Assembly: GCF_051903065.1 (NCBI RefSeq) | Contig: NZ_CP178439.1 | Source: Escherichia coli | GTDB lineage: Bacteria; Pseudomonadota; Gammaproteobacteria; Enterobacterales; Enterobacteriaceae | Reading direction: 5' to 3' (one strand) | DNA length: 64,000 bases | Shown: positions 1-64,000 of the stretch, in pieces | How the letters are laid out: each line of letters opens with the position of its first letter | How positions within the stretch are numbered: the stretch's first letter is position 1 | Notes under the pieces: model-generated | The model's database searches: none | What the model was told of the DNA's origin: nothing | What the model saw: only the letters and a program-made list of their open reading frames with translations | Program-made: the position numbers and the translations under genes

Positions 1-759
1 GCGGCATTGATGTTCGGCTCATTTGCTATCGGAGAGGGTGACGAGTTCTCTGATATCGAATTCGCAGTGTTCATCCAGGATGACCATTTTGAAAATTTCG
101 ATCAGCGCTCGTGGCTTAATGCCGTAAGTCCGGTTGCTGCTTACTTTCCGGACGACTTCGGCCACCACACCGCACTTTTTGAAAACGGCATTCGCGGTGA
201 ATTCCATTTCATGCGAAAATCGGACATACCGGTCATTTCCACTTGGCAAGGCTATGGGTGGTTTCCCTCGCTTGAGGCGGCTGTTTTGTTGGACCGATCA
301 GGAGAGTTGTCAAGGTACGCAAGCGCTCTCGTGGGCGGTCCCCCGATACGTGAAGGCGCGCCGCTGGTGGAAGGGCTTGTGTTGAACCTCATCAGCCTGA
401 TGCTCTTTGGGGCCAATCTTTTAAATCGGGGAGAGTACGCTCGCGCCTGGGCTTTGCTCAGCAAAGCACATGAAAACCTACTCAAGCTGGTTCGACTCCA
501 CGAAGGGGCAACAGACCACTGGCCGACACCTTCACGCGCGCTCGAAAAGGATATCTCGGAGGACTCGTATAATCGCTATCTGGCATGCACAAGCAGTGCA
601 GAACCAAGAGCACTATGTGCAGCCTATCATCAAACGTGGACGTGGAGTCTCGAATTGTTCAAGAGCGTGACAGAACCTCTGAATATCGAGCTTCCGAGAA
701 CTGTAATTGCGCAGGCAAAAAGGTTGCTCAATGAGTCTGCGACGCCGCACAACAAGTAA
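1..759 (+). CDS. lnu(F): Lincosamide nucleotidyltransferase, Lnu(F)-like; 5' end lies outside the window
   Basis: ORF 7..759 open to the window edge; nucleotidyltransferase motif FGSFAIGEGDEFSDIEF; recognised as Lnu(F)-like from memory; followed by attC-like and 3'-CS-like sequence. Confidence 0.6.
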   Translation, partial: AALMFGSFAIGEGDEFSDIEFAVFIQDDHFENFDQRSWLNAVSPVAAYFPDDFGHHTALFENGIRGEFHFMRKSDIPVISTWQGYGWFPSLEAAVLLDRSGELSRYASALVGGPPIREGAPLVEGLVLNLISLMLFGANLLNRGEYARAWALLSKAHENLLKLVRLHEGATDHWPTPSRALEKDISEDSYNRYLACTSSAEPRALCAAYHQTWTWSLELFKSVTEPLNIELPRTVIAQAKRLLNESATPHNK

Positions 760-848
760 ATCCAGCGGACGCATAAAAACGCGCCGCTGATTTTGACGTT
801 AGATGCACTAAGCACATAATTGCTCACAGCCAAACTATCAGGTCAAGT
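760..848 (+). other. Cassette attC remnant plus first bases of class 1 integron 3'-conserved segment, cut by IS26
   Basis: Sequence gttagatgcactaagcacataattgctcacagccaaactatcaggtcaagt matches the start of the 3'-CS as I recall it; abuts the IS26 end at 849. Confidence 0.45.
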
Positions 849-1668
849 GGCACTGTTGCAAATAGTCGGTGGTGATAAACTTATCATCCCCTTTTGCTGA
901 TGGAGCTGCACATGAACCCATTCAAAGGCCGGCATTTTCAGCGTGACATCATTCTGTGGGCCGTACGCTGGTACTGCAAATACGGCATCAGTTACCGTGA
1001 GCTGCAGGAGATGCTGGCTGAACGCGGAGTGAATGTCGATCACTCCACGATTTACCGCTGGGTTCAGCGTTATGCGCCTGAAATGGAAAAACGGCTGCGC
1101 TGGTACTGGCGTAACCCTTCCGATCTTTGCCCGTGGCACATGGATGAAACCTACGTGAAGGTCAATGGCCGCTGGGCGTATCTGTACCGGGCCGTCGACA
1201 GCCGGGGCCGCACTGTCGATTTTTATCTCTCCTCCCGTCGTAACAGCAAAGCTGCATACCGGTTTCTGGGTAAAATCCTCAACAACGTGAAGAAGTGGCA
1301 GATCCCGCGATTCATCAACACGGATAAAGCGCCCGCCTATGGTCGCGCGCTTGCTCTGCTCAAACGCGAAGGCCGGTGCCCGTCTGACGTTGAACACCGA
1401 CAGATTAAGTACCGGAACAACGTGATTGAATGCGATCATGGCAAACTGAAACGGATAATCGGCGCCACGCTGGGATTTAAATCCATGAAGACGGCTTACG
1501 CCACCATCAAAGGTATTGAGGTGATGCGTGCACTACGCAAAGGCCAGGCCTCAGCATTTTATTATGGTGATCCCCTGGGCGAAATGCGCCTGGTAAGCAG
1601 AGTTTTTGAAATGTAAGGCCTTTGAATAAGACAAAAGGCTGCCTCATCGCTAACTTTGCAACAGTGCC
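849..1668 (+). mobile_element. tnpA: IS26 copy 1 (820 bp), transposase CDS 912..1616, Gly at residue 184 (KRIIGATLG)
   Basis: Terminal inverted repeats GGCACTGTTGCAAA at 849 and TTTGCAACAGTGCC ending 1668; 234-aa Tnp26 ORF; flanks ggtcaagt / catttatg do not match. Confidence 0.95.
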
Positions 1669-1928
1669 CATTTATGAATGTTCCTGTTATGGCTTATGTT
1701 CAAGAAAGCATTGCCCCTGAAATGATGGGCAAGGTGTTTTCCCTTTTGATGACCGCCATGACTCTTTCTATGCCGATAGGCTTACTTGTTGCAGGTCCGG
1801 TTGTTGAGGTTATAGGTGTTAATACATGGTTTTTCTGGTCTGGTGTTGCGTTGATAGTAAACGCTGTTCTCTGCCGCATTCTGACACGACGCTATGACAA
1901 AGTAACAATGAAACCGCAAGTGGACTGA
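1669..1928 (+). pseudogene. mef(B): C-terminal fragment of an MFS macrolide-efflux protein, Mef(B)-like, 5'-truncated by IS26
   Basis: Hydrophobic C-terminal 86 codons in frame directly after the IS26 end; sul3 nearby fits the known sul3/mef(B) association. Confidence 0.5.
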
Positions 1929-2073
1929 AAAAAGGACCGGGTTGATGATAATTTGTAGTGGTGAGCTTCTGGGAGTACAAAACAAAGTGCTCAAAATTGT
2001 CGGGCTCATGGCGTTTAACGGTATTAATTTCGCTTATAATAATCTTTCTATAATAGCCTAAAGGAGAATATCT

Positions 2074-2937
2074 ATGATACCTAATAGCGAAAATAAAAGA
2101 GTATGGTTTATTACCGGAGCAAGCAAGGGGCTTGGCTATGCTTTTACATGCGCCGCCTTGAAAGCCGGGGATAAAGTTGTTGCAGTTGCAAGGACTATCG
2201 ATAATTTGGCGAAGCTAGAAGAAACATATCAAGAGAGCTTACTGCCATTAAACCTCGATGTTACAGATAGGGAGGCTGTTTTTTCTACGGTTGAAACAGC
2301 AGTTAAACATTTCGGTAGGCTTGATATTGTTGTTAATAATGCGGGTATCATGACTATGGGTATGATTGAAGAACTAAACGAATCCGATGCTCGGAAACTA
2401 ATGGACACAAACTTTTTTGGAGCTCTTTGGGTTTGTCAGGCAGTGATGCCCTATTTGAGGTCGCAGCGTTCTGGACATATCATACAGATTACAAGCATTG
2501 GCGCTATTATCTCGGGTCCGATGTCTGGTATTTACAGTGCAAGTAAATTTGCGCTGGAAGGAATGAGTGAAGCCTTAGCAAAAGAAGCGGAACATTTCGG
2601 AGTGAAACTCACTATGGTGGAACCAGGAGGATATTGGACAGATTTATACACTTCGATGAGTTACAGCAATCCATTAGATTCATACGGTACACTGCGCGAT
2701 GAGCTGGCGAAACAGTATTCCGAAGATTCGGTCGATAGTGATCCTTCCTTGGCAGCGGAAGCCCTTATGAAATTAGTAGCCAGCAATAATCCGCCTTTGA
2801 GGCTTATCCTTGGCAGCATGGTATACGATTTGGCGATGGATACCTTAAAAGCACGGATGGCTACCTGGGAAGAATGGGAAGCTGTTAGCCGTGCATCAGA
2901 AAAGGCTATTCCTGCACCGGAGAGATATGGAGTATAA
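2074..2937 (+). CDS. Short-chain dehydrogenase/reductase (SDR) family oxidoreductase
   Basis: TGASKGLG cofactor motif, NNAG, and YSASK catalytic motif in a 287-aa ORF. Confidence 0.75.
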   Translation: MIPNSENKRVWFITGASKGLGYAFTCAALKAGDKVVAVARTIDNLAKLEETYQESLLPLNLDVTDREAVFSTVETAVKHFGRLDIVVNNAGIMTMGMIEELNESDARKLMDTNFFGALWVCQAVMPYLRSQRSGHIIQITSIGAIISGPMSGIYSASKFALEGMSEALAKEAEHFGVKLTMVEPGGYWTDLYTSMSYSNPLDSYGTLRDELAKQYSEDSVDSDPSLAAEALMKLVASNNPPLRLILGSMVYDLAMDTLKARMATWEEWEAVSRASEKAIPAPERYGV

Positions 2938-2974
2938 TACCAAACATGGTTTTTGAGGCAAGGACGAAACTATC

Positions 2975-3220
2975 ATGAAAATTGAAATTATGGAATATAA
3001 CCCGGATTGGACAAAGAATTTTGAAGAAGAGAAAATAAAATTGCTCCATTTTTTCGGTTCTCATGCCGTAGCCATTGAACATATCGGAAGCACGGCGATA
3101 CCCAATCAACGGGCGAAACCGGTTATAGATATATTTATTGGCGTTTCGCCTTTTGCTGAACTACCTTTTATCAGCGCATTTTTAATGCAAAGGAGTATCA
3201 CCACACTCCGACAGATATGA
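2975..3220 (+). pseudogene. GrpB/UPF0157-like nucleotidyltransferase, N-terminal fragment
   Basis: 81-aa ORF with EHIGSTAIP...KPVIDI motif; about half the expected family length. Confidence 0.35.
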
Positions 3221-3688
3221 CAGGCAGATATTTGTTTGCAAAATATACAAATGAAGTTTGGACCCATAATCTTCTTGCTTTGGTGTAGGTATAATACCCA
3301 AAAACGAAGTTTATGCGGAACAGGATAACACCTCGAAATCGGAGTTTATATGGCTTCGTGGGGGAGTTATGTGTTTGAGCTTTGTCGCATTAACGCGAAT
3401 CAGGGGTTGACGGCAGAAATAGACTGGAATTACACTTCTTGGAGTCGGCGTTGCCGGAAAATTCTGATTGGATTAGTTGTTCGGGGTGCGAAAACAGTCG
3501 TAGTTCGGGGAAAAAACCGAATTTTGACCCAAAACCGCGAAAAACTCGAAATGACAGTTCCTATCAGTTTTCATAATGAATTAAAACAAAAAAATTAGGC
3601 TGCAAAGATAGGGAAAATGTGTCAATTTGCGTAAGTGATAATTAGTCAATTAAGATAAATGCTACTTTTGTAATCAAAGCAAAATGAT

Positions 3689-4480
3689 ATGAGCAAGATT
3701 TTTGGAATCGTAAATATAACCACCGATAGTTTTTCCGATGGAGGACTTTATTTAGATACAGATAAGGCAATTGAGCATGCTCTGCATTTGGTTGAAGATG
3801 GAGCAGATGTGATTGATTTGGGAGCCGCTTCCAGTAATCCTGATACAACTGAAGTGGGCGTTGTGGAAGAAATCAAAAGACTCAAACCTGTCATTAAGGC
3901 TTTAAAAGAAAAAGGCATTTCTATTTCTGTTGATACATTTAAACCTGAGGTTCAGAGTTTTTGCATAGAACAAAAGGTTGATTTTATTAATGATATTCAA
4001 GGTTTTCCTTATCCTGAGATTTATTCAGGCTTGGCAAAGTCAGATTGCAAACTTGTGTTGATGCACTCCGTTCAGCGAATTGGTGCAGCTACTAAAGTTG
4101 AAACGAATCCGGAAGAGGTTTTTACTTCCATGATGGAATTTTTTAAAGAAAGAATTGCTGCTTTAGTTGAGGCTGGTGTAAAGCGTGAACGAATTATTCT
4201 TGATCCGGGTATGGGCTTCTTTTTAGGCTCTAATCCAGAAACATCTATTCTTGTTTTGAAGCGTTTCCCTGAAATTCAAGAAGCTTTTAATTTGCAAGTA
4301 ATGATTGCAGTGTCACGGAAATCATTCTTAGGTAAAATAACTGGAACCGATGTGAAATCTCGTTTAGCACCAACTCTTGCAGCAGAAATGTATGCATACA
4401 AAAAAGGTGCAGATTATCTCCGCACCCATGATGTTAAGTCTTTATCAGATGCCTTGAAAATATCCAAAGCCCTAGGTTAG
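3689..4480 (+). CDS. sul3: Dihydropteroate synthase Sul3 (sulfonamide resistance)
   Basis: 263-aa ORF starting MSKIFGIVNITTDSFSDGG, recognised as Sul3; DHPS fold motifs. Confidence 0.9.
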   Translation: MSKIFGIVNITTDSFSDGGLYLDTDKAIEHALHLVEDGADVIDLGAASSNPDTTEVGVVEEIKRLKPVIKALKEKGISISVDTFKPEVQSFCIEQKVDFINDIQGFPYPEIYSGLAKSDCKLVLMHSVQRIGAATKVETNPEEVFTSMMEFFKERIAALVEAGVKRERIILDPGMGFFLGSNPETSILVLKRFPEIQEAFNLQVMIAVSRKSFLGKITGTDVKSRLAPTLAAEMYAYKKGADYLRTHDVKSLSDALKISKALG

Positions 4481-4701
4481 TTTTATTTTTTTAGCTTTCT
4501 AAATGAATATGCTATACTTGCTCTGAAGTTGTGTTGGCGTACTTGACTTAGGTCTGGATCTTTCGAACTGTTACTAAGAGGGTAATCATAGCCAAACATA
4601 AACTGGAAATGTCCTAATTCTAAACCTGTTCCAATACCTACACTATGGTGATGCTGCCAACTTACTGATTTAGTGTATGATGGTGTTTTTGAGGTGCTCC
4701 A

Positions 4702-4977
4702 GTGGCTTCTGTTTCTATCAGCTGTCCCTCCTGTTCAGCTACTGACGGGGTGGTGCGTAACGGCAAAAGCACCGCCGGACATCAGCGCTATCTCTGCTCT
4801 CACTGCCGTAAAACATGGCAACTGCAGTTCACTTACACCGCTTCTCAACCCGGTACGCACCAGAAAATCATTGATATGGCCATGAATGGCGTTGGATGCC
4901 GGGCAACCGCCCGCATTATGGGCGTTGGCCTCAACACGATTTTCCGCCATTTAAAAAACTCAGGCCGCAGTCGGTAA
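4702..4977 (+). CDS. insA: IS1 InsA
   Basis: 91-aa [43 protein letters not shown], zinc-finger InsA. Confidence 0.85.
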
Positions 4978-5399
4978 CCTCGCGCATACAGCCGGGCAGT
5001 GACGTCATCGTCTGCGCGGAAATGGACGAACAGTGGGGATACGTCGGGGCTAAATCGCGCCAGCGCTGGCTGTTTTACGCGTATGACAGGCTCCGGAAGA
5101 CGGTTGTTGCGCACGTATTCGGTGAACGCACTATGGCGACGCTGGGGCGTCTTATGAGCCTGCTGTCACCCTTTGACGTGGTGATATGGATGACGGATGG
5201 CTGGCCGCTGTATGAATCCCGCCTGAAGGGAAAGCTGCACGTAATCAGCAAGCGATATACGCAGCGAATTGAGCGGCATAACCTGAATCTGAGGCAGCAC
5301 CTGGCACGGCTGGGACGGAAGTCGCTGTCGTTCTCAAAATCGGTGGAGCTGCATGACAAAGTCATCGGGCATTATCTGAACATAAAACACTATCAATAA
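4896..5399 (+). CDS. insB: IS1 InsB reading frame (expressed as InsAB' by -1 frameshift)
   Basis: Overlapping downstream ORF inside IS1. Confidence 0.75.
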
Positions 5400-5442
5400 G
5401 TTGGAGTCATTACCGGAGAATTGTATCATTAACAGTCTAGTT

Positions 5443-6108
5443 CTAACGACTACCACTTTTAAGTATGTATTGAGCCAGTTTTATATTCAGGCACACCATA
5501 TTGCACTCTAGCTCTTTCATCATTCTTGAAGAACTCTTAATTAAGTATTCTTCAAGTGGGCCAGCATATGCCCCTGATGTCACGATCGTTAGTTGCGTAA
5601 GAGGATGAGTCAAACTCTCAATGCCCTTCAGGATGTCATTCTGGACAGCAGCAATATAAACAGGCGAAGCCGCAATCAAATATTCATCATTCGGGCTGGA
5701 CTGCATTAACTGGCTTATAGTTGCGCAACGGTTATGCTTACCTAGTGATTTTGTGATGGCTTTCCACCAGAGATCATGCCTGAATGGTACTTGATGAAAT
5801 GTCGCCTCGTAAGAGGGCACCCGATCTCGACTATTTAAAAACCCCATCCCGGCAGAGATTATCCACAACTCCAGATTTCTGGTTGAGTTTAAAATTTCCT
5901 TTGCCGTAGACCAGTGATTACCTGAATACAAGGACAATGCCGGTACCGCCTGATTACTTCTGGCGTCGTCTACAATGTTACTCCAGGCATATGCTGCGTC
6001 GTCCGGGGTTTGTTTTGGATCTATGTCCAATGTCGGCCAGACGTGGCCCTGATGATTCTTGCCCTTTGTACAGGAAGTGATTAAGTGTACTGAGCGTTCA
6101 GAGAACAT
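5443..6108 (-). CDS. Hypothetical protein (221 aa)
   Basis: Six-frame ORF in AT-rich backbone; no family recognised. Confidence 0.5.
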   Translation of the reverse strand: MFSERSVHLITSCTKGKNHQGHVWPTLDIDPKQTPDDAAYAWSNIVDDARSNQAVPALSLYSGNHWSTAKEILNSTRNLELWIISAGMGFLNSRDRVPSYEATFHQVPFRHDLWWKAITKSLGKHNRCATISQLMQSSPNDEYLIAASPVYIAAVQNDILKGIESLTHPLTQLTIVTSGAYAGPLEEYLIKSSSRMMKELECNMVCLNIKLAQYILKSGSR

Positions 6109-6165
6109 TATCTTCCTTACATACCCATAGAACAGCTTTCTAAGAACGGTGGGCTCGCCTGAAAA

Positions 6166-6546
6166 TTACAAATCAGCCCCTTTCACGGCATCATTTTGAT
6201 TCTTCGCGTCTGCCCCCAGTAAGATGACCGGTTTTCTGCATGACAGTGTTATTCCTAACAAACGCAACACAAAACCACGCCAGCCAGAGCAAATTTTTTC
6301 ATTTGCTGCGTAAAGCCTATTGTTTTCTCTTTTAAGCTTCGCCCACTCGTTACAGAGGGTAACATCATCAAGCGCTGTTATATGCTTCGCCTCACCTTCG
6401 ACGATAACGGTATGGATACCGTATGCTGTAAATCTCATACTATTTTCCAGAACCCAGTTGCGGTATTCGTCGAGTCCACCTTCGGAACCGGTAGCTCTGC
6501 GCCACATTTCAATTTGCTTGTGTGATGGGTCAAGTGTACTTGTCAT
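6166..6546 (-). CDS. Hypothetical protein (126 aa)
   Basis: ORF upstream of and co-oriented with 5443..6108; divergent from the 7189 operon. Confidence 0.5.
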   Translation of the reverse strand: MTSTLDPSHKQIEMWRRATGSEGGLDEYRNWVLENSMRFTAYGIHTVIVEGEAKHITALDDVTLCNEWAKLKRENNRLYAANEKICSGWRGFVLRLLGITLSCRKPVILLGADAKNQNDAVKGADL

Positions 6547-6814
6547 TGAAGCCTCGTCTCAGCGATAACGCTTGAAATAGCCCGCTTTGGTCATCATGAA
6601 ATTAGCCATCTGACTGGCGATTTGATTGTATCTTACTCATAGTGCCCTACCTATAGGTTAAAAAGGGGCATTTTCGCTTTATAGCGTGTTCAGCAGCATC
6701 AATCCTCCCAAGAAAGGCTGGCTTATTAAGCCGGTCCATCATTTTCTGTATATCTCTCATCAATTTTTATATCCGCCCTGGAGTGCACCGTTCAAGCACA
6801 CCGATTAGGCAGAT

Positions 6815-6875
6815 AGTCACTAGTTAACTCTTTACTAGTGACTAAATTCCATTGATATACGTGACAACGTCACGT
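6815..6875. promoter_or_regulatory. Two perfect palindromes (AGTCACTAGT-N9-ACTAGTGACT and ACGTGAC-AAC-GTCACGT) in the divergent intergenic region
   Basis: Read directly at 6815..6843 and 6859..6875; a third palindrome AGTAAAG-C-CTTTACT lies at 7084..7098. Confidence 0.35.
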
Positions 6876-7188
6876 CATGAAAGCTTATAAATGCCTATTT
6901 TTCATACAATGGGATTTAATTAGGAGTAAATCCCATAGGCTTACATAAGGATGACAATTAAAAGCGTTAAATATCAACCAGATAGAATGATTACCCCCAA
7001 TTAATGGGCTCATCACATTATTTCACTGGCTGGGGTTATTGCTGGCATATCTGAAAGTGCTAATATGTTAGTCATTAGTAATTAGTAAAGCCTTTACTAA
7101 ACGCGTTTCTACGTAAATTCTATAGGTTTTATAGTGTCCTACCTTTGCTCAAATCAAAATGTTCTGACATACCAAAATGGAGTGTAAA

Positions 7189-8007
7189 ATGACTCAAAAC
7201 CAGGGTTCTGAGCCAGTACCGGCGAGCCGGACAGGGCAGCTCATCAGCGCCCGGGATATGGCCATGCAGAAATTCGAAGAAGGGATGCGGTTAATCTCGG
7301 AAGCGTCGGAACTGTGCGGTCTCTCTCTCTTCACCAGCAGAATTATGCAGCCCAACGCATTTGGTCTTCCGTCGTCACTGGATCGCACCATCGAGGAGGG
7401 GCGTAAGGAAATTGACCGTAAAACGTGGAAAAGGCTCTTTGAAGAAACAGGTATGGACCGGTACTGGAACCATAAGCAAAAAGAAGCCTTTAACGAATCC
7501 CTTCGTACGGATCCGCCCGTCGCTTCCCTGGAGATTGTTAAGGGAACATTACAGCATGCACTGGCTAACAGACGAGACACCCTTGCAGAAGGTTTCGTTG
7601 ATGTTCTCAACAAGCTTGACCGAAGTTTCAAAAGCAATGCCAGGCAATATACAATGCCAAAAAAGCTTGTTCTTCGGGGGATTTTTCCTGGTGTGAACGT
7701 GCTGAGGTACAACGGTTTCTCGCAGGACAATCACTTTTGTTTACGCGACTTTGAGAATATTGTATGCATCTGTTCTGATACTCCAACACCTGCAACCGGC
7801 GGTGGGCTGAGTATGGTCGACAGGCTGACGGCCATGAGAAATACAGAATTCACAGGCGAGGTCAGTGATGAGAATGGCTGGCGGTGTCGCCTGTTTGAGA
7901 ATGGAAACGTTCATATTTGCATCGACAGTATCTCGCTTCTGAATGCTCTGAACGATCTTATCAGCATATATTTTGCAAACCAGCTTCCGGCCGCAGGAAA
8001 AAAATGA
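7189..8007 (+). CDS. Hypothetical protein (about 272 aa)
   Basis: ORF 7177..8007; ATG at 7189 has GGAG 6 nt upstream; stop overlaps next start (ATGA at 8004..8007). Confidence 0.55.
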   Translation: MTQNQGSEPVPASRTGQLISARDMAMQKFEEGMRLISEASELCGLSLFTSRIMQPNAFGLPSSLDRTIEEGRKEIDRKTWKRLFEETGMDRYWNHKQKEAFNESLRTDPPVASLEIVKGTLQHALANRRDTLAEGFVDVLNKLDRSFKSNARQYTMPKKLVLRGIFPGVNVLRYNGFSQDNHFCLRDFENIVCICSDTPTPATGGGLSMVDRLTAMRNTEFTGEVSDENGWRCRLFENGNVHICIDSISLLNALNDLISIYFANQLPAAGKK

Positions 8008-9209
8008 TGATTGAAAATGATAAAGAAAAAAGCCTGAACGATGCTACCCCGCCAGAGGTGCAGAATGACATCCGCAGCGAATCCACTGAAAAATCAAAGG
8101 AAATGGGTCGTTCAAGGTACTCATCTATCGCGATGATCGATTACTTCAATGCAATCGAACGTCTGTGCAAAGAGAAAGAAATTAACCCGGAAAATATCGA
8201 TCTGAGCTTCAAAGTTCACTGGCTCAGAAACGCTGTTGGCGGCTCGTTTGCAAGGTCACAGGAGATGTTCGCGGAGTACCAGAAGTATGTTAAAGAGGTT
8301 CCTGAAGAGGCCCGTTACCTGGATATACCCGATGAGGTAAAGGTTGCACTCGGCGATATTATCTCGTACATCACCTGGCACTACCGTAGAAGCTATACCG
8401 CAATACAGAATGATAGTGTTAAAAAAGCTGAAGCACGTAGCATGCAGCTGGAGGAGGAGGTAACGCAGCTGTTACAGCGGCTTGAGCAAAGCGCTACCGA
8501 TATGGATGAGCTGAAACTTGAGAATCAGGCACTACAGGGTCGATTAGAGATCCGGGACAGTACCGTCAAGGAGTTAGAAACAAGGCTGAATGTTGCCGAA
8601 GCAGAACTCGAAACCTGCCATCACCAGTTAGATAGCACACGGCATGAATTGAGCCTCGCACAGCAGTCAAATGACTCACTCTCCCAGCAACTGGCTGAAC
8701 GTAAAACAGAGATCGCTGGTCACCTTGAATATCAAAAAAAGCTGAACGAAGAGATCAACACGCAGCGTTCTGATAACGCCGGTCTTTCCAGACAATGCGA
8801 CCAGTTAAGTCAGACTGTGTCAGATACAAAGGCAGAGAGGGACAGGTTTGAACAGGAATTGATTGCTGCACAGAACCTTTGTACTGAGCTGAAAAGTGCA
8901 CTGTCCGGGAAAGAGGGTGACCTGGTGGCGGTGAATGCCGAGCTTACTGAACTCCATAAACTAAACGAGTCGCTGAGCGCCGACCTGAATAAAGTAACTT
9001 TGGTCAGCCAGGGCTATGAAGCGGAAGTGGCTGAACAAAGCAATGAACTCAAAACGCTCCAGGCCAAAGTAATGAAGCTGGAAGCTACCCTGGAGGCGGA
9101 GAAAACAATCTCAGAATCCCTAAAAGGCACCATTGATACATTAACTGGTGCAATGGCAGGGGGAGGTACTGGAAAGTCAAAACAGCCGCGTAGCAGAAAA
9201 ACATCATGA
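8004..9209 (+). CDS. Coiled-coil protein (401 aa), KfrA-like architecture
   Basis: Globular N-terminus then ~300 aa of heptad-like E/Q/L-rich sequence; translationally coupled to upstream gene. Confidence 0.55.
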   Translation: MMIENDKEKSLNDATPPEVQNDIRSESTEKSKEMGRSRYSSIAMIDYFNAIERLCKEKEINPENIDLSFKVHWLRNAVGGSFARSQEMFAEYQKYVKEVPEEARYLDIPDEVKVALGDIISYITWHYRRSYTAIQNDSVKKAEARSMQLEEEVTQLLQRLEQSATDMDELKLENQALQGRLEIRDSTVKELETRLNVAEAELETCHHQLDSTRHELSLAQQSNDSLSQQLAERKTEIAGHLEYQKKLNEEINTQRSDNAGLSRQCDQLSQTVSDTKAERDRFEQELIAAQNLCTELKSALSGKEGDLVAVNAELTELHKLNESLSADLNKVTLVSQGYEAEVAEQSNELKTLQAKVMKLEATLEAEKTISESLKGTIDTLTGAMAGGGTGKSKQPRSRKTS

Positions 9210-9272
9210 TAAATGAAGCCAGGTTGATACACTTCTCTGCATCCCCTGGCACATAAGAACTTCTGCGGACAT

Positions 9273-9476
9273 TCAGCCCGTCCGCAGGAGTTTTCGTCCT
9301 TCAGTCAACAAATGCACTACCTTTTTTGAGTCTCCACTTTCCAGAGCAGAAAACACGTTACCGATTCTACCAACAGCTTGTATCTGAGTGATAACCCCAG
9401 TCTTGTAATCATCTAGGATCCCTGACAGGAAAGCGTTCAGTTTTGTCTGTTCGCTTAGCGAAAGCATGTAGGACAT
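9273..9476 (-). CDS. Small hypothetical protein (67 aa)
   Basis: ORF immediately downstream of 9489..10808 on the same strand. Confidence 0.3.
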   Translation of the reverse strand: MSYMLSLSEQTKLNAFLSGILDDYKTGVITQIQAVGRIGNVFSALESGDSKKVVHLLTEGRKLLRTG

Positions 9477-9488
9477 TTTTTCTCCATT

Positions 9489-10808
9489 TTAAGCAGGTGT
9501 GTCAGTTGAAAGAGGTTTGCGTGATTCTGGAAAATGAGGCAGCACCATAGTTTCAGATGCTGTGGTCGCATCCCAGTGCCACCATCCATAAGGCCCATAT
9601 TCACGGTTGTAATAATCTTTTTTGAGTTGCTTTCGGGCCAGATAAGCAGGAGTGGCCATACCAAATACTTCCATCGGGAACGGCTTATCGCTTTTTGTGT
9701 CGAGCAGGTAGAAGTCAGGGAACACCTCACTAATACTCGCATCATAACGCATGGGCTTAACGTACTGCCGGTGCTCTGCATCCAGCTTTTCTGCAACAAC
9801 CGCCTCATAGGAGGAGTCCAGAGGTATCCAGTTCTCGCTAACGTGCATCAGCACAATTTGATGAGCTCTTACAGAAGGGCCTCTGCCGGTTACCGCAGCT
9901 GGTGACGTCAACGCAAAGACAACTATTTTCGCCCCGGATTTCCATGCTGCGTACTCCGATGAAAATCGTTTCTTTACGCTATCCCAATGGACTTCTGAAT
10001 TGAAAAAAATCAGCGGTAGCCCCCCAAAATTCCGCAGGGGTAAAAATTTAAGTGGCTTCTCATGCTTTTCAGCATCGTAGCGAGGTAAAACTGACAGGAG
10101 CATGAGACGTTTATCACTCATCGCCTGTGATGAAAGACGCTGAATTTGCGACTGAGCGACAGGTTGTTTCGGGTCAGGTACACCAATGAATAAATGGTCA
10201 CCTATGCAGGCTCTGCCGGTACGAATTTGTTTAGCGGTTTCAAGCAGACGATACCGTACCAGTGAATCGTTACGTTTCCCTGCCATTTTCGGGTACCAGA
10301 CATTCAGACCAGACTCTGTCCACAAAAGACTAAGCAAGCCCAGGAGGGTCATTGAGGCCTGACCTCCTTCTGGTCGCTGAACATGGGGCAGGGGAGGCAC
10401 TTCTGATTTTTCAGGAGGATCTTTCTCTGTCATACCGATACCGAGCCTTACAGCCATATCACCTTCGGTTGTAATCCGGACCACACCACTCGCATATCCT
10501 TTCAGGCCGGTATGCCGGGCATCAAGGGAGAAGAATACACAGGAAGGATCATGCTCAATGCCCGTGTTAGCGGCTTTGACGAGAATAAAGGCATCACCGT
10601 TCGGTAAAGCACGAACATAAAGTCGCTTTTCTCCTTTTCCACGACATCCGCAGGTGATGACTGATTTTTGACCTGAGGTGTGGTGTGCCTTTTTAAGAGC
10701 CGACTGCCACCCTTTAGCAAACTCATCCTGCGTTTGAAAGTCAGGTGAATACCTTTTGACGTTTGGATCGTCGTCGTAAGCAATCATCACTGCGAATTTT
10801 TGGCTCAT
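9489..10808 (-). CDS. Hypothetical protein (439 aa), conserved-plasmid-protein appearance
   Basis: Long ORF with AGGAGA RBS 6 nt upstream; co-oriented downstream of the Dcm-like gene. Confidence 0.6.
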   Translation of the reverse strand: MSQKFAVMIAYDDDPNVKRYSPDFQTQDEFAKGWQSALKKAHHTSGQKSVITCGCRGKGEKRLYVRALPNGDAFILVKAANTGIEHDPSCVFFSLDARHTGLKGYASGVVRITTEGDMAVRLGIGMTEKDPPEKSEVPPLPHVQRPEGGQASMTLLGLLSLLWTESGLNVWYPKMAGKRNDSLVRYRLLETAKQIRTGRACIGDHLFIGVPDPKQPVAQSQIQRLSSQAMSDKRLMLLSVLPRYDAEKHEKPLKFLPLRNFGGLPLIFFNSEVHWDSVKKRFSSEYAAWKSGAKIVVFALTSPAAVTGRGPSVRAHQIVLMHVSENWIPLDSSYEAVVAEKLDAEHRQYVKPMRYDASISEVFPDFYLLDTKSDKPFPMEVFGMATPAYLARKQLKKDYYNREYGPYGWWHWDATTASETMVLPHFPESRKPLSTDTPA

Positions 10809-10830
10809 AGTAGTCTCCTAAACAGGAAGT

Positions 10831-10998
10831 TTAATATCCCAACCAGAGCAACACTTCCTGAGCGTCATACTGTTCCTTTACGCCCATGTCGCTAAAGAAT
10901 TCTTCGAAATCTGTTTCGGGAACGCAATGCCTGGACAGTTCTTGTAATGCTCGTTCTTTAGATACCGTCTCACCTTCAGCTGATTCGAAATACGTCAT
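10831..10998 (-). CDS. Small acidic protein (55 aa, MTYFESAEGETVSKERALQELSRHCVPETDFEEFFSDMGVKEQYDAQEVLLWLGY)
   Basis: Hand-translated ORF below the 60-aa track cutoff, between the Dcm-like gene and the 439-aa gene; GAGG upstream. Confidence 0.35.
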   Translation of the reverse strand: MTYFESAEGETVSKERALQELSRHCVPETDFEEFFSDMGVKEQYDAQEVLLWLGY

Positions 10999-11058
10999 GG
11001 TTGACCTCTGACATTATTACAACAATCTTAAGCATTTAAATTGATGAAGGAGCTCAGG

Positions 11059-12528
11059 TCAGCTGACTTCGTCGTAAAACTGCCGCAAGCGCTGGGAGGC
11101 TGCAAATTCAATTCGTGACTTCAGCAGTTTGGCGACGGCCGCAAAGACATCAACGACCACGGAGTTCCCAAACTGTCTGTAAGCCTGTGTATTGGACACA
11201 GGGATACGGAAAACACTTTCCCCGGGTTTATCGAAGCCCATTAGCCTGCTGCATTCACGTGGCGTTAGCATGCGTGGCCGACGGTCCATGTTGTATGTGT
11301 TATGGAAATCAGTTTCTCCCAGTTCATGAGACCAGCCCCGATCAATAAGAATTTCAGATCCGTCTTTCATATAGCGGCTTGAGAGGGTTCTGGTGACACT
11401 ATTAACATTGGAAGGATCTACTAGTCCAAAACCAAAACCATTGCCTTTTGCCGCATGTTTCTTTGCATAGTTGTATAAGTACTCCCAGAGTTTAGGGGAG
11501 AGGATGTATTTACTATCTACGCTCGGATCCAGTAAATCTGAGAGAGAAGGGCGCTTGTCCGGATAAAAGTCTTTAATGTCTCTCAGAGTAAAACCGTCTT
11601 TCAGACGTAGGTCGCGGCGAAAACCAATAAGGACGATACGTTCACGGTGCTGGGGTCGGAAATGACGGCCATCGATGACTTTAGGATCATCCGCGCCCGT
11701 GCTTTCGCTGTTTGCGACGTCGTAGCCAAGCTCATCGAGCGTTTTCATGATGATGTTAAAGGTATTACCCTTATCGTGACTCTTCAGATTTTTTACGTTT
11801 TCCAGAACAAAAATTGCAGGTTGTTTTGCCCGGATGATCCTGGCCACATCAAAGAAGAGCGTACCCTGAGTGTCGCACTCGAAACCGTGTTTGCGACCCA
11901 TAGAGTTCTTTTTACTGACACCGGCGATGCTGAATGGCTGGCATGGAAATCCCGCAAGAAGAACATCATGATCCGGGATAGAGGCATCGATAAATTTGTA
12001 TGCCTCGTCATCAGTAACCTCGGGCCGGTTGCTAAGAGTGATGTCACGGATGTCTGAATTGAAGCGGTGCTCGTTCTCATCGCAATACCAGTTCGCCCGG
12101 TAAGTACGGCTGGAATAAGTATTCCATTCGCTCGTGAAAAGACATTTACCACCGATGGCATCAAATCCGCTTCGCAGTCCACCTATCCCTGCAAACAGAT
12201 CGATAAAGCTAAAGTGCCTGTCCTCATAATCAGCAGGTCGTGAAGGTATTAAAGTCTGTAGATAGCGTCCATCTGCGATACTCAGCTCACAATGCTCAGG
12301 TATGCATGTAACCTGACGTTTAAGGGATGCACGGGACCAATTACTGCCATTTTCATCATTTAATACCTGAGCCAGATATTTCAGGTCATAAATGGTCGAA
12401 GCTGTTAACAAAGTTTTGTGGATCAGAGATGGTGTTTTATCCACATCATTCAGGTCTGTCTCAAGATCATGAGTGTAACGTTTCATCCAAACTCTCTCAG
12501 GAATAATATCTTTGAGATAGATTAACAC
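11059..12528 (-). CDS. dcm: DNA cytosine-5 methyltransferase, Dcm-like
   Basis: Motif [16 protein letters not shown], motif [13 protein letters not shown] motif, QFGNSV; near-collinear with E. coli Dcm / M.EcoRII as recalled; no vsr downstream. Confidence 0.85.
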
Positions 12529-12697
12529 GCTTAATTTGGATTATTTTTTGGTTCAGGTTCTAAATTTATTGTGATTATTCTGCCTTTAAGTTGCAAAAAG
12601 ATTGGTTTTAAGCCCGCCCATGAAATAATGACTTGTTAAAATACTGCCTGTAAATAGGCTTGTGGATACATGTCTGTACTCAACAAATCAAGGTGAA

Positions 12698-13216
12698 ATG
12701 ATGTTTTTTTTAACAAAGTTACTTTTGCCCATCATGATTGTTGTATTCCCAGTGGCGTCCTGGGGGAACTCAACAACTTTTGAGGCAAAGGTGGTTAAGA
12801 TTGTTGACGGTGACACCATAACTGCGTTGGATGCTCAAAACACAACCATCAAAATACGGATGTATGGTATAGACGCTCCTGAATCTAAACAGGCTTTTGG
12901 CCAAAAAGCAAAACAGGCCTTAACCACAGCTATAGCAACTAAAATCGTTACCGTGATAGACCATGGTACGGATATCTATGGCCGTATGTTAGGTACCATC
13001 TGGTTAGATGGATATGATATCAATGCCTCTATGGTGGACAGTGGATATGCGTGGGTTTATCGGTTCGAAGATAACGCCATTGTCCCTGGCTATATCAAAT
13101 ATGAATCCGCAGCACAAAAGGAGGCAAAAGGGTTATGGGCAGACACCAACCCTGTCCCACCATGGCAGTGGAGACAGGCAAACGAAAAGCCCAGAAAGGT
13201 GAAAGAGAAGAAATAA
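12698..13216 (+). CDS. nuc: Secreted thermonuclease (SNase/Nuc family)
   Basis: N-terminal signal-like hydrophobic segment, GIDAPE motif typical of staphylococcal-nuclease fold. Confidence 0.7.
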   Translation: MMFFLTKLLLPIMIVVFPVASWGNSTTFEAKVVKIVDGDTITALDAQNTTIKIRMYGIDAPESKQAFGQKAKQALTTAIATKIVTVIDHGTDIYGRMLGTIWLDGYDINASMVDSGYAWVYRFEDNAIVPGYIKYESAAQKEAKGLWADTNPVPPWQWRQANEKPRKVKEKK

Positions 13217-13218
13217 CC

Positions 13219-14115
13219 ATGATGAAAGAGCCTCATCCGTTACTTCAGTTGGTACTAAACGATTCCGGTCGTCTAACCATGCCTGTTTATTATAGAGATC
13301 AACAGTATTGCCCGACTTGCCTTACAAAGGTGTTGAAGAGTGAGGATGGAAGTTTGGCGCACCTCGGGGAAATAAATCAAAATACATGTAGACCTTCTAT
13401 TTCAGTAGTTGTGACAAAAGCAATTATTGAAATGTTATGTGACGGGGAAAAAATATATGTAAATCCAATACGACACCGAGGCCGGGTGCTGGCACCCTCA
13501 GTAATTTTTTCTCCCGACACTCACACTTTCAAACCGTTTATAAATACAGACTATCAGCCTGTGGGAGCAAACTGGAAAAGTGAAAAGGGATATAAACTCG
13601 GTCTGTTTTATCTCAAAGATCGAGCCAACTCTATCAATAAAGAGGAATTTGATTTCATTGCCGTTATAGACCCTGAGGCAATGCAGAAAGAATTTATTTC
13701 GGCCTGGTCTGAGGTTGATGAAAAAAATCCATTGGAAACGCTGAAGCAGATCTTACGATCTAAAAACAACTCTTCTTTATGGGTAAAATGGCCTGGCAAA
13801 ATTGAGCATGCGCAAAAAGGAAATTACAACGAAAATTACTGGTTCGATTATCAATCTGATAATCAGGAAGTGAACTGTACGGTCTCTGTTGTAGGTATCG
13901 AAGGTAACAGTTCCGGTGAGACAATTTATAGATTGCAAACTTTGCTAAAGCGTAAGCTCAATGAATATCAACTGGTTCGGTCTTTAGGGACTATTATGCT
14001 TCTTGATAATACCGGGAATATGATTCCATCAAACCATCCTTATTTTGAAGTCATCTCAAAAGCATGTATAAATGGAGTGCGTGACTTTGTTCGTCAAAAC
14101 CCGTGGGTAGTCTGA
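13219..14115 (+). CDS. Hypothetical protein (298 aa)
   Basis: ATG 2 nt after nuc stop; ORF 13135..14115 frame. Confidence 0.5.
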   Translation: MMKEPHPLLQLVLNDSGRLTMPVYYRDQQYCPTCLTKVLKSEDGSLAHLGEINQNTCRPSISVVVTKAIIEMLCDGEKIYVNPIRHRGRVLAPSVIFSPDTHTFKPFINTDYQPVGANWKSEKGYKLGLFYLKDRANSINKEEFDFIAVIDPEAMQKEFISAWSEVDEKNPLETLKQILRSKNNSSLWVKWPGKIEHAQKGNYNENYWFDYQSDNQEVNCTVSVVGIEGNSSGETIYRLQTLLKRKLNEYQLVRSLGTIMLLDNTGNMIPSNHPYFEVISKACINGVRDFVRQNPWVV

Positions 14116-14162
14116 CGGTCAACTATAAAGCATAATATAATTAGTAATAACAAGGAACAGAC

Positions 14163-14570
14163 ATGAATGAAAACTCAGTAATCTTAATAAGTTTATTTTG
14201 GTTTTTTTTGGGATCGAGTGTTGTAGCTGGTTTTATGGATGCATCATTATATTGCTGGATTTTTGCAGCCATAAGCGCATTGTTTCTTCTTTCGGTGATA
14301 CAAACACCAAAGGAGTTAACGGTATCTATTAGTCATATGACAAGCAAAACGCTGATCTCAAAGACAGATGATGGATACACATTTAGCATTTCACCTTACG
14401 GAGACGGGTACCGCTTATCAGTCTCGCCTGAAAATCGTCACAATGGTACCCAAAGCTTTGACGGCTGGTTCCCACGTTTTTTTTCCGAACCACAGTATGC
14501 CAAATCATCTTTAACTAAATTTCTCGGTGAGTCCTTAGTATGGGAAGAAGATTCAAGTAATGCTCTATGA
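14163..14570 (+). CDS. Hypothetical membrane protein (135 aa)
   Basis: ORF with two N-terminal hydrophobic segments. Confidence 0.45.
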   Translation: MNENSVILISLFWFFLGSSVVAGFMDASLYCWIFAAISALFLLSVIQTPKELTVSISHMTSKTLISKTDDGYTFSISPYGDGYRLSVSPENRHNGTQSFDGWFPRFFSEPQYAKSSLTKFLGESLVWEEDSSNAL

Positions 14571-14615
14571 GATTACTTATTATAAATTTTTCTATTAATC
14601 TCCATGGAGTGATAT

Positions 14616-14870
14616 ATGAATTTGGCCTATTTTTTATTTTTGTCTATAACTGTTATGCTTACGAGCTTTATTATTAAATCACTTGTCGTATTGGTAAAGT
14701 TCAAATTACTTCGTGATGAACGTCTCGAATATACCAGCAATAAAAATATTGATGAGATGTACGATTTAATGAATGCGAAGGAAGAAATCCTCATAAGGCA
14801 TCATAAGCAGATGTTGGCATTGCATCTTTCACTATTAATATTCGTTCTATTTATTGCTTACATTTACTAA
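14616..14870 (+). CDS. Small membrane protein (84 aa)
   Basis: ORF with N- and C-terminal hydrophobic helices. Confidence 0.4.
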   Translation: MNLAYFLFLSITVMLTSFIIKSLVVLVKFKLLRDERLEYTSNKNIDEMYDLMNAKEEILIRHHKQMLALHLSLLIFVLFIAYIY

Positions 14871-14907
14871 AAATAATTTTATTCAACATTTCAACAAAGG
14901 GTTTTCA

Positions 14908-15195
14908 ATGGAAAGCTTCGAAACTGAACAAATGATTCAATATGCTTTCTACATAAATATCGTAATAACGACTGGTTTGGCATGGTTTTGCTTGCGGTCA
15001 GGATTGCATTACAATTTTTTCAGAAAAGCAGAGAGTGCCAGAACAAAAGGGCTGAGTAGTACCTCTACTGAACACGGTCCAGCAATAGTGAGACTAAAGA
15101 AGCTACAAGCATTAGTAGATTTTATTAGTAACTGTGCTTTTCTAATCCTTTCAATTGGCACAGCTTATATTTTGTATGTTTGGAGCCACAGTTAA
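14908..15195 (+). CDS. Small membrane protein (95 aa)
   Basis: ORF 14854..15195, internal ATG at 14908 with purine-rich upstream. Confidence 0.4.
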   Translation: MESFETEQMIQYAFYINIVITTGLAWFCLRSGLHYNFFRKAESARTKGLSSTSTEHGPAIVRLKKLQALVDFISNCAFLILSIGTAYILYVWSHS

Positions 15196-15231
15196 CTCAT
15201 ACGAGGTAACTTCGGCAGGTAACAACTTCTA

Positions 15232-15462
15232 ATGCAGGACTTTAATAACTCTAAGGGATTCTACATGAAAAAAGACGATCTAATTACGCGTTGTAAATTA
15301 CTTAAAGGCGAACGCGATGAGTCTATCTTTACCATATTAATTGGGATAGTAGTAAAGCTGGGGCTGGTAGGCCTGGCATTCTATCTGTTGCTTGGTTCCA
15401 CGATTGATTGGTCAAGCTGGAAAACTTATGCCGCCATGTTGATCTTGGGAGCATTTCTCTAA
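15232..15462 (+). CDS. Small membrane protein (76 aa)
   Basis: ORF with C-terminal hydrophobic helix. Confidence 0.4.
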   Translation: MQDFNNSKGFYMKKDDLITRCKLLKGERDESIFTILIGIVVKLGLVGLAFYLLLGSTIDWSSWKTYAAMLILGAFL

Positions 15463-15574
15463 AATCTTGAACCTTTTTTCACTCATTACAAGCCATGACC
15501 TAGTGCGTAGATCATACGATCTTTAAACCTTATGTCATTGATTTATAAGTACATATAACAAAGATTATGTTAAA

Positions 15575-15594
15575 TACTGTATGTATGTACAGCA
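15575..15594. promoter_or_regulatory. LexA (SOS) box-like site TACTGTATGTATGTACAGCA
   Basis: CTGT-N8-ACAG consensus read directly, about 200 bp upstream of gene 15799. Confidence 0.5.
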
Positions 15595-15798
15595 TCAACA
15601 GTTGCCCCCCTCATATTGAGGTAATTGCTACATTCATACCACTATTCTTCTTATAGTATCGACATCCTGAATTATTGCACCCTACTGCTTTGTCTTTAGC
15701 TGTTCCGAATTAAAATTCATTGCTCAATTTGGATCACATGACGATCAGCGTATTCCTTTGCTTTATCAAAGTTAAGTTTTTAAAACATAAGATATGTA

Positions 15799-16260
15799 AT
15801 GACAAATTCTCAATCTGATTTTCCTTTGAACGATCAAAATTTTCAGGCAGATTTGCTGAAAATCAAAAAGGTTTTCGCCGACCTTATAACGCAGGCATCA
15901 GATGGTAAGATACCCATAAGGTCTTCTCATGTACACGGCTTACACCATTTCGAGGAGCTCTACATCCGGGCAAGAGCAGGCATGTGTTCGGTCCTGGGAT
16001 ATCCGGTCATGGTTGTTTCAACTATCTCAGTTAAAGAGCCCGGCACAGGCATTTTTAGAGCGCTTCTTGCAGAATTGAAATGTATTGCAGATGAACAAAA
16101 TTACATTTTGAAAATTGAAAATGTACTGCCTCCCCTATTCCGCAAATACCTTATTCAAGAAGGTTTTGTTTTCCCAGGTGAACCTTGGATGTGTGGTTCC
16201 GGCTATTGGTTTAAGAACCCACAAGTACTTCATGAAAATATTGAGTTATTATCTGTTTAA
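15799..16260 (+). CDS. Hypothetical protein (153 aa)
   Basis: ORF downstream of the LexA-like box. Confidence 0.5.
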   Translation: MTNSQSDFPLNDQNFQADLLKIKKVFADLITQASDGKIPIRSSHVHGLHHFEELYIRARAGMCSVLGYPVMVVSTISVKEPGTGIFRALLAELKCIADEQNYILKIENVLPPLFRKYLIQEGFVFPGEPWMCGSGYWFKNPQVLHENIELLSV

Positions 16261-16289
16261 GTCGATCTAACAATTTCACTGGAGCTAAC

Positions 16290-16697
16290 ATGTCCCCGGA
16301 ATTGGTATCAGACATTGCAAGAGTGGCGCATGAAAAGCTACTTTCAATTTTAACGGAGTGCGGCATAGAGAAGACGGCAGGCACTTGCCTTTTTGCAAGC
16401 TATCTTGTGTGTTATTTAGCAAAAACTAAAGGTCTAGATGCTGTTGTCCGTGGGGGTAACGGTGCAGATGATGGCGGTATATTTATAGAGTGTGGTGGCT
16501 TTGGCCATTATTGGTGTGAGTTGAATTTCGAAGAAGTGCAATATTATATTGACATCACTTCCGAACAGTTTGGGTTTCATCCATACATAGTGAAACTCGC
16601 CAACGATATAACAGGATGGCCTCGATATATTCCTGGTGATCAGGAAACGGTCGATAGTCATTTAGAACAATTATTACGCGACGGCTATACAGAATAG
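16290..16697 (+). CDS. Hypothetical protein (135 aa)
   Basis: ORF 29 nt after the previous gene, probably co-transcribed. Confidence 0.5.
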   Translation: MSPELVSDIARVAHEKLLSILTECGIEKTAGTCLFASYLVCYLAKTKGLDAVVRGGNGADDGGIFIECGGFGHYWCELNFEEVQYYIDITSEQFGFHPYIVKLANDITGWPRYIPGDQETVDSHLEQLLRDGYTE

Positions 16698-16747
16698 GCT
16701 GCGTATACCCTATCGCAGCCTTTCAGGCTCTTAACCCTTGTGACCTG

Positions 16748-17275
16748 TTAACGGAACCACTCAGGATGACGCTGCCGATCAACTTTGATAACCTGCGAAT
16801 TAAATTCAACGACATCCGCTGGAGTAAGCATTAATTCATCAGGATTTACAATAAATGGTCTTAAAACCACTTCGCCACCGTCTTCTTTTGCACCGTAGAT
16901 ATTAATAAGAAAGTGCAGTCGTTGATTTCCTTCAGCATTGCGTTGCCATTCTCTAAAAGTCAAAGTTTGTTTAATATAGTTTGTTAAAAGAAATGCGAAT
17001 TCAGATTCTTCCGTTTGTGAGATACCGATTTTGTTAGACATTTTTTTTAGTATCTTTCCGAGCATGGACACACAGGCATCTAGACTTAACGATGTTGAAA
17101 TTTTGGTCGTATTAAAATCCTCCTGCGAAAGTGAAATCATCCATGTATTATCTTTATGATAGTCGGTAATATAAATAAAATGAGATGTAAAAGGCGTTGA
17201 GTGATTGAACTCTCCTAAGTTCCATCCATACTGACTCACTGTATTTGAGCTAAGTTCTTTGTCGGTAATGTTCAT
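16748..17275 (-). CDS. Hypothetical protein (175 aa)
   Basis: ORF, AT-rich. Confidence 0.5.
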   Translation of the reverse strand: MNITDKELSSNTVSQYGWNLGEFNHSTPFTSHFIYITDYHKDNTWMISLSQEDFNTTKISTSLSLDACVSMLGKILKKMSNKIGISQTEESEFAFLLTNYIKQTLTFREWQRNAEGNQRLHFLINIYGAKEDGGEVVLRPFIVNPDELMLTPADVVEFNSQVIKVDRQRHPEWFR

Positions 17276-17441
17276 AATTCATACCTTTCGATAAAGTCTG
17301 TAATGATAATTAGCTATCTCAAAGGACCAGAACAACTCTTGAAATAACCACACTCGAAGAATTTATCATATTGAACACCCCTACCTAATAACCTTGCCGA
17401 CTTAATAAATCACAATAGCCCTCCCCTGACATTTTAAAATG

Positions 17442-17828
17442 CTACTTGAATTTTTGATAGCTTATGGTTGTTTTATGTTCTTTGTGATACGCATATGTCA
17501 TCTTCTCTTTCCAGTACCAATCTTGTAGATCCTGCAAGTCTAGCCCATTTTTCTCACGTATGCTTTCGTGTAATTCGCTAAGCGCGAGTTTATCATTAGG
17601 TTTATAAATGGCTAATTTTTCTTCAAATAAATCCAGCCAACGTTTCCCCATCTTACGACGCAAAACAAACACCATCGTGATAAATGTAATGAAATGCACA
17701 GCAATTAGTTCCAACTTATGCGATTGCTGACCAGATAAAATTACTATTGTAACAACAGGGATGGCCGTATATAAAGCAATCAAAGCGACCATAAGTTGGT
17801 ATGGTTTTTCCCGTATTACCATGTTCAT
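17442..17828 (-). CDS. Hypothetical membrane protein (128 aa)
   Basis: ORF with two predicted TM helices. Confidence 0.45.
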   Translation of the reverse strand: MNMVIREKPYQLMVALIALYTAIPVVTIVILSGQQSHKLELIAVHFITFITMVFVLRRKMGKRWLDLFEEKLAIYKPNDKLALSELHESIREKNGLDLQDLQDWYWKEKMTYAYHKEHKTTISYQKFK

Positions 17829-17878
17829 GGGTAAACCAGAGGACGCTACTGCTTGCCAAAATCTTAAAGGGGAGCCCG

Positions 17879-18779
17879 CAGAATTCGGAAAAAATCGTAC
17901 GCTAAGGTTTTCCGGGCATCCGTAAGGGCCGAAACTTCCCGTCTTCCAGTCTGCGGCTCTGCCGCCAGACGTAATCGCCGGTTAGGTTGATGTGCTCCCA
18001 GCCCAGCGGCGACAGGAATTGCAGCAGCTCGCCGTCCACCGGCTTGCCGGCCTCGACCAACCCCTGGGTGGCGCGTTCCAGGTACACCGTGTTCCACAGC
18101 ACGATAGCCGCCGTCACCAGGTTGAGGCCGCTGGCCCGGTAGCGCTGCTGCTCGAAGCTCCGATCCCTGATTTCCCCAAGGCGGTTGAAGAACACCGCCC
18201 TGGCCAGCGAGTTGCGCGCCTCACCTTTGTTCAGGCCGGCATGCACGCGGCGGCGCAGTTCAACACTTTGCAGCCAGTCCAGGATGAACAGCGTGCGCTC
18301 GATCCGGCCCAGCTCGCGCAGGGCCACGGCCAGTCCGTTCTGGCGCGGGTAGCTGCCGAGCTTGCGCAGCATCAGCGAGGCGGTGACGGTGCCCTGCTTG
18401 ATCGAGCTGGCCAGGCGCAGGATGTCGTCCCAGTGGGCACGCACGTGCTTGATGTTCAGGGTGCCGCCGATCAGCGGGCGCAACGTCGGGTAGGCTTGCA
18501 CGCCCTGCGGCACGTACAGCTTGGTTTCGCCGAGGTCGCGGATGCGCGGCGCGAAGCGGAAGCCTAGCAGGTGCATCAGGGCAAAGACGTGATCGGTGAA
18601 GCCGGCCGTGTCGGTGTAGTGCTCCTCGATCCGCAGGTCGGACTCGTGGTACAGCAGGCCGTCGAGCACATAGGTGGAATCGCGGACGCCGACATTCACC
18701 ACGCGGGTGCTGAACGGCGCGTACTGGTCGGAGATATGGGTATAGAACAGCCGTCCCGGCTCGCTACCGTACTTCGGGT
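17879..18779 (-). mobile_element. tnpA: Tn1721/Tn501-type transposon end: 38-bp IR (17879..17916) plus 3' part of tnpA (pseudogene), truncated by IS26
   Basis: IR GGGGAGCCCGCAGAATTCGGAAAAAATCGTACGCTAAG; Tn3-family TnpA C-terminus ([12 protein letters not shown]...[32 protein letters not shown]) ends at the IS26 junction. Confidence 0.85.
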
Positions 18780-19599
18780 GGCACTGTTGCAAATAGTCGG
18801 TGGTGATAAACTTATCATCCCCTTTTGCTGATGGAGCTGCACATGAACCCATTCAAAGGCCGGCATTTTCAGCGTGACATCATTCTGTGGGCCGTACGCT
18901 GGTACTGCAAATACGGCATCAGTTACCGTGAGCTGCAGGAGATGCTGGCTGAACGCGGAGTGAATGTCGATCACTCCACGATTTACCGCTGGGTTCAGCG
19001 TTATGCGCCTGAAATGGAAAAACGGCTGCGCTGGTACTGGCGTAACCCTTCCGATCTTTGCCCGTGGCACATGGATGAAACCTACGTGAAGGTCAATGGC
19101 CGCTGGGCGTATCTGTACCGGGCCGTCGACAGCCGGGGCCGCACTGTCGATTTTTATCTCTCCTCCCGTCGTAACAGCAAAGCTGCATACCGGTTTCTGG
19201 GTAAAATCCTCAACAACGTGAAGAAGTGGCAGATCCCGCGATTCATCAACACGGATAAAGCGCCCGCCTATGGTCGCGCGCTTGCTCTGCTCAAACGCGA
19301 AGGCCGGTGCCCGTCTGACGTTGAACACCGACAGATTAAGTACCGGAACAACGTGATTGAATGCGATCATGGCAAACTGAAACGGATAATCAACGCCACG
19401 CTGGGATTTAAATCCATGAAGACGGCTTACGCCACCATCAAAGGTATTGAGGTGATGCGTGCACTACGCAAAGGCCAGGCCTCAGCATTTTATTATGGTG
19501 ATCCCCTGGGCGAAATGCGCCTGGTAAGCAGAGTTTTTGAAATGTAAGGCCTTTGAATAAGACAAAAGGCTGCCTCATCGCTAACTTTGCAACAGTGCC
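18780..19599 (+). mobile_element. tnpA: IS26 copy 2, transposase CDS 18843..19547, Asn at residue 184 (KRIINATLG)
   Basis: Both 14-bp IRs present; GGC to AAC codon change relative to copy 1; flanks do not match. Confidence 0.95.
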
Positions 19600-19953
19600 G
19601 ACAAGAGTACGCCGCAGCTCGATCTTTTGGCTCGTGTCGAACGAGAGCTACCGGTGCGGCTCGACCAAGAGCGCACCGATATGGTTGTTTGCCATGGTGA
19701 TCCCTGCATGCCGAACTTCATGGTGGACCCTAAAACTCTTCAATGCACGGGTCTGATCGACCTTGGGCGGCTCGGAACAGCAGATCGCTATGCCGATTTG
19801 GCACTCATGATTGCTAACGCCGAAGAGAACTGGGCAGCGCCAGATGAAGCAGAGCGCGCCTTCGCTGTCCTATTCAATGTATTGGGGATCGAAGCCCCCG
19901 ACCGCGAACGCCTTGCCTTCTATCTGCGATTGGACCCTCTGACTTGGGGTTGA
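19600..19953 (+). pseudogene. strA: aph(3'')-Ib (strA) 3' fragment, 5'-truncated by IS26
   Basis: C-terminal 117 codons of StrA in frame from the IS26 boundary. Confidence 0.85.
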
Positions 19954-20789
19954 TGTTCATGCCGCCTGTTTTTCCTGCTCATTGGCACGTTTCGCAACCT
20001 GTTCTCATTGCGGACACCTTTTCCAGCCTCGTTTGGAAAGTTTCATTGCCAGACGGGACTCCTGCAATCGTCAAGGGATTGAAACCTATAGAAGACATTG
20101 CTGATGAACTGCGCGGGGCCGACTATCTGGTATGGCGCAATGGGAGGGGAGCAGTCCGGTTGCTCGGTCGTGAGAACAATCTGATGTTGCTCGAATATGC
20201 CGGGGAGCGAATGCTCTCTCACATCGTTGCCGAGCACGGCGACTACCAGGCGACCGAAATTGCAGCGGAACTAATGGCGAAGCTGTATGCCGCATCTGAG
20301 GAACCCCTGCCTTCTGCCCTTCTCCCGATCCGGGATCGCTTTGCAGCTTTGTTTCAGCGGGCGCGCGATGATCAAAACGCAGGTTGTCAAACTGACTACG
20401 TCCACGCGGCGATTATAGCCGATCAAATGATGAGCAATGCCTCGGAACTGCGTGGGCTACATGGCGATCTGCATCATGAAAACATCATGTTCTCCAGTCG
20501 CGGCTGGCTGGTGATAGATCCCGTCGGTCTGGTCGGTGAAGTGGGCTTTGGCGCCGCCAATATGTTCTACGATCCGGCTGACAGAGACGACCTTTGTCTC
20601 GATCCTAGACGCATTGCACAGATGGCGGACGCATTCTCTCGTGCGCTGGACGTCGATCCGCGTCGCCTGCTCGACCAGGCGTACGCTTATGGGTGCCTTT
20701 CCGCAGCTTGGAACGCGGATGGAGAAGAGGAGCAACGCGATCTAGCTATCGCGGCCGCGATCAAGCAGGTGCGACAGACGTCATACTAG
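19953..20789 (+). CDS. strB: Aminoglycoside 6-phosphotransferase APH(6)-Id (streptomycin resistance)
   Basis: 278-aa protein MFMPPVFPAHWHVSQ...; start overlaps strA stop as in the strAB operon. Confidence 0.9.
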   Translation: MFMPPVFPAHWHVSQPVLIADTFSSLVWKVSLPDGTPAIVKGLKPIEDIADELRGADYLVWRNGRGAVRLLGRENNLMLLEYAGERMLSHIVAEHGDYQATEIAAELMAKLYAASEEPLPSALLPIRDRFAALFQRARDDQNAGCQTDYVHAAIIADQMMSNASELRGLHGDLHHENIMFSSRGWLVIDPVGLVGEVGFGAANMFYDPADRDDLCLDPRRIAQMADAFSRALDVDPRRLLDQAYAYGCLSAAWNADGEEEQRDLAIAAAIKQVRQTSY

Positions 20790-21368
20790 ATATCAAGCGA
20801 CTTCTCCTATCCCCTGGGAACACATCAATCTCACCGGAGAATATCGCTGGCCAAAGCCTTAGCGTAGGATTCCGCCCCTTCCCGCAAACGACCCCTGGAA
20901 GCCCCGTAGCGACGCGGAGAGGGGCGAGACAAGCCAAGGGCGCAGGCTCGATGCGCAGCACGACATAGCCGGTTCTCGCAAGGACGAGAATTTCCCTGCG
21001 GTGCCCCTCAAGTGTCAATGAAAGTTTCCAACGCGAGCCATTCGCGAGAGCCTTGAGTCCACGCTAGATCTATCTCATCTGCGCAAGGCAGAACGTGAAG
21101 ACGGCCGCCCTGGACCTCGCCCGCGAGCGCCAGGCGCACGAGGCCGGCGCGCGGACCCGCGCCACGGCCCACGAGCGGACGCCGCAGCAGGAGCGCCAGA
21201 AGGCCGCCAGAGAGGCCGAGCGCGGCCGTGAGGCTTGGACGCTAGGGCAGGGCATGAAAAAGCCCGTAGCGGGCTGCTACGGGCGTCTGACGCGGTGGAA
21301 AGGGGGAGGGGATGTTGTCTACATGGCTCTGCTGTAGTGAGTGGGTTGCGCTCCGGCAGCGGTCCTGA

Positions 21369-22019
21369 TCAATCGTCACCCTTTCTCGGTCCTTCAACGT
21401 TCCTGACAACGAGCCTCCTTTTCGCCAATCCATCGACAATCACCGCGAGTCCCTGCTCGAACGCTGCGTCCGGATCGGCTTCGTCGAAGGCGTCTATCGC
21501 GGCCCGCAACAGCGGCGAGAGCGGAGCCTGTTCAACGGTGCCGCCGCGCTCGCCGGCATCGCTGTCGCCGGCCTGCTCCTCAAGCACGGCCCCAACAGTG
21601 AAGTAGCTGATTGTCATCAGCGCATTGACGGCGTCCCCGGCCGAAAAACCCGCCTCGCAGAGGAAGCGAAGCTGCGCGTCGGCCGTTTCCATCTGCGGTG
21701 CGCCCGGTCGCGTGCCGGCATGGATGCGCGCGCCATCGCGGTAGGCGAGCAGCGCCTGCCTGAAGCTGCGGGCATTCCCGATCAGAAATGAGCGCCAGTC
21801 GTCGTCGGCTCTCGGCACCGAATGCGTATGATTCTCCGCCAGCATGGCTTCGGCCAGTGCGTCGAGCAGCGCCCGCTTGTTCCTGAAGTGCCAGTAAAGC
21901 GCCGGCTGCTGAACCCCCAACCGTTCCGCCAGTTTGCGTGTCGTCAGACCGTCTACGCCGACCTCGTTCAACAGGTCCAGGGCGGCACGGATCACTGTAT
22001 TCGGCTGCAACTTTGTCAT
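21369..22019 (-). CDS. tetR(A): Tetracycline repressor TetR(A)
   Basis: 216-aa protein MTKLQPNTVIRAALDLLNEVG..., divergent from tetA. Confidence 0.9.
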   Translation of the reverse strand: MTKLQPNTVIRAALDLLNEVGVDGLTTRKLAERLGVQQPALYWHFRNKRALLDALAEAMLAENHTHSVPRADDDWRSFLIGNARSFRQALLAYRDGARIHAGTRPGAPQMETADAQLRFLCEAGFSAGDAVNALMTISYFTVGAVLEEQAGDSDAGERGGTVEQAPLSPLLRAAIDAFDEADPDAAFEQGLAVIVDGLAKRRLVVRNVEGPRKGDD

Positions 22020-22025
22020 GCTTGA

Positions 22026-22076
22026 CACTTTATCACTGATAAACATAATATGTCCACCAACTTATCAGTGATAAAG
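22026..22076. promoter_or_regulatory. tet operator palindromes in the tetR-tetA intergenic region
   Basis: ACTTTATCACTGATAAAC and CAACTTATCAGTGATAAAG palindromes read directly. Confidence 0.7.
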
Positions 22077-22124
22077 AATCCGCGCGTTCAATCGGACCAG
22101 CGGAGGCTGGTCCGGAGGCCAGAC

Positions 22125-23324
22125 GTGAAACCCAACAGACCCCTGATCGTAATTCTGAGCACTGTCGCGCTCGACGCTGTCGGCATCGGCCTGATTATGC
22201 CGGTGCTGCCGGGCCTCCTGCGCGATCTGGTTCACTCGAACGACGTCACCGCCCACTATGGCATTCTGCTGGCGCTGTATGCGTTGATGCAATTTGCCTG
22301 CGCACCTGTGCTGGGCGCGCTGTCGGATCGTTTCGGGCGGCGGCCGGTCTTGCTCGTCTCGCTGGCCGGCGCTGCTGTCGACTACGCCATCATGGCGACG
22401 ACGCCTTTCCTTTGGGTTCTCTATATCGGGCGGATCGTGGCCGGCATCACCGGGGCGACTGGGGCGGTAGCCGGCGCTTATATTGCCGATATCACTGATG
22501 GCGATGAGCGCGCGCGGCACTTCGGCTTCATGAGCGCCTGTTTCGGGTTCGGGATGGTCGCGGGACCTGTGCTCGGTGGGCTGATGGGCGGTTTCTCCCC
22601 CCACGCTCCGTTCTTCGCCGCGGCAGCCTTGAACGGCCTCAATTTCCTGACGGGCTGTTTCCTTTTGCCGGAGTCGCACAAAGGCGAACGCCGGCCGTTA
22701 CGCCGGGAGGCTCTCAACCCGCTCGCTTCGTTCCGGTGGGCCCGGGGCATGACCGTCGTCGCCGCCCTGATGGCGGTCTTCTTCATCATGCAACTTGTCG
22801 GACAGGTGCCGGCCGCGCTTTGGGTCATTTTCGGCGAGGATCGCTTTCACTGGGACGCGACCACGATCGGCATTTCGCTTGCCGCATTTGGCATTCTGCA
22901 TTCACTCGCCCAGGCAATGATCACCGGCCCTGTAGCCGCCCGGCTCGGCGAAAGGCGGGCACTCATGCTCGGAATGATTGCCGACGGCACAGGCTACATC
23001 CTGCTTGCCTTCGCGACACGGGGATGGATGGCGTTCCCGATCATGGTCCTGCTTGCTTCGGGTGGCATCGGAATGCCGGCGCTGCAAGCAATGTTGTCCA
23101 GGCAGGTGGATGAGGAACGTCAGGGGCAGCTGCAAGGCTCACTGGCGGCGCTCACCAGCCTGACCTCGATCGTCGGACCCCTCCTCTTCACGGCGATCTA
23201 TGCGGCTTCTATAACAACGTGGAACGGGTGGGCATGGATTGCAGGCGCTGCCCTCTACTTGCTCTGCCTGCCGGCGCTGCGTCGCGGGCTTTGGAGCGGC
23301 GCAGGGCAACGAGCCGATCGCTGA
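22125..23324 (+). CDS. tet(A): Tetracycline efflux MFS transporter TetA(A), GTG start
   Basis: 399-aa protein MKPNRPLIVILSTVALDAVGIGLIMPVLPGLLRDL... within ORF 22050..23324. Confidence 0.9.
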   Translation: MKPNRPLIVILSTVALDAVGIGLIMPVLPGLLRDLVHSNDVTAHYGILLALYALMQFACAPVLGALSDRFGRRPVLLVSLAGAAVDYAIMATTPFLWVLYIGRIVAGITGATGAVAGAYIADITDGDERARHFGFMSACFGFGMVAGPVLGGLMGGFSPHAPFFAAAALNGLNFLTGCFLLPESHKGERRPLRREALNPLASFRWARGMTVVAALMAVFFIMQLVGQVPAALWVIFGEDRFHWDATTIGISLAAFGILHSLAQAMITGPVAARLGERRALMLGMIADGTGYILLAFATRGWMAFPIMVLLASGGIGMPALQAMLSRQVDEERQGQLQGSLAALTSLTSIVGPLLFTAIYAASITTWNGWAWIAGAALYLLCLPALRRGLWSGAGQRADR

Positions 23325-23355
23325 TCGTGGAAACGATAGGCCTATGCCATGCGGG

Positions 23356-24240
23356 TCAAGGCGACTTCCGGCAAGCTATACGCGCCCTAGGAGTGCGGTT
23401 GGAACGTTGGCCCAGCCAGATACTCCCGATCACGAGCAGGACGCCGATGATTTGAAGCGCACTCAGCGTCTGATCCAAGAACAACCATCCTAGCAACACG
23501 GCGGTCCCCGGGCTGAGAAAGCCCAGTAAGGAAACAACTGTAGGTTCGAGTCGCGAGATCCCCCGGAACCAAAGGAAGTAGGTTAAACCCGCTCCGATCA
23601 GGCCGAGCCACGCCAGGCCGAGAACATTGGTTCCTGTAGGCATCGGGATTGGCGGATCAAACACTAAAGCTACTGGAACGAGCAGAAGTCCTCCGGCCGC
23701 CAGTTGCCAGGCGGTAAAGGTGAGCAGAGGCACGGGAGGTTGCCACTTGCGGGTCAGCACGGTTCCGAACGCCATGGAAACCGCCCCCGCCAGGCCCGCT
23801 GCGACGCCGACAGGATCTAGCGCTGCGTTTGGTGTCAACACCAACAGCGCCACGCCCGCAGTTCCGCAAATAGCCCCCAGGACCGCCATCAATCGTATCG
23901 GGCTACCTAGCAGAGCGGCAGAGATGAACACGACCATCAGCGGCTGCACAGCGCCTACCGTCGCCGCGACCCCGCCCGGCAGGCGGTAGACCGAAATAAA
24001 CAACAAGCTCCAGAATAGCGAAATATTAAGTGCGCCGAGGATGAAGATGCGCATCCACCAGATTCCCGTTGGAATCTGTCGGACGATCATCACGAGCAAT
24101 AAACCCGCCGGCAACGCCCGCAGCATCGCGACCGTCATCGGTGAGAAGTTCGGCAGGTATTGGGTGGTGACAATGTAGGTGCTGCCCCAAATGGCAGGTG
24201 CTATCGCTGTGAACAATAAATCGGGCGTGCGTAATGACAT
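23356..24240 (-). CDS. pecM: EamA/DMT family transporter PecM-like (Tn1721 tet module)
   Basis: 294-aa 10-TM protein convergent with tetA, as in Tn1721. Confidence 0.8.
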   Translation of the reverse strand: MSLRTPDLLFTAIAPAIWGSTYIVTTQYLPNFSPMTVAMLRALPAGLLLVMIVRQIPTGIWWMRIFILGALNISLFWSLLFISVYRLPGGVAATVGAVQPLMVVFISAALLGSPIRLMAVLGAICGTAGVALLVLTPNAALDPVGVAAGLAGAVSMAFGTVLTRKWQPPVPLLTFTAWQLAAGGLLLVPVALVFDPPIPMPTGTNVLGLAWLGLIGAGLTYFLWFRGISRLEPTVVSLLGFLSPGTAVLLGWLFLDQTLSALQIIGVLLVIGSIWLGQRSNRTPRARIACRKSP

Positions 24241-24704
24241 GCGATTACAAGACCTCCGCTACGGCGATGGGTTTTTGAGAGTTGCAGGCGCCGCGATGAC
24301 CGCACCCTGACTTGGACTGGCCCTGCCTCGCACCAATCCACCTGCGGCTATGGCCGCGATCATGCGAGGCCCGAAAATTACACGACCTGTACACGTCCGC
24401 CGAACCCGGAACGCAACAGAGCTTCGTGGGCATCCCGATCCGGGTCGTAGCAGCAGTCCTGGACCAAACGCACGTCGTAGTCCGCATCACTAGCCCAGGC
24501 GACGCTTGAAAGAACAACGCCGGTGGTGCTTATCCCGGCCATGACAAGCGTGCTTACGCCGCGCGTCCGAAGGTCGGCGTCGAGCGCCGTGCCATAAAAG
24601 ACGCTGGCTCGCGGACATGCATAGAAAAGGTCGCCCCGTTCGATCGCAAGCCCTTCGACGGGCAGACCGGTGCGAAATCGTCCGCTCGGGAGATACGGTG
24701 AGAT

Positions 24705-25589
24705 TTGGCGATTCGTCGCCGGCGGCGCATGTTCATACTCTTCGCCGAGCGAAAAGTTGGGGAACAGCACGGGCCGGCCGCGCAAGGCGTGCTGGCAGCC
24801 GTGCAGACCCTGCGTGAGATGAACGCCGACAACCTGCGCAAGGTGCCGGCCGATGCACCCACGGCCTTCATCAAGCCGCGCTGGAAGCCGCTGGTGATCA
24901 CCCCGGAAGGCCTCGACCGGAAATTCTACGAAATCTGCGCCCTGTCCGAGCTGAAGAACGCCCTGCGCTCCGGCGACATCTGGGTCAAGGGCTCGCGGCA
25001 GTTCCGCGACTTCGACGACTACCTGCTGCCGGCCGAGAAGTTCGCCGCACTCAAGCGCGAGCAGGCCCTGCCCCTGGCGATCAACCCGAACAGCGACCAG
25101 TACCTGGAAGAGCGTTTGCAGCTGCTGGACGAGCAGTTGGCCACCGTCACCCGCCTGGCCAAGGACAACGAGCTGCCCGATGCCATCCTCACCGAGTCAG
25201 GGCTGAAAATCACCCCGCTGGATGCGGCGGTGCCGGATCGGGCGCAGGCGCTGATCGACCAAACCAGCCAGTTACTGCCGCGCATCAAGATCACCGAACT
25301 GCTGATGGACGTGGACGACTGGACGGGCTTCAGCCGCCACTTCACCCACTTGAAGGACGGGGCCGAGGCCAAAGACAGGACGTTGCTGCTGTCCGCAATC
25401 CTCGGTGATGCGATCAACCTCGGGCTGACCAAGATGGCCGAGTCGAGCCCCGGCCTGACCTACGCCAAGCTGTCCTGGCTGCAAGCCTGGCACATCCGCG
25501 ACGAAACCTATTCGGCGGCCTTGGCCGAGCTGGTCAACCACCAGTATCGCCACGCCTTTGCCGCCCACTGGGGCGACGGCACGACCTCA
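24705..25589 (+). pseudogene. tnpA: Tn3-family (Tn1721-type) tnpA internal fragment, 3'-truncated by IS26
   Basis: 348-aa ORF with Tn3-family TnpA central-region similarity, ends at the IS26 boundary 25590. Confidence 0.7.
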
Positions 25590-26409
25590 GGCACTGTTGC
25601 AAAGTTAGCGATGAGGCAGCCTTTTGTCTTATTCAAAGGCCTTACATTTCAAAAACTCTGCTTACCAGGCGCATTTCGCCCAGGGGATCACCATAATAAA
25701 ATGCTGAGGCCTGGCCTTTGCGTAGTGCACGCATCACCTCAATACCTTTGATGGTGGCGTAAGCCGTCTTCATGGATTTAAATCCCAGCGTGGCGTTGAT
25801 TATCCGTTTCAGTTTGCCATGATCGCATTCAATCACGTTGTTCCGGTACTTAATCTGTCGGTGTTCAACGTCAGACGGGCACCGGCCTTCGCGTTTGAGC
25901 AGAGCAAGCGCGCGACCATAGGCGGGCGCTTTATCCGTGTTGATGAATCGCGGGATCTGCCACTTCTTCACGTTGTTGAGGATTTTACCCAGAAACCGGT
26001 ATGCAGCTTTGCTGTTACGACGGGAGGAGAGATAAAAATCGACAGTGCGGCCCCGGCTGTCGACGGCCCGGTACAGATACGCCCAGCGGCCATTGACCTT
26101 CACGTAGGTTTCATCCATGTGCCACGGGCAAAGATCGGAAGGGTTACGCCAGTACCAGCGCAGCCGTTTTTCCATTTCAGGCGCATAACGCTGAACCCAG
26201 CGGTAAATCGTGGAGTGATCGACATTCACTCCGCGTTCAGCCAGCATCTCCTGCAGCTCACGGTAACTGATGCCGTATTTGCAGTACCAGCGTACGGCCC
26301 ACAGAATGATGTCACGCTGAAAATGCCGGCCTTTGAATGGGTTCATGTGCAGCTCCATCAGCAAAAGGGGATGATAAGTTTATCACCACCGACTATTTGC
26401 AACAGTGCC
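25590..26409 (-). mobile_element. tnpA: IS26 copy 3, transposase CDS 25642..26346, Asn at residue 184
   Basis: IRs at both ends; inverted relative to copy 2. Confidence 0.95.
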
Positions 26410-26566
26410 CTTCATCATTATGAATATGAAAAAGCCGAATGCGGCGACTACCACATTTATCCCCGGGGCTATGGACGCAGCAACTTTGCAGGGCGCAATC
26501 GAAAAAGCTCGCGGGGCCTAAAGTTACTTTCACTTTTGATGAGTACGGCCATGCCGGTCATGGCCG

Positions 26567-27826
26567 CTACGCTTTTACAACGAGTAATTCATCCCAGCGG
26601 GTCGTATATCTCGGTGATAGCATGGCCTGTTTCATACGAAAATCCTGTTGAATGCCTTCCCCCAGCAAAAACAGAGCTCCGCGCTTTTCTTTATTGAACC
26701 GGTCCATAACTTTCATCAGTGCCTGACTGCCAGGCCTGGCCGGGCGCTCATCAAACAGGCTGAGTTGCTCTGTGCCGTCAGTCATAGCGGAGAGCATTAC
26801 CCCAGCTTTCGCATACGCTATCCCGGGTTTGTAAATGCGGTTCAGGATGGTCATGGCTGCATCAACCAGATCGCGGGTGTCCTGTGTAGCGGTAAGCGGC
26901 TCGATACCACAATTGCTGTAGCGGTTTTCACCTTGCGCATAATTGCTGCTCTGAATGAAGACTGTGATTTGACGGGTCCACGAGCCATCCTTGCGCAGCT
27001 GCTCTGCCGCCCGGGCGGTAAAAAATGAAACTGCCTCATGTAGCTTGCCTATCTCATTAAGGCGCTGACCAAAACTTCTGGAAACGATAATCTGTTGCCG
27101 GACAGGAGGGGATTCATGCAGCCGGAAACATGGTTCGCCATGCAGTTCCCGCCAGGTACGCTCGATTTCAACGCCAAAGCTTTTACGTAAAAAGCGAACG
27201 TCGCTATTATAAAAATCACCGGCAGTGATGATCCCGAAAGCCGACAGGCGTTCACTGATCTTTTGACCAATACCCCATATTTCTCTGGTACTGATAAGGC
27301 CCAGGAGCTTCCTGATCCTGGCCTGATCAGTCAAAACTACAACCCCGCCTGTAGCTGCCCATCGTTTGCTCGCATAGGTGCATAATTTAGCCAGGGTTTT
27401 GGTGCTTGAACACCCCACACCACAGGTAAGGGACAGATTATGAAGAAGTGTACTTCTGATCAACCGGCCGTAATCTTCATAATCTATTATCTTGTTCATG
27501 TTTTTCAATAACATGAAATTTTCATCTATGCTATATCGACTCGATTGAGGCGCGAAGCTTTCCAGCGTTTCATGGAAGCGATTTGAGTAGTCTTCATACA
27601 AAGTAAAGTTAGAGCTCCGGACTTCGATCTGGTGTTGCTGAATCAAATCCCTGCACTTAAAAATTGGGGTCCCACGCTTAATACCAACGCTTTTAGCCAG
27701 TTTATTCATTGCAATGACGGACGAATCGTTATTGCTGGCTATGATGAGCGGCTTTTTTGCCAGCTTGGGATCCATCGCACACTCAAATGCCGCATAGGCC
27801 CCGTTAATATCAACGTGCATGTACAT
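26567..27826 (-). CDS. umuC: Y-family translesion DNA polymerase subunit, UmuC/MucB/ImpB-like
   Basis: 419-aa protein, MYMHVDINGAYAAFE N-terminus typical of UmuC; overlaps the upstream umuD-like gene. Confidence 0.8.
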   Translation of the reverse strand: MYMHVDINGAYAAFECAMDPKLAKKPLIIASNNDSSVIAMNKLAKSVGIKRGTPIFKCRDLIQQHQIEVRSSNFTLYEDYSNRFHETLESFAPQSSRYSIDENFMLLKNMNKIIDYEDYGRLIRSTLLHNLSLTCGVGCSSTKTLAKLCTYASKRWAATGGVVVLTDQARIRKLLGLISTREIWGIGQKISERLSAFGIITAGDFYNSDVRFLRKSFGVEIERTWRELHGEPCFRLHESPPVRQQIIVSRSFGQRLNEIGKLHEAVSFFTARAAEQLRKDGSWTRQITVFIQSSNYAQGENRYSNCGIEPLTATQDTRDLVDAAMTILNRIYKPGIAYAKAGVMLSAMTDGTEQLSLFDERPARPGSQALMKVMDRFNKEKRGALFLLGEGIQQDFRMKQAMLSPRYTTRWDELLVVKA

Positions 27827-28244
27827 GGCTAAACTGATTCAGTGCAAAGGTGACGACGCCCCATATCTCAAGGGATTCGGGATTTACACGTATCGGCTTA
27901 TAGGCTGGATTAGAAGGCATCAAAAGCAGCTCAGGATACGTGTGTAAGATCTTTACCGTGAACTCTCCATCCACCAGCGCAACGACGATAGAGCCGTGTC
28001 GTGCCGTTAAAGACCGATCCACAACCAGAATAGCGCCATCATTGATACCGGCATTGATCATACTGAGGCCCGCCGCCCTGACAAAGAAGGTTGAGGGGCG
28101 GTTACGGACTACATATTCATGCAAATTTAATTCATTATCTTCATGCCCGGCGCACGGACTCATCACTCCACAGCTCAGTAAATCACTGAAAAAAGGTGCC
28201 ATTTCGTAAGGCTTGTTGCTAATGTGCTCAAGGATAACAGACAT
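27810..28244 (-). CDS. umuD: UmuD/MucA/ImpA-like S24 peptidase (LexA-like self-cleaving)
   Basis: 144-aa protein with S24 LexA-like fold motifs (GLSMINAGINDGAILVVDRS). Confidence 0.8.
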   Translation of the reverse strand: MSVILEHISNKPYEMAPFFSDLLSCGVMSPCAGHEDNELNLHEYVVRNRPSTFFVRAAGLSMINAGINDGAILVVDRSLTARHGSIVVALVDGEFTVKILHTYPELLLMPSNPAYKPIRVNPESLEIWGVVTFALNQFSHVHAR

Positions 28245-28263
28245 AGCTACACTCGAATTCTCA

Positions 28264-28283
28264 TACTGTATGTATAAACAGTA
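28264..28283. promoter_or_regulatory. LexA box TACTGTATGTATAAACAGTA upstream of umuD-like gene
   Basis: Perfect CTGT-N8-ACAG, 20 bp upstream of the start codon. Confidence 0.75.
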
Positions 28284-28437
28284 TTGCGAGTTACAGAGAA
28301 AAGATCAAATCTCTCCGGTAACGCTATCGAGCCTGACGAAAAATTAAGCTTTGTCACAAACACCAAAAACCATCTTTTACCGATAATGGCGAGCTGGCCT
28401 ACGAAGAAGGTATACAAGCTAGGATGAAAGGATTCTG

Positions 28438-29055
28438 ATGCCCCTCCCACCAAATTTTTTATCTCCTGAAGACCAGGCTGAGTACGATGCTTATATGTCA
28501 AGATTCAGCGAGATAAATCACTATTATGATTATCACACTGTCCCCGTGATTGACTGGTTCTTTAAACAAGCAACCGAGGCGTTGCATCACGAACTATGGA
28601 TACCGGCCTGTACGAGCTTCCTGAACGGGATTGAAACATCACTCATGGTTACGTTGAAGTCGCTGATGCTGAAACCAACAGTTAACGATCAGCATGCAGC
28701 TCCTGAGCTGGTGGACTTGGAGGGTATCTCCGTAATGAGTAATGCCTTACTGAGAAAGGCCAAGCAGGAAGGGGTGCCGGTAGAATTACTTTCATTTCCA
28801 GCCGAGCAGGATATGTTGGTTAAGGTAGCAGCCGGGAGAACACCTGAAGCAGAAATTGTCAGGCTGAGAAACAACCTATGCCATGGCAACATTCTGGAGT
28901 TTATCATGTCTGTTGATATCGGTACTTCAGGACCCATACGTATTTTTACGCCTGAATGCTGTCGTGAACTGGCGCATGAACTTTCGTCCATTTCCAGGAA
29001 TTGGGTGGTAGGTTTGCACAAGTACTGGGTCGACAACAATCTGATTTCCCCCTGA
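28438..29055 (+). CDS. Hypothetical protein (205 aa)
   Basis: ORF; no family recognised. Confidence 0.5.
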   Translation: MPLPPNFLSPEDQAEYDAYMSRFSEINHYYDYHTVPVIDWFFKQATEALHHELWIPACTSFLNGIETSLMVTLKSLMLKPTVNDQHAAPELVDLEGISVMSNALLRKAKQEGVPVELLSFPAEQDMLVKVAAGRTPEAEIVRLRNNLCHGNILEFIMSVDIGTSGPIRIFTPECCRELAHELSSISRNWVVGLHKYWVDNNLISP

Positions 29056-29204
29056 AGCTCCTTGAACCTTGCTTTCAGAAGCCAGGTGTATGAAACCCTA
29101 TTGGATAATATTTAAAGCCAAAATATGGGGATCTCGTATTCGGTGACAGGCATGGTATAAATGATGTGTCTGAGCAACCATCATTGATAATCATGGAGTG
29201 AGTC

Positions 29205-29561
29205 ATGAAATTAAAATACCTTCTGTTATGTGCAACTCTGTCTGTCGCCTTTACCTCCTCTGCGGTCCTTGCATCTGAAAACGGGAAAAAACCGATCCCG
29301 GGCAAATCAGATGTGATGGTTGCCGATATTTGTTTAAAACCTGAAATCCAAAGTGAAACCGATTATAAAAAAACGAAAGAACTGGTAAGGACTGAGTTTG
29401 AAGAAAACTTGCCTGTTGGATCTAAAATCAAAGAAAAAGACTTGAATGCCGTAATTGAAGCATTTGCTACTCGTAAAAGGGACACGCCGGAGCGAGCGGA
29501 CCATTGCCAAGAAAACGTACGTGAAAGATACTGGGAAATGAACCCGGTGAAAGATAAATAA
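29205..29561 (+). CDS. Secreted hypothetical protein (118 aa) with signal peptide
   Basis: N-terminal MKLKYLLLCATLSVAFTSSAVLA signal sequence. Confidence 0.5.
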   Translation: MKLKYLLLCATLSVAFTSSAVLASENGKKPIPGKSDVMVADICLKPEIQSETDYKKTKELVRTEFEENLPVGSKIKEKDLNAVIEAFATRKRDTPERADHCQENVRERYWEMNPVKDK

Positions 29562-29586
29562 AATACATTCACGTTGTATAATATAG

Positions 29587-29612
29587 AGGCTTCAATTCTG
29601 AAGCCTTTTTTA
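29587..29612 (+). terminator. Rho-independent terminator
   Basis: AGGCTTCA-ATTC-TGAAGCCT hairpin followed by TTTTTT. Confidence 0.5.
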
Positions 29613-29810
29613 TTTTCAGATTATTTTGATTCTGACAATAATGAAATAAAATTGAGCATTATCGCTTAACACTGGATAAGAAAAAGAGCCATCTTTTATA
29701 TTGGACAGGTTTGAATTTAAGGAATTTTGGATTCACAGTTTTCTGCGTTATTAGACGGCAAGGGCAATCTGGTATGATTCACCTAACACACGAATCTGGA
29801 AGGAAAAGTA

Positions 29811-29955
29811 TATGGGTGACCTGGTCAGCAAAAATAGCATTGACCGTTTAGAGCGATTTCATTCTTTGCTGGCGGGTCAGTACTGGACGTCCACTGACAG
29901 CATCCCTGAAGAGGGTATTGTGGCAGGGGATACACTGCTCATTACGTCTTTGCGT
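29811..29955 (+). pseudogene. N-terminal 48 codons of an unknown gene, cut by IS26
   Basis: ATG with GGAAGGA upstream; reading frame runs into the IS26 left end. Confidence 0.3.
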
Positions 29956-30775
29956 GGCACTGTTGCAAATAGTCGGTGGTGATAAACTTATCATCCCCTT
30001 TTGCTGATGGAGCTGCACATGAACCCATTCAAAGGCCGGCATTTTCAGCGTGACATCATTCTGTGGGCCGTACGCTGGTACTGCAAATACGGCATCAGTT
30101 ACCGTGAGCTGCAGGAGATGCTGGCTGAACGCGGAGTGAATGTCGATCACTCCACGATTTACCGCTGGGTTCAGCGTTATGCGCCTGAAATGGAAAAACG
30201 GCTGCGCTGGTACTGGCGTAACCCTTCCGATCTTTGCCCGTGGCACATGGATGAAACCTACGTGAAGGTCAATGGCCGCTGGGCGTATCTGTACCGGGCC
30301 GTCGACAGCCGGGGCCGCACTGTCGATTTTTATCTCTCCTCCCGTCGTAACAGCAAAGCTGCATACCGGTTTCTGGGTAAAATCCTCAACAACGTGAAGA
30401 AGTGGCAGATCCCGCGATTCATCAACACGGATAAAGCGCCCGCCTATGGTCGCGCGCTTGCTCTGCTCAAACGCGAAGGCCGGTGCCCGTCTGACGTTGA
30501 ACACCGACAGATTAAGTACCGGAACAACGTGATTGAATGCGATCATGGCAAACTGAAACGGATAATCAACGCCACGCTGGGATTTAAATCCATGAAGACG
30601 GCTTACGCCACCATCAAAGGTATTGAGGTGATGCGTGCACTACGCAAAGGCCAGGCCTCAGCATTTTATTATGGTGATCCCCTGGGCGAAATGCGCCTGG
30701 TAAGCAGAGTTTTTGAAATGTAAGGCCTTTGAATAAGACAAAAGGCTGCCTCATCGCTAACTTTGCAACAGTGCC
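29956..30775 (+). mobile_element. tnpA: IS26 copy 4, transposase CDS 30019..30723, Asn at residue 184
   Basis: Both IRs present; flanks ctttgcgt / cactgatc do not match. Confidence 0.95.
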
Positions 30776-31220
30776 CACTGATCCGCATGCCCGTTCCATA
30801 CAGAAGCTGGGCGAACAAACGATGCTCGCCTTCCAGAAAACCGAGGATGCGAACCACTTCATCCGGGGTCAGCACCACCGGCAAGCGCCGCGACGGCCGA
30901 GGTCTTCCGATCTCCTGAAGCCAGGGCAGATCCGTGCACAGCACCTTGCCGTAGAAGAACAGCAAGGCCGCCAATGCCTGACGATGCGTGGAGACCGAAA
31001 CCTTGCGCTCGTTCGCCAGCCAGGACAGAAATGCCTCGACTTCGCTGCTGCCCAAGGTTGCCGGGTGACGCACACCGTGGAAACGGATGAAGGCACGAAC
31101 CCAGTGGACATAAGCCTGTTCGGTTCGTAAACTGTAATGCAAGTAGCGTATGCGCTCACGCAACTGGTCCAGAACCTTGACCGAACGCAGCGGTGGTAAC
31201 GGCGCAGTGGCGGTTTTCAT
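30776..31220 (-). pseudogene. intI1: Class 1 integron integrase intI1, N-terminal 148 codons, truncated by IS26
   Basis: [49 protein letters not shown]... ends at the IS26 boundary. Confidence 0.85.
31105..31133 (+). promoter_or_regulatory. Integron cassette promoter Pc, hybrid type (-35 TGGACA, 17-bp spacer, -10 TAAACT); P2 lacks the GGG insertion
   Basis: Hexamers read at 31105..31110 and 31128..31133 inside intI1. Confidence 0.6.
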
Positions 31221-41810: not shown

Positions 41811-41906
41811 ATGATTAACCTGTTAATCATCGTTCTCAGGGCTGTGGTCGCCGTTGCAAACGCGCTGATTGCAGTTCTGGAACTGATCCGTCAGTTCATC
41901 GACTGA
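41811..41906 (+). CDS. Candidate type I toxin, DinQ/TisB-like 31-aa hydrophobic peptide (MINLLIIVLRAVVAVANALIAVLELIRQFID)
   Basis: Hand-translated ORF; LELIR motif shared with DinQ as recalled; SD within a CTCCAG-N7-CTGGAG hairpin; terminator-like hairpin at 41928..41954. Confidence 0.45.
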   Translation: MINLLIIVLRAVVAVANALIAVLELIRQFID

Positions 41907-41972
41907 TGACTGCGGAAACGTAACTAAGGGCAGGAAGTGCACCGCTTCCTGCCCTTTAACAAAGGAGGATTT

Positions 41973-42152
41973 ATGGATTTTATGAGCATTTTGGGGCGCT
42001 GTTTACTTCTTCCTTTCCCTGTTGCGATGTTTGTCGGTTGCCTGTTTCCAGGCATTGATGATCGTTTTACTGGAATGTTCATGAGTTTTATTGTCGGTTG
42101 TCTATCGTGGTATATCACCAAGCCAAAACCGCAAAAGGCTGAGGTCGCGTAA
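41973..42152 (+). CDS. Small membrane protein (59 aa)
   Basis: Strong RBS AAGGAGG 6 nt upstream of ATG; two hydrophobic helices. Confidence 0.4.
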   Translation: MDFMSILGRCLLLPFPVAMFVGCLFPGIDDRFTGMFMSFIVGCLSWYITKPKPQKAEVA

Positions 42153-42538
42153 GCGGCCTTTTTTACGTCTCTCGTTTAATTCCTCGCCATTCTGTCCAGA
42201 AATAGTATTGCGGCTAATCAAGCCAATTCCTACGTCTTTTCGCTGTTGCACGATCTAAAAGAAAATATGGGAAAATTTCATGAAAGTATGGTACTAAAGG
42301 GTCTTTAATTCCTTTATCTTGTTCCTTCAACTGCACAGTATCTCGTAAAAACCAACAAGCCGGTTGTTTAAAAAACGCTCTTAGCGTAGGATGTTTTCCA
42401 TTTTCCAAGTGGAACCCAAGTACGATGCCCGCGAAAAAGACAGCCCTCTTATGAAGAGGGCTGTTATCTGATATAGGCTTGTTATGGTCTCACTCTTGAT
42501 TAATCAGGTGTATGTGCAACCTTGGTGCACACAATCGA

Positions 42539-44440
42539 TTATGCAGCTTGATGATCTGAAGTGTTACCGGAAGTATCTTCGGTTCGTTTTTTGTTTGTGA
42601 TGGATTCACTTTTATCTCGCAAGGCTGAGTCTATGACGTTAAACACCTTTTCCCACCGAGAAATCCAACCGCATATAGGTTGAACACGACATTTTTCCAG
42701 GAAGAAATTTAATAAGTTAGTTTTTTTATTATCTTGCACTTTGAATGGTTCAATTACATCATCGGCATCAACAGATTTTCCTCCGATAAACCACGACGGA
42801 TGGGTTTCCATTGCGTCAGAAATGAAATCGTCAGGGAAGAGGCCTTCAATAGCAAAACCACTTCTTACAGAAATATAGTCTTTATTTGACTCAAATCTAA
42901 TTTGTTTTTTACCAAAGTAGCTTTGTAATCTGGTTCTTTCTTTGACCCCAGCTTCATCACCGTCAAAAACAGATATTACGGGGACATCTTTAGAAATAAA
43001 CTCGTAGCACCCTTTCAAGAATCCCCCAAGTTGACTGACTCCACCAAACTCATCAACTTTAGCACTCCTCAGAAAAGGCCATCTGTTCTTAAACTCATCA
43101 TCTTCAGATGTCAATTTCAATATTGATTCTATATATTGTTTGTCGGTGATACCTTCAACGAAAACTGCACTACTTGATATGTTAAAGAAATCAGAAAATC
43201 TGACCCCAAGATTTTCTCTTATGCTTGCAACTGCATTAAATCTTTTTTCATGCTTTTTATCTTTTGTAACACCGGCGTCATCTTTATATAACTCAATGAT
43301 CTTACTTGGCTCATCACTGACAAATGATAAGGAATGAGTTGTAATAAGAACATAAGCAACATCCATCAGTGATTTGAAAATGTGATTACATGACCGGCCT
43401 AATGAGGGATGCAAGAAAGACTCAGGCTCCTCAACCATCCAAATCGTTTTCTTACCTAGAGTAAGTTTTCTCTCTGAAATAGATTTAAATGAAGAAAATA
43501 AAGATAAGCATTGTAGCCCCATACCTTTACTCGATATCACATTCTCAATAGTATCTTTTATTGAAACCTCAAAGCGACCAAATAACTCATCAAGAGATGG
43601 CGGAGCTTTAATAATAAAGCTACAGTCATCTATACCGCTTAGAATCATTTCATTTGTTATCTTTTCAGATACTTCCAACAGTTTATCATGAATCACTTGA
43701 ACCGATGTTTTCATGGCTGAAGCTACTTCACTCCTAACATATGGAACTAATAGATTATGATATATATCATCAATACTTTTTGACGATGGTATATACACAC
43801 ACTCAAAACTAGAAAGTATTTTTTCTATGAACCTTCTTTCAACAGATGTATACATGGAGGAAGTTACTTCAGGTTTCCTCTTGTAACCTTTAAAGACAGT
43901 GTAAAAGTAATTGTTTTTATTAGATATTGTCAGATGTACGGTCACTTCGTTTTGAGGTGACTTTAACCTGGAGTCATCAATCATGTTAAACAGCTGCAAA
44001 TATCTATCTCTCAAACTTAGCTTTCTGCCTCTTGATTGAGTTGGTTTTGATTCTTGTTGTTTAGAGCTGCCATCATCAAATGAAATAGAATTACTAGGCT
44101 CTTCTTGCTCCCCTAAAACACCAAGTTCAATAATCGAGTCATCATCGTCATCATCATCGTCTTGGCTCAAATCCTCAGAGACATCATCTAGCTCACTTTC
44201 AGAAAAAGTAAATCTTACAGCAAAACTAGTTTGTCCTTGCTTAACACCATGTGGCTTATCTTTTTCATAGTCATATAAGTCAGGATTAAATTTTCCTTCA
44301 AAAAAAACCCTCATAGCTTTTAATAGGTTTGTTTTACCACTGTTGTTTTGCCCAACAATGGTTAATCCATTAAAGTTATCAGAGGATATCTCCCCTGAAA
44401 TAGACCTATACTGAGAAACTTTAAATGATACTATTTCCAT
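42539..44440 (-). CDS. OLD-family ABC-type ATPase fused to a TOPRIM nuclease domain (633 aa)
   Basis: Walker A GQNNSGKT, Walker B IWMVEEPESFLHP, H-loop ITTHS, then TOPRIM-like VFVEGITDKQ and FDGDEAG; eight-Asp run; AT-rich. Confidence 0.7.
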   Translation of the reverse strand: MEIVSFKVSQYRSISGEISSDNFNGLTIVGQNNSGKTNLLKAMRVFFEGKFNPDLYDYEKDKPHGVKQGQTSFAVRFTFSESELDDVSEDLSQDDDDDDDDSIIELGVLGEQEEPSNSISFDDGSSKQQESKPTQSRGRKLSLRDRYLQLFNMIDDSRLKSPQNEVTVHLTISNKNNYFYTVFKGYKRKPEVTSSMYTSVERRFIEKILSSFECVYIPSSKSIDDIYHNLLVPYVRSEVASAMKTSVQVIHDKLLEVSEKITNEMILSGIDDCSFIIKAPPSLDELFGRFEVSIKDTIENVISSKGMGLQCLSLFSSFKSISERKLTLGKKTIWMVEEPESFLHPSLGRSCNHIFKSLMDVAYVLITTHSLSFVSDEPSKIIELYKDDAGVTKDKKHEKRFNAVASIRENLGVRFSDFFNISSSAVFVEGITDKQYIESILKLTSEDDEFKNRWPFLRSAKVDEFGGVSQLGGFLKGCYEFISKDVPVISVFDGDEAGVKERTRLQSYFGKKQIRFESNKDYISVRSGFAIEGLFPDDFISDAMETHPSWFIGGKSVDADDVIEPFKVQDNKKTNLLNFFLEKCRVQPICGWISRWEKVFNVIDSALRDKSESITNKKRTEDTSGNTSDHQAA

Positions 44441-44545
44441 TTTTCTTCCTACGATAGAATATTGCTCGGATTATCGACATTTTTTCCCAAGGCTTTAACT
44501 GTCTTTCGCTACTTGGATAAATGGCTCTTCCTCCACTGTTCTGCT

Positions 44546-45055
44546 TTATTTTCGCCAGAAAGCCCACCATGCATGTTGTTTGTCCTGAAGTGCTGCTTTA
44601 TCCTGAAGCAATTCAGCACTCACTGCCCCCTGAAGCACAGAAACGGCGTTTCTCGCGGCATTGCGACAGGAATCAATAACCTCTGGTTCGTTGGGCTTTC
44701 TGAGCAGGATAAATTGCGATACTTTGGACTGAGTATCAAAAGCATAGATTCGCAATTCAGGGGAGGATGTCAGGCTTACAATATTATGCAACCGCATATA
44801 ATTGGTGTAGTCCTTGCTACTTGGATCACATGATTCATAAAGATATTTCTGCATTAGCGTTTGCGATGAAGAAAGAAAATCTATATAGCGGTCAGTTTTT
44901 TTATCTATATCCCGCAGTCGCTGAGCTATTGCATCTTTTCTTATTTCGTGGCAGTGTGTTAATTTCAGTGTAATCCAGCCACCAACAATGGTGATTAATG
45001 CACCCAGCCCAATTTTAACGGCATTATCAGCCACATCTACCCACTCAGTTGCCAT
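44546..45055 (-). CDS. Hypothetical protein with N-terminal TM helix (169 aa)
   Basis: ORF 105 bp upstream of and co-oriented with the OLD-like gene. Confidence 0.45.
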   Translation of the reverse strand: MATEWVDVADNAVKIGLGALITIVGGWITLKLTHCHEIRKDAIAQRLRDIDKKTDRYIDFLSSSQTLMQKYLYESCDPSSKDYTNYMRLHNIVSLTSSPELRIYAFDTQSKVSQFILLRKPNEPEVIDSCRNAARNAVSVLQGAVSAELLQDKAALQDKQHAWWAFWRK

Positions 45056-45182
45056 CTGTTACGTGTTCTTCCTGTGATGATCATGGTCGCTAGTATAATT
45101 CTCCGGCTGACTGGACATACAGCATTTTCTGTCCAAGATTAATAACCTCGAACTGCAACACAATGCCGCAGATGATGCAAAG

Positions 45183-46031
45183 GGGGAGCCCGCAGAATTC
45201 GGAAAAAATCGTACGCTAAGGTTTTCCGGGCATCCGTAAGGGCCGAAACTTCCCGTCTTCCAGTCTGCGGCTCTGCCGCCAGACGTAATCGCCGGTTAGG
45301 TTGATGTGCTCCCAGCCCAGCGGCGACAGGAATTGCAGCAGCTCGCCGTCCACCGGCTTGCCGGCCTCGACCAACCCCTGGGTGGCGCGTTCCAGGTACA
45401 CCGTGTTCCACAGCACGATAGCCGCCGTCACCAGGTTGAGGCCGCTGGCCCGGTAGCGCTGCTGCTCGAAGCTCCGATCCCTGATTTCCCCAAGGCGGTT
45501 GAAGAACACCGCCCTGGCCAGCGAGTTGCGCGCCTCACCTTTGTTCAGGCCGGCATGCACGCGGCGGCGCAGTTCAACACTTTGCAGCCAGTCCAGGATG
45601 AACAGCGTGCGCTCGATCCGGCCCAGCTCGCGCAGGGCCACGGCCAGTCCGTTCTGGCGCGGGTAGCTGCCGAGCTTGCGCAGCATCAGCGAGGCGGTGA
45701 CGGTGCCCTGCTTGATCGAGCTGGCCAGGCGCAGGATGTCGTCCCAGTGGGCACGCACGTGCTTGATGTTCAGGGTGCCGCCGATCAGCGGGCGCAACGT
45801 CGGGTAGGCTTGCACGCCCTGCGGCACGTACAGCTTGGTTTCGCCGAGGTCGCGGATGCGCGGCGCGAAGCGGAAGCCTAGCAGGTGCATCAGGGCAAAG
45901 ACGTGATCGGTGAAGCCGGCCGTGTCGGTGTAGTGCTCCTCGATCCGCAGGTCGGACTCGTGGTACAGCAGGCCGTCGAGCACATAGGTGGAATCGCGGA
46001 CGCCGACATTCACCACGCGGGTGCTGAACGG
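45183..46031 (-). mobile_element. tnpA: Second Tn1721-type transposon end: 38-bp IR (45183..45220) plus tnpA 3' fragment, truncated by IS26 52 bp further 3' in tnpA than the copy at 17879..18779
   Basis: Identical IR and TnpA C-terminus; retained tnpA is 52 bp shorter than in the first copy. Confidence 0.85.
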
Positions 46032-46851
46032 GGCACTGTTGCAAATAGTCGGTGGTGATAAACTTATCATCCCCTTTTGCTGATGGAGCTGCACATGAAC
46101 CCATTCAAAGGCCGGCATTTTCAGCGTGACATCATTCTGTGGGCCGTACGCTGGTACTGCAAATACGGCATCAGTTACCGTGAGCTGCAGGAGATGCTGG
46201 CTGAACGCGGAGTGAATGTCGATCACTCCACGATTTACCGCTGGGTTCAGCGTTATGCGCCTGAAATGGAAAAACGGCTGCGCTGGTACTGGCGTAACCC
46301 TTCCGATCTTTGCCCGTGGCACATGGATGAAACCTACGTGAAGGTCAATGGCCGCTGGGCGTATCTGTACCGGGCCGTCGACAGCCGGGGCCGCACTGTC
46401 GATTTTTATCTCTCCTCCCGTCGTAACAGCAAAGCTGCATACCGGTTTCTGGGTAAAATCCTCAACAACGTGAAGAAGTGGCAGATCCCGCGATTCATCA
46501 ACACGGATAAAGCGCCCGCCTATGGTCGCGCGCTTGCTCTGCTCAAACGCGAAGGCCGGTGCCCGTCTGACGTTGAACACCGACAGATTAAGTACCGGAA
46601 CAACGTGATTGAATGCGATCATGGCAAACTGAAACGGATAATCGGCGCCACGCTGGGATTTAAATCCATGAAGACGGCTTACGCCACCATCAAAGGTATT
46701 GAGGTGATGCGTGCACTACGCAAAGGCCAGGCCTCAGCATTTTATTATGGTGATCCCCTGGGCGAAATGCGCCTGGTAAGCAGAGTTTTTGAAATGTAAG
46801 GCCTTTGAATAAGACAAAAGGCTGCCTCATCGCTAACTTTGCAACAGTGCC
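46032..46851 (+). mobile_element. tnpA: IS26 copy 8, transposase CDS 46095..46799, Gly at residue 184
   Basis: Both IRs present; flanks do not match. Confidence 0.95.
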
Positions 46852-47050
46852 GCGCGACGAGCAGCAGCACCAGGAGCAGAAGCACGTCGAGAAAAAGCAA
46901 CAGCAGATCGAGCAGCGCCCACGGCGGGCCGCTCGCATCGGATAAGTCGAAAAATCCGGCTAAAGTGGCCGAGCTGCACATCAGGCCGCGCGGTTTTCCT
47001 CCCTGATCGCCGGCGCGGTTTCTTCCTCCCTGAACCGCATGCAGACTTGC

Positions 47051-47080
47051 CGCCTCGGACACCCCGAGGCGGTTTTTTTT
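47051..47080 (+). terminator. Rho-independent terminator
   Basis: GCCTCGG-ACACC-CCGAGGC hairpin followed by GGTTTTTTTT. Confidence 0.5.
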
Positions 47081-47092
47081 CGCCTCGCTCGA

Positions 47093-47306
47093 GCATCGCC
47101 GCATCCGACGATGCCGAGACGACCAGGCCGCGCACGTCGAGCTGCAGCATCGCCATTGCCGACGATGGCACCAGGTCGCCGGCGGTGGCCACCGACCTCG
47201 AGCTCGCATCGCCACATCCGACGATGCGCGCCGGCGTCGACCATCGCCAGGTCTGACGATGGCGGCCGCCCTGCCCTGGATCTCGCATCGCCATTTCTGG
47301 CGATGA
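47093..47306. repeat. Five imperfect 22-bp palindromic repeats (CATCGCC-N6-GACGATG type); candidate res/accessory recombination or iteron-like sites
   Basis: Copies at 47093, 47147, 47206, 47241, 47285 with spacings 54/59/35/44 bp, upstream of the resolvase gene. Confidence 0.5.
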
Positions 47307-47430
47307 GATCCACGGAGCGGCCATTTAGACCCGCCAATAACGACCCGGCCAAGATAAATCGCATGACGGCCTTTTTGGCCGGGGGTAGCATGACCGGACA
47401 CTTTGCGTATGCCCAAAGGAGCCCGCAAGT

Positions 47431-48168
47431 ATGCGCAGGACGAAGCCAGTAGCCGCGCCGATGGTGGCGCGGGTCTATCTGCGCGTCAGCACCGACGCGC
47501 AGGACTTGGAACGCCAAGAGGCGATCACTACGGCCGCGAAGGCCGCCGGCTACTACGTCGCCGGCATCTACCGTGAGAAGGCATCCGGCGCACGCGCCGA
47601 CCGGCCTGAGCTGCTGCGCATGATCGGCGACCTACAGCCCGGCGAGGTGGTCATTGCCGAGAAGATCGACCGCATCAGCCGCCTACCTTTGCCCGAGGCC
47701 GAGCGCCTGGTGGCCTCGATACAGGCCAAAGGCGCACGCCTGGCCGTCCCTGGCGTGGTCGATCTATCCGACCTGGCGGCCGAGGCCCAGGGCGTCGCCA
47801 AGATCGTGCTGGAAGCCGTGCAGATCATGCTTTTTCGCCTGGCCTTGCAGATGGCCCGCGACGACTACGAGGACAGGCGCGAACGCCAGCGCCAAGGCAT
47901 TGAGTTGGCCCGCCAGGCCGGGCGGTACAAGGGCCGCCGTGCTGATCCGAAGCGCCGCGCCCAAGTTGTCGCGCTGCGCAAGTCCGGCTACAGCATCAAC
48001 AAGACCGCCGAGCTGGCCGGGTACAGTGCGGCCCAGGTGAAACGGATATGGGCCGAGGTCAGCCAGGCCGAAGCGAAGCAGCACGGCGCGTTCGTGGAGG
48101 ACGCATTGACGGAAGCCGATGCCCTGGCCGCTGTCGGCCAGGATGAGCGCCAGGAGGAAAGGGCATGA
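47431..48168 (+). CDS. Serine recombinase/resolvase
   Basis: N-terminal catalytic motif VYLRVSTDAQDLERQ and C-terminal HTH; GC-rich. Confidence 0.8.
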   Translation: MRRTKPVAAPMVARVYLRVSTDAQDLERQEAITTAAKAAGYYVAGIYREKASGARADRPELLRMIGDLQPGEVVIAEKIDRISRLPLPEAERLVASIQAKGARLAVPGVVDLSDLAAEAQGVAKIVLEAVQIMLFRLALQMARDDYEDRRERQRQGIELARQAGRYKGRRADPKRRAQVVALRKSGYSINKTAELAGYSAAQVKRIWAEVSQAEAKQHGAFVEDALTEADALAAVGQDERQEERA

Positions 48169-48482
48169 AGAAGCCGAACCAAGACGACGAGCCGTTTTTC
48201 ATCACCGAGGAGATTGCGGCCGAAATGATCGCCGGCGGCTATGAGTTCGAGCTGCCGCCCATTCCTTGCACCATCCGCCTACGCGACGTGCTGGAGCGCA
48301 TGACCGATGCTGAGCTAGCATTGCAGCCGGGCGAGATCGCCGACCAGGAGCGTGAACGCTGCCGGCGCAAGCCGTGTTCAACCTCATGATCTGGTCATGG
48401 TATTTTTCATGGCACTGAGCCTGATAGTTCTTGCAAATTGTTGTCACTAAAGGGTTTTGTGTGCTTGTTTACAATCGAGTGG

Positions 48483-50100
48483 GAGTGACGGGCACTGGCT
48501 GGCAATGTCTAGCAACGGCAGGCATTTCGGCTGAGGGTAAAAGAACTTTCCGCTAAGCGATAGACTGTATGTAAACACAGTATTGCAAGGACGCGGAACA
48601 TGCCTCATGTGGCGGCCAGGACGGCCAGCCGGGATCGGGATACTGGTCGTTACCAGAGCCACCGACCCGAGCAAACCCTTCTCTATCAGATCGTTGACGA
48701 GTATTACCCGGCATTCGCTGCGCTTATGGCAGAGCAGGGAAAGGAATTGCCGGGCTATGTGCAACGGGAATTTGAAGAATTTCTCCAATGCGGGCGGCTG
48801 GAGCATGGCTTTCTACGGGTTCGCTGCGAGTCTTGCCACGCCGAGCACCTGGTCGCTTTCAGCTGTAAGCGTCGCGGTTTCTGCCCGAGCTGTGGGGCGC
48901 GGCGGATGGCCGAAAGTGCCGCCTTGCTGGTTGATGAAGTACTGCCTGAACAACCCATGCGTCAGTGGGTGTTGAGCTTCCCGTTTCAGCTGCGTTTCCT
49001 GTTTGCCAGCCGGCCCGAGATCATGGGGTGGGTGCTGGGCATCGTTTACCGCGTCATTGCCACGCACCTGGTCAAGAAAGCGGGCCATACCCACCAAGTG
49101 GCCAAGACGGGCGCGGTCACCCTGATCCAGCGTTTTGGATCGGCGCTCAATCTGAATGTTCACTTCCACATGCTGTTTCTCGACGGTGTGTATGTCGAGC
49201 AATCCCACGGCTCAGCGCGTTTCCGCTGGGTCAAGGCGCCGACCAGCCCAGAGCTCACCCAGCTGACGCACACCATCGCCCACCGGGTGGGTCGCTATCT
49301 GGAACGGCAAGGCCTGCTGGAACGGGATGTCGAAAACAGCTATCTGGCCTCGGATGCGGTGGATGACGACCCGATGACACCCCTGCTGGGGCACTCGATC
49401 ACTTACCGTATCGCTGTCGGTTCACAGGCGGGGCGAAAGGTGTTCACTTTGCAAACTCTGCCGACCAGTGGTGATCCGTTCGGTGACGGGATTGGCAAGG
49501 TAGCCGGGTCCAGCCTGCACGCCGGCGTGGCGGCCAGGGCCGATGAACGCAAGAAGCTCGAACGGCTGTGCCGGTACATCAGCCGCCCGGCGGTATCCGA
49601 GAAGCGGCTGTCGTTAACACGAGGCGGCAACGTGCGCTACCAGCTCAAGACGCCGTACCGGGACGGCACCACGCACGTCATTTTCGAACCATTGGATTTC
49701 ATTGCAAGGCTGGCCGCCCTGGTACCGAAGCCCAGAGTCAACCTAACCCGCTTCCACGGGGTGTTCGCACCCAACAGTCGGCACCGGGCGTTGGTCACGC
49801 CGGCAAAACGGGGCAGGGGCAACAAGGTCAGGGTGGCTGATGAACCGGCAACACCAGCACAACGGCGAGCGTCGATGACATGGGCGCAACGGCTCAAGCG
49901 TGTTTTCAATATCGACATCGAGACCTGCAGCGGCTGCGGCGGCGCCATGAAAGTCATCGCCTGCATTGAAGACCCTATAGTGATCAAGCAGATCCTTGAT
50001 CACCTGAAGCACAAAGCCGAAACCAGCGGGACCAGGGCGTTACCCGAAAGCCGGGCGCCACCGGCTGAGCTGCTCCTGGGTCTGTTTGACTGACGAGCCT
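48483..50100 (+). mobile_element. ISCR2 (IS91-like rolling-circle element), transposase CDS 48600..50093; element boundaries approximate
   Basis: 497-aa IS91-family transposase; a second partial copy of the first ~300 bp at 52767..53072 defines the 5' boundary. Confidence 0.75.
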
Positions 50101-50123
50101 GAAGGCCAACGATACCAATCAAA

Positions 50124-51008
50124 ATGCTGCGTTCACAGCGCCGCGGCAGGGATCCGCCGTGCTGGTTGTCGGAAAAGGAGCCGCTAGTGGGAAAGAGGAG
50201 GGTAAATTTTCAGCGTTGCTGGCTCCCCGTCAGCCGGATTGGGTTGCATCGCAGGGGTGTCGAAAGAGTCAACTGCGGTCCAAAGCTGTTGGACTTGGGT
50301 GAAAAGGGCGTTTATTCTTCCTATACGTGCCGCGTTCCAGGCGGCGACTATGAGGGCTATGTCGATGCCCATGTGCGCCGGCTGGAGGCGCTACGCCGGG
50401 CCGGTATCGTCGAGCGGATCGACGCCGACCAATGGCGCATCCCCAATGATCTGGTCAGCCGTGCCGCCGCCCATGACGCCGGCCGAGACAGTCAGGCCAG
50501 CGTTCGCGTCCTTTCCCCGGTCGATCTGAACAAACAGATCGGATCGGACGGCGCGACCTGGCTGGACCGGCGGCTGATCCACGGCGAGACGGCCGACCTT
50601 GCGCCAACCGGCTTCGGGCAACAAGTCCGCGAAGCCATGGACCAGCGCCGCGAGCACCATATCGAACAGGGCGACGCCACCCGCAGCCGGGACAGCCGCG
50701 TCTTCTACCGGCGCAACCTTCTCGCCATCCTGCGGGAGCGCGAGGTAGCCGGCGTCGGATCGGATATGGCTTTGAGTAAGGGCCTGCCGTTCCGCGCCGC
50801 CACGGACGGCGAGAGCGTCAGCGGCAAGTTTACCGGAACCGTGCATCTATCGAGCGGCAAGTTCGCCGTGGTCGAGAAATCCCATGAGTTCACCCTTGTC
50901 CCGTGGCGGCCGATCATCGACCGCCAACTCGGCCGCGAGGTTATGGGCATCGTGCAGGGCGGGTCGGTGTCGTGGCAGTTAGGGCGGCAGAGGGGGCTGG
51001 AACGCTGA
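50124..51008 (+). pseudogene. Relaxase-like (VirD2-like) fragment commonly found between ISCR2 and floR
   Basis: ORF in the position described for the virD2 relic of floR loci; identity not verified. Confidence 0.35.
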
Positions 51009-51088
51009 GTGCGCCCATGCCGCATTGCGAAGCAAAAGATAATCGGATAAAATGTAGCAATTCATATTCGTAAGCGTGGAGTAATCAG

Positions 51089-51148
51089 ATGGGAAATTCC
51101 AAGTCAGCAGACAAGTAAGCCGCAACAACCAGTATTGTTGTTGCGGCG
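51089..51148 (+). promoter_or_regulatory. floR leader: 9-codon peptide MGNSKSADK plus GCCGCAACAACC...GTTGTTGCGGCG hairpin
   Basis: Read directly; parallels the cmlA leader at 32605..32669. Confidence 0.5.
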
Positions 51149-51224
51149 CTCTGTAAGGCTAGTCTCATCTGATTGCTGACGAGCAGACGTCGCCCGGTAT
51201 TCCTTAATCGAGGGTTGATTCGTC

Positions 51225-52439
51225 ATGACCACCACACGCCCCGCGTGGGCCTATACGCTGCCGGCAGCACTGCTGCTGATGGCTCCTTTCGACATCCTCG
51301 CTTCACTGGCGATGGATATTTATCTCCCTGTCGTTCCAGCGATGCCCGGCATCCTGAACACGACGCCCGCTATGATCCAACTCACGTTGAGCCTCTATAT
51401 GGTGATGCTCGGCGTGGGCCAGGTGATTTTTGGTCCGCTCTCAGACAGAATCGGGCGACGGCCAATTCTACTTGCGGGCGCAACGGCTTTCGTCATTGCG
51501 TCTCTGGGAGCAGCTTGGTCTTCAACTGCACCGGCCTTTGTCGCTTTCCGTCTACTTCAAGCAGTGGGCGCGTCGGCCATGCTGGTGGCGACGTTCGCGA
51601 CGGTTCGCGACGTTTATGCCAACCGTCCTGAGGGTGTCGTCATCTACGGCCTTTTCAGTTCGATGCTGGCGTTCGTGCCTGCGCTCGGCCCTATCGCCGG
51701 AACATTGATCGGCGAGTTCTTGGGATGGCAGGCGATATTCATTACTTTGGCTATACTGGCGATGCTCGCACTCCTAAATGCGGGTTTCAGGTGGCACGAA
51801 ACCCGCCCTCTGGATCAAGTCAAGACGCGCCGATCTGTCTTGCCGATCTTCGCGAGTCCGGCTTTTTGGGTTTACACTGTCGGCTTTAGCGCCGGTATGG
51901 GCACCTACTTCGTCTTCTTCTCGACGGCTCCCCGTGTGCTCATAGGCCAAGCGGAATATTCCGAGATCGGATTCAGCTTTGCCTTCGCCACTGTCGCGCT
52001 TGTAATGATCGTGACAACCCGTTTCGCGAAGTCCTTTGTCGCCAGATGGGGCATCGCAGGATGCGTGGCGCGTGGGATGGCGTTGCTTGTTTGCGGAGCG
52101 GTCCTGTTGGGGATCGGCGAACTTTACGGCTCGCCGTCATTCCTCACCTTCATCCTACCGATGTGGGTTGTCGCGGTCGGTATTGTCTTCACGGTGTCCG
52201 TTACCGCGAACGGCGCTTTGGCAGAGTTCGACGACATCGCGGGATCAGCGGTCGCGTTCTACTTCTGCGTTCAAAGCCTGATAGTCAGCATTGTCGGGAC
52301 ATTGGCGGTGGCACTTTTAAACCGTGACACAGCGTGGCCCGTGATCTGTTACGCCACGGCGATGGCGGTACTGGTTTCGTTGGGGCTGGTGCTCCTTCGG
52401 CTCCGTGGGGCTGCCACCGAGAAGTCGCCAGTCGTCTAA
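51225..52439 (+). CDS. floR: Florfenicol/chloramphenicol efflux MFS transporter FloR
   Basis: 404-aa protein MTTTRPAWAYTLPAALLLMAPFDILASLAMDIYLPVVPAMPGILNTTPAMIQ... Confidence 0.9.
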   Translation: MTTTRPAWAYTLPAALLLMAPFDILASLAMDIYLPVVPAMPGILNTTPAMIQLTLSLYMVMLGVGQVIFGPLSDRIGRRPILLAGATAFVIASLGAAWSSTAPAFVAFRLLQAVGASAMLVATFATVRDVYANRPEGVVIYGLFSSMLAFVPALGPIAGTLIGEFLGWQAIFITLAILAMLALLNAGFRWHETRPLDQVKTRRSVLPIFASPAFWVYTVGFSAGMGTYFVFFSTAPRVLIGQAEYSEIGFSFAFATVALVMIVTTRFAKSFVARWGIAGCVARGMALLVCGAVLLGIGELYGSPSFLTFILPMWVVAVGIVFTVSVTANGALAEFDDIAGSAVAFYFCVQSLIVSIVGTLAVALLNRDTAWPVICYATAMAVLVSLGLVLLRLRGAATEKSPVV

Positions 52440-52466
52440 CCGACGACTGGTAGCAGGCCCGCTCCG

Positions 52467-52772
52467 ATGCGGCGCACTAACCATCGAAACCTCGTGAATG
52501 TCGGTATCCTGTCTGGCAGGATACCGCTCATTTCCCTTGTTCAGTTCATCGCCGTCGCCGAGCATCTGAATTTTCGGCATGCGGCCAAGGCACTTGGTAT
52601 CAGCCAGTCGAGCGTCAGCGCGCGTGTGAAAGCGCTGGAGGATAACCTTGGTGTCCTGCTATTTGAGCGCCATGCGCGGGGCGTTCGGCTAACAGACGCA
52701 GGCAGGCACTTCATGGAGCGTGTCACGGCGGGTGTCGATCAACTCGATCACGCAGTGAAGACCGCGGAGTGA
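52467..52772 (+). pseudogene. LysR-family regulator, N-terminal HTH fragment, truncated by partial ISCR2
   Basis: FIAVAEHLNFRHAAKALGISQSSVSARVKALE HTH; ends where ISCR2 homology begins. Confidence 0.6.
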
Positions 52773-53072
52773 CGGGCACTGGCTGGCAATGTCTAGCAAC
52801 GGCAGGCATTTCGGCTGAGGGTAAAAGAACTTTCCGCTAAGCGATAGACTGTATGTAAACACAGTATTGCAAGGACGCGGAACATGCCTCATGTGGCGGC
52901 CAGGACGGCCAGCCGGGATCGGGATACTGGTCGTTACCAGAGCCACCGACCCGAGCAAACCCTTCTCTATCAGATCGTTGACGAGTATTACCCGGCATTC
53001 GCTGCGCTTATGGCAGAGCAGGGAAAGGAATTGCCGGGCTATGTGCAACGGGAATTTGAAGAATTTCTCCAA
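52767..53072 (+). mobile_element. Partial ISCR2 (5' ~300 bp only)
   Basis: Matches 48483..48790; diverges after GAATTTCTCCAA. Confidence 0.8.
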
Positions 53073-53317
53073 AGCCCGCGACGCAGCGCCGGCAGGCAGA
53101 GCAAGTAGAGGGCAGCGCCTGCAATCCATGCCCACCCGTTCCACGTTGTTATAGAAGCCGCATAGATCGCCGTGAAGAGGAGGGGTCCGACGATCGAGGT
53201 CAGGCTGGTGAGCGCCGCCAGTGAGCCTTGCAGCTGCCCCTGACGTTCCTCATCCACCTGCCTGGACAACATTGCTTGCAGCGCCGGCATTCCGATGCCA
53301 CCCGAAGCAAGCAGGAC
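53073..53317 (-). pseudogene. tet(A): tet(A) internal 3' fragment fused to partial ISCR2 and cut by IS26
   Basis: Reverse complement matches tetA positions ~23047..23294 of this window. Confidence 0.8.
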
Positions 53318-54137
53318 GGCACTGTTGCAAATAGTCGGTGGTGATAAACTTATCATCCCCTTTTGCTGATGGAGCTGCACATGAACCCATTCAAAGGCCG
53401 GCATTTTCAGCGTGACATCATTCTGTGGGCCGTACGCTGGTACTGCAAATACGGCATCAGTTACCGTGAGCTGCAGGAGATGCTGGCTGAACGCGGAGTG
53501 AATGTCGATCACTCCACGATTTACCGCTGGGTTCAGCGTTATGCGCCTGAAATGGAAAAACGGCTGCGCTGGTACTGGCGTAACCCTTCCGATCTTTGCC
53601 CGTGGCACATGGATGAAACCTACGTGAAGGTCAATGGCCGCTGGGCGTATCTGTACCGGGCCGTCGACAGCCGGGGCCGCACTGTCGATTTTTATCTCTC
53701 CTCCCGTCGTAACAGCAAAGCTGCATACCGGTTTCTGGGTAAAATCCTCAACAACGTGAAGAAGTGGCAGATCCCGCGATTCATCAACACGGATAAAGCG
53801 CCCGCCTATGGTCGCGCGCTTGCTCTGCTCAAACGCGAAGGCCGGTGCCCGTCTGACGTTGAACACCGACAGATTAAGTACCGGAACAACGTGATTGAAT
53901 GCGATCATGGCAAACTGAAACGGATAATCAACGCCACGCTGGGATTTAAATCCATGAAGACGGCTTACGCCACCATCAAAGGTATTGAGGTGATGCGTGC
54001 ACTACGCAAAGGCCAGGCCTCAGCATTTTATTATGGTGATCCCCTGGGCGAAATGCGCCTGGTAAGCAGAGTTTTTGAAATGTAAGGCCTTTGAATAAGA
54101 CAAAAGGCTGCCTCATCGCTAACTTTGCAACAGTGCC
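53318..54137 (+). mobile_element. tnpA: IS26 copy 9, transposase CDS 53381..54085, Asn at residue 184
   Basis: Both IRs present; flanks do not match. Confidence 0.95.
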
Positions 54138-54843
54138 TGATGAAGCCGGGTGTGCCGGTGATCCCAAGCGCTTCGCCCAGCTGCATGTTGCCGGAGATCA
54201 CGTTTTCATATCGGTTTTTTTCCCTGTCAGAAAACGTGCTGTTAAACCCTGACTTATCCACCACAGTATTAAAGTCGCTGAGTTCGAATTTGCGTTGAGA
54301 GGTCATGAAGGTATGAGCCACAGCCATCAGGTTGTTGTGGTATTTACGATAGGCTTCAGCACCGAAATTCTGATAGACGTGCAGACCCGTAGCGGCCCCC
54401 ATGGCAGATACAGGTTTTGAACCGGCAAAAATCGGGAATTCTTTAAAGAAGAATTTTACATCTTTGCTCTGATTCATTACCGATTCAACAACAGGTGTAA
54501 CCCGCATGCAGTAAATACACTGATAGTCGAAGAACTCGATTACCGCGACGTCGGCGTCATCCGGGCCGATGTTTGGCGTCTCCTTGGTATCCAGCAGAGC
54601 TGGCGCATATGGAATTATTCGTTCCACTGAGGCACTTACGTTCTGATTTTCCAGCGCCTTACCTGCTTCCACTAAATAATGGGGATTTTTTACCAGGTAA
54701 GTAGCGGCAATTTTGCCAATTTCTTCCTCACTGAGCACCTTCGGTTTAAAATAAGTTGCCGCGATTAACGCCGAGGCAGCGGTAGCAATTACCGCAGAAA
54801 TTAAAATCGTGGCCATCGGTTTTAAATAAAATTCTTTAGACAT
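54138..54843 (-). pseudogene. Thioredoxin-fold DsbA/DsbC-like protein, 3'-truncated by IS26
   Basis: CIYC active-site motif, N-terminal TM/signal; reading frame runs into IS26. Confidence 0.55.
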
Positions 54844-54949
54844 AGCTACCTTTATGCTTTTCAGCCTGTTAGTTATTAACCTGCGATGGATTATACTGGC
54901 CCGGTAAATCGGAATTATTCGTGAAACAATGCTTTTTGGAGATTAAAGG

Positions 54950-55561
54950 ATGATTAGGCAGGGCTTTATACTCACAACCGCAATGCTTTTGAGTGGTTGT
55001 GGATATCATTTCGCAAACCAGGTAGATGCGTACGATCTAATGCCTCGTCCTGTTACAAATAAAAGGTTTCAGATAGTCCCTCCGGACGAAAGTATTCAGT
55101 CCAGAATGTTTTCAGGCCGTTTTGCTGATGGATTAGCAAAAAAAGGAGTCATTATTTCCACTCACCAGCCAGATTATGTGCTCAGGTTCCGAATGAGCAG
55201 CTCACAGGAGAACATGCAGTATAGCGAGCAGCTTCTTACTGGGGTGACAGGCTACGTTGTAGATAAAAAGACAACGAGAACTGACAAGCATGGCGAATCG
55301 CATACTGACTATGACTACAGGCCGGTCGATGGGGTAATAGGCACTGAGACGATGTCGCAGATGCACTATATGCGACAGCTGGATGTCGAGGTATACCCGT
55401 CAGCGAAAGGAGCAAAGCAGGTTCTGAAAGTGAGTATGCAAAGCAATGCACCTGTGCCGTCAGACAGCATTGCTTATTCAGCAATGATCGACGCCTTTAC
55501 TGATAAATTTGATGCGCCGCTGCGTTCCGGAAATTATGTTGCAGTGATCCCCTGGAACTGA
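54950..55561 (+). CDS. Lipoprotein (203 aa)
   Basis: Lipobox LLSGC at the signal-peptide end. Confidence 0.5.
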   Translation: MIRQGFILTTAMLLSGCGYHFANQVDAYDLMPRPVTNKRFQIVPPDESIQSRMFSGRFADGLAKKGVIISTHQPDYVLRFRMSSSQENMQYSEQLLTGVTGYVVDKKTTRTDKHGESHTDYDYRPVDGVIGTETMSQMHYMRQLDVEVYPSAKGAKQVLKVSMQSNAPVPSDSIAYSAMIDAFTDKFDAPLRSGNYVAVIPWN

Positions 55562-55620
55562 AAGCAGACGGCGGGAAGAGAATGTTCAAAAGTGACTTTT
55601 GGACACGCACATAAACGTGG

Positions 55621-56043
55621 CTATCGCCCTCCCCCATTAAAATCATAAAGTCGGTAAAGATCGCCCATCGTGATGGAATTGGGCTTATTAATGATTAGAT
55701 ACTGTAACTGTTCTTTATGTTGAGTACTGGCGGCTGCATTCATAAGCACTTCCAGGTAGAACTTGTAGCCTATGCTTCGCTCTGAATACATATACTGGAA
55801 CTGCATCAGTAAAATGCCTGACATAACATACAACAGCAGCAGACTGAGTAACACAGTGCTATCAGGCTGTTCCAGTGCCATACTGACATACCCTGAACCC
55901 AGAATGCACAGAAGCCAACCCGTCATTAGAGCAGGCACCCTACGACTCAGACGTTCATAACAACGTTTTATTACGGGATCCCGGAGATACTTTTTGTCAG
56001 GTATCCCCGTTGCCCTGATGACGAAGTTACTGAGTATCGACAT
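55621..56043 (-). CDS. Membrane protein (140 aa)
   Basis: ORF with two TM helices. Confidence 0.45.
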   Translation of the reverse strand: MSILSNFVIRATGIPDKKYLRDPVIKRCYERLSRRVPALMTGWLLCILGSGYVSMALEQPDSTVLLSLLLLYVMSGILLMQFQYMYSERSIGYKFYLEVLMNAAASTQHKEQLQYLIINKPNSITMGDLYRLYDFNGGGR

Positions 56044-56076
56044 CTTTTTTCCTTCTGGACGCTCTCAGTCAATAAA

Positions 56077-56469
56077 TCAGGCCAGGCGCTCATTGAAAGC
56101 TACCACGAGCTGCGAATCGGGATTTTTTACCAGTTCGGGCCGGATAACTTTTAGTTGCCTCGTTGGGGCGAGCTCATCTGTAGGCCTGATGGTGGTATTA
56201 CCCGGCCCCTTGCGGGTACTGTCGGTGTTTACCTTGAGCTTTTTATTTCCCAGGTAGCTTTCCATCTTTTTAGAGATGGTGTCACCTGTGGTCGCAACAC
56301 CAGAGAGTTCCTTTAGTTGTTCACCTTGATCCATTTGTACCGATGACATCAGAAATACGATTCCTGGATCGTTTTCCGTTCCACAGGCTCCGTACTGACA
56401 TTGTGCAGCGAAAACGGGCTGTACACCTACAGCAACCAGCATTAACGTACTCAGTAAAGTAGATTTCAT
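56077..56469 (-). CDS. Secreted protein (about 130 aa)
   Basis: Signal peptide MKSTLLSTLMLVAVGVQPVFAAQ. Confidence 0.4.
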   Translation of the reverse strand: MKSTLLSTLMLVAVGVQPVFAAQCQYGACGTENDPGIVFLMSSVQMDQGEQLKELSGVATTGDTISKKMESYLGNKKLKVNTDSTRKGPGNTTIRPTDELAPTRQLKVIRPELVKNPDSQLVVAFNERLA

Positions 56470-56493
56470 ACACACCTCTTACAGTCGGAAAAG

Positions 56494-57243
56494 TTACTTT
56501 TGCGCAGCGCCCATTTGGGTCACCAGGTTTTCCGGGCTCAGCCACCCCGTAAATAACTGCGGTTTGCCGCTTAGTGTCACCATGGTAGGAGTACCTTGCA
56601 GCGGGATTGTTGAGGCCACCTGGAAATGCGATTTGATAATGTTTAAGCAAGCCTCATCAGGACGTCCTTCCGGGATAGTTGAAACCGGATTCATCGCTGC
56701 ATCCAGAGCTTCGTTTGGCTTTGCTGAACACCAGATTTTGGCCATGTTCCCGGCTACTACCGAGTTCAGTCCTGCACGTGGGAATGCAAGAAACTTAATC
56801 GAAATACCGGCATCAAGATAAGACTTCAGATCATGATGCAGTTTTTGGCAGTATCCACAGGTTATATCGGTAAAGATAGCAAGCCGGTATTTTTCGTTTG
56901 GTGATTTGTAGTCGATGGATTTTGTTTTGGATGCGAATTCCCGGACGCCCATTAAAATGGCCTGCTCAGTGGTGTTTACCACATCTTTACCTTTCACGTG
57001 GAATAAGCTTCCGGTAAAAATGTAATCTCCGTCTTTGCTCACGTAACTTACCCCCTCCCTGGAAATCACCGTAAAAATATCTTTTACTGGCGAGGGTTCG
57101 ACGTGCTCGATTGAAAGCCCAATGGCTTTGAGCTTATCCCGGGCTGCATCTGGCAGTACCATTGTATTAACCGGCTCGGCATTCATCGTGAAGGCGGTAC
57201 TTAATGAAAGAAGTAATACCGATGCCTTAATAATTTTTTTCAT
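56494..57243 (-). CDS. dsbC: Thiol:disulfide interchange protein DsbC-like (conjugation-associated)
   Basis: Signal peptide, CGYC active site, DsbC-like length (249 aa). Confidence 0.7.
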   Translation of the reverse strand: MKKIIKASVLLLSLSTAFTMNAEPVNTMVLPDAARDKLKAIGLSIEHVEPSPVKDIFTVISREGVSYVSKDGDYIFTGSLFHVKGKDVVNTTEQAILMGVREFASKTKSIDYKSPNEKYRLAIFTDITCGYCQKLHHDLKSYLDAGISIKFLAFPRAGLNSVVAGNMAKIWCSAKPNEALDAAMNPVSTIPEGRPDEACLNIIKSHFQVASTIPLQGTPTMVTLSGKPQLFTGWLSPENLVTQMGAAQK

Positions 57244-57390
57244 TTATGCTCCTTGAATCGAGCACTAATATTATCACGCCCAAAAATTCCAGAATTTTGC
57301 TTAAACGCTTAAATCAACGGGTAAAGCCGAAAGAAAGTCGATAGATATATGGGAGAATAGATAAAACGTAGATTCAGTGGAGAAATCGTT

Positions 57391-57930
57391 GTGTTTACAC
57401 CACCAGCAGATGATGTGAAACCTATTCCCGTTCCTGATGAGATTTACACTCAGTGCATTACGGATGCCGCCCGCTTCTTCGGAATTGATGCCGAACTGGT
57501 TTTTACGTTGTTTGACAATGAAGGCGGTAAGGTTGGTACTTTCAGCAGGAATACTAACGGCACTTATGATATTGGCCCGATGCAGATCAACTCATCCAAT
57601 CTGCCTGAAATAAAAAAGCATTTCCCGACTGTAACGTGGCGGGTTCTGGCTTACGATGCTTGCGCTAGTTTCTGGGTTGGAACATGGTGGCTCTACAGAA
57701 AAATTGTTGATCGCAAGGGCAATGTGTTTGAAGGGATTGCAGATTACAACAGCAAAACCCCAAAGGTACGTGCAAAGTACATATTTAACTTCATGGTAAA
57801 GTACAATCGCCGGATCCAGCAGCGTAACGGGATGGGTGAGCTTTATCAATGGACCCAACAACCTCCTCGATACAATGGCCATATAGCTAAAAATGTCCCG
57901 GAGCAAAACCCGACTCCTGTTGTTAAATAA
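57391..57930 (+). CDS. Lytic transglycosylase (SLT domain) associated with transfer apparatus
   Basis: YDIGPMQIN SLT motif in a 179-aa protein. Confidence 0.65.
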   Translation: MFTPPADDVKPIPVPDEIYTQCITDAARFFGIDAELVFTLFDNEGGKVGTFSRNTNGTYDIGPMQINSSNLPEIKKHFPTVTWRVLAYDACASFWVGTWWLYRKIVDRKGNVFEGIADYNSKTPKVRAKYIFNFMVKYNRRIQQRNGMGELYQWTQQPPRYNGHIAKNVPEQNPTPVVK

Positions 57931-58012
57931 ATTCAACCTGATATTACAGAAGATCATCGAGTAGCTTGGGTACCCCCCCGCAAAAAATTCGCATAGACTC
58001 AGGGGTAATAAA

Positions 58013-58579
58013 TTGTCTTTTTCTGCAAGAAATATATTTAAGATTCTCTCTTCTTTCTTGATGCAGAAAAGCCCTCTTCATGAAGAAGTATGTGTTCCTG
58101 AAGAAACAACAGCTGGTTTATGGGGCCCTCTCCCTGATTCGCATGTCGTGCTTTTCTTAGATTTCGATGGGGTTTGTCACAGGTGCAAAAATGAAACCTT
58201 TGAGCGAATGCCATTGGTGGAAAAATTACTGGATAAATGCCCTTCCATGGTGATTGTCATCTCCAGTTCGTGGCGTGAATGTGCCAGTATAACTTACCTG
58301 AAATCTCTTTTCCGGCTACCTTATAGAGACAAAGTCATAGGTGCTACCGATTCGGTATATTTAAAACCTAATCAGTCAGGTGTGCGGGCTGCTGAGTGTG
58401 AGGACTTTGTATTTTCACATCGAGTTAAAGCATTTATCTGCCTTGATGACGACGAATCATTATTCCCGGTCGGTTATCCACATTTGCAAAAAACCAATTA
58501 TTACACCGGCCTCACCGAATCTGATCTTGCAGCTCTTAACACCAGGTATCATCTGCTTATGAAACGTTGGGCTTCCTGA
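58013..58579 (+). CDS. HAD-superfamily-like hydrolase (188 aa)
   Basis: FLDFDGV motif I-like sequence; assignment tentative. Confidence 0.4.
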   Translation: MSFSARNIFKILSSFLMQKSPLHEEVCVPEETTAGLWGPLPDSHVVLFLDFDGVCHRCKNETFERMPLVEKLLDKCPSMVIVISSSWRECASITYLKSLFRLPYRDKVIGATDSVYLKPNQSGVRAAECEDFVFSHRVKAFICLDDDESLFPVGYPHLQKTNYYTGLTESDLAALNTRYHLLMKRWAS

Positions 58580-58686
58580 ATTAAAGTAACTTTTACGGAG
58601 AGCATGCCCGCATTATCAGTTCTATGCTTCTCCATTTCTGCCCCGGGTCAAAGCATTGCACAGTTGGAAGAAAACATGCCGGTCTC

Positions 58687-59976
58687 TTAAGCTTGCTGCT
58701 CAGTTTGGTTCCGGTGCTGAAAAACCTGCCAACGGTGCTTTAGGAATTCAGTATTGATGGGTTTACGCAGCGGCTTAATAAACTCTCCTTGATATGCCGC
58801 TAAATCATGATCTACCGCCAAAGCTTCAGCGAGAATGTTAACCTCCAACGTCACCGGATGAATGGCAATCATGTTTGCGTCGAAAAGATCGTGTATATCA
58901 TGGCGTAAGAGCAACCCATTTGTATAATGGTCTACTCCTCCGTTACGATGCTCCATCAGATGAGCAGCCTCAGTGCGCTGGCGCAGTCTAGAGCCTGTAA
59001 TCACACATTGGTCATAACAGTTGTTGCGGACGGCTTCTGCAAATGAGGCCTGATCTGGTCGTGTCTCGACAGTTGTCTTACTACCCTTACGCTTACCCGG
59101 TACAGTAGTTTCATCAGGAATATTCGGCTGAAGCTCCTTTTCTTCTATACCATCAGTCTTCATAGCGACCATAATCGCGGCCGGTGGAGATTTAGGCTGA
59201 TCTTCCTGCGATCTTTCGCGGCCACCAACTGGATACCCTAGAAAACCCTCAATGATCTCTAGTGGAGGTAATGTAGCGTTTGAACGTGCATAAATAGCGA
59301 ACTCTGCGGCACGTCCGCCGGGAATATATCTACGTACCAGTATTGGAAGAGAGGCTTCTTCATCTGGTTCCTCTTTTTCCGACAGGATTATTCGTTCGGT
59401 GAGACGGGCTGAATTTTTTTTCATTTCACTCAACAGTCTATTGCGTTCTTTTACCTTTCGGTCATTATCCTCCAACATCTTACGATGACTAACCTTAGCC
59501 AGATGGTCTTCCAGTTCCTGTATATATTCGGGATCGATAGTGTCAATTAGACCGAACGCCATCAACCGCTCCCCCCTTGTTTTACAAGATTCTAGCCGAA
59601 CGCGAATGTACTCCTTACGCTTGGCCATCAAATGTTCTTTTTGTTTTTTTTCTCGAATTACACGGAGCTGAGTATTGTAATTAGAATAAACGGTTTCGCT
59701 ATTCTGCTCTGTCTCTAGAGCAAATTTTTGTAGGTGTTCACGTAGTTTTTTACGGGTATTTTTGGGGGCATGCATTACGGTACGCTCAATGTATGAGCCT
59801 GTGCAGCGTAAAGAAAGTACAGTTTCAGCATGGGAATAACCAGCATTGAGACGATAGCGGGCAATTTTAAGCAAATTATTAAAGTGTGCACCATTACATA
59901 TACCTAGTTCTTCCAAGACACGACGTTCTCTATCATTAATAGATGGATGGTTAATATCTTTTACTTTGTTTGCCAT
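58687..59976 (-). CDS. HNH endonuclease domain protein with charged, probably coiled-coil N-terminal region (429 aa)
   Basis: C-terminal AAHLMEHRNGGVDHYTNGLLLRHDIHDLFD HNH-like motif. Confidence 0.55.
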   Translation of the reverse strand: MANKVKDINHPSINDRERRVLEELGICNGAHFNNLLKIARYRLNAGYSHAETVLSLRCTGSYIERTVMHAPKNTRKKLREHLQKFALETEQNSETVYSNYNTQLRVIREKKQKEHLMAKRKEYIRVRLESCKTRGERLMAFGLIDTIDPEYIQELEDHLAKVSHRKMLEDNDRKVKERNRLLSEMKKNSARLTERIILSEKEEPDEEASLPILVRRYIPGGRAAEFAIYARSNATLPPLEIIEGFLGYPVGGRERSQEDQPKSPPAAIMVAMKTDGIEEKELQPNIPDETTVPGKRKGSKTTVETRPDQASFAEAVRNNCYDQCVITGSRLRQRTEAAHLMEHRNGGVDHYTNGLLLRHDIHDLFDANMIAIHPVTLEVNILAEALAVDHDLAAYQGEFIKPLRKPINTEFLKHRWQVFQHRNQTEQQA

Positions 59977-60065
59977 GTCCTGTGTCTCAGTGCCTATTCA
60001 GCCGGAACATCTACTACATAAAGAACGAGATTGTACAGAAATCAGCTAAGTTTATGAATAAAAAA

Positions 60066-60090
60066 GGCCGCAAATTTATACTTTGCGGCC
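60066..60090 (-). terminator. Rho-independent terminator downstream of the TraG-like gene
   Basis: GGCCGCAAA-TTTATAC-TTTGCGGCC hairpin with a U-run on the minus strand. Confidence 0.5.
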
Positions 60091-60156
60091 TTCACTGTTT
60101 AACACCATATTTTAGTAAATACGTTTAATTTTCATTAGGTTATATTTGAAACTCAC

Positions 60157-63100
60157 CTACCTTTTATTTTCATTAAGCCACTGATCCGCTTTATCGACAC
60201 GTGACTGGTAAGGCTCATTTGTGTTGCTCAGCTCTGACTTCATGTACTGAATGAATTCATCTGCTTTCTGAGGCCCAAAGCGTGGGTCATCCGTCAATTG
60301 CTGCCGGATAGCCCTTTCAGAGTTCTGCGCTGCATTCGCATAAGTCGAAACGCCGTCGCTGCTAATACTCTGATACCGGTCACTTACAGCTGCGACGCCA
60401 TCAGACATCTGCATGTGATTAAGGACTTTACCCTGGAGAGAATCAGGCATATTTGCAGGGTTAGAGGCATCATTTGCTATCGATGTCTGGGTTTGAAGGA
60501 TGCCCGCTCCCGTAAGCATCTCATTTACCGGTTTCGCCCCAACGCTGGTTAGCGTATCCGAAACAAATTGCTGGCCCCCGAGTAGCGCACCAGAAATCGC
60601 GCCCCGCTCAGTGTTGGCCTCTATCTTTTCCCCAACCAAGCGATCTGTGACGGTCTGAGTGCGGTTACCAACGAGACCACCGCCCGACCCACCCTCTCCT
60701 AGGTTTGCCCGTACGACTGACTCAAGTGAACCATCAGCTCTGTTATGAGTGTTGAAACTGCTATGGATGCTCTGAACGTCATTCATACTCCAGTTAACGT
60801 TATAGTTACCCAGTTCATTAAGGATCTTCTGGGTATCCGCTTTGAGCTGCTCTCTTTCGGCACCGGTAGCCATGGTGCTGGCACCATAGGTAAAGACAGC
60901 TTGCTGTGCCAATTCAGCTCGCTTATCGTCCCGGCTTAAGTTCGGGTTGTTGGCAACACGACTAAAGTAGTTATCAGTGTTATTAGATAAGCCACGAACT
61001 TGACCGCTCTGATACATACTGTTCAAAGCAGTGGCTCGTTGATCCATTCCATCACCAACCACCCGACCTCCGGTAGCCTTTTCCAGATCGTTAAATGTGC
61101 CTTCTGCATTTCTGACATCCTGACCTGAATTGACGACTTTCTCTACACCCTGATTATTCAGTACAGGGCCATTCGTTTTGAGAGAATTGAGCACATTCCT
61201 TTCTTCATCAGAATAAGTGCGGCCCACGTTGTTGTTATGTATTCCCTGAATATCGCCTTTGCCCGCGTTATCAAGGTTATACGGAGTAAAGCCAGCTTCA
61301 CTTTTTCCAGGGACACGCTGAGTCGCGTCCTGAGCGTTGGAGGAAAGACCGAGTTTAGCCTGCGAATCAACACTTCCACCCAGTTCCCCTACGCGTGACG
61401 CACTCATCACGCCAGACGTATTTACGCTGTCAGGAGTTCTATCCTGTGCCTGAGTGATAGTATTAATTCCTGACCCTTCGCCTGAAATTCTGTCGAGCTG
61501 ATTGGTGATAGGTAGCAGCTGCTGTGCATTACCACCGAAGTCGGAAACCAGACTTTTAAGCAGGCTGGAGGTTTCACGGAGATCCTGTTTATTACTTTCG
61601 GCCGTCTCTCCCCGGGCGGTATCAATCGCAATTTTTTGCTCACTGAAATCTCGTGTTGCAGCCACAAGCGCGTCAGTACGTTGAAGCTGCGAACCAAGCT
61701 GATTACTGGCCTTGAAGGTATCGTTATAGGAGTTGAATTTCTCCATAAACGCATTCTCATCCAGCCCATTCTTACGAGCAAAATTCCTTACATCATCATC
61801 ACTGAAGTTTTTGTTGCGAATAGAATCGGAGAACCTGTCCAGGTTAATGCTTTGTTTAGAATCAAGGCTCATTCCACTATTGGAGCTGGCGTTAGTCGAT
61901 ACCGATGTAGAAATGTTTTGCGCCATCGTCTGTGTCGCCTGGTTCATTTTCGACGATGCTTCTTTAAACGCATTAGTATTGGATATCTGATCGCTGCTTA
62001 CCTGAGACGCCGCTTTACTGAACTGGTCAGTCAAAGCAGAATCCTGGCTAAGCTGATTCGTGATTGCTTTTGAAAGGTCATTTGAAAGCGAGTCACTGCC
62101 TGTATTGGTCTTAGATGCGCCGCTACTCAATTGCCCTGCTACAGCTGCTTTCAGCCCGGCTCCGTTGCCAGTTCCAGCACCTCCATTAAGCCCAGCGTTT
62201 AGAATAACATTTGAAGCAATGCTGGCCATCTGAGACGCACTCACCCCATGTTTCGTTGCAATACCTTCTGCTACAGAGGCACCAATCTTATCCGAGATCT
62301 GCTTCATTGTTTGCAGGTTGGTTGAGAACTGCTGGCTCGACTGTCCTGACCTTCCAATTTCACTCATCTGACTGTAACCAGCCTGGAATGAATTACTTGC
62401 CGCACTCATAACTGATGAGGTTACAGCTGATCCTTGCCCCTGGCTGTTAGCGATACTTGAACCAGCATTCCACATTCCAAGACGGAAATTACTTGAATCA
62501 ACTGCGCCGCCATCGCTGTATCCCTGACCGGTACTGGTCAAGGCGGTTCGTGTCACGTCACCAAATGAAGATTTACCGCTGTTAGGGCCATCCCATACTT
62601 TGGGCGTTACATGACCAGTATCCACCGGCGCATCGGGGGTCACTCCCTTAACCGCATTCATCATCGGGTGAATCGACTGTGTCATCAGGAATAATGTGAG
62701 TACCGGAATCAGAGCATAAAGCGCGGAAGCAACAGACAGGTATGAACTGTATGTTTCCGCAAGCCCTGGGAGCCCCATCCACGTGACGGCATTATTCTGG
62801 CTGTTGAGGGTGCTCCAGGTATCCAGATCGGCCGTCGCGACTTTCTTCACATACGCGTTGACCATTACTGCCGTAAGCGGCCACATATTCACGAAGAGAA
62901 TAAGTTGCAAATATTTCGCCGCAGCGGCAACACCATTACCACCTAACGCCAGCAGCATAAGCAAAGCAAATGGAGCAACCATGTAAGCAAACATCTCAAG
63001 GAATGCGATTGCTGCTCCAGACAGTTGTAACCACAACTGGCCCTGTGAAGCCATTGTGTTGGTTCGCTTCAGAGAAGCCTCAAACAACTGCATATCGGAA

Positions 63101-63981
63101 GCCAGACCGAGTGGGGTCTTATATTTGCTTGCGCCATTTCTGAGCTCATTCATTATGAACAGGTTCAGGGTGGCGTCATACGAACCAATAGCCTTACCGT
63201 ACATACCATTTGCTGACGCCATAACATCAGTAAAACTTGCGCCGGTAGGTGCACCATTTGCTTCGTCTGGAGTAAGGATGCCGTTTGTCTGTCCTATAAG
63301 GGAAATAGTCTGGCGAGCTTCAGCTGTACTGGTAACCTGTTTCACAGTTGACCAGACCTCATCACACGTACCAGATTTTGAACCGTTAGCGCCAACAATA
63401 CTGGCAGAGGCATTCTTCAGTGCGCCTTTCATCGCCTGATTAATCCGGTCCATGCTATCTGCCAGATTAGCTGAGAAAATATCGTTAAAAATAGTTTCTT
63501 TACCGGCAATATTTGCGCTTGAGTTTTGGGTAGCCTTCAGGCAGTTGTATGCAAGAGACTGAACGGTAGCACATACGTTCATTGGCCCTAGCCCGCTGGC
63601 CGGTTCAGGAAATGCAGAACAGTAGCCCTGGCTATCGCCGCCCCATTGCAAAAACTTCACGAATCGGATCATCGGACCGAGGGTGATGTCATCGTCCAGA
63701 GTTGTTGCAGACAGGTCCACCGGAGAAAGCGGATCAAACGCAGTTTTATAATCCTTCAGCAAACCCTGGCTTAAGTTAGTGGTGACGGTGGCCATCGCAG
63801 CAATAAAAATTGGAATTCCGTCGACGTTTCTGACCTCTCCCGACTTTACAGATTCAATAGTTACATCCACTCGAACCATTGCCATCATGAAAAGGATCAA
63901 CCCCAAAAACCAGGAGAAAAACGGTAATTCATTTTTGGTCGGAGCCTGAAGCCATAGCCACGTTTTATAGAATAGGCTCAC
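60157..63981 (-). CDS. traG: TraG/TrhG-like mating-pair stabilisation protein (1274 aa)
   Basis: Multi-TM N-terminal TraG_N-like region then long S/T/N/Q-rich periplasmic region; size and context match conjugative-plasmid TraG/TrhG. Confidence 0.65.
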   Translation of the reverse strand: MSLFYKTWLWLQAPTKNELPFFSWFLGLILFMMAMVRVDVTIESVKSGEVRNVDGIPIFIAAMATVTTNLSQGLLKDYKTAFDPLSPVDLSATTLDDDITLGPMIRFVKFLQWGGDSQGYCSAFPEPASGLGPMNVCATVQSLAYNCLKATQNSSANIAGKETIFNDIFSANLADSMDRINQAMKGALKNASASIVGANGSKSGTCDEVWSTVKQVTSTAEARQTISLIGQTNGILTPDEANGAPTGASFTDVMASANGMYGKAIGSYDATLNLFIMNELRNGASKYKTPLGLASDMQLFEASLKRTNTMASQGQLWLQLSGAAIAFLEMFAYMVAPFALLMLLALGGNGVAAAAKYLQLILFVNMWPLTAVMVNAYVKKVATADLDTWSTLNSQNNAVTWMGLPGLAETYSSYLSVASALYALIPVLTLFLMTQSIHPMMNAVKGVTPDAPVDTGHVTPKVWDGPNSGKSSFGDVTRTALTSTGQGYSDGGAVDSSNFRLGMWNAGSSIANSQGQGSAVTSSVMSAASNSFQAGYSQMSEIGRSGQSSQQFSTNLQTMKQISDKIGASVAEGIATKHGVSASQMASIASNVILNAGLNGGAGTGNGAGLKAAVAGQLSSGASKTNTGSDSLSNDLSKAITNQLSQDSALTDQFSKAASQVSSDQISNTNAFKEASSKMNQATQTMAQNISTSVSTNASSNSGMSLDSKQSINLDRFSDSIRNKNFSDDDVRNFARKNGLDENAFMEKFNSYNDTFKASNQLGSQLQRTDALVAATRDFSEQKIAIDTARGETAESNKQDLRETSSLLKSLVSDFGGNAQQLLPITNQLDRISGEGSGINTITQAQDRTPDSVNTSGVMSASRVGELGGSVDSQAKLGLSSNAQDATQRVPGKSEAGFTPYNLDNAGKGDIQGIHNNNVGRTYSDEERNVLNSLKTNGPVLNNQGVEKVVNSGQDVRNAEGTFNDLEKATGGRVVGDGMDQRATALNSMYQSGQVRGLSNNTDNYFSRVANNPNLSRDDKRAELAQQAVFTYGASTMATGAEREQLKADTQKILNELGNYNVNWSMNDVQSIHSSFNTHNRADGSLESVVRANLGEGGSGGGLVGNRTQTVTDRLVGEKIEANTERGAISGALLGGQQFVSDTLTSVGAKPVNEMLTGAGILQTQTSIANDASNPANMPDSLQGKVLNHMQMSDGVAAVSDRYQSISSDGVSTYANAAQNSERAIRQQLTDDPRFGPQKADEFIQYMKSELSNTNEPYQSRVDKADQWLNENKR

Positions 63982-64000
63982 ACCTGCTACAACGGCGGCC

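Follow-up and report, generated by a model that had tools for sequence, protein, structure and literature searches.

The stretch of Escherichia coli DNA analysed here (64,000 nucleotides of contig NZ_CP178439.1, referred to below as the window) opens within a gene cassette resembling lnu(F), which runs straight into the start of a class 1 integron 3'-conserved segment (3'-CS) that is in turn cut by IS26. As lnu(F) is usually reported together with aadA2 and no aadA cassette is visible between lnu(F) and the 3'-CS, an earlier note on this sequence suggested that the array is atypical or has suffered a deletion. The locus therefore raises the question of whether a cassette has been lost at this junction or whether such arrays are normally organised in this way and, if so, how the boundary with IS26 arose.

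The identity of the gene is clear. The lnu(F) coding sequence (linG allele) occupies positions 1-759 on the plus strand and comprises codons 22-273 and a TAA stop codon at 757-759, while the first 21 codons fall upstream of the window edge. Positions 1-756 form a stop-free frame of 252 codons, and the resulting 252 aa translation matches the NCBIfam model NF000119 for Lnu(F) across profile positions 22-273 of 273 with a score of 563.1 bits, which exceeds the cut-off of 450 bits even with 21 N-terminal codons missing. Scores for the next-best families, Lnu(B), Lnu(G) and Lnu(H), are 151-160 bits and fall below their respective cut-offs. At the nucleotide level, the gene is 100% identical to records annotated as lnu(F) WP_000939727.1, and this identity to the reference allele predicts a lincosamide O-nucleotidyltransferase that would inactivate lincomycin and clindamycin. 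The window holds the final 798 bp of the 937 bp cassette (1-798, plus strand), whose boundaries lie at the G/TT of GTTRRRY core sites (the slash marks the join): the 3' boundary is G798/TTAGAT in the window, while the 5' boundary is G/TTGTGC in plasmid pMUR050, where the cassette begins (G/TTGTGCT) after the attC site of aadA2.

The cassette ends in a complete attC site (747-804, plus strand), which is of the typical short type and consists of the last lnu(F) codons and the next 45 nt. Its R'' site, GCACAAC (747-753), and its R' site, GTTAGAT (798-804), flank an imperfect inverted repeat (758-793) that contains bulged bases. In pMUR050, the lnu(F) cassette opens with the core site GTTGTGC, to which R'' is exactly complementary, as must be the case for a genuine cassette, and the bottom strand of the attC site folds as DNA into the expected hairpin (-13.5 kcal/mol, z = -2.83). 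Positions 799-848 (plus strand) are the first 50 nt of a class 1 integron 3'-CS; they start with the expected TTAGATGCACTAAGCAC after the last attC site and are identical at 50 of 50 positions to the pMUR050 3'-CS ahead of qacEdelta1. Both qacEdelta1 and sul1 are absent and IS26 is found from position 849 instead, which makes 799-848 a 3'-CS remnant rather than a 3'-CS. The earlier note was thus correct about the lnu(F)-like cassette end, the attC end behind the stop codon, the first bases of the 3'-CS and the lack of aadA before them, as the attC site is joined straight to the 3'-CS at G/TTAGAT. Since the attC site is complete and this join is canonical, no cassette was deleted there. The sole deletion at this point is that of the remainder of the 3'-CS (qacEdelta1-sul1), a state that is common and has already been described.

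The element that cuts the 3'-CS is, as the note had recognised, IS26. It is a full 820 bp copy (849-1668, plus strand) with both 14 bp terminal inverted repeats GGCACTGTTGCAAA (IRL 849-862, IRR 1655-1668) and a single intact tnp26 ORF (912-1616) encoding the standard Tnp26 (G184), and its sequence is equal to that of four other IS26 copies in the window. The boundary with the 3'-CS reads GGTCAAGT/GGCACTG. An 8 bp target-site duplication is the signature of a simple untargeted IS26 insertion. The copy at 849-1668 lacks such an 8 bp duplication, being flanked by GGTCAAGT and CATTTATG, which indicates that it has since been engaged in deletion, cointegrate or recombination events. The missing duplication leaves its identity as IS26 unaffected.

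Integrons with an uninterrupted 3'-CS provide a direct view of the state before IS26. A chimeric ancestor probe, in which the 3' end of lnu(F) was followed by an uninterrupted 3'-CS, was matched over its full length by six plasmids, with 100% identity in three cases. Plasmid pZN3-cfr-121kb (NZ_CP047346) carries intI1-aadA2-lnu(F)-qacEdelta1-sul1-orf5 and a Klebsiella pneumoniae IncF plasmid (CP137456) carries intI1-dfrA12-gcuF-aadA2-lnu(F)-qacEdelta1-sul1, and in both intact integrons the join between attC and 3'-CS is identical (100%) to that in the window. This establishes that lnu(F) abutting the 3'-CS is the normal state and that IS26 took away everything past nt 50. The complete integrons, including that of SGI1-W, have lnu(F) as the last cassette with the same attC/3'-CS join, but they keep an intact intI1 and a full 3'-CS (qacEdelta1, sul1, orf5), whereas the window has IS26 past nt 50.

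The same order is found where IS26 is present. Nine loci with the exact junction were fetched, covering IncN (pMUR050), IncC, several IncF and IncHI2 plasmids and one E. coli chromosome. All nine share the arrangement IS26-ΔintI1-aadA2/aadA22-lnu(F)-3'-CS stub-IS26, in which aadA is sometimes frameshifted and the two IS26 copies are directly oriented, as in an IS26 pseudo-compound transposon. Together with the two intact integrons, all 11 related loci have attI1 and intI1 upstream of the cassette array. IncHI2 plasmids that are collinear with the window from position 1 to about 19.6 kb or 23.3 kb likewise carry, in those examined, aadA22 or a frameshifted aadA upstream. The usual association of lnu(F) with an aadA2-type cassette therefore holds at all nine junction loci, but aadA2 or aadA22 precedes lnu(F) in each of them and in both intact integrons. 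The comparison with reference arrays for which the earlier note had called also gives the order aadA2-lnu(F), with lnu(F) last, in published descriptions: SGI1-W contains 'aadA2-lnuF' cassettes in that order (PMC6769106), KF921555 is described as 'intI1-aadA2-linF-IS26-ISKp19(trunc.)-qnrS1' (PMC4129628), and an 'aadA22-lnu(F) cassette flanked by IS26' has been described with pYUHAP5-2, p160070-CTXM and pNDM33-1 (PMC7843705).

The idea that an aadA cassette was lost between lnu(F) and the 3'-CS, or that the array is otherwise atypical, draws on the fact that lnu(F) is mostly accompanied by an aadA2-type cassette, as well as on arrays in which lnu(F) does come first. A synthetic probe in which the lnu(F)/attC region of the window was joined to aadA2 was covered to at least 80% by 18 plasmids, all of which carry another lnu(F) allele upstream of aadA1; the two cassettes are directly adjacent in one plasmid, while dfrA1 or sat2 lies between them in the rest. 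These arrays (annotated 'lnuF'; mostly lnu(F)-dfrA1-aadA1 or lnu(F)-sat2-aadA1) reside chiefly on plasmids of Proteus, Providencia and Acinetobacter. They resemble the locus in that a lincosamide nucleotidyltransferase cassette belonging to this family shares an array with an aadA cassette, but differ from it in the allele, in the upstream position of lnu(F) and in having aadA1 rather than aadA2. Their order may be the arrangement that the earlier note had in mind. For the allele in the window, however, no record among 72,556 plasmids spans an lnu(F)-aadA2 join. In addition, aadA2 or aadA22 lies upstream and never downstream in each examined record with this allele and junction, and the complete attC site is joined at G/TTAGAT exactly as in the intact integrons. 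We therefore regard an atypical array or a lost aadA cassette as very unlikely and take lnu(F) in its ordinary position at the end of the array.

This junction is frequent in public sequences. Window positions 1-860, which include 12 nt of IS26, are matched at 100% identity in many Salmonella, E. coli, Shigella, Enterobacter and E. albertii plasmids, so chance is not an issue for the match. At least 80% of the same segment was matched in 165 E. coli records, which derive from 160 of 5,426 complete genomes. A narrower probe of 181 nt (760-940), counted at a coverage of at least 80%, can only be matched where the lnu(F) attC site, the 3'-CS stub and IS26 occur together, and on this basis at least 211 PLSDB plasmids contain an identical (100%) junction. 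About 84 further plasmids (295 versus 211) cover at least 80% of positions 1-860 without a match to the junction probe, and these include the six records with an intact 3'-CS and the arrays with the other allele. At a larger scale, collinearity over the complete first 25 kb of the window was found in neither the plasmid nor the E. coli collection; the best match, to pCFSAN086837, reached 93% in five pieces.

The boundaries of the IS26-flanked segment are as uniform as its cassettes. The segment between the two IS26 copies measures 2,777-2,780 bp in eight of the nine loci, as determined by script, and these eight have both boundaries in common: IS26/TTCTACGG on the left and GGTCAAGT/IS26 on the right. 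The ninth locus (L001) has an extra left-hand deletion that reduces the inner segment to 2,274 bp, and the left boundary of the lnu(F) unit is therefore variable. The unit represented by pMUR050 (NC_007682), by the plasmids of PMC7843705 and by many IncHI2, IncF and IncC plasmids has the same lnu(F) allele, attC site and 3'-CS/IS26 boundary as the window; the right end of the pMUR050 inner segment shows no mismatch to positions 1-848, so there is no difference in the visible part, while the left 1.9 kb of the unit (ΔintI1, attI1 and aadA) and the left IS26 are predicted for the window from these relatives.

The junction at nt 50 of the 3'-CS could in principle have arisen repeatedly through a site preference of IS26, in which case the copy in the window need not derive from the common unit. 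Truncation of the 3'-CS by IS26 is indeed frequent, and a second 3'-CS/IS26 boundary, at nt 72, exists in pNT1N25-76kb. This was the only other such boundary met, however, and its different position argues against a hotspot, as does the fact that the nt 50 boundary travels with the left boundary and the same cassettes in eight of the nine loci; the lack of any mismatch between 1-848 and the pMUR050 unit likewise speaks for common descent of the copy in the window. An IS26 hotspot at nt 50 was therefore rejected, and we consider an independent origin of this junction highly improbable. The pNT1N25-76kb locus (2170-3090) is itself an empty class 1 integron in which attI1 is directly joined to the 3'-CS, and its intI1 is also cut by IS26, at another position.

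Collectively, these data make it very probable that window positions 1-848 are the right-hand end of a known 2.78 kb IS26-bounded integron remnant that goes back to one ancestral IS26 event and later spread. A single origin is suggested by the common boundaries. The full unit would consist of IS26, a ΔintI1 of 798 bp that includes Pc and attI1, aadA2 or aadA22, lnu(F), the first 50 nt of the 3'-CS and a second IS26. Judging from the relatives, the same ΔintI1-aadA segment should lie just outside the window, with aadA a few hundred bases before its edge, and lnu(F) would be the last cassette of an ordinary aadA2-lnu(F) array, which would explain why its attC site abuts the 3'-CS. At nt 50 of the 3'-CS, the proposed ancestral event would have removed qacEdelta1-sul1, by insertion and subsequent adjacent deletion or by recombination between IS26 copies, and a second IS26 would have truncated intI1. 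The visible 848 bp give no sign of a non-standard upstream region, and there is just a small chance that the upstream sequence of the source record differs, for example because it holds a new type of cassette or because IS26 has deleted further into the array, as on the left side of L001. The lnu(F) cassette is presumed to be promoterless, and lnu(F) and aadA would be transcribed from Pc in the retained 5'-CS, whose hexamers in pMUR050 are TGGACA-N17-TAAGCT. The truncation of intI1 means that the cassettes stay in place as long as no IntI1 is provided in trans, so that spread now depends on IS26.

The DNA outside the unit shows how widely it has been redistributed. It varies between mef(B)-sul3, a Tn3 resolvase with blaTEM-1, qnrB4-psp, qnrS1 and a second ΔintI1-aadA2-3'-CS, such that the nine loci have at least five different right-hand and nine different left-hand flanks, and none of the nine has a duplication around the whole unit. 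Cointegrate formation and translocatable-unit behaviour are established properties of IS26, and its targeted conservative route is not expected to leave the whole unit flanked by a duplication. In light of this general knowledge, the varied contexts and the lack of a common duplication would fit IS26-mediated movement and reshuffling. Spread among replicons may thus have occurred by cointegrate formation, by movement as a translocatable unit or by homologous recombination between IS26 copies. In pMUR050 (3252-9960), another ΔintI1 lies beyond the right-hand IS26; it is truncated at the same point, TTCTACGG, and precedes aadA2-qacEdelta1-sul1-ISCR1. This sister integron, with intI1 cut at the identical position, adjoins the unit and hints at how the unit formed or was inserted there.

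In the window, the right-hand flank of IS26 is the IS26-truncated sul3-mef(B) region known from sul3-type integrons, which matches the DNA from 1669 onward. The 3' end of mef(B) (1669-1928, plus strand; codons 325-409, corresponding to profile positions 325-409 of 409 of NCBIfam NF000051) is followed, up to 5400 and all on the plus strand, by an SDR oxidoreductase gene, a short GrpB-family ORF, sul3 and IS1. The same mef(B)-SDR-GrpB-sul3 context is present at loci L003, L004 and L009, and it is identical in several IncHI2 and IncF plasmids. The mef(B)-sul3 DNA is unrelated to the lnu(F) integron and is joined to it only through IS26. Because the window contains eight full copies and one partial copy of IS26 within 64 kb, and the copy at 849 has no target-site duplication, the wrong flanks might have been joined across IS26 during assembly, leaving lnu(F) and mef(B)-sul3 not truly adjacent. 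Such an artefact is extremely improbable, as the order lnu(F)-IS26-Δmef(B)-SDR-GrpB-sul3 recurs in several independently sequenced complete plasmids, and a mis-join across IS26 would not touch the 3'-CS/IS26 junction.

The window as a whole forms part of an IncHI2-type plasmid and constitutes a multidrug-resistance region, with sul3, aph(6)-I, tet(A), a dfrA-arr array, aph(3')-Ia and ISCR2-floR as well as umuC, DsbA/DsbC-family and TraG-like genes. Four of its IS26 copies (18780-19599, 25590-26409, 29956-30775 and 53318-54137) have a GG to AA change at IS26 nt 613-614 that results in Tnp26 G184N, which we take to be the variant reported as more active, and this change separates them from the other four full copies. 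Two of these G184N copies, 25590-26409 (minus strand) and 53318-54137 (plus strand), lie in opposite orientation and have reverse-complementary right 8 bp flanks, CTTCATCA and TGATGAAG. When the reverse complement of 26410-26909 was joined in silico to 54146-54645, an uninterrupted umuC-DsbA-family backbone was obtained that matches 940 plasmids, many at 100%. The reverse-complementary flanks and the restored backbone together indicate that intramolecular replicative transposition of IS26 inverted about 26.9 kb (26410-53317). A partial IS26 (39111-39411) retains only the first 301 bp and ends abruptly at 39411.

IS26 has also cut another class 1 integron at both ends, leaving a remnant at 29956-33845. 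Its ΔintI1 (30776-31217, minus strand) encodes the N-terminal 148 codons and is accompanied by a DfrA1-like dfr cassette (31367-31846), a rifampin ADP-ribosyltransferase arr cassette (about 31960-32409) and the N-terminal part of a putative CmlA-like efflux gene, assigned by eye, which runs from about 32685 and is cut by IS26 at 33026. Further along, a gene at 42539-44437 (minus strand) encodes a 632 aa AAA_15 ATPase with weak matches to models of the OLD, AriA and GajA defence proteins (PADLOC best 1e-18; NCBIfam retron Eco8 effector 1.8e-6, far below the cut-off). The gene may encode an OLD-family nuclease or serve in defence. The 168 aa ORF upstream of it (44546-45052, minus strand) had no family match.

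The aadA2-lnu(F)-IS26 unit to which the start of the window belongs is thus a known and widespread structure that has been described in print (PMC7843705; PMC4129628), and it is not an unusual array. The value of its recognition here lies in routine annotation, and no open question is addressed by it. There is a practical consequence in that PCR schemes with 3'-CS primers will miss this integron, since qacEdelta1 and sul1 are missing, while the fixed 3'-CS/IS26 boundary at nt 50 could serve as an epidemiological marker of the unit. The module combines lincosamide with streptomycin/spectinomycin resistance and, mobilised by IS26, occurs on multidrug-resistance plasmids in Enterobacterales of both food-animal and human origin.

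Follow-up and report, generated by a model that had tools for sequence, protein, structure and literature searches.

The IS26 array described here is most probably the product of two replicative inversions by IS26-v1, the Asn184 form of IS26, within the resistance region of an IncHI2 plasmid; we put the probability of this whole two-step explanation at roughly 85%. The window, meaning the entire 64-kb stretch of Escherichia coli DNA that was analysed, is, to judge by its flanking backbone, the multidrug-resistance region of such a plasmid, with the replicon genes lying outside it. In the proposed history, four Gly184 copies and two Asn184 copies would have been inherited with resistance modules common to other IncHI2 plasmids, and one Asn184 copy, placed between floR-lysR and strA-strB-tet(A) in relatives, would then, in the lineage leading to this plasmid, have undergone two or more intramolecular events. 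The two events are called steps A and B as labels only, either order being possible. Each event adds a copy, so that the Asn184 count would rise from two to four, and each leaves the two former flanks of an IS on different copies, so that no copy would retain a direct target-site duplication.

A search for the 14-bp terminal repeat, combined with BLAST using the first copy, revealed eight complete 820-bp IS26 copies in the window, all eight carrying the inverted repeat GGCACTGTTGCAAA at both ends, 820 bp apart. Alignment of the copies confirmed the four Gly184 copies (starts 849, 33026, 35026 and 46032) and four Asn184 copies (18780, 25590, 29956 and 53318) of a preliminary description, the four sequences within each class being mutually identical. 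The sole difference between the classes is GG>AA at IS26 nt 613-614, which replaces GGC (Gly) by AAC (Asn) at codon 184 and leaves the two Tnp26 proteins 233/234 identical. The 234-aa Tnp26 ORF is intact in every complete copy and encodes a DDE transposase (PF13610 DDE_Tnp_IS240, 164-166 bits). IS26 DNA identical to that of the window is annotated in relatives as 'IS6-like element IS26 family transposase', the Gly184 copies corresponding to WP_001067855.1 and the Asn184 copies to WP_001067858.1, i.e. IS26-v1/IS15-delta-1, in agreement with the earlier suggestion that the mixed alleles may represent more than one IS26 lineage; two such lineages co-reside in the window. It is common for one replicon to hold both IS26 alleles, and published cases already exist, some of them from this plasmid family. 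All complete copies lie on the plus strand except 25590 and 35026. Both alleles are present, as described, but 'interleaved' overstates an order that reads G, N, N, N, G, G, stub, G, N along the window. The ninth, partial copy comprises 301 bp (IS26 nt 1-301) and ends at 39411, one position beyond the end first given; since it stops at about codon 79, short of codon 184, its allele is indeed indeterminable. The features are as follows.

849-1668, plus strand: IS26 Gly184, flanked by the end of the lnu(F) cassette and by truncated mef(B)-sul3.
18780-19599, plus strand: IS26-v1 Asn184, 2-nt form; left junction in the 3' end of Tn1721 tnpA', right junction at truncated strA.
19600-25589: segment T, with truncated strA, aph(6)-Id, tetR, tet(A), EamA/pecM and a Tn1721 tnpA' fragment.
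25590-26409, minus strand: IS26-v1 Asn184; its right flank is the inverted target repeat.
26410-26417: 8-bp target duplication CTTCATCA, reverse complement of 54138-54145; the target is single in relatives.
26410-53317: inverted 26.9-kb segment, bounded by copies 25590 and 53318.
29956-30775, plus strand: IS26-v1 Asn184, inherited; junction of backbone and truncated intI1.
33026-33845, plus strand: IS26 Gly184, between truncated cmlA and the aph(3')-Ia segment; whole junction pair common to pTL012-1.
35026-35845, minus strand: IS26 Gly184, between aph(3')-Ia and IS4321; both junctions common to pXJW9B277-HI2-N.
39111-39411, plus strand: IS26 stub consisting of the left end (nt 1-301), with Tnp26 codons 1 to about 79.
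46032-46851, plus strand: IS26 Gly184, between a Tn1721 tnpA 3' fragment and the resolvase-ISVsa3-floR module.
53318-54137, plus strand: IS26-v1 Asn184; left junction (tet(A) fragment after lysR) inherited, right junction in the dsbA-family gene.
54138-54145: 8-bp target duplication TGATGAAG, reverse complement of 26410-26417.
54138-54843, minus strand: 5' part of the dsbA-family gene of the IncHI2 backbone, severed by the transposition; the 3' part is at 26410-26521, plus strand.

The inverted 26.9-kb segment contains, in order, the dsbA 3' end, umuC, umuD, IS26-v1, an intI1 fragment-dfrA14-arr-2-cmlA fragment, IS26, aph(3')-Ia, IS26, IS4321, a ramA/glutathione-synthase block, IS26, ISVsa3-floR-lysR and a tet(A) fragment.

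Comparison of left with right 8-bp flanks found no direct 8-bp duplication at any copy, as had been reported. When the 17 flanks were compared all against all in both orientations (272 comparisons, edit distances up to 2 also being allowed), a single exact match was obtained, against about 0.004 expected by chance (272/65,536): the right flanks of copies 25590 (CTTCATCA, 26410-26417) and 53318 (TGATGAAG, 54138-54145) are reverse complements of each other. The window does hold an 8-bp IS26 target duplication, in inverted configuration and split between copies 25590 and 53318, which the preliminary description had missed. Two near matches within an edit distance of 2 (849R/35026L and 18780L/29956L) were discarded as chance-level, about four being expected.

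Sequence comparison shows that step B was an intramolecular replicative inversion that split the dsbA-family gene. The empty site was rebuilt as rc(26410-26809)+54146-54545, with the 8-mer present once, and spans umuC and the DsbA-family gene. Of the PLSDB plasmids, 940 match it over at least 80% of its length; those listed are uninterrupted at 100% identity, and every plasmid examined with this site is IncHI2. In both pPK5074-MCR1 and pTL012-1, the alignments of window 26410 onwards and 54138 onwards overlap by exactly the 8 bp of the target, and 26410-53317 is inverted relative to both plasmids, between the oppositely oriented copies 25590 (minus) and 53318 (plus). One repeat of the 8-mer lies inside the inverted segment and one outside, and the target is uninterrupted in relatives. 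An Asn184 copy attacked TGATGAAG in the backbone dsbA-family gene by intramolecular replicative transposition in trans, flipping 26.9 kb (26410-53317), adding one IS26-v1 copy and duplicating the target in inverted orientation. The junctions 25589/IS/26410 and 53317/IS/54138 are both absent from 72,556 PLSDB plasmids, and the former also from 5,426 complete E. coli genomes.

Alternatively, the inversions might have been made by RecA-dependent homologous recombination between pre-existing inverted IS26 copies. A flip of this type does happen in these plasmids: the inverted Gly184 copies 35026 and 46032 enclose segment 35846-46031, whose orientation in pTL012-1 is opposite to that in the window, with copy number unchanged. 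For step B, however, the dsbA-family gene is free of IS26 in the relatives covering the rebuilt site, and the window has one extra IS copy as well as the inverted 8-bp target duplication; since neither arises by recombination alone, this alternative is refuted for step B. The rise of Asn184 copies from two in pTL012-1 to four in the window also speaks against it, and overall we judge it improbable, with a chance near one in ten.

Replicative inversion would also account for the second extra Asn184 copy, which we infer to stem from step A, an inversion of 19600-25589 followed by a 66-bp deletion. Segment T is inverted with respect to the backbone relative to three relatives and has inverted Asn184 copies at both ends, and relatives have, between it and the backbone, 58 bp of Tn1721 tnpA' that are lacking between 25589 and 18779 and occur nowhere else in the window. 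In step A, an Asn184 copy would have transposed in trans, by an intramolecular replicative reaction, into the Tn1721 tnpA' remnant, inverting the strB-tet(A) segment and gaining one copy; an adjacent 66-bp deletion would then have removed one of the two inverted target repeats, the lost one, belonging next to copy 25590, being ACCCGAAG. The need for this additional deletion counts against step A, as does the fact that no target duplication survives, which makes it indistinguishable from homologous recombination. Junction 18779/IS/19600 is absent from the 72,556 PLSDB plasmids, and the predicted intermediate 25589/IS26/rc(53317) was not found in PLSDB either, which counts against the two-step scheme.

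Comparison with related plasmids, proposed in the preliminary description, bore out the reconstruction: the layout predicted for the state before the inversions is found in the sister plasmid pTL012-1 (NZ_CP123952.1), which holds two Asn184 copies, four Gly184 copies and the same stub. Its order is backbone, 58 bp, rc(T), IS26-v1, rc(floR module), IS26, K block, IS26, aphA1, IS26, rc(integron remnant), IS26-v1, rc(umuDC) and intact dsbA. It is a cousin and not the parent: a third difference, silent and at nt 459 (G>A), marks its Asn184 copies, and the 35846-46031 segment is flipped between it and the window. Window 14168-18779 and 54138-64000 are 99.99-100% identical to pTL012-1, and window 1-18779 and 54138-64000 are 100% identical to pXJW9B277-HI2-N and pPK5074-MCR1; trhH and traG-N genes occur in these three plasmids and in pCFSAN086837, all four being typed as IncHI2A / MOBH. 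Relatives share every Gly184 junction, as well as the 29956 copy, with the same allele each time. Both junctions of the 849 copy are shared at 100% with pCFSAN086837 and pXJW9B277-HI2-N, the right junction of the 18780 copy (truncated strA) is inherited, and the stub occurs with the same flanks in two relatives (L002 and L004). For the 29956 copy, junctions and allele are 100% identical over 1,501 bp in the top 12 PLSDB records listed, and 80 records cover at least 80% of the query. Among the complete-copy junctions tested, those absent from PLSDB all adjoin Asn184 copies. The missing direct duplications reflect secondary, recent IS26-mediated rearrangement. Cointegrate formation, conservative targeting and deletion had been put forward as the origin of the array in contrast to simple insertion; IS26-mediated rearrangement holds up, the events open to reconstruction are intramolecular replicative inversions with a small deletion, the inversions not being on that list, and simple insertion is no IS26 route at all, IS26 being described as forming cointegrates only (PMC8477213). 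The aph(3')-Ia/Klebsiella-like block between Gly184 copies may possibly have arrived via cointegrate formation or conservative targeting.

The allele pattern might instead owe its form to gene conversion among co-resident IS26 copies and not to descent of two lineages. The nt-459 change is present in both orthologous Asn184 copies of pTL012-1 and lacking in both pPK5074-MCR1 copies and all four window copies, a pattern that looks concerted, and its sharing by the two pTL012-1 copies hints at concerted conversion among IS26 copies. At codon 184, however, the Gly/Asn state is identical at every junction shared between the window and four relatives, and duplication fully accounts for the two extra Asn184 copies with no need of conversion at this codon; we consider conversion as the source of the Gly/Asn pattern very unlikely. 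Least probable of all is that the junctions or allele differences are assembly or polishing artefacts of nine near-identical 820-bp repeats, for although IS26 arrays are classically prone to misjoins and the unusual junctions occur in no other record searched (PLSDB and, for one, complete E. coli genomes), a repeat misjoin cannot produce an inverted duplication of 8 bp of unique backbone, the four copies within each allele class are identical, and the alleles recur at orthologous junctions in independent assemblies (the 12 top records listed; L002, L003 and L004). The same allele at the same junction in independently assembled relatives indicates that the alleles are not sequencing noise, contrary to the possibility of sequencing or assembly error raised at the outset.

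The window copies resemble known IS26/IS26-v1 (IS15-delta-1, Tnp26 G184N; IS6/IS26 family) in their 820-bp length, 14-bp repeats and 234-aa DDE transposase. IS15-delta-1 differs from IS26 by 3 bp (PMC6807381), whereas the Asn184 copies of the window differ by 2 bp and lack the silent nt-459 change; as they encode the IS26-v1 protein, the 2-bp form is a nucleotide subtype. pTL012-1 has a three-difference form by virtue of nt 459 G>A, which is presumptively the third IS15-delta-1 position. The Asn184 allele was found in about 4,100 PLSDB plasmids, a spread sample of which suggests that the 2-nt form is a minority subtype among them.

Mixed IS26/IS26-v1 arrays without duplications are already known for IncHI2 plasmids: according to PMC9019673, the IncHI2 plasmid pOYZ4 and its chromosomally integrated form MRCP in Salmonella have about ten IS26/IS26-v1 copies, one truncated, and, as in the window, no direct duplication at any of them. 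The same paper describes modules common to the window (IS26-v1-strAB-tetAR-truncated Tn1721; ISVsa3-floR; IS26-aph(3')-Ia-IS26-truncated Tn1721-IS4321) and infers inverse intramolecular replicative transposition from inverted 8-bp repeats; there the pOYZ4 inversion is credited to standard IS26, whereas the inversions reconstructed here involve IS26-v1 copies, and the dsbA target site and junctions of the window are not described in the passages of that paper that were consulted. The right flank of copy 46032 (GCGCGACG) is the reverse complement of CGTCGCGC, the 8-mer given there for the flank of pOYZ4 'copy 6'; no flank anywhere in the window matches the 7-bp partner of CGTCGCGC reported for pOYZ4. 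For the IS6 family, PMC7986276 describes how intramolecular replicative transposition produces deletions when it acts in cis and inversions when it acts in trans, direct repeats being lost; the window inversion does not differ mechanistically from this trans inversion and is one more natural example.

The Asn184 form is reported to be more active, with higher cointegrate formation (Pong et al. 2019, cited by both PMC8477213 and PMC9019673). A tentative proposal, which we think has perhaps a quarter's chance of being right, is that the Asn184 allele produced all the rearrangements peculiar to this plasmid, namely two inversions that each added a copy and one adjacent deletion. Starting from two Asn184 copies among six complete ones, the chance that Asn184 copies made both of two events is about (2/6)(3/7)=0.14, and that they made all of three about 0.06, so that the pattern fits higher activity without being significant (p about 0.06-0.14), two or three events being no proof. 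Both Tnp26 forms are present in the cell and either protein could be the catalyst, and as all events trace to one copy, a position effect is possible. If true, the proposal would be natural within-molecule evidence that IS26-v1 is hyperactive in intramolecular reactions too, contrary to the speculation in PMC9019673 that IS26-v1 favours inter-replicon cointegrates and standard IS26 the intramolecular work.

The structure itself is of an ordinary, already documented type, and the importance of its reconstruction is small and mostly one of bookkeeping. It illustrates that an IS26 array free of duplications can be decoded by comparing flanks across copies in both orientations and then turning to a sister plasmid, and it adds one well-supported natural case in which IS26-v1 reshaped an IncHI2 resistance region and severed a dsbA-family gene of the backbone.

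The window corresponds to an IncHI2 plasmid's resistance region. Its IS26 copies were located by searching for the terminal repeat GGCACTGTTGCAAA and by BLAST with the first copy as query. Eight complete 820-bp copies were found (named by start position: 849, 18780, 25590, 29956, 33026, 35026, 46032 and 53318), together with a partial copy, or stub, matching IS26 nt 1-301 at 39111-39411, one base beyond the end given in the preliminary description. Copies 25590 and 35026 lie on the minus strand and all others on the plus strand. The other contents are:

1-5400: lnu(F), IS26, truncated mef(B), sul3, IS1
5443 to about 17865: IncHI2 backbone
about 17866-18779: Tn1721 tnpA' remnant
19600-25589: truncated strA, aph(6)-Id, tetR, tet(A), Tn1721 tnpA' fragment
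26410-26521, plus strand: DsbA-family gene 3' part (IncHI2 backbone)
26567-28244: umuC and umuD
30776-33025: intI1 fragment, dfrA14, arr-2, cmlA fragment
34087-34902: aph(3')-Ia
36049-37053: IS4321
37471-45055: ramA / glutathione-synthase / AAA-ATPase block
45179-46031: second Tn1721 tnpA fragment
46852-53317: resolvase, ISVsa3, floR, lysR, tet(A) fragment
54138 onward: IncHI2 transfer backbone
54138-54843, minus strand: DsbA-family gene 5' part (IncHI2 backbone)

As had been described, the complete copies carry two alleles, four encoding Gly184 (849, 33026, 35026 and 46032; standard IS26) and four Asn184 (18780, 25590, 29956 and 53318; IS26-v1). All four copies within each set are identical, and the sole difference between the sets is GG>AA at IS26 nt 613-614, so that codon 184 of the transposase (234 aa) reads GGC (Gly) in the first set and AAC (Asn) in the second; both forms match the IS240/IS26-type DDE domain. 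The alleles had been called interleaved, a loose wording for two alleles that are indeed both present in the order G, N, N, N, G, G, stub, G, N. IS26-v1 (formerly IS15-delta-1, G184N) is a described and widespread variant, with 1,385 transposases against 6,266 of IS26 in a plasmid survey which also states that the two frequently share a replicon (bioRxiv 10.1101/2024.02.20.581145), and an exact 80-bp Asn184 segment was found in 4,144 PLSDB plasmids.

None of the eight complete copies (0/8) has equal left and right 8-bp flanks, in line with the earlier statement that no copy carries its own target-site duplication. The claim that the flanks of all copies differ is true for direct repeats, but it missed an inverted match. 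Comparison of 17 flanks, all against all in both orientations, gave one exact match, against a chance expectation of ~0.004: the right flanks of copies 25590 (CTTCATCA, 26410-26417) and 53318 (TGATGAAG, 54138-54145) are reverse complements of each other. Both copies are Asn184 and they are oppositely oriented; such an inverted pair is what one expects intramolecular replicative transposition in trans to leave, a mechanism reviewed for the IS6 family (PMC7986276). The empty site was rebuilt by joining the reverse complement of 26410-26809 to 54146-54545 with the 8-mer present once (800 bp). At least 80% of it is covered by 940 PLSDB plasmids, and the matches listed are all 100% identical and uninterrupted, spanning the umuC end and the DsbA-family gene. 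In the IncHI2 relatives pPK5074-MCR1 and pTL012-1 (NZ_CP123952.1), the alignments of the window from 26410 and from 54138 share exactly the 8 bp. The uninterrupted site and the 8-bp overlap therefore show that 26410-53317 was inverted and the dsbA-family gene cut (Step B). This backbone gene is whole in all relatives examined and split by the inversion in the window. Misassembly as the source of the unusual junctions and alleles is very unlikely: a false join across repeats cannot leave 8 bp of unique backbone duplicated in inverted orientation, the four copies of each class agree, and four independent assemblies show the same alleles at the orthologous junctions.

For comparison with relatives, the window was divided into segments B1 (1-18779), T (19600-25589), U (26418-29955), I (30776-33025), K (33846-46031), F (46852-53317) and D (54146 onward), with v for an Asn184 and g for a Gly184 copy.

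Segment layouts
Window: B1 v T v(-) t' U v I g K g F v t D
pPK5074-MCR1: D' t' U v I g F v T 58bp B1'
pTL012-1: B1 58bp T' v(-) F' g(-) [35846-46031] g aphA1 g(-) I' v(-) U' t D

The layout of pTL012-1, in which dsbA is intact and two copies of the Asn184 allele and four of the Gly184 allele accompany the stub also present in the window, is the ancestral order that had been predicted from the inverted duplication before this plasmid was found. Segment 35846-46031, between the inverse Gly184 copies 35026 and 46032, is opposite in pTL012-1 and the same way round in another relative, pXJW9B277-HI2-N; homologous recombination between the two oppositely oriented IS26 copies seems to have flipped it, adding no copy and no duplication. 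A 217-bp stretch on the right of copy 46032 (46852-47068), present in the window, pXJW9B277-HI2-N and pTL012-1, is missing at the equivalent IS26 of pPK5074-MCR1, apparently through an IS26-adjacent deletion.

Starting from a pTL012-1-type layout, three changes would lead to the window, with Steps A and B in either order. In Step A, the v copy between F and T would have attacked the Tn1721 tnpA' remnant, inverting T (19600-25589) and adding one copy, after which a 66-bp adjacent deletion (58 bp plus one 8-bp repeat) would have removed one target repeat; we infer both. The 58 bp between T and B1 in the relatives are absent from the whole window, and the predicted intermediate (25589|IS26|reverse complement of 53317) was not found in PLSDB. 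In Step B, which is shown, the same copy lineage attacked TGATGAAG in dsbA, inverting 26.9 kb and adding another copy. The left flank of the ancestral single copy (tet(A) fragment after lysR) now lies beside copy 53318 and its right flank (truncated strA) beside copy 18780, with both flanks of copy 25590 new; this parting of the old flanks explains why 18780, 25590 and 53318 lack direct duplications and why the Asn184 copies number four.

The junctions 18779|IS|19600, 25589|IS|26410 and 53317|IS|54138 each occur in 0/72,556 PLSDB plasmids, and 25589|IS|26410 in 0/5,426 complete E. coli genomes. Copy 29956 is shared, its two junctions and Asn184 allele being 100% identical over 1,501 bp in the best 12 records listed, with at least 80% of the query covered in 80 PLSDB records. 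The junctions of 849, 35026, 46032 and the stub are common to the window and pXJW9B277-HI2-N, and the junction pair of 33026 to the window and pTL012-1, with the same alleles. Every complete-copy junction tested and absent elsewhere thus borders an Asn184 copy, which agrees with the higher activity that Pong et al. 2019 reported for the G184N form (as cited in PMC8477213 and PMC9019673) and is not significant: if two of six complete copies were Asn184 at the outset, all-Asn184 events have a chance probability of ~0.14 for two events and ~0.06 for three, and all reconstructed events trace to one single copy.

The Asn184 copies in the window show two nucleotide differences from IS26, with nt 459 (window 19238 in copy 18780) unchanged, and both orthologous copies of pTL012-1 (10671-11490 and 34034-34853) carry a third, silent G>A there. 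This three-change form would fit IS15-delta-1, described as '3 bp different' from IS26 (PMC6807381). When a 176-bp query over nt 450-625 was run against a spread sample of PLSDB (60 records), 13/60 matched at 100%, 38/60 at 99.4% and 9/60 at 98.9%, suggesting that the 2-nt form is a minority subtype, the best match in roughly a quarter of Asn184-bearing plasmids. Since both orthologous copies differ together at nt 459 between the sister plasmids, IS26 copies may have undergone gene conversion or replacement.

The products of 37471-45055 are a glutathione-synthase-like protein, a RamA-family regulator, a DinQ-like toxin, an AAA ATPase and an M14 peptidase, and the block looks like captured Klebsiella/Enterobacter-like chromosomal DNA; part of it adjoins the stub (39111-39411), cut at nt 301. 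The Tn1721 tnpA 3' end (853 bp) occurs twice in direct orientation (17866-18717 and 45179-46031), a 251-bp tet(A) 3' fragment forms an inverted pair (23046-23296 and 53067-53317) beside copy 53318, and a 307-bp direct repeat (48482-48788 and 52766-53072) lies on both sides of the ISVsa3-floR-lysR module. These repeats are additional substrates for homologous recombination besides IS26, and PMC9019673 reports that two truncated Tn1721 copies recombined in a related plasmid.

According to the same paper, the related IncHI2 plasmid pOYZ4/MRCP has ten IS26/IS26-v1 copies, one truncated and none with a direct duplication, and an inverse intramolecular replicative transposition was deduced there from inverted 8-bp repeats. 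The 8-mer CGTCGCGC given in that paper, read as its reverse complement, equals the right flank of copy 46032. The authors also speculate that IS26-v1 tends to form inter-replicon cointegrates and standard IS26 makes intramolecular changes, whereas the intramolecular inversions reconstructed here involve IS26-v1. The observation of the preliminary description stands, and its reading of an array built by cointegrate formation, conservative targeting and deletion is supported in part and sharpened. The array is an ordinary, further case of a situation already documented in the same plasmid family.

Follow-up and report, generated by a model that had tools for sequence, protein, structure and literature searches.

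The block at 5443–9209 is a real, conserved and functionally unstudied part of the IncHI2 multidrug-resistance plasmid backbone. The window in which it lies, the whole stretch of 64,000 nucleotides that was analysed, comes from an IncHI2 plasmid, and the 3.9-kb region itself is found at 95–100% identity across 1,183 plasmid records. The explanation that we consider best as a whole, and hold tentatively at a little short of an even chance, is that the block is a conserved yet dispensable segment of the IncHI (HI1/HI2) backbone, laid out as two independent back-to-back transcription units that have an AT-rich control region in common. Judged from the sequence, these units may be two accessory operons that are autoregulated locally and whose functions are associated with DNA. 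The many DNA enzymes encoded nearby (Dcm, DUF1173, SNase, HNH, together with H-NS) were counted in favour of this explanation. All four open reading frames of the first-pass annotation are present (Table 1). In uninterrupted backbones the leftward unit continues to the plasmid hns gene, and the 151-aa gene next downstream of the DUF6884 gene in such backbones has no Pfam family.

Table 1. Features of the block and its control region (window coordinates; a dot marks features without strand).
Feature	Position	Strand	Basis or remark
221-aa stand-alone DUF6884/DpdC-like protein	5443..6108	-	Pfam and PADLOC profiles
126-aa small protein, first gene of the leftward unit in IncHI2	6166..6546	-	tblastn homologues
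AT-rich divergent control region with four conserved inverted repeats	6547..7188	.	sequence
Site A, 31-bp imperfect palindrome TAGTCACTAGTTAAC-T-CTTTACTAGTGACTA, half-site TAGTCACTAGTAAAG	6814..6844	.	
ACGTGAC-AAC-GTCACGT, core GTGAC-N3-GTCAC	6859..6875	.	unique in the window
ATGGGATTTA-N8-TAAATCCCAT, 10-nt perfect arms	6909..6936	.	missed by the first-pass annotation
Site B, TAGTCATTAGTAATTAGTAAAG-C-CTTTACTA, half-site as in site A	7069..7099	.	
Recurrent breakpoint/insertion point separating the two operons in many IncHI2 plasmids	7137..7138	.	
272-aa DUF4942 protein	7189..8007	+	Pfam PF13708
401-aa head-and-rod protein	8004..9209	+	start overlaps the DUF4942 stop

The control region was previously drawn as 630 bp (6547..7176). 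Its left edge stands, and with the annotated and likelier start of the 272-aa reading frame (ATG at 7189, with GGAG 6 nt upstream) it becomes 642 bp. Its G+C content is 38%, against 49% for the window, and no good sigma-70 promoter was found in it. Three perfect palindromes had been reported here; their arms are indeed perfect, but the spacers are non-palindromic and none of the three intervals is its own reverse complement. The first (6815–6843; 10-nt arms, 9-nt spacer) is better described as the longer imperfect palindrome of site A, the second has 7-nt arms and a 3-nt spacer, and the third (7084–7098; 7-nt arms, 1-nt spacer) falls within site B, which is centred about 98 bp upstream from the ATG of DUF4942. 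The repeat at 6909–6936 is the longest perfect-armed repeat of the region. Seven overlapping inverted-repeat matches (arms ≥ 7 nt, loop ≤ 10 nt) occur in the control region, compared with 0.65 ± 1.0 in shuffled sequences, none of which (0 of 500) reached seven; elsewhere in the window, only 2% of 642-bp slices do so. The repeat motifs occur nowhere else in the 64 kb, and for the repeat at 6859..6875 the number expected by chance is 0.04.

Comparison with relatives suggests that the repeats behave like conserved operators, as the first-pass annotation had proposed. Their conservation extends to a relative with about 64% protein identity, and in the R27-like L004 all four hold their order, with arms 89% identical against 50% for the surrounding DNA, the spacers changing while the arms stay. 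The half-site of site A is kept at the equivalent place in L004 (9659–9673), the counterpart of site B there is a full 31-bp palindrome (9929–9959), and the arms of the 6909–6936 repeat are identical while its spacer differs. The GTGAC-N3-GTCAC core is conserved in L003, L004, L005 and L008.

The block is frequently interrupted. In about half of IncHI2 records the intergenic region is broken at 7137/7138; of 40 records sampled evenly, 19 begin matching at query 1734–1739, and in pC45_001 the insertion at this point amounts to 24.1 kb of accessory DNA. Since the rightward operon has thereby lost both sites A and B, regulation from them is not indispensable. In the R27 reference, DUF4942 carries an in-frame stop codon, and the left-hand genes differ or are swapped between relatives, the 126-aa gene being absent from L004. 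The insertion between the operons, the R27 stop codon and the variable left-hand genes together show that the four genes are not an obligate module. What survives of the earlier module idea is the rightward pair, a conserved and tightly linked bicistron in IncHI-type elements.

The two rightward genes are adjacent in the window (with a real ATGA overlap at 8004–8007, as had been noted), in L003, in L004 and L005 (each with a 2-nt gap) and in R27, and the pair is conserved only in IncHI-type elements. The 401-aa product consists of a helical head (residues ca. 36–140), a coiled coil (ca. 135–385), a C-terminal segment (ca. 360–385) and a basic tail. The head and the C-terminal segment are strongly conserved among homologues while the rod drifts; heptad-type conservation is visible in the alignment, and the head family is restricted to IncHI-type elements. 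As described before, the protein is mostly coiled coil, residues ca. 135–385 matching coiled-coil families alone (SMC coiled-coil region, E = 7e-12; crescentin rod; ATG16). The absence of a P-loop was also right in substance: AGGGTGKS (residues 385–392) fits the PROSITE pattern, but is located in the tail and is unconserved in homologues. The likeness to KfrA extends to the head-plus-coiled-coil architecture but not to KfrA_N homology. KfrA_N (PF11740) gave no match at E ≤ 1 to the full protein or its head, and none at E ≤ 10 to any of 10 members of the rod family; when the head profile was aligned with the head of R751 KfrA, hhalign returned a probability of 0.2% (E = 0.38). No statistically supported DNA-binding domain was found in the four proteins.

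Two of the proteins had been regarded as unplaceable and a third as unknown, which proved too pessimistic. The 272-aa protein belongs to DUF4942 (PF13708; 92.8 bits against a cut-off of 25, profile positions 2–187 of 190), a domain that in the literature has received passing mentions only and is essentially absent from it. Its confident AF2 model has no fold match in the PDB; the best BFVD fold matches include a 531-aa ‘Type I restriction enzyme’ and there is a weak match to a phage ‘DNA methyltransferase’ PHROG. Elsewhere DUF4942 often makes up the N-terminal half of SAM-dependent DNA methyltransferases of the N6 type; five of the seven long homologues scanned carry a C-terminal MTS/N6_Mtase-like domain. 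Distant stand-alone homologues show no pairing with a coiled-coil protein: the domain recurs near DUF1173 and SNase in distant plasmids without the rod gene (L008–L010), and adjoins a Dam methylase in a phage (L011).

The 221-aa leftward protein matches Pfam DUF6884 just above the cut-off (E = 5e-7, 30.4 bits against 30) and seven PADLOC DpdC profiles, the best being PDLC02818 (E = 4e-59, positions 3–233 of 319). Coverage of the DpdC profiles (3–233/319, 2–213/299 and 6–179/312) leaves out their C-terminal third, so that the full-length architecture of about 300–320 positions is not present. The family is defined by the motifs CxxxK and LSAxxG (PMC11701544). Here CxxxK is C13–K17 and the (L/I)SAxxG motif is ISAGMG at 84–89 (ISAGxG); these putative active-site motifs are both intact, and they are retained in the homologues of L004 and of pOXA-48-type (IncL/M) plasmids. 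Stand-alone DUF6884 was found on 3,024 plasmids, mostly conjugative; carriers of the stand-alone DpdC-like protein include IncHI1, IncHI2, IncL/M (among them the pOXA-48 type) and Klebsiella IncF plasmids. Their operon partners on plasmids are genes for small proteins or an HTH protein, or hns. Neither dpdA (TGT-like) nor dpdB (DndB-like) was found in the annotated flanks of L001, L003, L004, R27 or the pOXA-48-type plasmids, and no restriction genes accompany the gene. For the 126-aa protein, searches of Pfam, NCBIfam, PADLOC and PHROG gave no family, and tblastn gave homologues with 46–56% identity over 84–88 aa in about 2,400 IncI/K and IncF(K) plasmids.

How these parts might work together can be sketched as follows. 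The two TAGTAAAG-N-CTTTACTA palindromes would be local operators, one about 100 bp upstream of the rightward operon and the other towards the leftward unit, and the conserved head of the rod protein would be their likeliest sequence-specific binder. As a dimer, the rod protein may repress the operon that encodes it, and perhaps the divergent operon too, in the manner of KfrA or TlpA. The DUF4942 and DpdC-like proteins would act on DNA, by modification, base-flipping or protection, and their roles would be those of accessory establishment or ‘stealth’ rather than of replication or partition. Relative L005, where the rod head is only 34% identical, has no TAGTAAAG sites and instead a different palindrome with 13-nt arms, at a position comparable to 6909–6936 and some 60 bp downstream from its GTGAC core, a pattern in keeping with operator and binder having evolved together. 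The presence of TAGTAAAG sites tracks the DUF6884 unit just as well as the rod-protein subfamily, so the rod head is only a candidate binder, and at least one repeat is probably bound by something else, because GTGAC-N3-GTCAC also occurs in L008, which lacks the rod gene.

Other explanations account for part of these observations. One, which falls on the unlikely side, is that DUF4942 (with the rod protein) and the DpdC-like protein, along with the neighbouring Dcm, DUF1173, SNase and HNH genes, serve to protect or mark the plasmid's DNA as it enters new hosts, the repeats merely timing expression. The SAM methyltransferase domains fused to DUF4942, the phage methyltransferase and ‘Type I restriction enzyme’ matches, the membership of DpdC in a DNA-modification machinery, the company of DUF1173, SNase and Dam in distant elements, and the many conjugative plasmids with stand-alone DUF6884 all point this way. 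However, DUF4942 is here without a methyltransferase domain, neither dpdA nor dpdB is present as a source of preQ0-DNA substrate, known anti-restriction families gave no matches in searches of Pfam, NCBIfam, PADLOC and PHROG, and the R27 block is some 30–40 kb from the relaxase/oriT region, so that a leading-region placement is not established. It is unlikely that the genes are unrelated backbone ‘hypotheticals’ that are neighbours by chance, with repeats that are sites for HtdA, TrhR/TrhY, H-NS/Hha or a host factor and a rod that is structural and not DNA-binding. Such a view would be in keeping with the AT-rich control region, which is typical of H-NS targets, with the broad control of R27 non-tra genes by HtdA and temperature (PMC7366339), with the swapped left-hand genes and the splitting of the region in many plasmids, and with the identical GTGACACTGTCAC in L004, L005 and L008 irrespective of the rod gene. 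It sits poorly with the TAGTAAAG palindromes, which are confined to this single region of the 64 kb and change together with the rod and DUF4942 lineage, and with the strong conservation of the rod head, which suggests a specific ligand.

The first-pass annotation had favoured a maintenance or partition-like module, or else one for defence. The former, which would combine a KfrA-like adaptor with repeats of centromere type, is very unlikely, even though the architecture is that of KfrA-type proteins, which assist segregation (PMC7821693, PMC7783346), and half-sites are repeated upstream of the rightward operon. There is no ParA, ParM or TubZ NTPase and no ParB nearby (and the annotated neighbourhoods in L001, L003 and R27 contain no ParA, ParB or Kfr genes), the P-loop-like string is tail-located, and KfrA_N is lacking from the rod protein. 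The R27 stop codon also speaks against it, as does the fact that about half of IncHI2 plasmids have the sites parted from the operon and stay widespread and conjugative. Lawley and Taylor reportedly described, in 2003, two characterised partition modules elsewhere on IncHI plasmids. Anti-phage defence of the Lamassu- or Wadjet-like (SMC-type) or Dpd kind is scarcely credible. For the rod protein PADLOC does yield weak LmuB and JetC matches (E = 2e-7 to 1e-3), and for the 221-aa protein strong DpdC matches, but the LmuB, JetC and SMC matches (PADLOC, NCBIfam) cover the coiled-coil segment alone, in a protein of only 401 aa without an ABC/SMC ATPase head or a conserved P-loop, and the DpdC-like protein lacks both a C-terminal third and the other Dpd genes (dpdA, dpdB, dpdD–K). 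With no partition NTPase and no complete PADLOC defence system, the block was rejected as a partition system or a known defence system.

The region matters because IncHI2 plasmids rank among the major carriers of mcr-1, mcr-9, ESBL and metal-resistance genes, and their backbone is mostly annotated ‘hypothetical’. Should one of the four proteins act on plasmid DNA at establishment, it would bear on host range and spread; if none does, the region is dispensable cargo and, from the insertions described above, a favoured landing site for resistance DNA. The analysis offers three testable handles on this backbone. One is the set of putative operators, which is defined and conserved and has an obvious candidate binder. 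The analysis also gives a first genomic-context description for the mobile-element domain DUF4942, and reveals a stand-alone relative of DNA-modifying DpdC on more than 3,000 sequenced plasmids, including R27 and the pOXA-48 type. A bolder and quite improbable extension is that this stand-alone, catalytically intact DpdC-like enzyme, in all the plasmid groups listed above, alters or repairs plasmid bases without DpdA/B, and in IncHI would be co-controlled, via shared palindromic operators, with a new DNA-binding complex of DUF4942 and a head-and-rod protein unrelated in sequence to KfrA, the whole forming a previously unrecognised system for plasmid DNA marking or establishment.

Among known systems, the 221-aa protein is closest to DpdC of Dpd 7-deazaguanine DNA modification, with which it has in common the DUF6884 domain, the strong profile matches and both motifs. 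DpdC is a DNA-acting enzyme that works independently of DpdA/B, converting preQ0-DNA to ADG-DNA in the Dpd system (PMC10164549); the plasmid protein is shorter and is found on conjugative plasmids without dpdA, dpdB or restriction genes. Pfam curators have tied DUF6884 to YaaA and the ‘cantaloupe’ fold, and have proposed base-flipping DNA recognition for YfjM (PMC11701544), an analogy that holds at family level only. DUF4942–methyltransferase fusions of phages and mobile elements have the same domain, in which residues W, D, H and N are invariant, whereas the IncHI protein stands alone, without a methyltransferase domain, and is paired with a coiled-coil protein. KfrA of IncP-1 and IncU plasmids (R751, RK2, RA3), like the rod protein, is encoded on a plasmid, joins a globular head at the N-terminus to a long alpha-helical coiled-coil tail and is of similar size (342 aa in R751), and a short stretch of its head is similar (LRNAVGGSFARSQEMFAEYQ against VRKQLGSGSFTTISEAMNEWR). 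KfrA is a transcriptional autoregulator that binds an operator in its own promoter (PMC7821693), and the rod operon likewise has palindromes, putative operators, about 100 bp upstream. Unlike kfrA, the rod gene is second in an operon with DUF4942 and not beside korA-incC-korB or kfrB/kfrC, and its product has a conserved C-terminal segment, a basic tail and an IncHI-limited head family. A further likeness, one of architecture only, would be to TlpA. This autorepressor of the Salmonella virulence plasmid joins a DNA-binding part at its N-terminus to a long coiled coil. A point of contact is the temperature regulation of IncHI plasmid functions (PMC7366339).

The four predicted genes of the block are all present, as is the ATGA overlap claimed for the rightward pair, in which the 272-aa gene's TGA and the 401-aa gene's ATG overlap (8004–8007). 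RefSeq places the start of the rightward unit at an ATG (7189), giving a protein of 272 aa, with GGAG 6 nt upstream. Region 5400–9300 shares 95–100% identity with 1,183 plasmid records, 200–370 kb long, from Escherichia, Salmonella, Enterobacter and Klebsiella. The matching records type as IncHI2A / MOBH / MPF_F, so the block is a backbone segment of an IncHI2 multidrug-resistance plasmid. Its sequence is common in databases, under DUF or 'hypothetical' labels.

Features in and around the divergent gene block (window coordinates)
Feature	Position	Strand	Remarks
sul2	3689–4480		
IS1 copy	4702–5414		preceded by sul2; ends 28 bp past the DUF6884 gene stop (gap 5415–5442)
DUF6884/DpdC-like gene	5443–6108	-	221 aa
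126-aa gene	6166–6546	-	
Control region	6547–7188		
G+C-rich hairpin	6716–6736		terminator-like on both strands
Site A	6814–6844		31-bp imperfect palindrome of half-site TAGTCACTAGTAAAG
GTGAC repeat	6859–6875		
ATGGG repeat	6909–6936		ATGGGATTTA-N8-TAAATCCCAT
Site B	7069–7099		inner 17-bp palindrome plus tandem half-site TAGTCACTAGTAAAG
DUF4942 gene	7189–8007	+	272 aa
Rod protein gene	8004–9209	+	401 aa, head plus coiled coil
AGGGTGKS motif	9156–9179		aa 385–392 of the rod protein
Four-gene set	9273–12528	-	same orientation
DUF1173 gene	9489–10808	-	
Dcm-type C5 methyltransferase	11059–12528	-	PADLOC label 'orphan'

Rightward of the block, the window is colinear with other IncHI2 plasmids to about 15.8 kb. 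On the left, the corresponding unit of an uninterrupted IncHI2 backbone (L003) extends via genes of 151, 78 and 97 aa to the plasmid hns gene, none of which is present in the window. Positions 1–5400 and about 16000–56000 of the window carry many copies of a 240-aa IS26-type ORF, sul2 and other cargo; the block lies at the border of this large resistance region, which is structured by IS26. A leading-region location was considered and not established; the block in R27 lies ~30–40 kb from the relaxase.

The control region had been credited with three perfect palindromes. The inverted repeats are there, with perfect arms (10+9+10, 7+3+7 and 7+1+7 nt), but the spacers are non-palindromic, and the fourth, the ATGGG repeat, had been missed. 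Two of the repeats, sites A and B, have a half-site in common, and the motifs were not found elsewhere in the 64 kb. The intergenic region holds 7 inverted-repeat matches, against 0.65 ± 1.0 in shuffled sequence (0 of 500 shuffles reach 7), a count reached by only 2% of window slices of the same size. A sigma-70 scan of this region found no promoter, a search there for a conserved small ORF gave only unsupported ORFs of 20–43 aa, and Rfam returned just a sub-threshold hammerhead match, taken as chance. A hairpin (GGCTGGCTTATTAAGCCGGTC) separates site A from the start of the 126-aa gene and may act as an attenuator or mark where an unannotated transcript ends.

Conservation served as the best available test of whether the repeats are functional, the comparison element being L004, which is R27-like and comes from a record of an E. 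coli chromosome, with a DUF4942 protein 64% and a rod protein about 41% identical to those of the window. All four repeats are kept there in the same order and at similar spacing (start-to-start distances 39/47/191 bp, vs 31/48/174 bp in the window). In the pairwise alignment, 68 of 76 arm positions (89%) are identical, compared with 193 of 385 other columns (50%); the GTGAC and ATGGG repeats have retained their arms while their spacers changed. The full 31-bp palindrome of L004 is site B, unlike the window, where it is site A. The more distant IncHI-like element L005 (DUF4942 54%, rod head 34% identical) retains GTGACACTGTCAC, lacks the TAGTAAAG sites, and has a different palindrome with 13-nt arms ~60 bp downstream of the GTGAC core; the ATGGG repeat of the window and L004 lies 47–48 bp downstream of that core. 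Judged by this pattern of conservation, the repeats are real regulatory-type elements, and the TAGTAAAG pair, at least, changes along with the local gene lineage.

The first-pass annotation had treated the block as a single module. This holds for the DUF4942 and rod genes, which lie side by side in close linkage in the window, L003, L004, L005 and R27; homologues of both proteins also occur in Photorhabdus, from contigs both of 289,038 bp. No rod partner was found beside stand-alone DUF4942 genes at 26–33% identity. It does not hold for the left side, which is variable: the 126-aa and DUF6884 genes, on to hns, in IncHI2; DUF6884, a 90-aa gene and hns, without the 126-aa gene, in R27 and L004; and an FRG-domain gene in L005. 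Nor do the two operons always stay together. Among 40 evenly sampled records, 19 begin their match at query 1734–1739 (window 7133–7138), and about half of the IncHI2 records share a recurrent breakpoint at 7137/7138. In the split IncHI2 plasmid pC45_001 the operons are separated by 24.1 kb carrying Tn3/TEM-1, IS26, catA2, tet(D), mcr-9, pcoS and rcnAR, and the DUF4942 operon no longer has sites A and B upstream. The breakpoint and this insert mark the intergenic region as a landing site for accessory DNA, and the genes of the block are evidently dispensable. Overall, the block consists of two conserved transcription units, independent of each other and with domain signatures related to DNA, that diverge around conserved inverted repeats.

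The 221-aa protein matches Pfam DUF6884 (E=5e-7), a domain carried by DpdC, and seven PADLOC DpdC profiles (best E=4e-59), covering only the first two-thirds of the profiles. DpdC converts preQ0-DNA to ADG-DNA independently of DpdA/B (PMC10164549). Pfam curators regard CxxxK and LSAxxG as the probable DUF6884 active site, in a fold related to DNA-binding YaaA (PMC11701544), and both motifs are present in the 221-aa protein and in its L004 and pOXA-48-type homologues. Homologues occur on 3,024 PLSDB plasmids, including R27 (58% identity), those of the IncL/M pOXA-48 type (40%) and plasmids of Klebsiella (37%); one carries the annotation 'tgtA5 cluster protein 2'. Among the stand-alone DUF6884/DpdC-like genes, that of pOXA-48-type plasmids (L015, 6726–7678) shows translational coupling with a small HTH gene, and that of R27 (L016, 8983–9938) with the 90-aa gene upstream of hns. 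The wide occurrence of such stand-alone genes on conjugative plasmids is the most interesting by-product of the analysis. The 126-aa protein matched no family; it has homologues of 84–88 aa, 46–56% identical, in about 2,400 plasmids of the IncI/K and IncF(K) types, where the gene contexts are unrelated. Searched by sequence against PDB, the 272-, 221- and 126-aa proteins had no significant match.

The 272-aa protein belongs to DUF4942 (E=2.8e-26) and matches a PHROG of unknown function (E=4e-100); the literature on DUF4942 is confined to passing mentions. An exhaustive homologue search gave 583 representatives in two length classes, and five of seven long forms scanned (447–602 aa) have a C-terminal SAM methyltransferase domain of MTS/N6_Mtase type. 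Residues W80, D187, H242 and N255 are invariant in an alignment of 86 sequences. In R27 (NC_002305.1, 7680–8546, minus strand) the gene is split into ORFs of 169 and 116 aa by an in-frame stop (R to stop, in the context SNA-R-QY) and has no entry in the gene table of PLSDB. L004 has an intact R27-like copy, and the stop in R27, whose record is old, could also reflect a sequencing error.

The four-gene set beyond the rod gene consists of the Dcm-type methyltransferase, a 55-aa ORF, DUF1173 and a 67-aa ORF. This neighbourhood, followed by an SNase gene, is kept in IncHI2, R27, L004 and L005, and partly in three distant plasmids without the rod gene (L008–L010). DUF1173 is a predicted PD-(D/E)XK nuclease family (PMC3045609), and the set may represent a type II R-M-like operon that has gone unrecognised.

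Several readings of the block can be weighed. Partition and phage defence, both put forward earlier, are unlikely: a partition NTPase is not present, which leaves partition quite improbable, and a complete defence system is not present either, making phage defence the most improbable reading of all. Lamassu, Wadjet and Dpd readings are ruled out by missing components. Of the two main rivals to the favoured reading, an anti-restriction or DNA-modification island is rather doubtful; it would draw on the DpdC-like protein and the methyltransferase domains of the long DUF4942 forms, and neither dpdA nor dpdB was found near the 221-aa gene. It is slightly more doubtful that the genes are unrelated and the repeats serve other IncHI or host regulators. 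The 13-mer GTGACACTGTCAC bears on this, being identical in three divergent IncHI-like elements (L004 9698–9710, L005 9576–9588, L008 4372–4384). It is present in L008 though that plasmid has no rod gene, so its binder is probably not the rod protein, and its distribution points to a candidate shared binding factor.

We tentatively favour a reading in which the TAGTAAAG-N-CTTTACTA palindromes would be local operators, the conserved head of a dimeric rod protein would be the best candidate to bind them, with auto-repression in the style of KfrA/TlpA, and the DUF4942 and DpdC-like proteins would act on DNA in accessory establishment or protection functions. In an R27 microarray, R0159, R0160 and R0162, which may or may not correspond to genes of the block, were 2.1–2.7-fold higher at 37 than at 25 °C; this serves as a lead only.

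The rod protein comprises a strongly conserved helical head (~aa 36–140), a divergent coiled coil (~135–385), a conserved segment (EATL.AEKTIS.SLKGTI..LTGAM) and a basic tail. Its AGGGTGKS string, part of the C-terminal tail, conforms to the PROSITE pattern for a P-loop but is missing from homologues; it is probably the reason for the label 'ATP/GTP-binding protein' in some GenBank records. A profile search for a wider rod-head family recovered IncHI-type fragments only, and the AF2 model of the head was too poor for use. What defines KfrA-type proteins is a globular head that binds DNA, followed by a long tail of coiled coil, together with autoregulation (PMC7821693, PMC7783346). The proposed likeness to KfrA extends to this architecture but not to homology: Pfam detected no KfrA_N in the rod protein, whether whole or as the head alone, nor in ten relatives, and hhalign of the rod head with that of R751 KfrA aligned only a 20-residue GGSF-containing stretch, at a probability of 0.2%. 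If the favoured reading is true, the block would represent a variation on the head-and-rod autoregulators of plasmids, one that has no homology to KfrA and has DUF4942 as its partner.

Follow-up and report, generated by a model that had tools for sequence, protein, structure and literature searches.

A thermonuclease-family gene and its coupled 298-codon partner in the backbone of IncHI conjugative plasmids

The staphylococcal nuclease (SNase) of S. aureus needs millimolar Ca2+, and its Thr41 is a calcium ligand through the backbone carbonyl. SNase-like nucleases also occur on plasmids, and ParB of RP4/RK2 is one such enzyme, encoded in the parCBA multimer-resolution operon. Another kind of plasmid nuclease is represented by Nuc of pKM101 and the nuc products of the IncI1 plasmids ColIb-P9 and R64, which are periplasmic and co-regulated with the transfer genes. 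These latter enzymes belong to the phospholipase-D superfamily, are encoded inside tra regions and are not known to have a partner resembling the 298-codon gene described below.

The window analysed here, a 64,000-nucleotide stretch of Escherichia coli DNA, carries an SNase gene (nuc) that can be set beside these systems. An earlier note had assigned it to a plasmid, and this was borne out: the locus belongs to the IncHI2 backbone, is present in 1141 PLSDB plasmids (IncHI2-type), and is common to IncHI1 as well, occurring in R27 (R0152–R0154) and pHCM1. The features of the locus are as follows.

5443–9209, unstranded: left part of the conserved IncHI block, defined by Pfam matches and gene order
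5443–6108, minus: DUF6884 gene, in the left part of the block
Within 5443–9209, listed between the DUF6884 and DUF4942 genes: 126-aa ORF, in the left part of the block
7177–8007, plus: DUF4942 gene, in the left part of the block
8004–9209, plus: 401-aa coiled-coil protein, in the left part of the block
9489–10808, minus: DUF1173 protein (PF06666, 134.8 bits)
10831–10998, minus: 55-aa ORF, co-oriented with the methylase and part of the conserved block
11059–12528, minus: Dcm/EcoRII-type C5 cytosine methyltransferase, divergent from nuc (PF00145, 253.7 bits)
12529–12697, unstranded: AT-rich, 169-bp divergent region between the methylase gene and nuc, presumed site of both promoters
12698–13216, plus: nuc, SNase (thermonuclease) family, 172 aa, matching PF00565, with predicted Sec-type export
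13219–14115, plus: orf298, predicted soluble cytoplasmic protein of 298 aa with an N-terminal CxxC...H...C zinc-ribbon-like motif
14163–14570, plus: chimeric 135-aa ORF, the halves of which match two separate genes of a related locus (L008)
14163–14330, plus: residues 1–56 of that ORF, a two-helix hairpin that, by its L008 match, stems from the start of a gene for a 96-aa membrane protein
14337–14570, plus: residues 59–135 of that ORF, the complete, conserved, soluble 77-aa gene orf77, which stands alone in relatives
14616–14870, plus: s84, 84 aa, predicted transmembrane helices at both ends (KD19 2.24 and 2.37)
14908–15195, plus: s96, predicted two-helix membrane protein of 95 aa, with homologues in L008 and L003
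15232–15462, plus: s76, hydrophobic 76-aa ORF (or 65 aa from 15265), doubtful as a constrained gene

The nuc product has the full-length domain of the S. aureus enzyme, at an identity of about 30% or less, and would resemble it in an N-terminal export signal and a small basic mature form. The earlier call of an SNase at 12698–13216 is upheld by the PF00565 match (85.6 bits, E 3.9e-24, cut-off 21, profile positions 1–107 of 107) and by the catalytic residues. When aligned with S. aureus thermonuclease (PDB 4j1m), DGDT, the R in IKIRMYG, IDAPE (D-x-x-E) and YGR are all kept, and the equivalents of the catalytic and Ca2+-ligand residues Asp21, Arg35, Asp40, Glu43 and Arg87 are present, with Thr41 changed to Ala. 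Scores against the named NCBIfam equivalogs EcnA and NucI were below their cut-offs. RefSeq places the start of nuc at the second ATG, 12701, and the sequence AAGGTG lies 4 nt 5′ of the nuc ATG. The gene is under purifying selection (dN/dS 0.13–0.16).

Residues ~1–22 form a signal-peptide-like segment (KD19 hydropathy 2.27 at residues 1–19), and after the hydrophobic stretch comes a motif of small residues, which reads VAS/SWG in the window and is AxA-type in relatives. The SNases of all eight lineages compared have K/KK n-regions and AxA-like motifs, as judged by hydropathy and cleavage-motif inspection, the sole basis of the signal-peptide call. What had been described as a secreted enzyme can be kept in a softer form, namely that export to the envelope is plausible. 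The product would be a Ca2+-dependent, non-specific DNA- and RNA-degrading enzyme, probably active outside the cytoplasm. Its R27 counterpart, R0153, was annotated parB or partition protein by similarity, a label whose source is ParB of RP4/RK2. A partition or multimer-resolution nuclease of that type was rejected here, since no resolvase or ParC gene is adjacent (the neighbours are the Dcm-type gene and orf298) and R27 deletion 13, described below, is stable. Judged by its sequence, R0153 is an SNase with predicted export, and the partition label is a mis-annotation of long standing.

The second gene, orf298, is the founder of a small, plasmid-restricted, uncharacterised family without a recognisable fold. 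Searches of Pfam and of PDB profiles gave no family and no fold, a PADLOC-DB search returned nothing, and neither a signal peptide nor a transmembrane segment was found on inspection; the product is therefore not an envelope protein. Only 7–9 columns are invariant in the superfamily alignment, among them P93, W119, G124, W188, E234, L261 and C283. E234 is the sole invariant charged residue, and K123 and D263 are nearly invariant. Because so few polar residues are conserved, the protein is most likely a binding or scaffolding protein, for nucleic acid or protein, and not an enzyme. Purifying selection is evident (dN/dS 0.19–0.24), with a dN 2–3 times that of nuc. The CxxC...H...C pattern at its N-terminus is also seen in CoiA-type zinc ribbons (CoiA_N PF25164, DUF7828, DUF7830), to which distant family members give weak, sub-threshold matches at residues ~9–60. 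A CoiA-like identity was rejected, as these CoiA_N matches are confined to distant members and PF06054 was not matched.

The nuc TAA occupies 13214–13216 and orf298 starts at 13219, which confirms the 2-nt gap reported earlier. Eight lineages keep this adjacency, with spacings between −8 and +17 nt across orf298 identities that range from 100% down to 20%; the stop and start codons remain (near-)overlapping even where the proteins have diverged by more than 50% and synonymous sites are saturated. The region 3′ of orf298 is heavily rearranged, whereas the nuc–orf298 junction never is, and ranking the loci by identity gives concordant orders for nuc, orf298 and dcm. At least 5000 PLSDB plasmids carry an SNase homologue, mostly without orf298, for example next to an HU gene in IncC or an H-NS gene in Klebsiella IncHI1B; here, nuc is fixed in a two-gene unit. 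Since the mature SNase and the orf298 protein are expected in different compartments, direct interaction does not explain the conserved coupling. Because orf298-like proteins are found without an SNase and most plasmid SNases without orf298, the pairing may reflect shared ancestry of this backbone region instead of joint function.

From nuc to s76, the genes follow one another on the same strand at gaps of 2, 47, 45, 37 and 36 nt, a spacing that fits a single operon; a look for terminators up to 15462 gave nothing convincing. Promoter matches in the divergent region 12529–12697 were at consensus level only and no more numerous than in shuffles. In pRWS292.s2, an IS3-family element at 12696–12699 cuts nuc off from this region. 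Of the envelope-associated operon proposed in the earlier note, the operon spacing stands; the envelope association does not extend to orf298, which has neither signal peptide nor transmembrane segment, and the small-ORF tail, which varies among lineages, is not a fixed part of the unit. None of the results speaks specifically to the links with exclusion, DNA uptake or biofilm eDNA turnover that the note had raised.

The tail does contain four same-strand ORFs (14163–14570, 14616–14870, 14908–15195 and 15232–15462), previously taken as four small membrane proteins. That description holds for the 84- and 95-aa ORFs, which are constrained and are predicted from sequence to be two-helix membrane proteins; it fails for the 135-aa ORF, a chimera with a soluble part, and for the unconstrained 76-aa ORF. 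The counterparts of the chimera's halves in L008 lie at 8952–9119 and 10235–10468, about 1.1 kb apart, and the fusion arose by a deletion of ~1.1 kb relative to L008, with its junction 6 nt 5′ of the orf77 ATG at a TAAC(A/G)GT microhomology. Stand-alone orf77 genes of 56–62% identity occur in L003 and L007. The s84 product is 94% identical in L008 (dN/dS 0.23), and in L010 an 86-aa protein 3′ of the orf298 homologue has the same architecture and shares a KNID.YDL motif. Homologues of s96 (54% in L008, 35% in L003) sit at a different array position, with dN/dS of 0.17–0.27; its N-terminal segment falls below the hydropathy cut-off in the window and passes in the 98-aa L008 homologue. The mechanical ORF of s96 begins at a TTG, 14854. 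For s76, dN/dS was 0.92 (3.5 synonymous versus 11.5 non-synonymous changes), and no purifying selection was seen across these 15 substitutions. In other plasmids, s76 has been entered by IS1 (15269–15277), IS3 (15353–15355), IS10 (15365–15373) and IS903B (15377–15385), each with a proper target duplication. A PADLOC-DB search of all the small ORFs returned nothing, and L010, L011, L013, L015 and R27 either lack them or have other genes in their place. The small ORFs are a mosaic, recombining, partly decayed and lineage-variable tail and not the core of the unit.

On the other side of nuc, the Dcm-type methylase (NCBIfam PRK10458, 845.7 bits) adjoins it in seven of eight lineages and is nearby in the eighth. 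RefSeq gives this methylase 475 aa, at 11059–12486. The DUF1173 gene and the 55-aa ORF are syntenic in all block-bearing loci, and the gene order of 5443–9209 is the same in L003, L008, L010, L011 and pHCM1. DUF1173 has been predicted to combine a zinc motif with a PD-(D/E)XK-like fold lacking the active site (PMC3045609).

Expression has been recorded for the R27 orthologues. On arrays comparing 25 with 37 °C, the SNase gene R0153 was up 2.9-fold at the lower temperature, the Dcm gene R0154 4.7-fold and the orf298 orthologue R0152 1.9-fold, the last under the 2-fold threshold (PMC7366339). The authors counted R0153 as one of the genes with induction in every condition that promotes conjugation, and R0152 moves in parallel with it, with nearly identical fold changes in drR27 (PMC7366339); it is therefore reasonable to link the locus loosely to DNA transfer. 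In an htdA mutant at 25 °C, R0152 and R0153 rose 16.3- and 15.6-fold, which is weak evidence for a specific transfer link because the htdA effect is global, with 139 of 181 expressed genes rising (PMC7366339). A hypothetical protein, nuclease and cytosine methylase of the IncHI1 core genome were detected by mass spectrometry (PMC5390554 supplement). The whole block is dispensable in R27, where deletion 13 (R0150–R0157) was obtained and was viable and stable (PMC4853401).

Like the pKM101 and ColIb-P9/R64 nucleases, then, the nuc product would be an exported, non-essential nuclease that a conjugative plasmid carries and that is made when conditions favour transfer, and it differs from them in being an SNase and not a phospholipase-D-type enzyme. 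We favour, at a probability of roughly 0.5, the reading that IncHI-type (MOBH/MPF_F) conjugative plasmids carry this locus as an accessory operon of their backbone, encoding a transfer-associated exported nuclease and a cytoplasmic partner. Under it, nuc would encode a Ca2+-dependent SNase-type enzyme with a Sec signal peptide, acting in the periplasm or released; orf298 would be translationally coupled to it, and its soluble cytoplasmic product, with a zinc ribbon at the N-terminus, would most likely bind or scaffold and is not an essential nuclease inhibitor. The pair is inherited as a unit with the divergent Dcm-type methylase and the DUF1173 protein, and in R27 (IncHI1) these genes are switched on alongside the transfer genes at low temperature. 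Any role of the locus in conjugation is one that we infer: it would be a transfer-associated DNA-handling accessory, in which the exported nuclease could remove free DNA that surrounds the envelope of transfer-competent cells or lies within it, and plasmid DNA could be pre-methylated by the methylase. A stronger version appears distinctly doubtful, namely that nuc–orf298 and the divergent Dcm/DUF1173 genes form a dedicated conjugation-coupled MOBH module with orf298 as a true functional partner, either an establishment or anti-defence factor or a coupler of cytoplasmic DNA state to periplasmic nuclease export or activity.

It is conceivable, if somewhat unlikely, that the two genes are just neighbours, orf298 encoding a backbone protein of IncHI/MOBH plasmids in its own right (for instance one associated with the nucleoid or with partition) and the SNase being an accessory unrelated to it, both kept adjacent by common descent of a low-recombination segment, with the small ORFs as decaying cargo. 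Distant orf298 homologues without an SNase do occur, either between parAB and Ig-like RSP-type genes or directly 3′ of an H-NS gene, and on other MOBH plasmids the SNase has an H-NS or HU gene as its neighbour. The orf298 family has few members, almost all of them on MOBH plasmids (one locus among 100,044 species genomes), and the dispensability of the block in R27 is also in keeping with this reading. Set against it are the persistent stop–start arrangement, the junction that survives shuffling 3′ of orf298 and the parallel drR27 fold changes. That same tight coupling and co-inheritance in eight lineages would be accounted for if orf298 were a cytoplasmic inhibitor of the SNase precursor before export, as barstar is for barnase and NuiA for NucA, and the predicted compartments and the higher dN of orf298, as interface-driven partners can have, would agree. 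Such an immunity pair is very unlikely all the same. In pS1-9, IS1203 has inserted near codon 72 of orf298 and left a target duplication, yet nuc is 100% intact, and the two-piece IS1203 pattern recurs in two other records; moreover, an SNase is expected to be inactive in the cytoplasm, and 298 aa is large for an inhibitor. Strict co-occurrence of nuclease and immunity gene was likewise rejected, each gene being found without the other. Because of this, the IS disruption beside an intact nuc and the viability of deletion 13, orf298 is not an essential immunity protein.

The least probable reading considered here is a restriction-modification-like or defence module, in which orf298 and/or DUF1173 would act alongside the methylase, as a diverged nuclease or as its specificity subunit. 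The methylase is adjacent in nearly all lineages, some chromosomal copies adjoin Thoeris genes, DUF1173 weakly matches PADLOC PDC-S68, and a P-[SD]...S-x-K stretch in orf298 vaguely recalls PD-(D/E)XK. However, orf298 matches no nuclease family in Pfam, PADLOC or the PDB profile search, the acidic residues expected of a catalytic site are not conserved, hhalign gave orf298 versus DUF1173 a probability of 0.4%, and the best PADLOC score of the methylase is as an orphan MTase. In L011, the methylase is in three pieces with orf298 intact, a weak point in that the host Dcm could mask the loss. A type II system was rejected on the lack of a nuclease family or fold in orf298 and, weakly, on this fragmentation, and a known anti-phage system was rejected as well, with only the generic SNc and MTase models of PADLOC-DB 2.0 matching.

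In Salmonella, E. coli and Enterobacter, multidrug, mcr and metal resistance is carried to a major extent by IncHI1 and IncHI2 plasmids, and some two thirds of IncHI backbone genes are without known function. Within that backbone, the nuc–orf298 operon is a real and widespread feature, though an accessory and largely ordinary one; the block is ancient, constrained, expressed and, by its R27 orthologues, regulated with transfer. The partition label of R0153 needs correcting to that of an SNase with predicted export. If the nuclease or its partner does affect low-temperature transfer or establishment, it would be a target for limiting IncHI spread, and if not, the locus would hold one more dispensable accessory nuclease. 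Should the conjugation-coupled module prove true, orf298 would represent a protein family not described before that takes part in plasmid transfer.

The nuc-orf298 feature is real, mostly as the earlier note described it, and widespread, but dispensable under laboratory conditions. The coordinates and the 2-nt spacing reported earlier are correct, since the ORF positions agree and the nuc stop (TAA, 13214-13216) lies 2 nt before the orf298 ATG:

12698-13216 (+), nuc, a 172-aa ORF with AAGGTG upstream and a Pfam SNase match
13219-14115 (+), orf298, a 298-aa ORF
14163-14570 (+), a 135-aa ORF downstream of orf298
14616-14870 (+), an 84-aa ORF of the tail
14908-15195 (+), a 95-aa ORF of the tail
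15232-15462 (+), a 76-aa ORF of the tail

Gaps between the downstream same-strand ORFs are 36-47 nt, and no convincing terminator was found among them.

The call of a Nuc-like SNase at 12698 also holds up. The nuc product matches Pfam SNase with 85.6 bits over the entire domain, and its alignment with S. aureus thermonuclease structures keeps the catalytic positions (DGDT, Arg, Asp-x-x-Glu, and Tyr-Gly-Arg); it is a bona fide member of the SNase family. Residues 1 to ~22 form a hydrophobic, signal-peptide-like segment.

Searches of Pfam, NCBIfam, PADLOC, and PHROGs gave no match to orf298, nor did PDB sequences, even with a family profile. Its family is tiny: 5.8 billion proteins yielded 34 clusters, a set of 1.84 billion yielded 25 representatives, and in 100,044 species genomes there was a single locus. 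A hydrophobic segment or signal peptide was looked for in the product and is absent, which speaks against the envelope-associated operon suggested previously as far as orf298 is concerned. The gene is under purifying selection (dN/dS 0.19-0.24), with amino-acid change 2-3 times faster than in nuc. Its N-terminus carries a CxxC...H...C motif, a region that in distant members gives sub-threshold matches to CoiA_N-like zinc-ribbon models. Just 7-9 columns are invariant over the whole family, among them P93, W119, G124, W188, E234, L261, and C283 (S121 and G128 as well in a smaller alignment), and thus the invariant polar residues are too few for a typical active site. We conclude that the predicted product is a soluble, cytoplasmic zinc-ribbon protein of no recognized fold, and probably a non-enzymatic one. 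Two distant homologs of ~25% identity (locus L020, 5773-6798; locus L027, 3368-4402) have a "PD" dipeptide at the invariant P93 position and a clearer CoiA_N-like N-terminus, and in Klebsiella MOBH plasmids they are flanked by parAB on one side and by two large Ig-like (RSP-type) genes on the other.

Homologs of orf298 were collected and their contigs fetched, giving eight lineages with identities of 100, 81, 73, 52, 45, 37, 20, and 22%. In all eight, the gene directly upstream of the orf298 homolog encodes an SNase whose N-terminus is signal-peptide-like, at a spacing of -8 to +17 nt that is frequently an ATGA overlap. In seven, a Dcm/EcoRII-type methylase gene diverges from nuc; next come a 55-aa ORF and a DUF1173 protein, with a coiled-coil protein, DUF4942, and DUF6884 farther left. 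The eighth has a methylase fragment near nuc-orf298. The window carries the same block at 5443-12528, so the conserved unit extends past nuc-orf298 on one side and falls short of the small-ORF run on the other. The synteny of the window's DUF1173 gene (9489-10808, -) and of its DUF4942 and 401-aa coiled-coil pair (7177-9209, +) is as strict as that of nuc-orf298. DUF1173, predicted to have a zinc motif and a PD-(D/E)XK-like fold without the active site (PMC3045609), evolves more slowly than any other gene in the block (dN/dS 0.06-0.07). In locus L011 (5787-7214), the methylase, likely a pseudogene, is split into three ORFs, with nuc and orf298 intact.

The tail is mosaic and lies outside this core, and the run of "four small membrane proteins" proposed for the nuc unit is only partly right. 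The 84-aa and 95-aa ORFs do have hydrophobic segments at each end (sub-threshold at the N-terminus of the 95-aa ORF), dN/dS of 0.17-0.27, and homologs elsewhere, in an order that varies between lineages. The 135-aa ORF, however, is a chimera: residues 1-56 resemble the start of a gene for a 96-aa three-helix membrane protein in a related locus (L008), while residues 59-135 resemble a separate, complete 77-aa gene 1.1 kb further on, with a short microhomology at the junction, which lies 6 nt before the ATG of this second gene. The 77-aa product is a soluble protein, and its gene stands alone directly after the orf298 homolog in the IncHI1-type lineage and in locus L007 (56-62% identity). The 76-aa ORF has a dN/dS of 0.92 and is disrupted in other plasmids by four different insertion sequences, each time with the expected target duplication. 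Synonymous divergence leaps from 0.07 to 2.0 between adjacent genes, which indicates recombination, and the tail is absent or different in four related loci (L010, L011, L013, and L015) and in the IncHI1 plasmid R27. In its place, the orf298 homolog of R27 is followed directly by R0151 (R27 locus, 1139-1918), whose 259-aa product is cytoplasmic and PLD-like (PLDc_2); the temperature response of R0151 is opposite to that of R0153 (-2.1x at 25 C). In L002, L005, and L006, where the IncHI1-type block is chromosomal or on a large contig, Thoeris genes (ThsB TIR, ThsA Macro) are inserted ~0.4 kb downstream of the tail (~10240-11690).

The 3-kb stretch occurs in 1141 PLSDB plasmids (670 at >=99% identity), mostly conjugative, of 210-310 kb, IncHI2A/MOBH/MPF_F, in Escherichia, Salmonella, and Enterobacter; every gene but nuc is annotated there as "hypothetical". 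One plasmid, pSTM6-275, is identical to the window over 7135-18779. Nine copies of an IS26-sized, 820-bp insertion sequence (849-1668, 18780-19599, 25590-26409, 29956-30775, 33026-33845, 35026-35845, 39111-39411 [partial], 46031-46851, and 53318-54140; six full and one partial one way, two the other) break up the window, separating backbone from resistance segments, and the nuc-orf298 segment stops at the copy beginning at 18780. Between the first copy and the DUF6884 gene (2074-5399), where pSTM6-275 is not collinear, lie a short-chain dehydrogenase gene, a low-GC pterin-binding DHPS gene (sul3-like), and an IS1 transposase.

The block is also found in Enterobacteriaceae chromosomal islands. 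The 52%-identity lineage is IncHI1, and R27 has R0152 (orf298 homolog), R0153 (SNase, labeled "parB"), R0154 (EcoRII-like methylase), and R0156 (DUF1173); this makes the block an ancestral part of the IncHI backbone. A "hypothetical/nuclease/cytosine methylase" trio, whose first member we assigned to orf298 by gene order, is part of the IncHI1 core genome of 122 genes, with all three products detected by mass spectrometry (PMC5390554 supplement). Deletion 13 of R27 (138,432-144,479; R0150-R0157) was obtained, and only deletion 16 reduced stability (PMC4853401). In microarrays, R0153, R0154, and R0152 were up 2.9x, 4.7x, and 1.9x at 25 versus 37 C, and R0153, as a "partition gene", was among the few non-tra genes induced in every conjugation-promoting condition (PMC7366339). 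In an htdA mutant at 25 C the whole block rose 4-16x, with R0152 (16.3x) and R0153 (15.6x) nearly equal, but 139 of 181 expressed genes rose too (PMC7366339). The literature label of R0153 (R27 locus, 2903-3418; NC_002305.1, 140402-140917) as a "parB/partition protein" was rejected, the gene being an SNase ortholog predicted to be exported; neither it nor nuc has a ParB-type partition function, and the mis-annotation passes into interpretation of R27 transcriptome papers.

The evidence best supports reading the locus as an accessory backbone operon associated with transfer, in which an exported, non-specific nuclease would be encoded first, a predicted cytoplasmic binding protein (orf298) would be co-translated alongside it, and an orphan-type Dcm methylase would be inherited together with both. 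That orf298 is the nuclease's partner is favored by the near-identical htdA responses and by a coupling that has persisted to the point where synonymous divergence is saturated, even as all that lies downstream was rearranged; that the two are mere neighbors is less likely, as is an R-M-like module. Such a partner might be an immunity protein, but this too is less likely: in pS1-9, IS1203 interrupts orf298 at codon ~72 and leaves nuc 100% intact, and the same two-piece IS1203 pattern recurs in two further records. At least 5000 plasmids also carry SNase genes, most of these lacking orf298; examples adjoin HU in IncC plasmids, or both DUF1173 and H-NS in IncHI1B plasmids of Klebsiella. Distant orf298 homologs lacking an SNase, in turn, follow parAB or an H-NS gene in further MOBH plasmids.

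IncN and IncI plasmids carry periplasmic nucleases that are non-essential and co-regulated with transfer, and as an accessory operon nuc-orf298 may resemble them, although the enzyme families differ. Rather than a new type of system, what is new here is an uncharacterized protein family, that of orf298, in fixed coupling with a predicted exported nuclease.

Follow-up and report, generated by a model that had tools for sequence, protein, structure and literature searches.

The 64-kb window analysed here, a stretch of an IncHI2 multidrug-resistance plasmid, contains the 20-mer TACTGTATGTATGTACAGCA at positions 15575–15594, which, judged by its motif, is a putative high-quality LexA operator of the gammaproteobacterial type. 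We propose that this operator, the leader that follows it, and the genes ORF1 and ORF2 constitute a LexA-controlled exchangeable plasmid module, and we give this reading a probability of about 0.5. The box is located ahead of two small enzyme-like genes and, therefore, it probably heads one more SOS-switched plasmid unit. LexA operators as such are known; an IncHI2 module led by an SOS box is undescribed so far. Genes for metal resistance as well as mcr, blaCTX-M, and oqxAB have IncHI2 plasmids among their major carriers, and the SOS response is induced by many antibiotics and by the entry of conjugative DNA. If the proposal is true, another SOS-switched IncHI2 unit is added to the plasmid functions triggered by antibiotics, and the ORF1/ORF2 enzyme pair gains a testable role.

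The LexA-type box and the adjoining dif-like site

The box agrees with the E. coli LexA consensus TACTGTATATATATACAGTA at 17 of 20 positions (three mismatches). It scored 24.1 bits with a PWM built on 20 E. coli LexA sites, which themselves span 13–27 bits. Enterobacteriaceae, the host group, use a LexA motif of this type. The window contains six CTGT-N8-ACAG motifs, compared with 0.65 expected from shuffles. Only the sites at 15575–15594 and 28264–28283 differ from the consensus at three positions or fewer in the 64 kb, and the shuffles gave none. The first-pass annotation had placed a LexA-box-like CTGT-N8-ACAG site in the intergenic region before the genes at 15799–16260 and 16290–16697, and both the site and its position were confirmed. 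The box lies in a 336-nt gap between the end of a 76-aa ORF (15462) and ORF1, and 204 nt separate it from the start codon of ORF1. The literature was searched for a regulation of IncHI2 plasmids by LexA or the SOS response; nothing relevant was found, and neither expression nor LexA-binding data.

The second canonical box, which had been assigned to a umuDC-like operon, is also present. Its sequence TACTGTATGTATAAACAGTA at 28264–28283 scores 27.3 bits and is positioned 20 nt upstream of a umuD-like gene (Peptidase_S24), which is followed by a umuC-like gene (IMS-family) on the minus strand (26567–28244). The PWM also detected the box of a class 1 integron intI1 gene (31231–31250) and two ISCR2 boxes (48563–48582 and 52847–52866), in agreement with the claim that the plasmid carries several SOS-type units.

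The box and a dif-like (pdif-type) XerC/XerD site share position 15575, with which the XerD arm ends and the box begins. The dif-like site occupies 15548–15575 on the plus strand and has the 28-bp, 11-6-11 organization. The site is composed of the C arm AGTACATATAA (15548–15558), the spacer CAAAGA (15559–15564), and the D arm TTATGTTAAAT (15565–15575). Agreement of the D arm with the XerD consensus is complete (11 of 11 positions), and no other such site exists in the window. The C arm agrees, by our own counts, with GGTGCGCATAA at seven and with AGTGCGCATAA at eight of 11 positions. Dif-like sites, including ones with the spacer CAAAGA, are targets of ISKpn21, ISSen13, ISLad2, and ISKpn65 (PMC10132070), and the spacer and D arm of the window agree with Table 8 of that paper.

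Plasmid pHCM1 (locus L006) contains the identical 29 nt, located 3 bp (CTT) from the side of an ISNCY/IS1202-family transposase gene, and in the loci L002, L004, and L007 an insertion sequence is positioned beside the dif-like site in an analogous manner. The 29 nt to the left of the box, lying beside transposase genes in these four loci, were at first read as an ISNCY terminal repeat. This reading was dropped because such sequences were shown to be dif-like sites targeted by IS1202-family elements (PMC10132070). The interpretation of the junction as a secondary integron core site, in which GTTAAAT fits GTTRRRY, was set aside because the XerD-arm explanation accounts for all copies.

To the right of the ...GTTAAAT end, the sequence differs among the window, L005, and L008, and the same boundary is a repeated point of module exchange, at which nine or more different right flanks were encountered. 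Judged by these alignments, the dif-like site at 15548–15575 is a module-exchange boundary. The varying right flanks at one boundary hint, indirectly, at XerC/XerD recombination at this site.

Leader, candidate promoters, and the encoded proteins

The box is followed by a leader of about 180 nt (15595–15775, plus strand), which moves together with it. The leader and box are identical in L100 and L107. In L150, the leader is visibly near-identical up to ...TTTATCAAAGTTA, where the cargo switches, and the box and leader are placed ahead of unrelated genes. The homology of the box-less locus L003 begins only at about 15771, approximately 25 nt upstream of ORF1. A search of the leader against Rfam returned no family at E ≤ 1, its predicted RNA fold was not significant relative to shuffled sequence (z-score +0.45), and the listing of its small ORFs contained no convincing or hydrophobic candidate. 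The idea that the leader is an RNA or peptide gene was dropped on these grounds. The plus-strand scan for terminators found none between the box and ORF1.

A strict promoter scan identified no plus-strand sigma-70 match of at least 9/12 overlapping the box. A lenient scan gave a weak rightward candidate (score 7.5) with the -35 element TTTATA (15542–15547), an 18-nt spacer, and the -10 element TATGTT (15566–15571); this candidate is absent from the stricter scan. Its -10 element is within the XerD arm, and its predicted start is inside the box. A leftward candidate on the minus strand (9/12) combines the -35 element TGTACA (15591–15586), which falls inside the box, with a 16-nt spacer and the -10 element CATAAT (15569–15564). 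Its function is doubtful, because there is no minus-strand gene downstream. A TTGCTT-17-TAAAAC-like element, read by eye, is positioned immediately upstream of the ORF1 start codon, and the short stretch upstream of ORF1 that is shared with L003 may contain a separate promoter.

ORF1 (15799–16260, plus strand) encodes a protein of 153 residues with a predicted small GNAT-like acyltransferase fold, in which the α/β arrangement of GNAT proteins was recognized. In its pyrophosphate-binding-type loop K79-E-P-G-T-G84 (KEPGTG), lysine replaces the Gln/Arg of motif A (Q/R-x-x-G-x-G/A). G84 is invariant in 24 sequences, and a CGSGYW motif is specific to the family. Comparison of ORF1 with curated GNAT profiles gave no Pfam match at E ≤ 1 and no NCBIfam match at E ≤ 0.1, and PHROGs contained a single weak match, to a family of unknown function. 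ORF2 (16290–16697, plus strand) encodes 135 residues with a predicted transglutaminase-like or papain-like fold and the residues Cys33-His73-Asp88, of which the cysteine is at the N-terminus of a helix and the histidine and aspartate are on the following strands. The ORF2 query had no match to Pfam Transglut_core, one of 61 relatives matched this profile weakly (E 0.0018), and the ORF2 profile retrieved nothing from PDB sequences at E ≤ 1.

The two genes are separated by 29 nt, with GGAG before ORF2. An inverted repeat followed by TTT (16697–16723), formed by GGCTGCG (16697–16703) and CGCAGCC (16714–16720), is situated between ORF2 and the convergent minus-strand ORF at 16748–17275 and likely marks the end of the transcription unit. 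The repeat was read directly from the sequence; its 10-nt loop exceeds the limits of the terminator scan.

The anti-SOS or toxin function that had been suggested for the two genes was not borne out, as neither ORF1 nor ORF2 resembles a canonical toxin or a protein with an anti-SOS role. Pfam and PADLOC profiles of PsiB, anti-restriction, defence, and anti-defence proteins matched neither protein, and identities as a toxin–antitoxin, PsiB-like, or defence/anti-defence system were dropped for the lack of profile matches. No DUF1778/RHH antitoxin gene is present beside ORF1, as it would be in the type II TacAT and AtaRT layout; the neighbour is the Cys-His-Asp protein. For comparison, L005 has a genuine GNAT/DUF1778 pair. 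Both predicted folds contain conserved catalytic-type residues, and ORF1 and ORF2 may have biochemical activity. Our guess is that, under stress or while the plasmid establishes itself, they modify a small molecule or a protein of the host or of a defence system. Enzyme pairs of the ORF1–ORF2 type are common to large plasmids and large phages.

Box-led modules across plasmids

Six variants of the box were compared (window/L100/L107, L014, L104, L099, L098, and L101). The segments CTGTAT and TACAG are invariant, and the differences are confined to the flanks and the AT-rich spacer, even though the leaders that follow the different variants on the right are unrelated, with no similarity beyond that of shuffled sequence. 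Further variants at a XerD-arm junction occur in L150 and L113. The variants score 20–27 bits, and the box of L113 reaches 26 bits. These comparative data indicate that the window box is evolutionarily maintained. The window-type copies are near-clonal, with identities of at least 99%, and therefore offer no independent evidence of conservation. A scan of the genome collection with TTAAATNCTGTATNNATNTACAG was unspecific: since an AT-rich flank is a natural prolongation of the LexA motif, most of the matches were ordinary SOS boxes from SAR86 and further proteobacteria.

The left flanks of L100, L014, and L098 are 98–100% identical and are joined to different boxes, and the window, L100, and L107 combine three unrelated left flanks with an identical box, leader, and genes. 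According to these alignments, the box moves as a part of the right-hand module. Its variants follow the right flank and not the left, for which reason an assignment of the box to the left-hand element was rejected.

Each of three diverged modules headed by a box encodes an ORF1 homologue, with identities of about 45%. The window and L100 have the ORF1–ORF2 layout. The module of L014 and L104 consists of a 60-aa ORF and ORF1', with a downstream partner gene inferred from L009, the search in L104 having given no match. L098 combines a 105-aa ORF and a gene of a second partner family with ORF1'' and a DpdC-like gene. Compared between the three module types, the leaders showed no similarity beyond that of shuffled sequence, and homology between them was dropped. 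A relationship of ORF2 to the second partner family (ECDGH...PHxWI...DYRLR) was also dropped, since the profile comparison was not significant (probability 1.4%). The ORF1-family modules of seven loci (L003, L004, L008, L009, L012, L013, and L015) contain no LexA box.

The two genes had been described as belonging to the plasmid backbone. The arrangement of ORF1 with the box was found in about 650 IncHI2-type records, whereas about 440 other IncHI2-type records contain ORF2 only, without the box and ORF1. Therefore, the genes are not core backbone and, by this distribution, lie in a variable island.

Proposed mechanism, rival explanations, and known systems

Based on these comparisons, a mechanism of control can be proposed. 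The 20-mer at 15575–15594 would be a LexA operator and the first element of a module that consists of the box, the leader of about 180 nt, and the cargo, and that adjoins the dif-like site on its XerD side. In an undamaged cell, host LexA bound to the box would keep rightward transcription into the leader and ORF1–ORF2 low. Transcription possibly starts inside the box, from the promoter with the TATGTT -10 element in the XerD arm. DNA damage would cause the self-cleavage of LexA, so that ORF1 and ORF2 are expressed together. The entry of the plasmid into a new cell as single-stranded DNA plausibly also triggers LexA cleavage. LexA binding, the promoter, the co-transcription of ORF1 and ORF2, and the induction by conjugative entry are the parts that we infer, and the mechanism is based on the motif quality, the conservation of LexA contacts, the association of ORF1 with the modules, and the two folds with their conserved residues. 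It is favoured by the uninterrupted path from the box to ORF1, the short gap between the ORFs, the hairpin with TTT after ORF2, and the textbook LexA box before the umuDC-like operon of the same plasmid. The weakness of the promoter, the distance of the box from ORF1, the box-less ORF1-family loci, and the contexts of L150 and L113 speak against it. From the earlier suggestion that the two genes are under SOS control, the strong, conserved operator and its recurrence ahead of ORF1 homologues in three modules are retained, whereas the control itself is presumed across 204 nt from a weak promoter.

The box and leader (15575–15775) could instead be a portable SOS promoter or small-transcript cassette with its product, a small RNA or peptide, encoded in the leader, and ORF1–ORF2 would then use their own promoter near 15758–15790. 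The discreteness of the box–leader unit ahead of the unrelated cargo of L150, the start of the L003 homology just before ORF1, and the promoter-like element next to the start codon agree with such a cassette, and the ColE1 cer site, a Xer site with the regulated Rcd transcript starting right beside it, provides a precedent. We nevertheless consider the cassette fairly unlikely: the leader has no Rfam family, no fold beyond that of shuffled sequence, and no convincing small ORF, no terminator parts it from ORF1, and the three leaders are unrelated, yet all three modules carry ORF1 homologues. It is very unlikely that the palindrome has no LexA function here and is a relic moved with the module or a hairpin hotspot for mobile elements. 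The location of the box exactly at a recombination junction, the near-clonality of the window-type copies, the roughly 440 IncHI2-type plasmids without it, and the group II introns of L099 and L101, the insertions of which immediately abut the palindrome on either side, would fit a relic or hotspot. However, the changes among the six variants avoid exactly the LexA-contact arms, the scores are far above chance, and the hairpin of the window copy as single-stranded DNA is weak (-2.8 kcal/mol, z -1.1).

All box cases found adjoin a ...GTTAAAT end of the XerD-arm type and, therefore, the association could be with the site and not with the genes. The box may act on the Xer site, not or not only on transcription, and couple Xer recombination to the SOS response on IncHI-type plasmids. 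LexA bound one base away from the XerD arm would impede the binding or activation of XerD, or modulate it, and after damage or on conjugative entry the site would become available for dimer resolution or module exchange and the cargo would be turned on. Enterobacterales would then possess an SOS-gated, Xer-serviced system of cassettes, comparable to the gating of the integron integrase by LexA. The box and a perfect XerD arm overlap by one base at a repeated exchange point, and the one-base spacing recurs at the canonical 11-6-11 sites of L150 and L113, although in L113 it was set by the search pattern itself; the genes on the box side of L113 point toward the box. This base-exact, recurring juxtaposition suggests that Xer-associated gene exchange in Enterobacterales is linked to the SOS response, a connection undescribed so far. 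We regard the coupling as unlikely, since most of the canonical dif-like sites examined (L002–L009) have no LexA box, the boxed sites of the L100 type are non-canonical (1 nt between the C-like arm and the D arm, D arm 9/11), the variation of the box follows the side of the cargo, and the literature searched holds no precedent for a LexA operator adjoining the D arm of a dif-like site.

The proposed LexA-controlled exchangeable module can be compared with several known systems. ORF2 has the fold and the Cys-His-Asp order of LapG, SseI, TglA, arylamine N-acetyltransferases, and Atu2299, but it is just 135 residues long, without accessory domains or a significant Pfam or PDB sequence match. ORF1 differs from AcrVA5 and TacT/AtaT in matching no GNAT Pfam profile, in its extra N-terminal helix and family-specific motif, and in a partner that is not an RHH/DUF1778 antitoxin. 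Unlike ColE1 cer, the window contains no similarity to Rcd or another Rfam family, and the control would be exerted by LexA, not by the multimer state. The 28-bp, 11-6-11 organization and the perfect XerD arm are shared with the Acinetobacter pdif/dif modules and the dif-like sites of HI plasmids (PMC10132070), as are the insertion sequences of the ISKpn21/ISSen13/ISLad2 type beside the C side in relatives and the joining of varied gene modules at the site. However, pdif modules use an inverted pair of sites, whereas the window has one in 64 kb, with a LexA operator beside the D arm that is undescribed in the literature searched.

The classical LexA operators (recA, umuDC, and sulA) and the umuDC/mucAB-type unit of the window (26567–28283) have the same 20-bp palindrome of the TACTGT-N8-ACAGTA type with an AT-rich spacer, and the score of the window box is within the functional E. 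coli range, in an enterobacterial host. In contrast to them, the box does not clearly overlap a promoter, it is 204 nt from the start codon, compared with 20 nt for the umuD-like box, and its cargo is two enzyme-like proteins and not repair functions. ISCR transposases are LexA-controlled (bioRxiv 10.1101/2025.11.21.689736). The intI1 and ISCR boxes are likewise SOS boxes on a resistance plasmid that tie the function of a mobile element to DNA damage. No more than about 20 nt separate them from the start of a recombinase or transposase gene, whereas the box described here adjoins a Xer site and leads a module of the non-recombinase kind.

LexA-type box abutting a dif-like site

The DNA ahead of two small plus-strand genes contains a LexA-type 20-mer, TACTGTATGTATGTACAGCA, at positions 15575–15594. 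The site scores 24.1 bits on a weight matrix trained on 20 E. coli operators, the training sites themselves scoring 13–27. The window contains six occurrences of the motif CTGT-N8-ACAG where 0.65 are expected. No site other than this box and that at 28264–28283 comes to within three mismatches of the E. coli LexA consensus (20 bp), and shuffled sequences contained no site as close. The first-pass annotation had described the box, the two genes and a second canonical box before a umuDC-like operon, all of which are borne out: open reading frames are present at 15799–16260 (ORF1, 153 residues) and 16290–16697 (ORF2, 135 residues), and the box at 28264–28283 lies 20 nt 5' of a Peptidase_S24 gene, after which comes an IMS-family gene.

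Position 15575, where the 20-mer begins, also ends the XerD arm of a dif-like XerC/XerD site, AGTACATATAA-CAAAGA-TTATGTTAAAT, at 15548–15575. The XerD arm is perfect and occurs once in the 64-kb window. On other plasmids, the 29 nt left of the box are found next to ISNCY-family transposase genes; their interpretation as an insertion-sequence end was dropped, as a study of the IS1202 family shows a dif-like site (PMC10132070). According to that study, ISKpn21, ISSen13, ISLad2 and ISKpn65 insert 3–5 bp from the C side of dif-like sites, including those of HI plasmids. An entry in its Table 8, GGTGCGCATAA-CAAAGA-TTATGTTAAAT, has the same spacer and D arm as the window site but differs in the C arm. 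Directly upstream of the dif-like site are four co-directional small open reading frames (14163–15462; 135, 84, 113 and 76 residues), which appear hydrophobic by eye; the one that was searched matched no family. An IncF plasmid (L005) and a diverged IncHI-like contig (L008) share the 76-residue gene and 113 nt with the window, in conserved form, as far as the D arm. On the right-hand side of "...GTTAAAT", the window and these two loci differ from one another. The right side of the site is swapped for unrelated modules in related plasmids, and IS1202-family insertion sequences are located on its C side. In a metagenome scan for D-arm ends ahead of CTGT-N8-ACAG, most matches were generic. It also found a canonical dif-like site, ATTGCGTATAA-CGATCA-TTATGTTAAAT, with a 26.3-bit box (L113), where transcription of the adjoining genes runs towards the box. 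That LexA boxes and XerD-type ends meet to the exact base at module boundaries was unexpected, and we found no paper on LexA boxes beside dif-like sites.

Variation of the box, leader and cargo

Large enterobacterial plasmids matching the region number more than 1,100, and about 650 reach no less than 99% identity; the records examined are of the IncHI2/IncHI2A type, for example pSTM6-275, and every gene near the box is annotated as a hypothetical protein. In the mosaic structure of the window, AT-rich IncHI2 DNA is interspersed with GC-rich resistance segments, and 240-residue transposase reading frames, identical to one annotated as IS26-family in a related record, recur many times. The earlier description of the two genes as plasmid backbone needs qualification: about 440 IncHI2-type records of an Enterobacter-rich lineage retain ORF2 at about 95% identity and lack the box, leader and ORF1, so that the pair is not part of the core backbone. 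In their representative (L002), homology to the window restarts at 16247, just ahead of ORF2; a different segment (3087–3543), with a small hydrophobic reading frame apparent by eye, takes the place of the missing part.

A second type of left flank, common to about 30 plasmids, adjoins a block of MutS-like, universal stress protein (Usp) and cation:proton antiporter genes. It ends ...GTGCTTAAC-ATAAGTTAAAT, a non-canonical site with 9 of 11 D-arm positions matched and a 1-nt spacer. Exactly at this end, one plasmid locus (L100) carries the window's box, leader, ORF1 and ORF2, and another (L107) carries them preceded by a flank variant of only 75% identity. Three loci (L014, L104 and L099) contain the box TGCTGTATG(C/T)ATATACAGTA followed by a 60-residue reading frame and a 142-residue ORF1 homologue, L098 and its intron-containing variant L101 have GGCTGTATATGTATACAGTG and four other genes, and in L102, L103 and L106 the flank ends without a box. 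Six box variants share invariant CTGTAT and TACAG, and their changes are confined to the outer two bases and the AT-rich spacer; the leaders downstream resemble each other no more than shuffled sequence. The box variants track the right-hand module, not the left flank: boxes differ among L100, L014 and L098 despite near-identical left flanks, and the window, L100 and L107 share one box despite three unrelated flanks. Such a distribution would be expected of a functional operator belonging to the cargo side.

Families of the two proteins

ORF1 matched nothing in Pfam or NCBIfam, and its narrow family is located on large Enterobacterales plasmid contigs. Its AlphaFold2 model (pLDDT 91, 24-sequence alignment) has a GNAT-like fold, in which the loop K79-E-P-G-T-G84, with invariant G84, resembles GNAT motif A; a C-terminal CGSGYW motif is family-specific. 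Foldseek against viral models retrieved uncharacterised proteins (22–34% identity) from large phages of Serratia, Dickeya and Erwinia. The model of ORF2 (pLDDT 95.7) is transglutaminase-like, and an exhaustive profile search gave 267 cluster representatives. Residues Cys33 and His73 are invariant, and Asp88 almost so. The relatives of ORF2 are surrounded by small hypothetical genes in mobile elements; fusions of these relatives give no more than weak hints, of Lar and RMF.

ORF1 homologues are regularly paired with a small protein in which the motif order is Cys...His...Asp: ORF2 in the window, L100, L107 and L012, and a second family, ECDGH...PHxWI...DYRLR, in L003 (2950–3447), L008 (3660–4070), L009 (3444–3860), L013 (3841–4254), L015 (2591–3004) and L098 (3615–4124). 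In this family, which occupies the place of ORF2, C-D-G-H, P-H-x-W and D-Y-R-L-R are invariant; profile comparison gave no significant kinship with ORF2. In L098, a K. pneumoniae IncFIB/IncHI1B plasmid, a 20.4-bit LexA box lies 53 nt 5' of a four-gene module (3219–5240) encoding a 105-residue protein, the ECDGH...DYRLR protein, an ORF1 homologue and a DpdC-like protein (PADLOC E 8.7e-43), the last suggesting a possible connection with 7-deazaguanine DNA modification. The third gene of this module encodes a protein with 44.5% identity to ORF1 (E 1e-33; profile E 1.7e-61), so that the ORF1 family is present in all three diverged box-led module types.

The suggestion that the genes are anti-SOS or toxin-like gained no support, as neither protein matched PsiB or toxin-antitoxin profiles, nor defence or anti-defence ones. 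Genes near the pair encode an orphan C5 methylase, a nuclease and DUF1173/DUF4942 proteins; ORF1 homologues elsewhere neighbour the DpdC-like gene and, in L013, a faint DUF6884 match. From these neighbours and the plasmid and large-phage distribution, we speculate that the enzyme pair modifies a host or defence component or acts in DNA-related metabolism. Convergent or neighbouring minus-strand reading frames at 16748–17275 (175 residues) and 17442–17828 (128 residues) have no family assigned, the former giving sub-threshold matches only, to iSTAND and PADLOC PDC-M24A. Elsewhere on the minus strand, a 633-residue AAA_15/AAA_21 ATPase (42539–44440) and a 429-residue HNH_2 endonuclease-domain protein (58687–59976) may be defence-type. 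A 487-residue protein (37471–38934, minus strand) strongly matches eukaryotic-type glutathione synthase (GSH_synth_ATP, 7.5e-61); its gene, an unusual plasmid cargo, adjoins an IS110-family transposase gene.

Candidate SOS control and known systems

The box is likely to be occupied by LexA in vivo. We give about even odds (0.5) to the full reading, in which LexA would repress rightward transcription of the leader and ORF1–ORF2, and DNA damage would induce them together. Conjugative entry would probably also induce them, because it is established that plasmid DNA arriving in single-stranded form sets off the SOS response of recipients (Baharoglu et al. 2010). Of the SOS control first proposed for the two genes, the operator-like box with its conserved contact arms stands, and the connection to the genes is less secure. 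The promoter scan of 15463–15798 found none on the plus strand. Our own lenient scan gave a sole plus-strand candidate, TTTATA-18-TATGTT, with its -10 element in the XerD arm and a start that would fall inside the box; a leftward candidate, TGTACA-16-CATAAT, also appeared. Seven loci with ORF1-family modules (L003, L004, L008, L009, L012, L013 and L015) had no LexA box in the fetched flanks.

Another IncHI2 plasmid (L150) contains a canonical dif-like site, AGTGCGCATAA-CGAGGA-TTATGTTAAAT, then TACTGTATGTATGTACAGTA and the window's leader with few substitutions; beyond the position matching about 15775, its cargo differs (genes of 92, 540 and 158 residues, no Pfam match). Because a nearly identical leader is joined here to different cargo, box and leader form a unit in their own right. 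They could constitute a self-contained SOS cassette, with ORF1–ORF2 using their own promoter, which we consider unlikely; the leader matched no Rfam family, folded no better than shuffles and contained no persuasive small reading frame. Action of LexA on the Xer site, with which the box shares a base, is slightly more doubtful, the box variants following the cargo. Least probable is a relic or hairpin hotspot. Group II intron (ltrA) ends lie directly against the palindrome in L099 (about 2985–3019) and L101 (about 2769–2800), the two differing in side and orientation, and the palindrome may there be a hairpin-type intron target; the relic or hotspot explanation is weakened by the location of the variation among the boxes and by how weak a hairpin the window copy forms.

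The window contains further LexA-like boxes. Two identical 22-bit copies of GACTGTATGTAAACACAGTA lie at 48563–48582, 18 nt 5' of the start codon of a 497-residue IS91-family (ISCR2-type) transposase (48600–50093), and at 52847–52866, a position with no detected transposase domain. A 2025 preprint (10.1101/2025.11.21.689736) reported that ISCR transposases are under SOS control. The box CTGTTTTTTTGTACAG (31231–31250) is located 11 nt 5' of a truncated intI1 (30669–31220, 183 residues), so that it would regulate an incomplete integrase, and a dfrA-type gene lies on its other side. Our literature search yielded no report that IncHI2 accessory genes are under SOS control. Plasmids are well known to carry LexA-controlled units, and the umuDC/mucAB, intI1 and ISCR types are all present in this same window; the box of ORF1–ORF2 is an undescribed instance of such a unit, with uncharacterised cargo.

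Follow-up and report, generated by a model that had tools for sequence, protein, structure and literature searches.

The fragments considered here come from the part of an IncHI2-type plasmid that carries its resistance genes, and the question they raise is how three differently truncated pieces of a Tn1721-type transposase gene (tnpA) came to stand in one 64-kb stretch (hereafter the window, i.e., the whole of the DNA analyzed), each abutting a copy of IS26. According to the earlier note, IS26 acted on a single gene at least three times, independently. We favor instead, with a probability of roughly 0.8, two separate insertions of Tn1721-family elements that were reshuffled by IS26.

The fragments were mapped onto the tnpA of a Tn1722/Tn1721 copy complete with mcp-tnpR-tnpA (L004:8787-11786). 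Fragment A (17869-18779, minus strand; 911 bp) corresponds to tnpA nt 2090-3000, that is, aa 698-988 plus the terminal inverted repeat (IR), and fragment C (45183-46031, minus strand; 849 bp) to the IR and nt 2152-3000 (aa 718-988); both are 100% identical to the reference. Fragment B (24770-25589, plus strand; 820 bp) covers nt 1212-2031 (aa 405-677) with a single mismatch at nt 1214 (99.9% identity). These identities to one reference agree with the earlier view that the three remnants are of one ancestor type rather than derived from different Tn3-family elements, and the 849-bp alignment likewise bears out the placement of C, with its 38-bp IR and tnpA 3' end. Other positions require correction. 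The start of A had been put at 17879, but both the alignment and the IR give 17869; because of this 10-bp shift, the cut points of A and C had been taken to be 52 bp apart, when nt 2090 and nt 2152 differ by 62 bp. The start of B had been put at 24705, which is the first TTG of a mechanically called ORF, whereas the match to tnpA starts at 24770-24773 (nt 1212-1215); alignments with full-length copies of the gene start no earlier than query position 171-174. The 38-bp Tn1721 IR occurs twice in the window, each time as an exact match on the plus strand: at 17869-17906, in the IRR-II position and abutting the IncHI2 backbone, and at 45183-45220. The tnpA stop codon (TAG) lies inside the IR at its positions 34-36 (for A, 17902-17904, minus strand). 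The further claim that the fragments end at IS26 holds for one end of each, complete 820-bp copies beginning with the very next base (18780 for A, 25590 for B, and 46032 for C), but the other ends are formed by the IR (A and C) or by the natural tnpA' junction (B).

Tn1721 consists of Tn1722 plus a tet region with a truncated tnpA', and has the repeats IRL, IRR-I, and IRR-II (Allmeier et al. 1992, summarised in PMC5736529); the natural tnpA' that follows tetA-pecM measures 1,789 bp (PMC9019673). The window shares with Tn1721 the 38-bp IR, the tnpA sequence, and the order tetR-tetA-pecM followed by tnpA' from nt 1212. Unlike Tn1721, however, its tnpA' is broken, its IRs are in direct orientation, and it is without IRR-I and without the Tn1722 half (mcp, tnpR, res, full tnpA, and IRL); a search of the window found neither tnpR nor mcp of Tn1722. 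In a protein-level search of the same 64 kb, A, B, and C were the only Tn3-family TnpA pieces, and Pfam and NCBIfam profiles (NF033527 among the latter) assigned A, B, and C alike to a single Tn3-family transposase; B matches positions 1-100 of DDE_Tnp_Tn3 and A positions 120-389. Because no fragment has a complete DDE domain, tnpR, res, and IRL are missing from the window, and both IRs point the same way, the three pieces are, as judged from their sequence, inert Tn1721-type scars predicted to be incapable of transposing as Tn1721.

Two relatives, pPK5074-MCR1 (NZ_CP072803.1) and pXJW9B277-HI2-N (NZ_CP068042.1), reveal how A and B belong together. Both have the same IncHI2 backbone/IRR-II junction as the window and are 99.9-100% identical to it over shared modules, but at that backbone site their tnpA' is intact. 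In pPK5074-MCR1, positions 19683-26492 are collinear with 18780-25589 of the window and positions 26551-32492 match 18779-12838 in reverse, while the 58 bp between them (26493-26550; tnpA nt 2032-2089) are absent from the window. Of the tnpA' remnant native to Tn1721, fragment B is the proximal and fragment A the distal part, and B is contiguous with the pecM side of the Tn1721 tet module (21070-24769, plus strand; 99.96% collinear with pXJW9B277-HI2-N 38471-42990). This module comprises a relic ORF, tetR(A) (21369-22019, minus strand), tet(A) (22125-23324, plus strand), pecM/EamA (23356-24240, minus strand), and a spacer, the gene positions having been transferred from the relatives' annotation via alignment offsets. 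Before it lie ΔstrA-strB and a Tn5393 end (19600-21069, plus strand), assigned from the annotation of the collinear pPK5074-MCR1; by comparison with pXJW9B277-HI2-N, this segment takes the place of Tn1722 and of IRR-I, and its boundary coincides exactly with where the outer edge of IRR-I would be expected.

On these alignments A and B are two pieces of one tnpA' copy, and C is part of a different gene copy brought by a different transposon insertion, because the IR flanks of A and C differ (IncHI2 backbone versus IncX1-derived DNA) and each has its own empty site. Fragment A sits in an IncHI2 backbone gene, the site of which is uninterrupted in an R478-like IncHI2 locus (L008). Fragment C sits in an IncX1-derived segment (approximately 41300 to 45182, minus strand) with dqlB, an AAA ATPase gene, and an M14-like peptidase gene, at 92-99% identity to the IncX1 plasmid pSA02DT09004001_37, in which the empty site reads GATGCAAAG followed directly by GACAATT. 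The immediate flanks, CAAAG before the IR of C and TTTAA after the IR of A (ancestral orientation), match neither directly nor as inverted copies, and the partner ends lie outside the window; this lack of a 5-bp match is consistent with two separate insertions. The junction of C with IS26 occurs in 175 of the plasmids in PLSDB (n = 72,556); it is old and common, and was inherited ready-made. It is shared by pXJW9B277-HI2-N, which also has three Tn1721 tnpA remnants, although there C and tnpA' are inverted relative to each other; pPK5074-MCR1 is without C.

The window holds eight complete 820-bp IS26 copies and one 301-bp partial copy. Complete copies have 14-bp terminal IRs and encode a 234-aa Tnp26 (NF033587 transpos_IS6, 3.6e-83), and the corresponding genes in the relatives are annotated as IS26 family transposase. 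A GG-to-AA change at IS26 nt 613-614, resulting in Gly184Asn (G184N), marks the variant IS26-v1, which is found at 18780, 25590, 29956, and 53318; the copies at 849, 33026, 35026, and 46032 have the standard Gly184. By nt 613-614, the copy cutting C (46032-46851, plus strand) is thus standard, and those next to A (18780-19599, plus strand) and B (25590-26409, minus strand, i.e., inverted) are IS26-v1. The donor IS26 in pPK5074-MCR1 is a single G184N copy with AGCAGGAC on its left and GACAAGAG on its right. In the window these two flanks are split, the left one (ΔtetA) being retained by the copy at 53318-54137 (plus strand) and the right one (ΔstrA) by the copy at 18780, with the third G184N copy, at 25590, between them. 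The 25590 and 53318 copies are oppositely oriented and carry a perfect inverted 8-bp duplication, its inner copy CTTCATCA at 26410-26417 and its outer copy, the reverse complement TGATGAAG, at 54138-54145 (both read on the plus strand); pPK5074-MCR1 has this target as a single uninterrupted copy at 6001-6008. Oppositely oriented IS26 with an inverted 8-bp duplication is diagnostic of replicative inversion (He et al. 2015, PMC4471558), and the 25590/53318 pair resembles the inversion described there. The 18780/25590 pair does not, as it has no inverted 8-bp duplication (CTTCGGGT versus the reverse complement of CGACCTCA) and is missing 58 bp.

The following history would account for these features. 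By comparison with pPK5074-MCR1, the ancestral plasmid carried tetR-tetA-pecM, the 1,789-bp tnpA', and IRR-II in the IncHI2 backbone gene, with the Tn1722 half already replaced by strAB/Tn5393 and one IS26-v1 between ΔtetA and ΔstrA. Most likely, an inversion by this G184N element split tnpA' and flipped one part of it: intramolecular replicative transposition into tnpA' in the inverting (trans) mode would have turned around ΔstrA through pecM together with B and left A and the IR on the backbone, each piece abutting an IS26-v1. An extra 66-bp deletion next to IS26 would explain why 58 bp (nt 2032-2089) are gone where an 8-bp overlap is expected. We prefer one replicative inversion with a small deletion to two insertions because the IS26 copies at A and B are both G184N, like the donor. 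In a second inversion, evident from its signature, the B-side IS26-v1 entered the 8-bp target between umuC and dsbA and flipped 26410-53317, leaving a third IS26-v1 at 53318 and placing A and C in direct orientation; the two inversions may have occurred in either order. Fragment C, by comparison, stems from the IR end of another Tn1721/Tn1722 insertion in IncX1-derived DNA, cut at nt 2152 by a standard IS26 long ago. The need for the additional 66-bp deletion counts against this history, as does the fact that no intermediate plasmid was found.

The junction of A (nt 2090 joined to IS26) also counts against it. An exact junction search found this fusion in 2 of the 72,556 PLSDB plasmids, pYZ22CS094_2 and pT18 (L005 and L006), in both of which the IS26 is standard, and in none of the complete E. 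coli genomes. Accordingly, A may have been imported, a ready-made block of IR, tnpA nt 3000 to 2090, and IS26 such as these plasmids carry having undergone recombination with the tnpA' and IS26 already in place, with B arising separately. The junctions are identical over 54 bp in two unrelated plasmids, and the same base and orientation are unlikely to recur by chance. Nevertheless, we consider import improbable, although it is the strongest competitor: the window has G184N rather than standard IS26 at this junction, the L005 neighborhood differs (there the junction belongs to an IRR-I context beside mph(A)), the junction is missing from all IncHI2 plasmids of PLSDB, and more steps are needed (two crossovers and a separate event for B).

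Three independent IS26 insertions into one Tn1721 tnpA, with later loss of the intervening parts, are less probable still. That breakpoints at nt 2031, 2090, and 2152 all differ and each fall exactly at an IS26 end, and that A and B are not linked by an 8-bp duplication, would fit such a scheme. However, the other end of B is ancestral, being the natural start of tnpA' and no break; A and B form one copy that is intact in the relatives, and C, with its own flank and empty site, another; the G184N copies by A and B carry both original flanks of a single donor; and the widespread C junction was inherited. Counting three or more IS26-mediated steps is probably right as a number, but they are not three hits in one gene, and one of them (C) came with the inherited junction.

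About as doubtful as a triple hit, or slightly more so, would be the reading that IS26 prefers a target in Tn1721 tnpA, or that IS26-v1 can both invert DNA and delete a short stretch in a single non-canonical step rather than by two ordinary events. What prompts this reading is that three unrelated settings share the nt-2090 breakpoint (the IncHI2 plasmid studied here, where the element is IS26-v1; an IncFII plasmid of K. pneumoniae; and a multi-replicon Proteus plasmid with IncN, IncU, and others) and that tnpA' was inverted without target duplication and with 58 bp lost. Mis-joining of segments between IS26 copies during assembly is very unlikely despite eight complete and one partial near-identical IS26 copies and an 849-bp repeat in 64 kb, because the tnpA/IS26 breakpoints are read-level features independent of scaffolding, a coherent history emerges from the inverted 8-bp duplication and from the way G184N and standard copies are distributed, and 21 kb (33026-54137) are collinear with an independent complete plasmid.

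Two insertions reshuffled by IS26 also have close precedents. A pair of ΔTnp1721 copies (1,789 bp and 848 bp) and IS26-v1 inversions have been described in IncHI2 plasmids and in a plasmid integrated into the chromosome of Salmonella PJM1 (PMC9019673). Those regions resemble the window in having ΔTn5393-strAB adjoining a Tn1721 tet module without Tn1722, a 1,789-bp ΔTnp1721, a second one of ∼848 bp (equivalent to fragment C), both IS26 and IS26-v1 with inverting replicative transposition, and an inversion that brought the two ΔTn1721 copies into the same orientation. They differ in that the 1,789-bp copy of the window is split into 820-bp and 911-bp pieces with 58 bp lost. Both IS26 junctions created by this split were found rarely or not at all in the databases searched, the B junction occurring in none of the PLSDB plasmids or complete E. 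coli genomes and its fusion having no recorded protein or gene. IS26-truncated Tn1721 remnants, IS26-v1 inversions, and ΔTn1721 recombination are already documented for this plasmid family and represent no new biology.

The earlier note also proposed that the remnants form long repeats that could drive recombination. For A and C this is credible, experiments on a related IncHI2 element having shown recombination between ΔTn1721 copies of 1,789 bp and 848 bp (PMC9019673); B, however, shares no sequence with either (nt 1212-2031 versus nt 2090-3000), leaving A/C as the sole long tnpA repeat pair. C repeats 17869-18717, so that the two form direct repeats of 100% identity whose starts are separated by 27,314 bp, and the only activity left to A and C would be a passive one, as 849-bp substrates. 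A homologous crossover between the two would remove 27,314 bp with tet(A), strAB, dfrA14, arr-2, aph(3')-Ia, and umuDC, and the repeat, together with the adjacent IS26 copies in the same orientation, predicts loss of this 27.3-kb resistance block. The practical value of the remnants is limited to providing one more repeat pair for deletion and to tracing plasmid history, for which good lineage markers in this IncHI2 plasmid family are provided by the breakpoints at nt 2031, 2090, and 2152 and by how the IS26 copies divide into IS26-v1 and standard forms.

Mapping of the three Tn1721-type tnpA fragments adjoining IS26 (A, B, and C) was based on the copy in NZ_CP055062.1 (locus positions 8787-11786), which retains mcp-tnpR-tnpA and in which tnpA is 2,967 nt long, with the outer end of the inverted repeat (IR) at nt 3000. 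The alignment confirmed that the element is of Tn1721 type and that three remnants each end at IS26, as the earlier note had proposed. Fragment A (17869-18779; 911 bp) runs from tnpA nt 3000 to 2090 and fragment C (45183-46031; 849 bp) from nt 3000 to 2152, both with 100% identity to the reference, and fragment B (24770-25589; 820 bp) covers nt 1212 to 2031 with a single mismatch at nt 1214. Some boundaries required correction: A begins at 17869 rather than 17879, the cut points of A and C lie 62 rather than 52 bp apart, and the start previously assigned to B, 24705, is just where a mechanically called ORF has its first TTG, tnpA homology beginning only at 24770-24773 (full-length tnpA genes of other plasmids match a query beginning at 24600 only from its position 171-174). 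The first BLAST search suggested that A and C differ by a 1-bp indel; it sits in the 3-4 flanking bases, and the fragments are gap-free. pFBAOT6 was dropped as a Tn1721 reference because it has only the tet module beside an ISPa38-type transposon. The Tn1722 reference copy in NZ_CP055062.1 (∼5700-11900) appears to be itself inserted within an IS26, its flanks matching IS26 nt ∼25-470 and ∼465-579.

The earlier note had taken the fragments as a record of IS26 acting independently on one gene at least three times. As stated, this is unsupported: two gene copies are present, the left edge of B is ancestral, and C was inherited. A better account is that the two gene copies derive from two transposon insertions, with C representing one inherited IS26 truncation and with a natural tnpA', the truncated second tnpA of Tn1721, split into A and B by one inversion mediated by IS26-v1 (the IS26 variant carrying Tnp26 G184N) and a small deletion.

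Tn1721 consists of Tn1722 and a tet region whose closing parts are this second, truncated tnpA and IRR-II, the third IR (PMC5736529), and in a closely related IncHI2 element the truncated tnpA remnant is 1,789 bp (PMC9019673). Because these 1,789 bp are tnpA nt 1212-3000 in our coordinates, the left boundary of B reflects ancestral Tn1721 architecture and no IS26 event. This natural junction between the pecM side and tnpA' is also the exact start of an ORF at 24378-24770 (−), annotated in relatives as an isochorismatase family cysteine hydrolase. At 21069/21070, the end of Tn5393 (strAB) meets the tet module exactly at the base where a further Tn1721 IR, IRR-I, would terminate (…CTAGATC/TATCTCATC…), so that the Tn1722 half has been cleanly replaced in its entirety, IRR-I included.

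The window belongs to a family of IncHI2 multidrug-resistance plasmids, and in two of its relatives, pPK5074-MCR1 (NZ_CP072803.1) and pXJW9B277-HI2-N (NZ_CP068042.1), a tet module that includes IRR-II and an intact tnpA' adjoins the same backbone sequence that A adjoins in the window. Positions 19683-26492 of pPK5074-MCR1 are collinear with window 18780-25589 (IS26, ΔstrA, strB, tetR, tetA, pecM, and B), and positions 26551-32492 with window 18779-12838 in reverse (A and backbone). Exactly 58 bp are missing from the window, namely pPK5074-MCR1 26493-26550, or tnpA nt 2032-2089. The target gene is uninterrupted in an R478-like IncHI2 plasmid, in which …GGAAGGTA continues directly into TTTAAGATTTTGG. 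These comparisons show A and B to be pieces of one tnpA' copy.

IS26 is present in the window as eight complete copies of 820 bp and a partial one. Four of the eight complete copies bear the IS26-v1 mark, GG→AA at nt 613-614 (18780-19599, +; 25590-26409, −; 29956-30775, +; and 53318-54137, +), and four are standard, with Gly184 (849-1668, +; 33026-33845, +; 35026-35845, −; and 46032-46851, +, the last adjoining C); the copies involved in recent rearrangements are the IS26-v1 ones. The partial copy (39111-39411; 301 bp, one end only) lies between a glutathione synthase gene and a ramA-like region, and this stretch is annotated in pXJW9B277-HI2-N as a partial IS6 transposase. pPK5074-MCR1 has a single IS26 between ΔtetA and ΔstrA, a G184N variant flanked by AGCAGGAC on the left and GACAAGAG on the right; in the window these donor flanks are now found on two G184N copies, the left at 53318 and the right at 18780, and a third, inverted G184N copy (25590) is positioned between them. 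He et al. 2015 (PMC4471558) reported an inverting mode of intramolecular replicative IS26 transposition, and the distribution of flanks and G184N copies is as expected if a single IS26-v1 donor transposed twice in succession in this manner.

One of these transpositions left its full signature. The octamer CTTCATCA lies to the right of the 25590 copy (26410-26417) and its reverse complement, TGATGAAG, to the right of the 53318 copy (54138-54145), and in pPK5074-MCR1 the target site is one uninterrupted CTTCATCA between dsbA and umuC. This inverted 8-bp target duplication around oppositely oriented IS26-v1 copies marks a 27-kb inversion spanning 26410-53317. The event splitting tnpA' shows no inversion signature, with a 58-bp gap between A and B whereas an 8-bp overlap would be expected; the gap would be explained by a further deletion of 66 bp next to IS26, to one side of the split, and no intermediate for the inversion plus 66-bp deletion was found. 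A 251-bp tet(A) fragment (53067-53317) beside the IS26-v1 at 53318 repeats 23046-23296 of the intact tet(A) exactly, in inverted orientation.

C has a different setting. Its IR adjoins a segment, 92-99% identical to the IncX1 plasmid pSA02DT09004001_37, that contains dqlB together with genes for an AAA ATPase and an M14-like peptidase; in that plasmid the site is empty (…GATGCAAAG/GACAATT). A query joining both IR flanks found no contiguous empty multidrug-resistance site and revealed instead that the flank of C is IncX1-derived rather than IncHI2 backbone. The IR flanks of A and C share no 5-bp duplication, direct or inverted. C represents a separate insertion, and its junction is an old one. 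The region from ∼41300 to 45182 is a segment derived from an IncX1 backbone (dqlB being a type I toxin gene) that lies inside the IncHI2 resistance region and carries the Tn1721-type end of C.

Junction frequencies in PLSDB were obtained with 54-bp queries (27+27 bp) seeding only across the tnpA/IS26 junction; 140-bp queries (100 bp of tnpA and 40 bp of IS26) were uninformative, as separate tnpA and IS26 pieces were merged as one place. The C junction is widespread (175 plasmids), whereas the A junction was found in two plasmids, Klebsiella pneumoniae pYZ22CS094_2 (in IRR-I context) and Proteus pT18, both with standard IS26, and the B junction in none. Based on these counts and on the searches that follow, C was inherited ready-made, and A and B are recent and near-private. 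The A and B junctions were also absent from 5,426 complete E. coli genomes, and homology searches and exact-sequence look-ups with their fusion ORFs found no record carrying them; other tnpA truncation points did appear (e.g., IS26 after '…DETYS'). This account leaves just two loose ends, the missing duplication together with the 58 bp lost, and the nt-2090 breakpoint of A, which recurs in two unrelated plasmids. Predicted ORFs span all three IS26/tnpA junctions (17902-18852, −; 45216-46622, −; 24729-25751, +). The 25-residue IS26-derived leader fused to A is the N-terminus of three database proteins (P0053, P0055, and P0056), in which it is joined to tnpA at another breakpoint.

The 38-bp Tn1721 IR (GGGGAGCCCGCAGAATTCGGAAAAAATCGTACGCTAAG) has exactly two copies, one at 17869 and one at 45183; both lie on the + strand, in direct orientation, and no further copy was found in the window with up to 8 mismatches permitted. 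A tblastn search with the full TnpA detected only A, B, and C; tblastn found neither tnpR nor mcp of Tn1722 in the window, which has no tnpR, res, or IRL. By Pfam and NCBIfam, A and C lie C-terminally in the DDE domain (profile positions 120-389 and 141-389, respectively) and B in a mid-protein portion (profile positions 1-100 of that domain). With no whole DDE domain, no tnpR, res, or IRL, and directly oriented IRs, nothing in the window can act as Tn1721.

A and C share 849 identical bp and lie 27,314 bp apart. They have the same orientation solely because the 26410-53317 inversion flipped C; in pXJW9B277-HI2-N, by contrast, C and tnpA' are inverted relative to each other. In the window, an A-C recombination event would remove tet(A), strAB, umuDC, dfrA14, arr-2, and aph(3')-Ia, and with them the IncX1 segment. 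The suggestion that the tnpA repeats could recombine was sound and had already been demonstrated: an inversion aligned two ΔTn1721 copies, and experimentally their recombination released a plasmid (PMC9019673). B, which has no overlap with either A or C, is unable to participate. The tnpA repeat adds little, because two IS26 copies in the same orientation (18780 and 46032) are an almost equivalent substrate, and the feature is a routine one, already described for IncHI2 resistance regions. On either side of floR lies a further direct repeat, exact over at least 300 bp (48482-48781 and 52766-53065) and probably a partial ISCR2 duplication.
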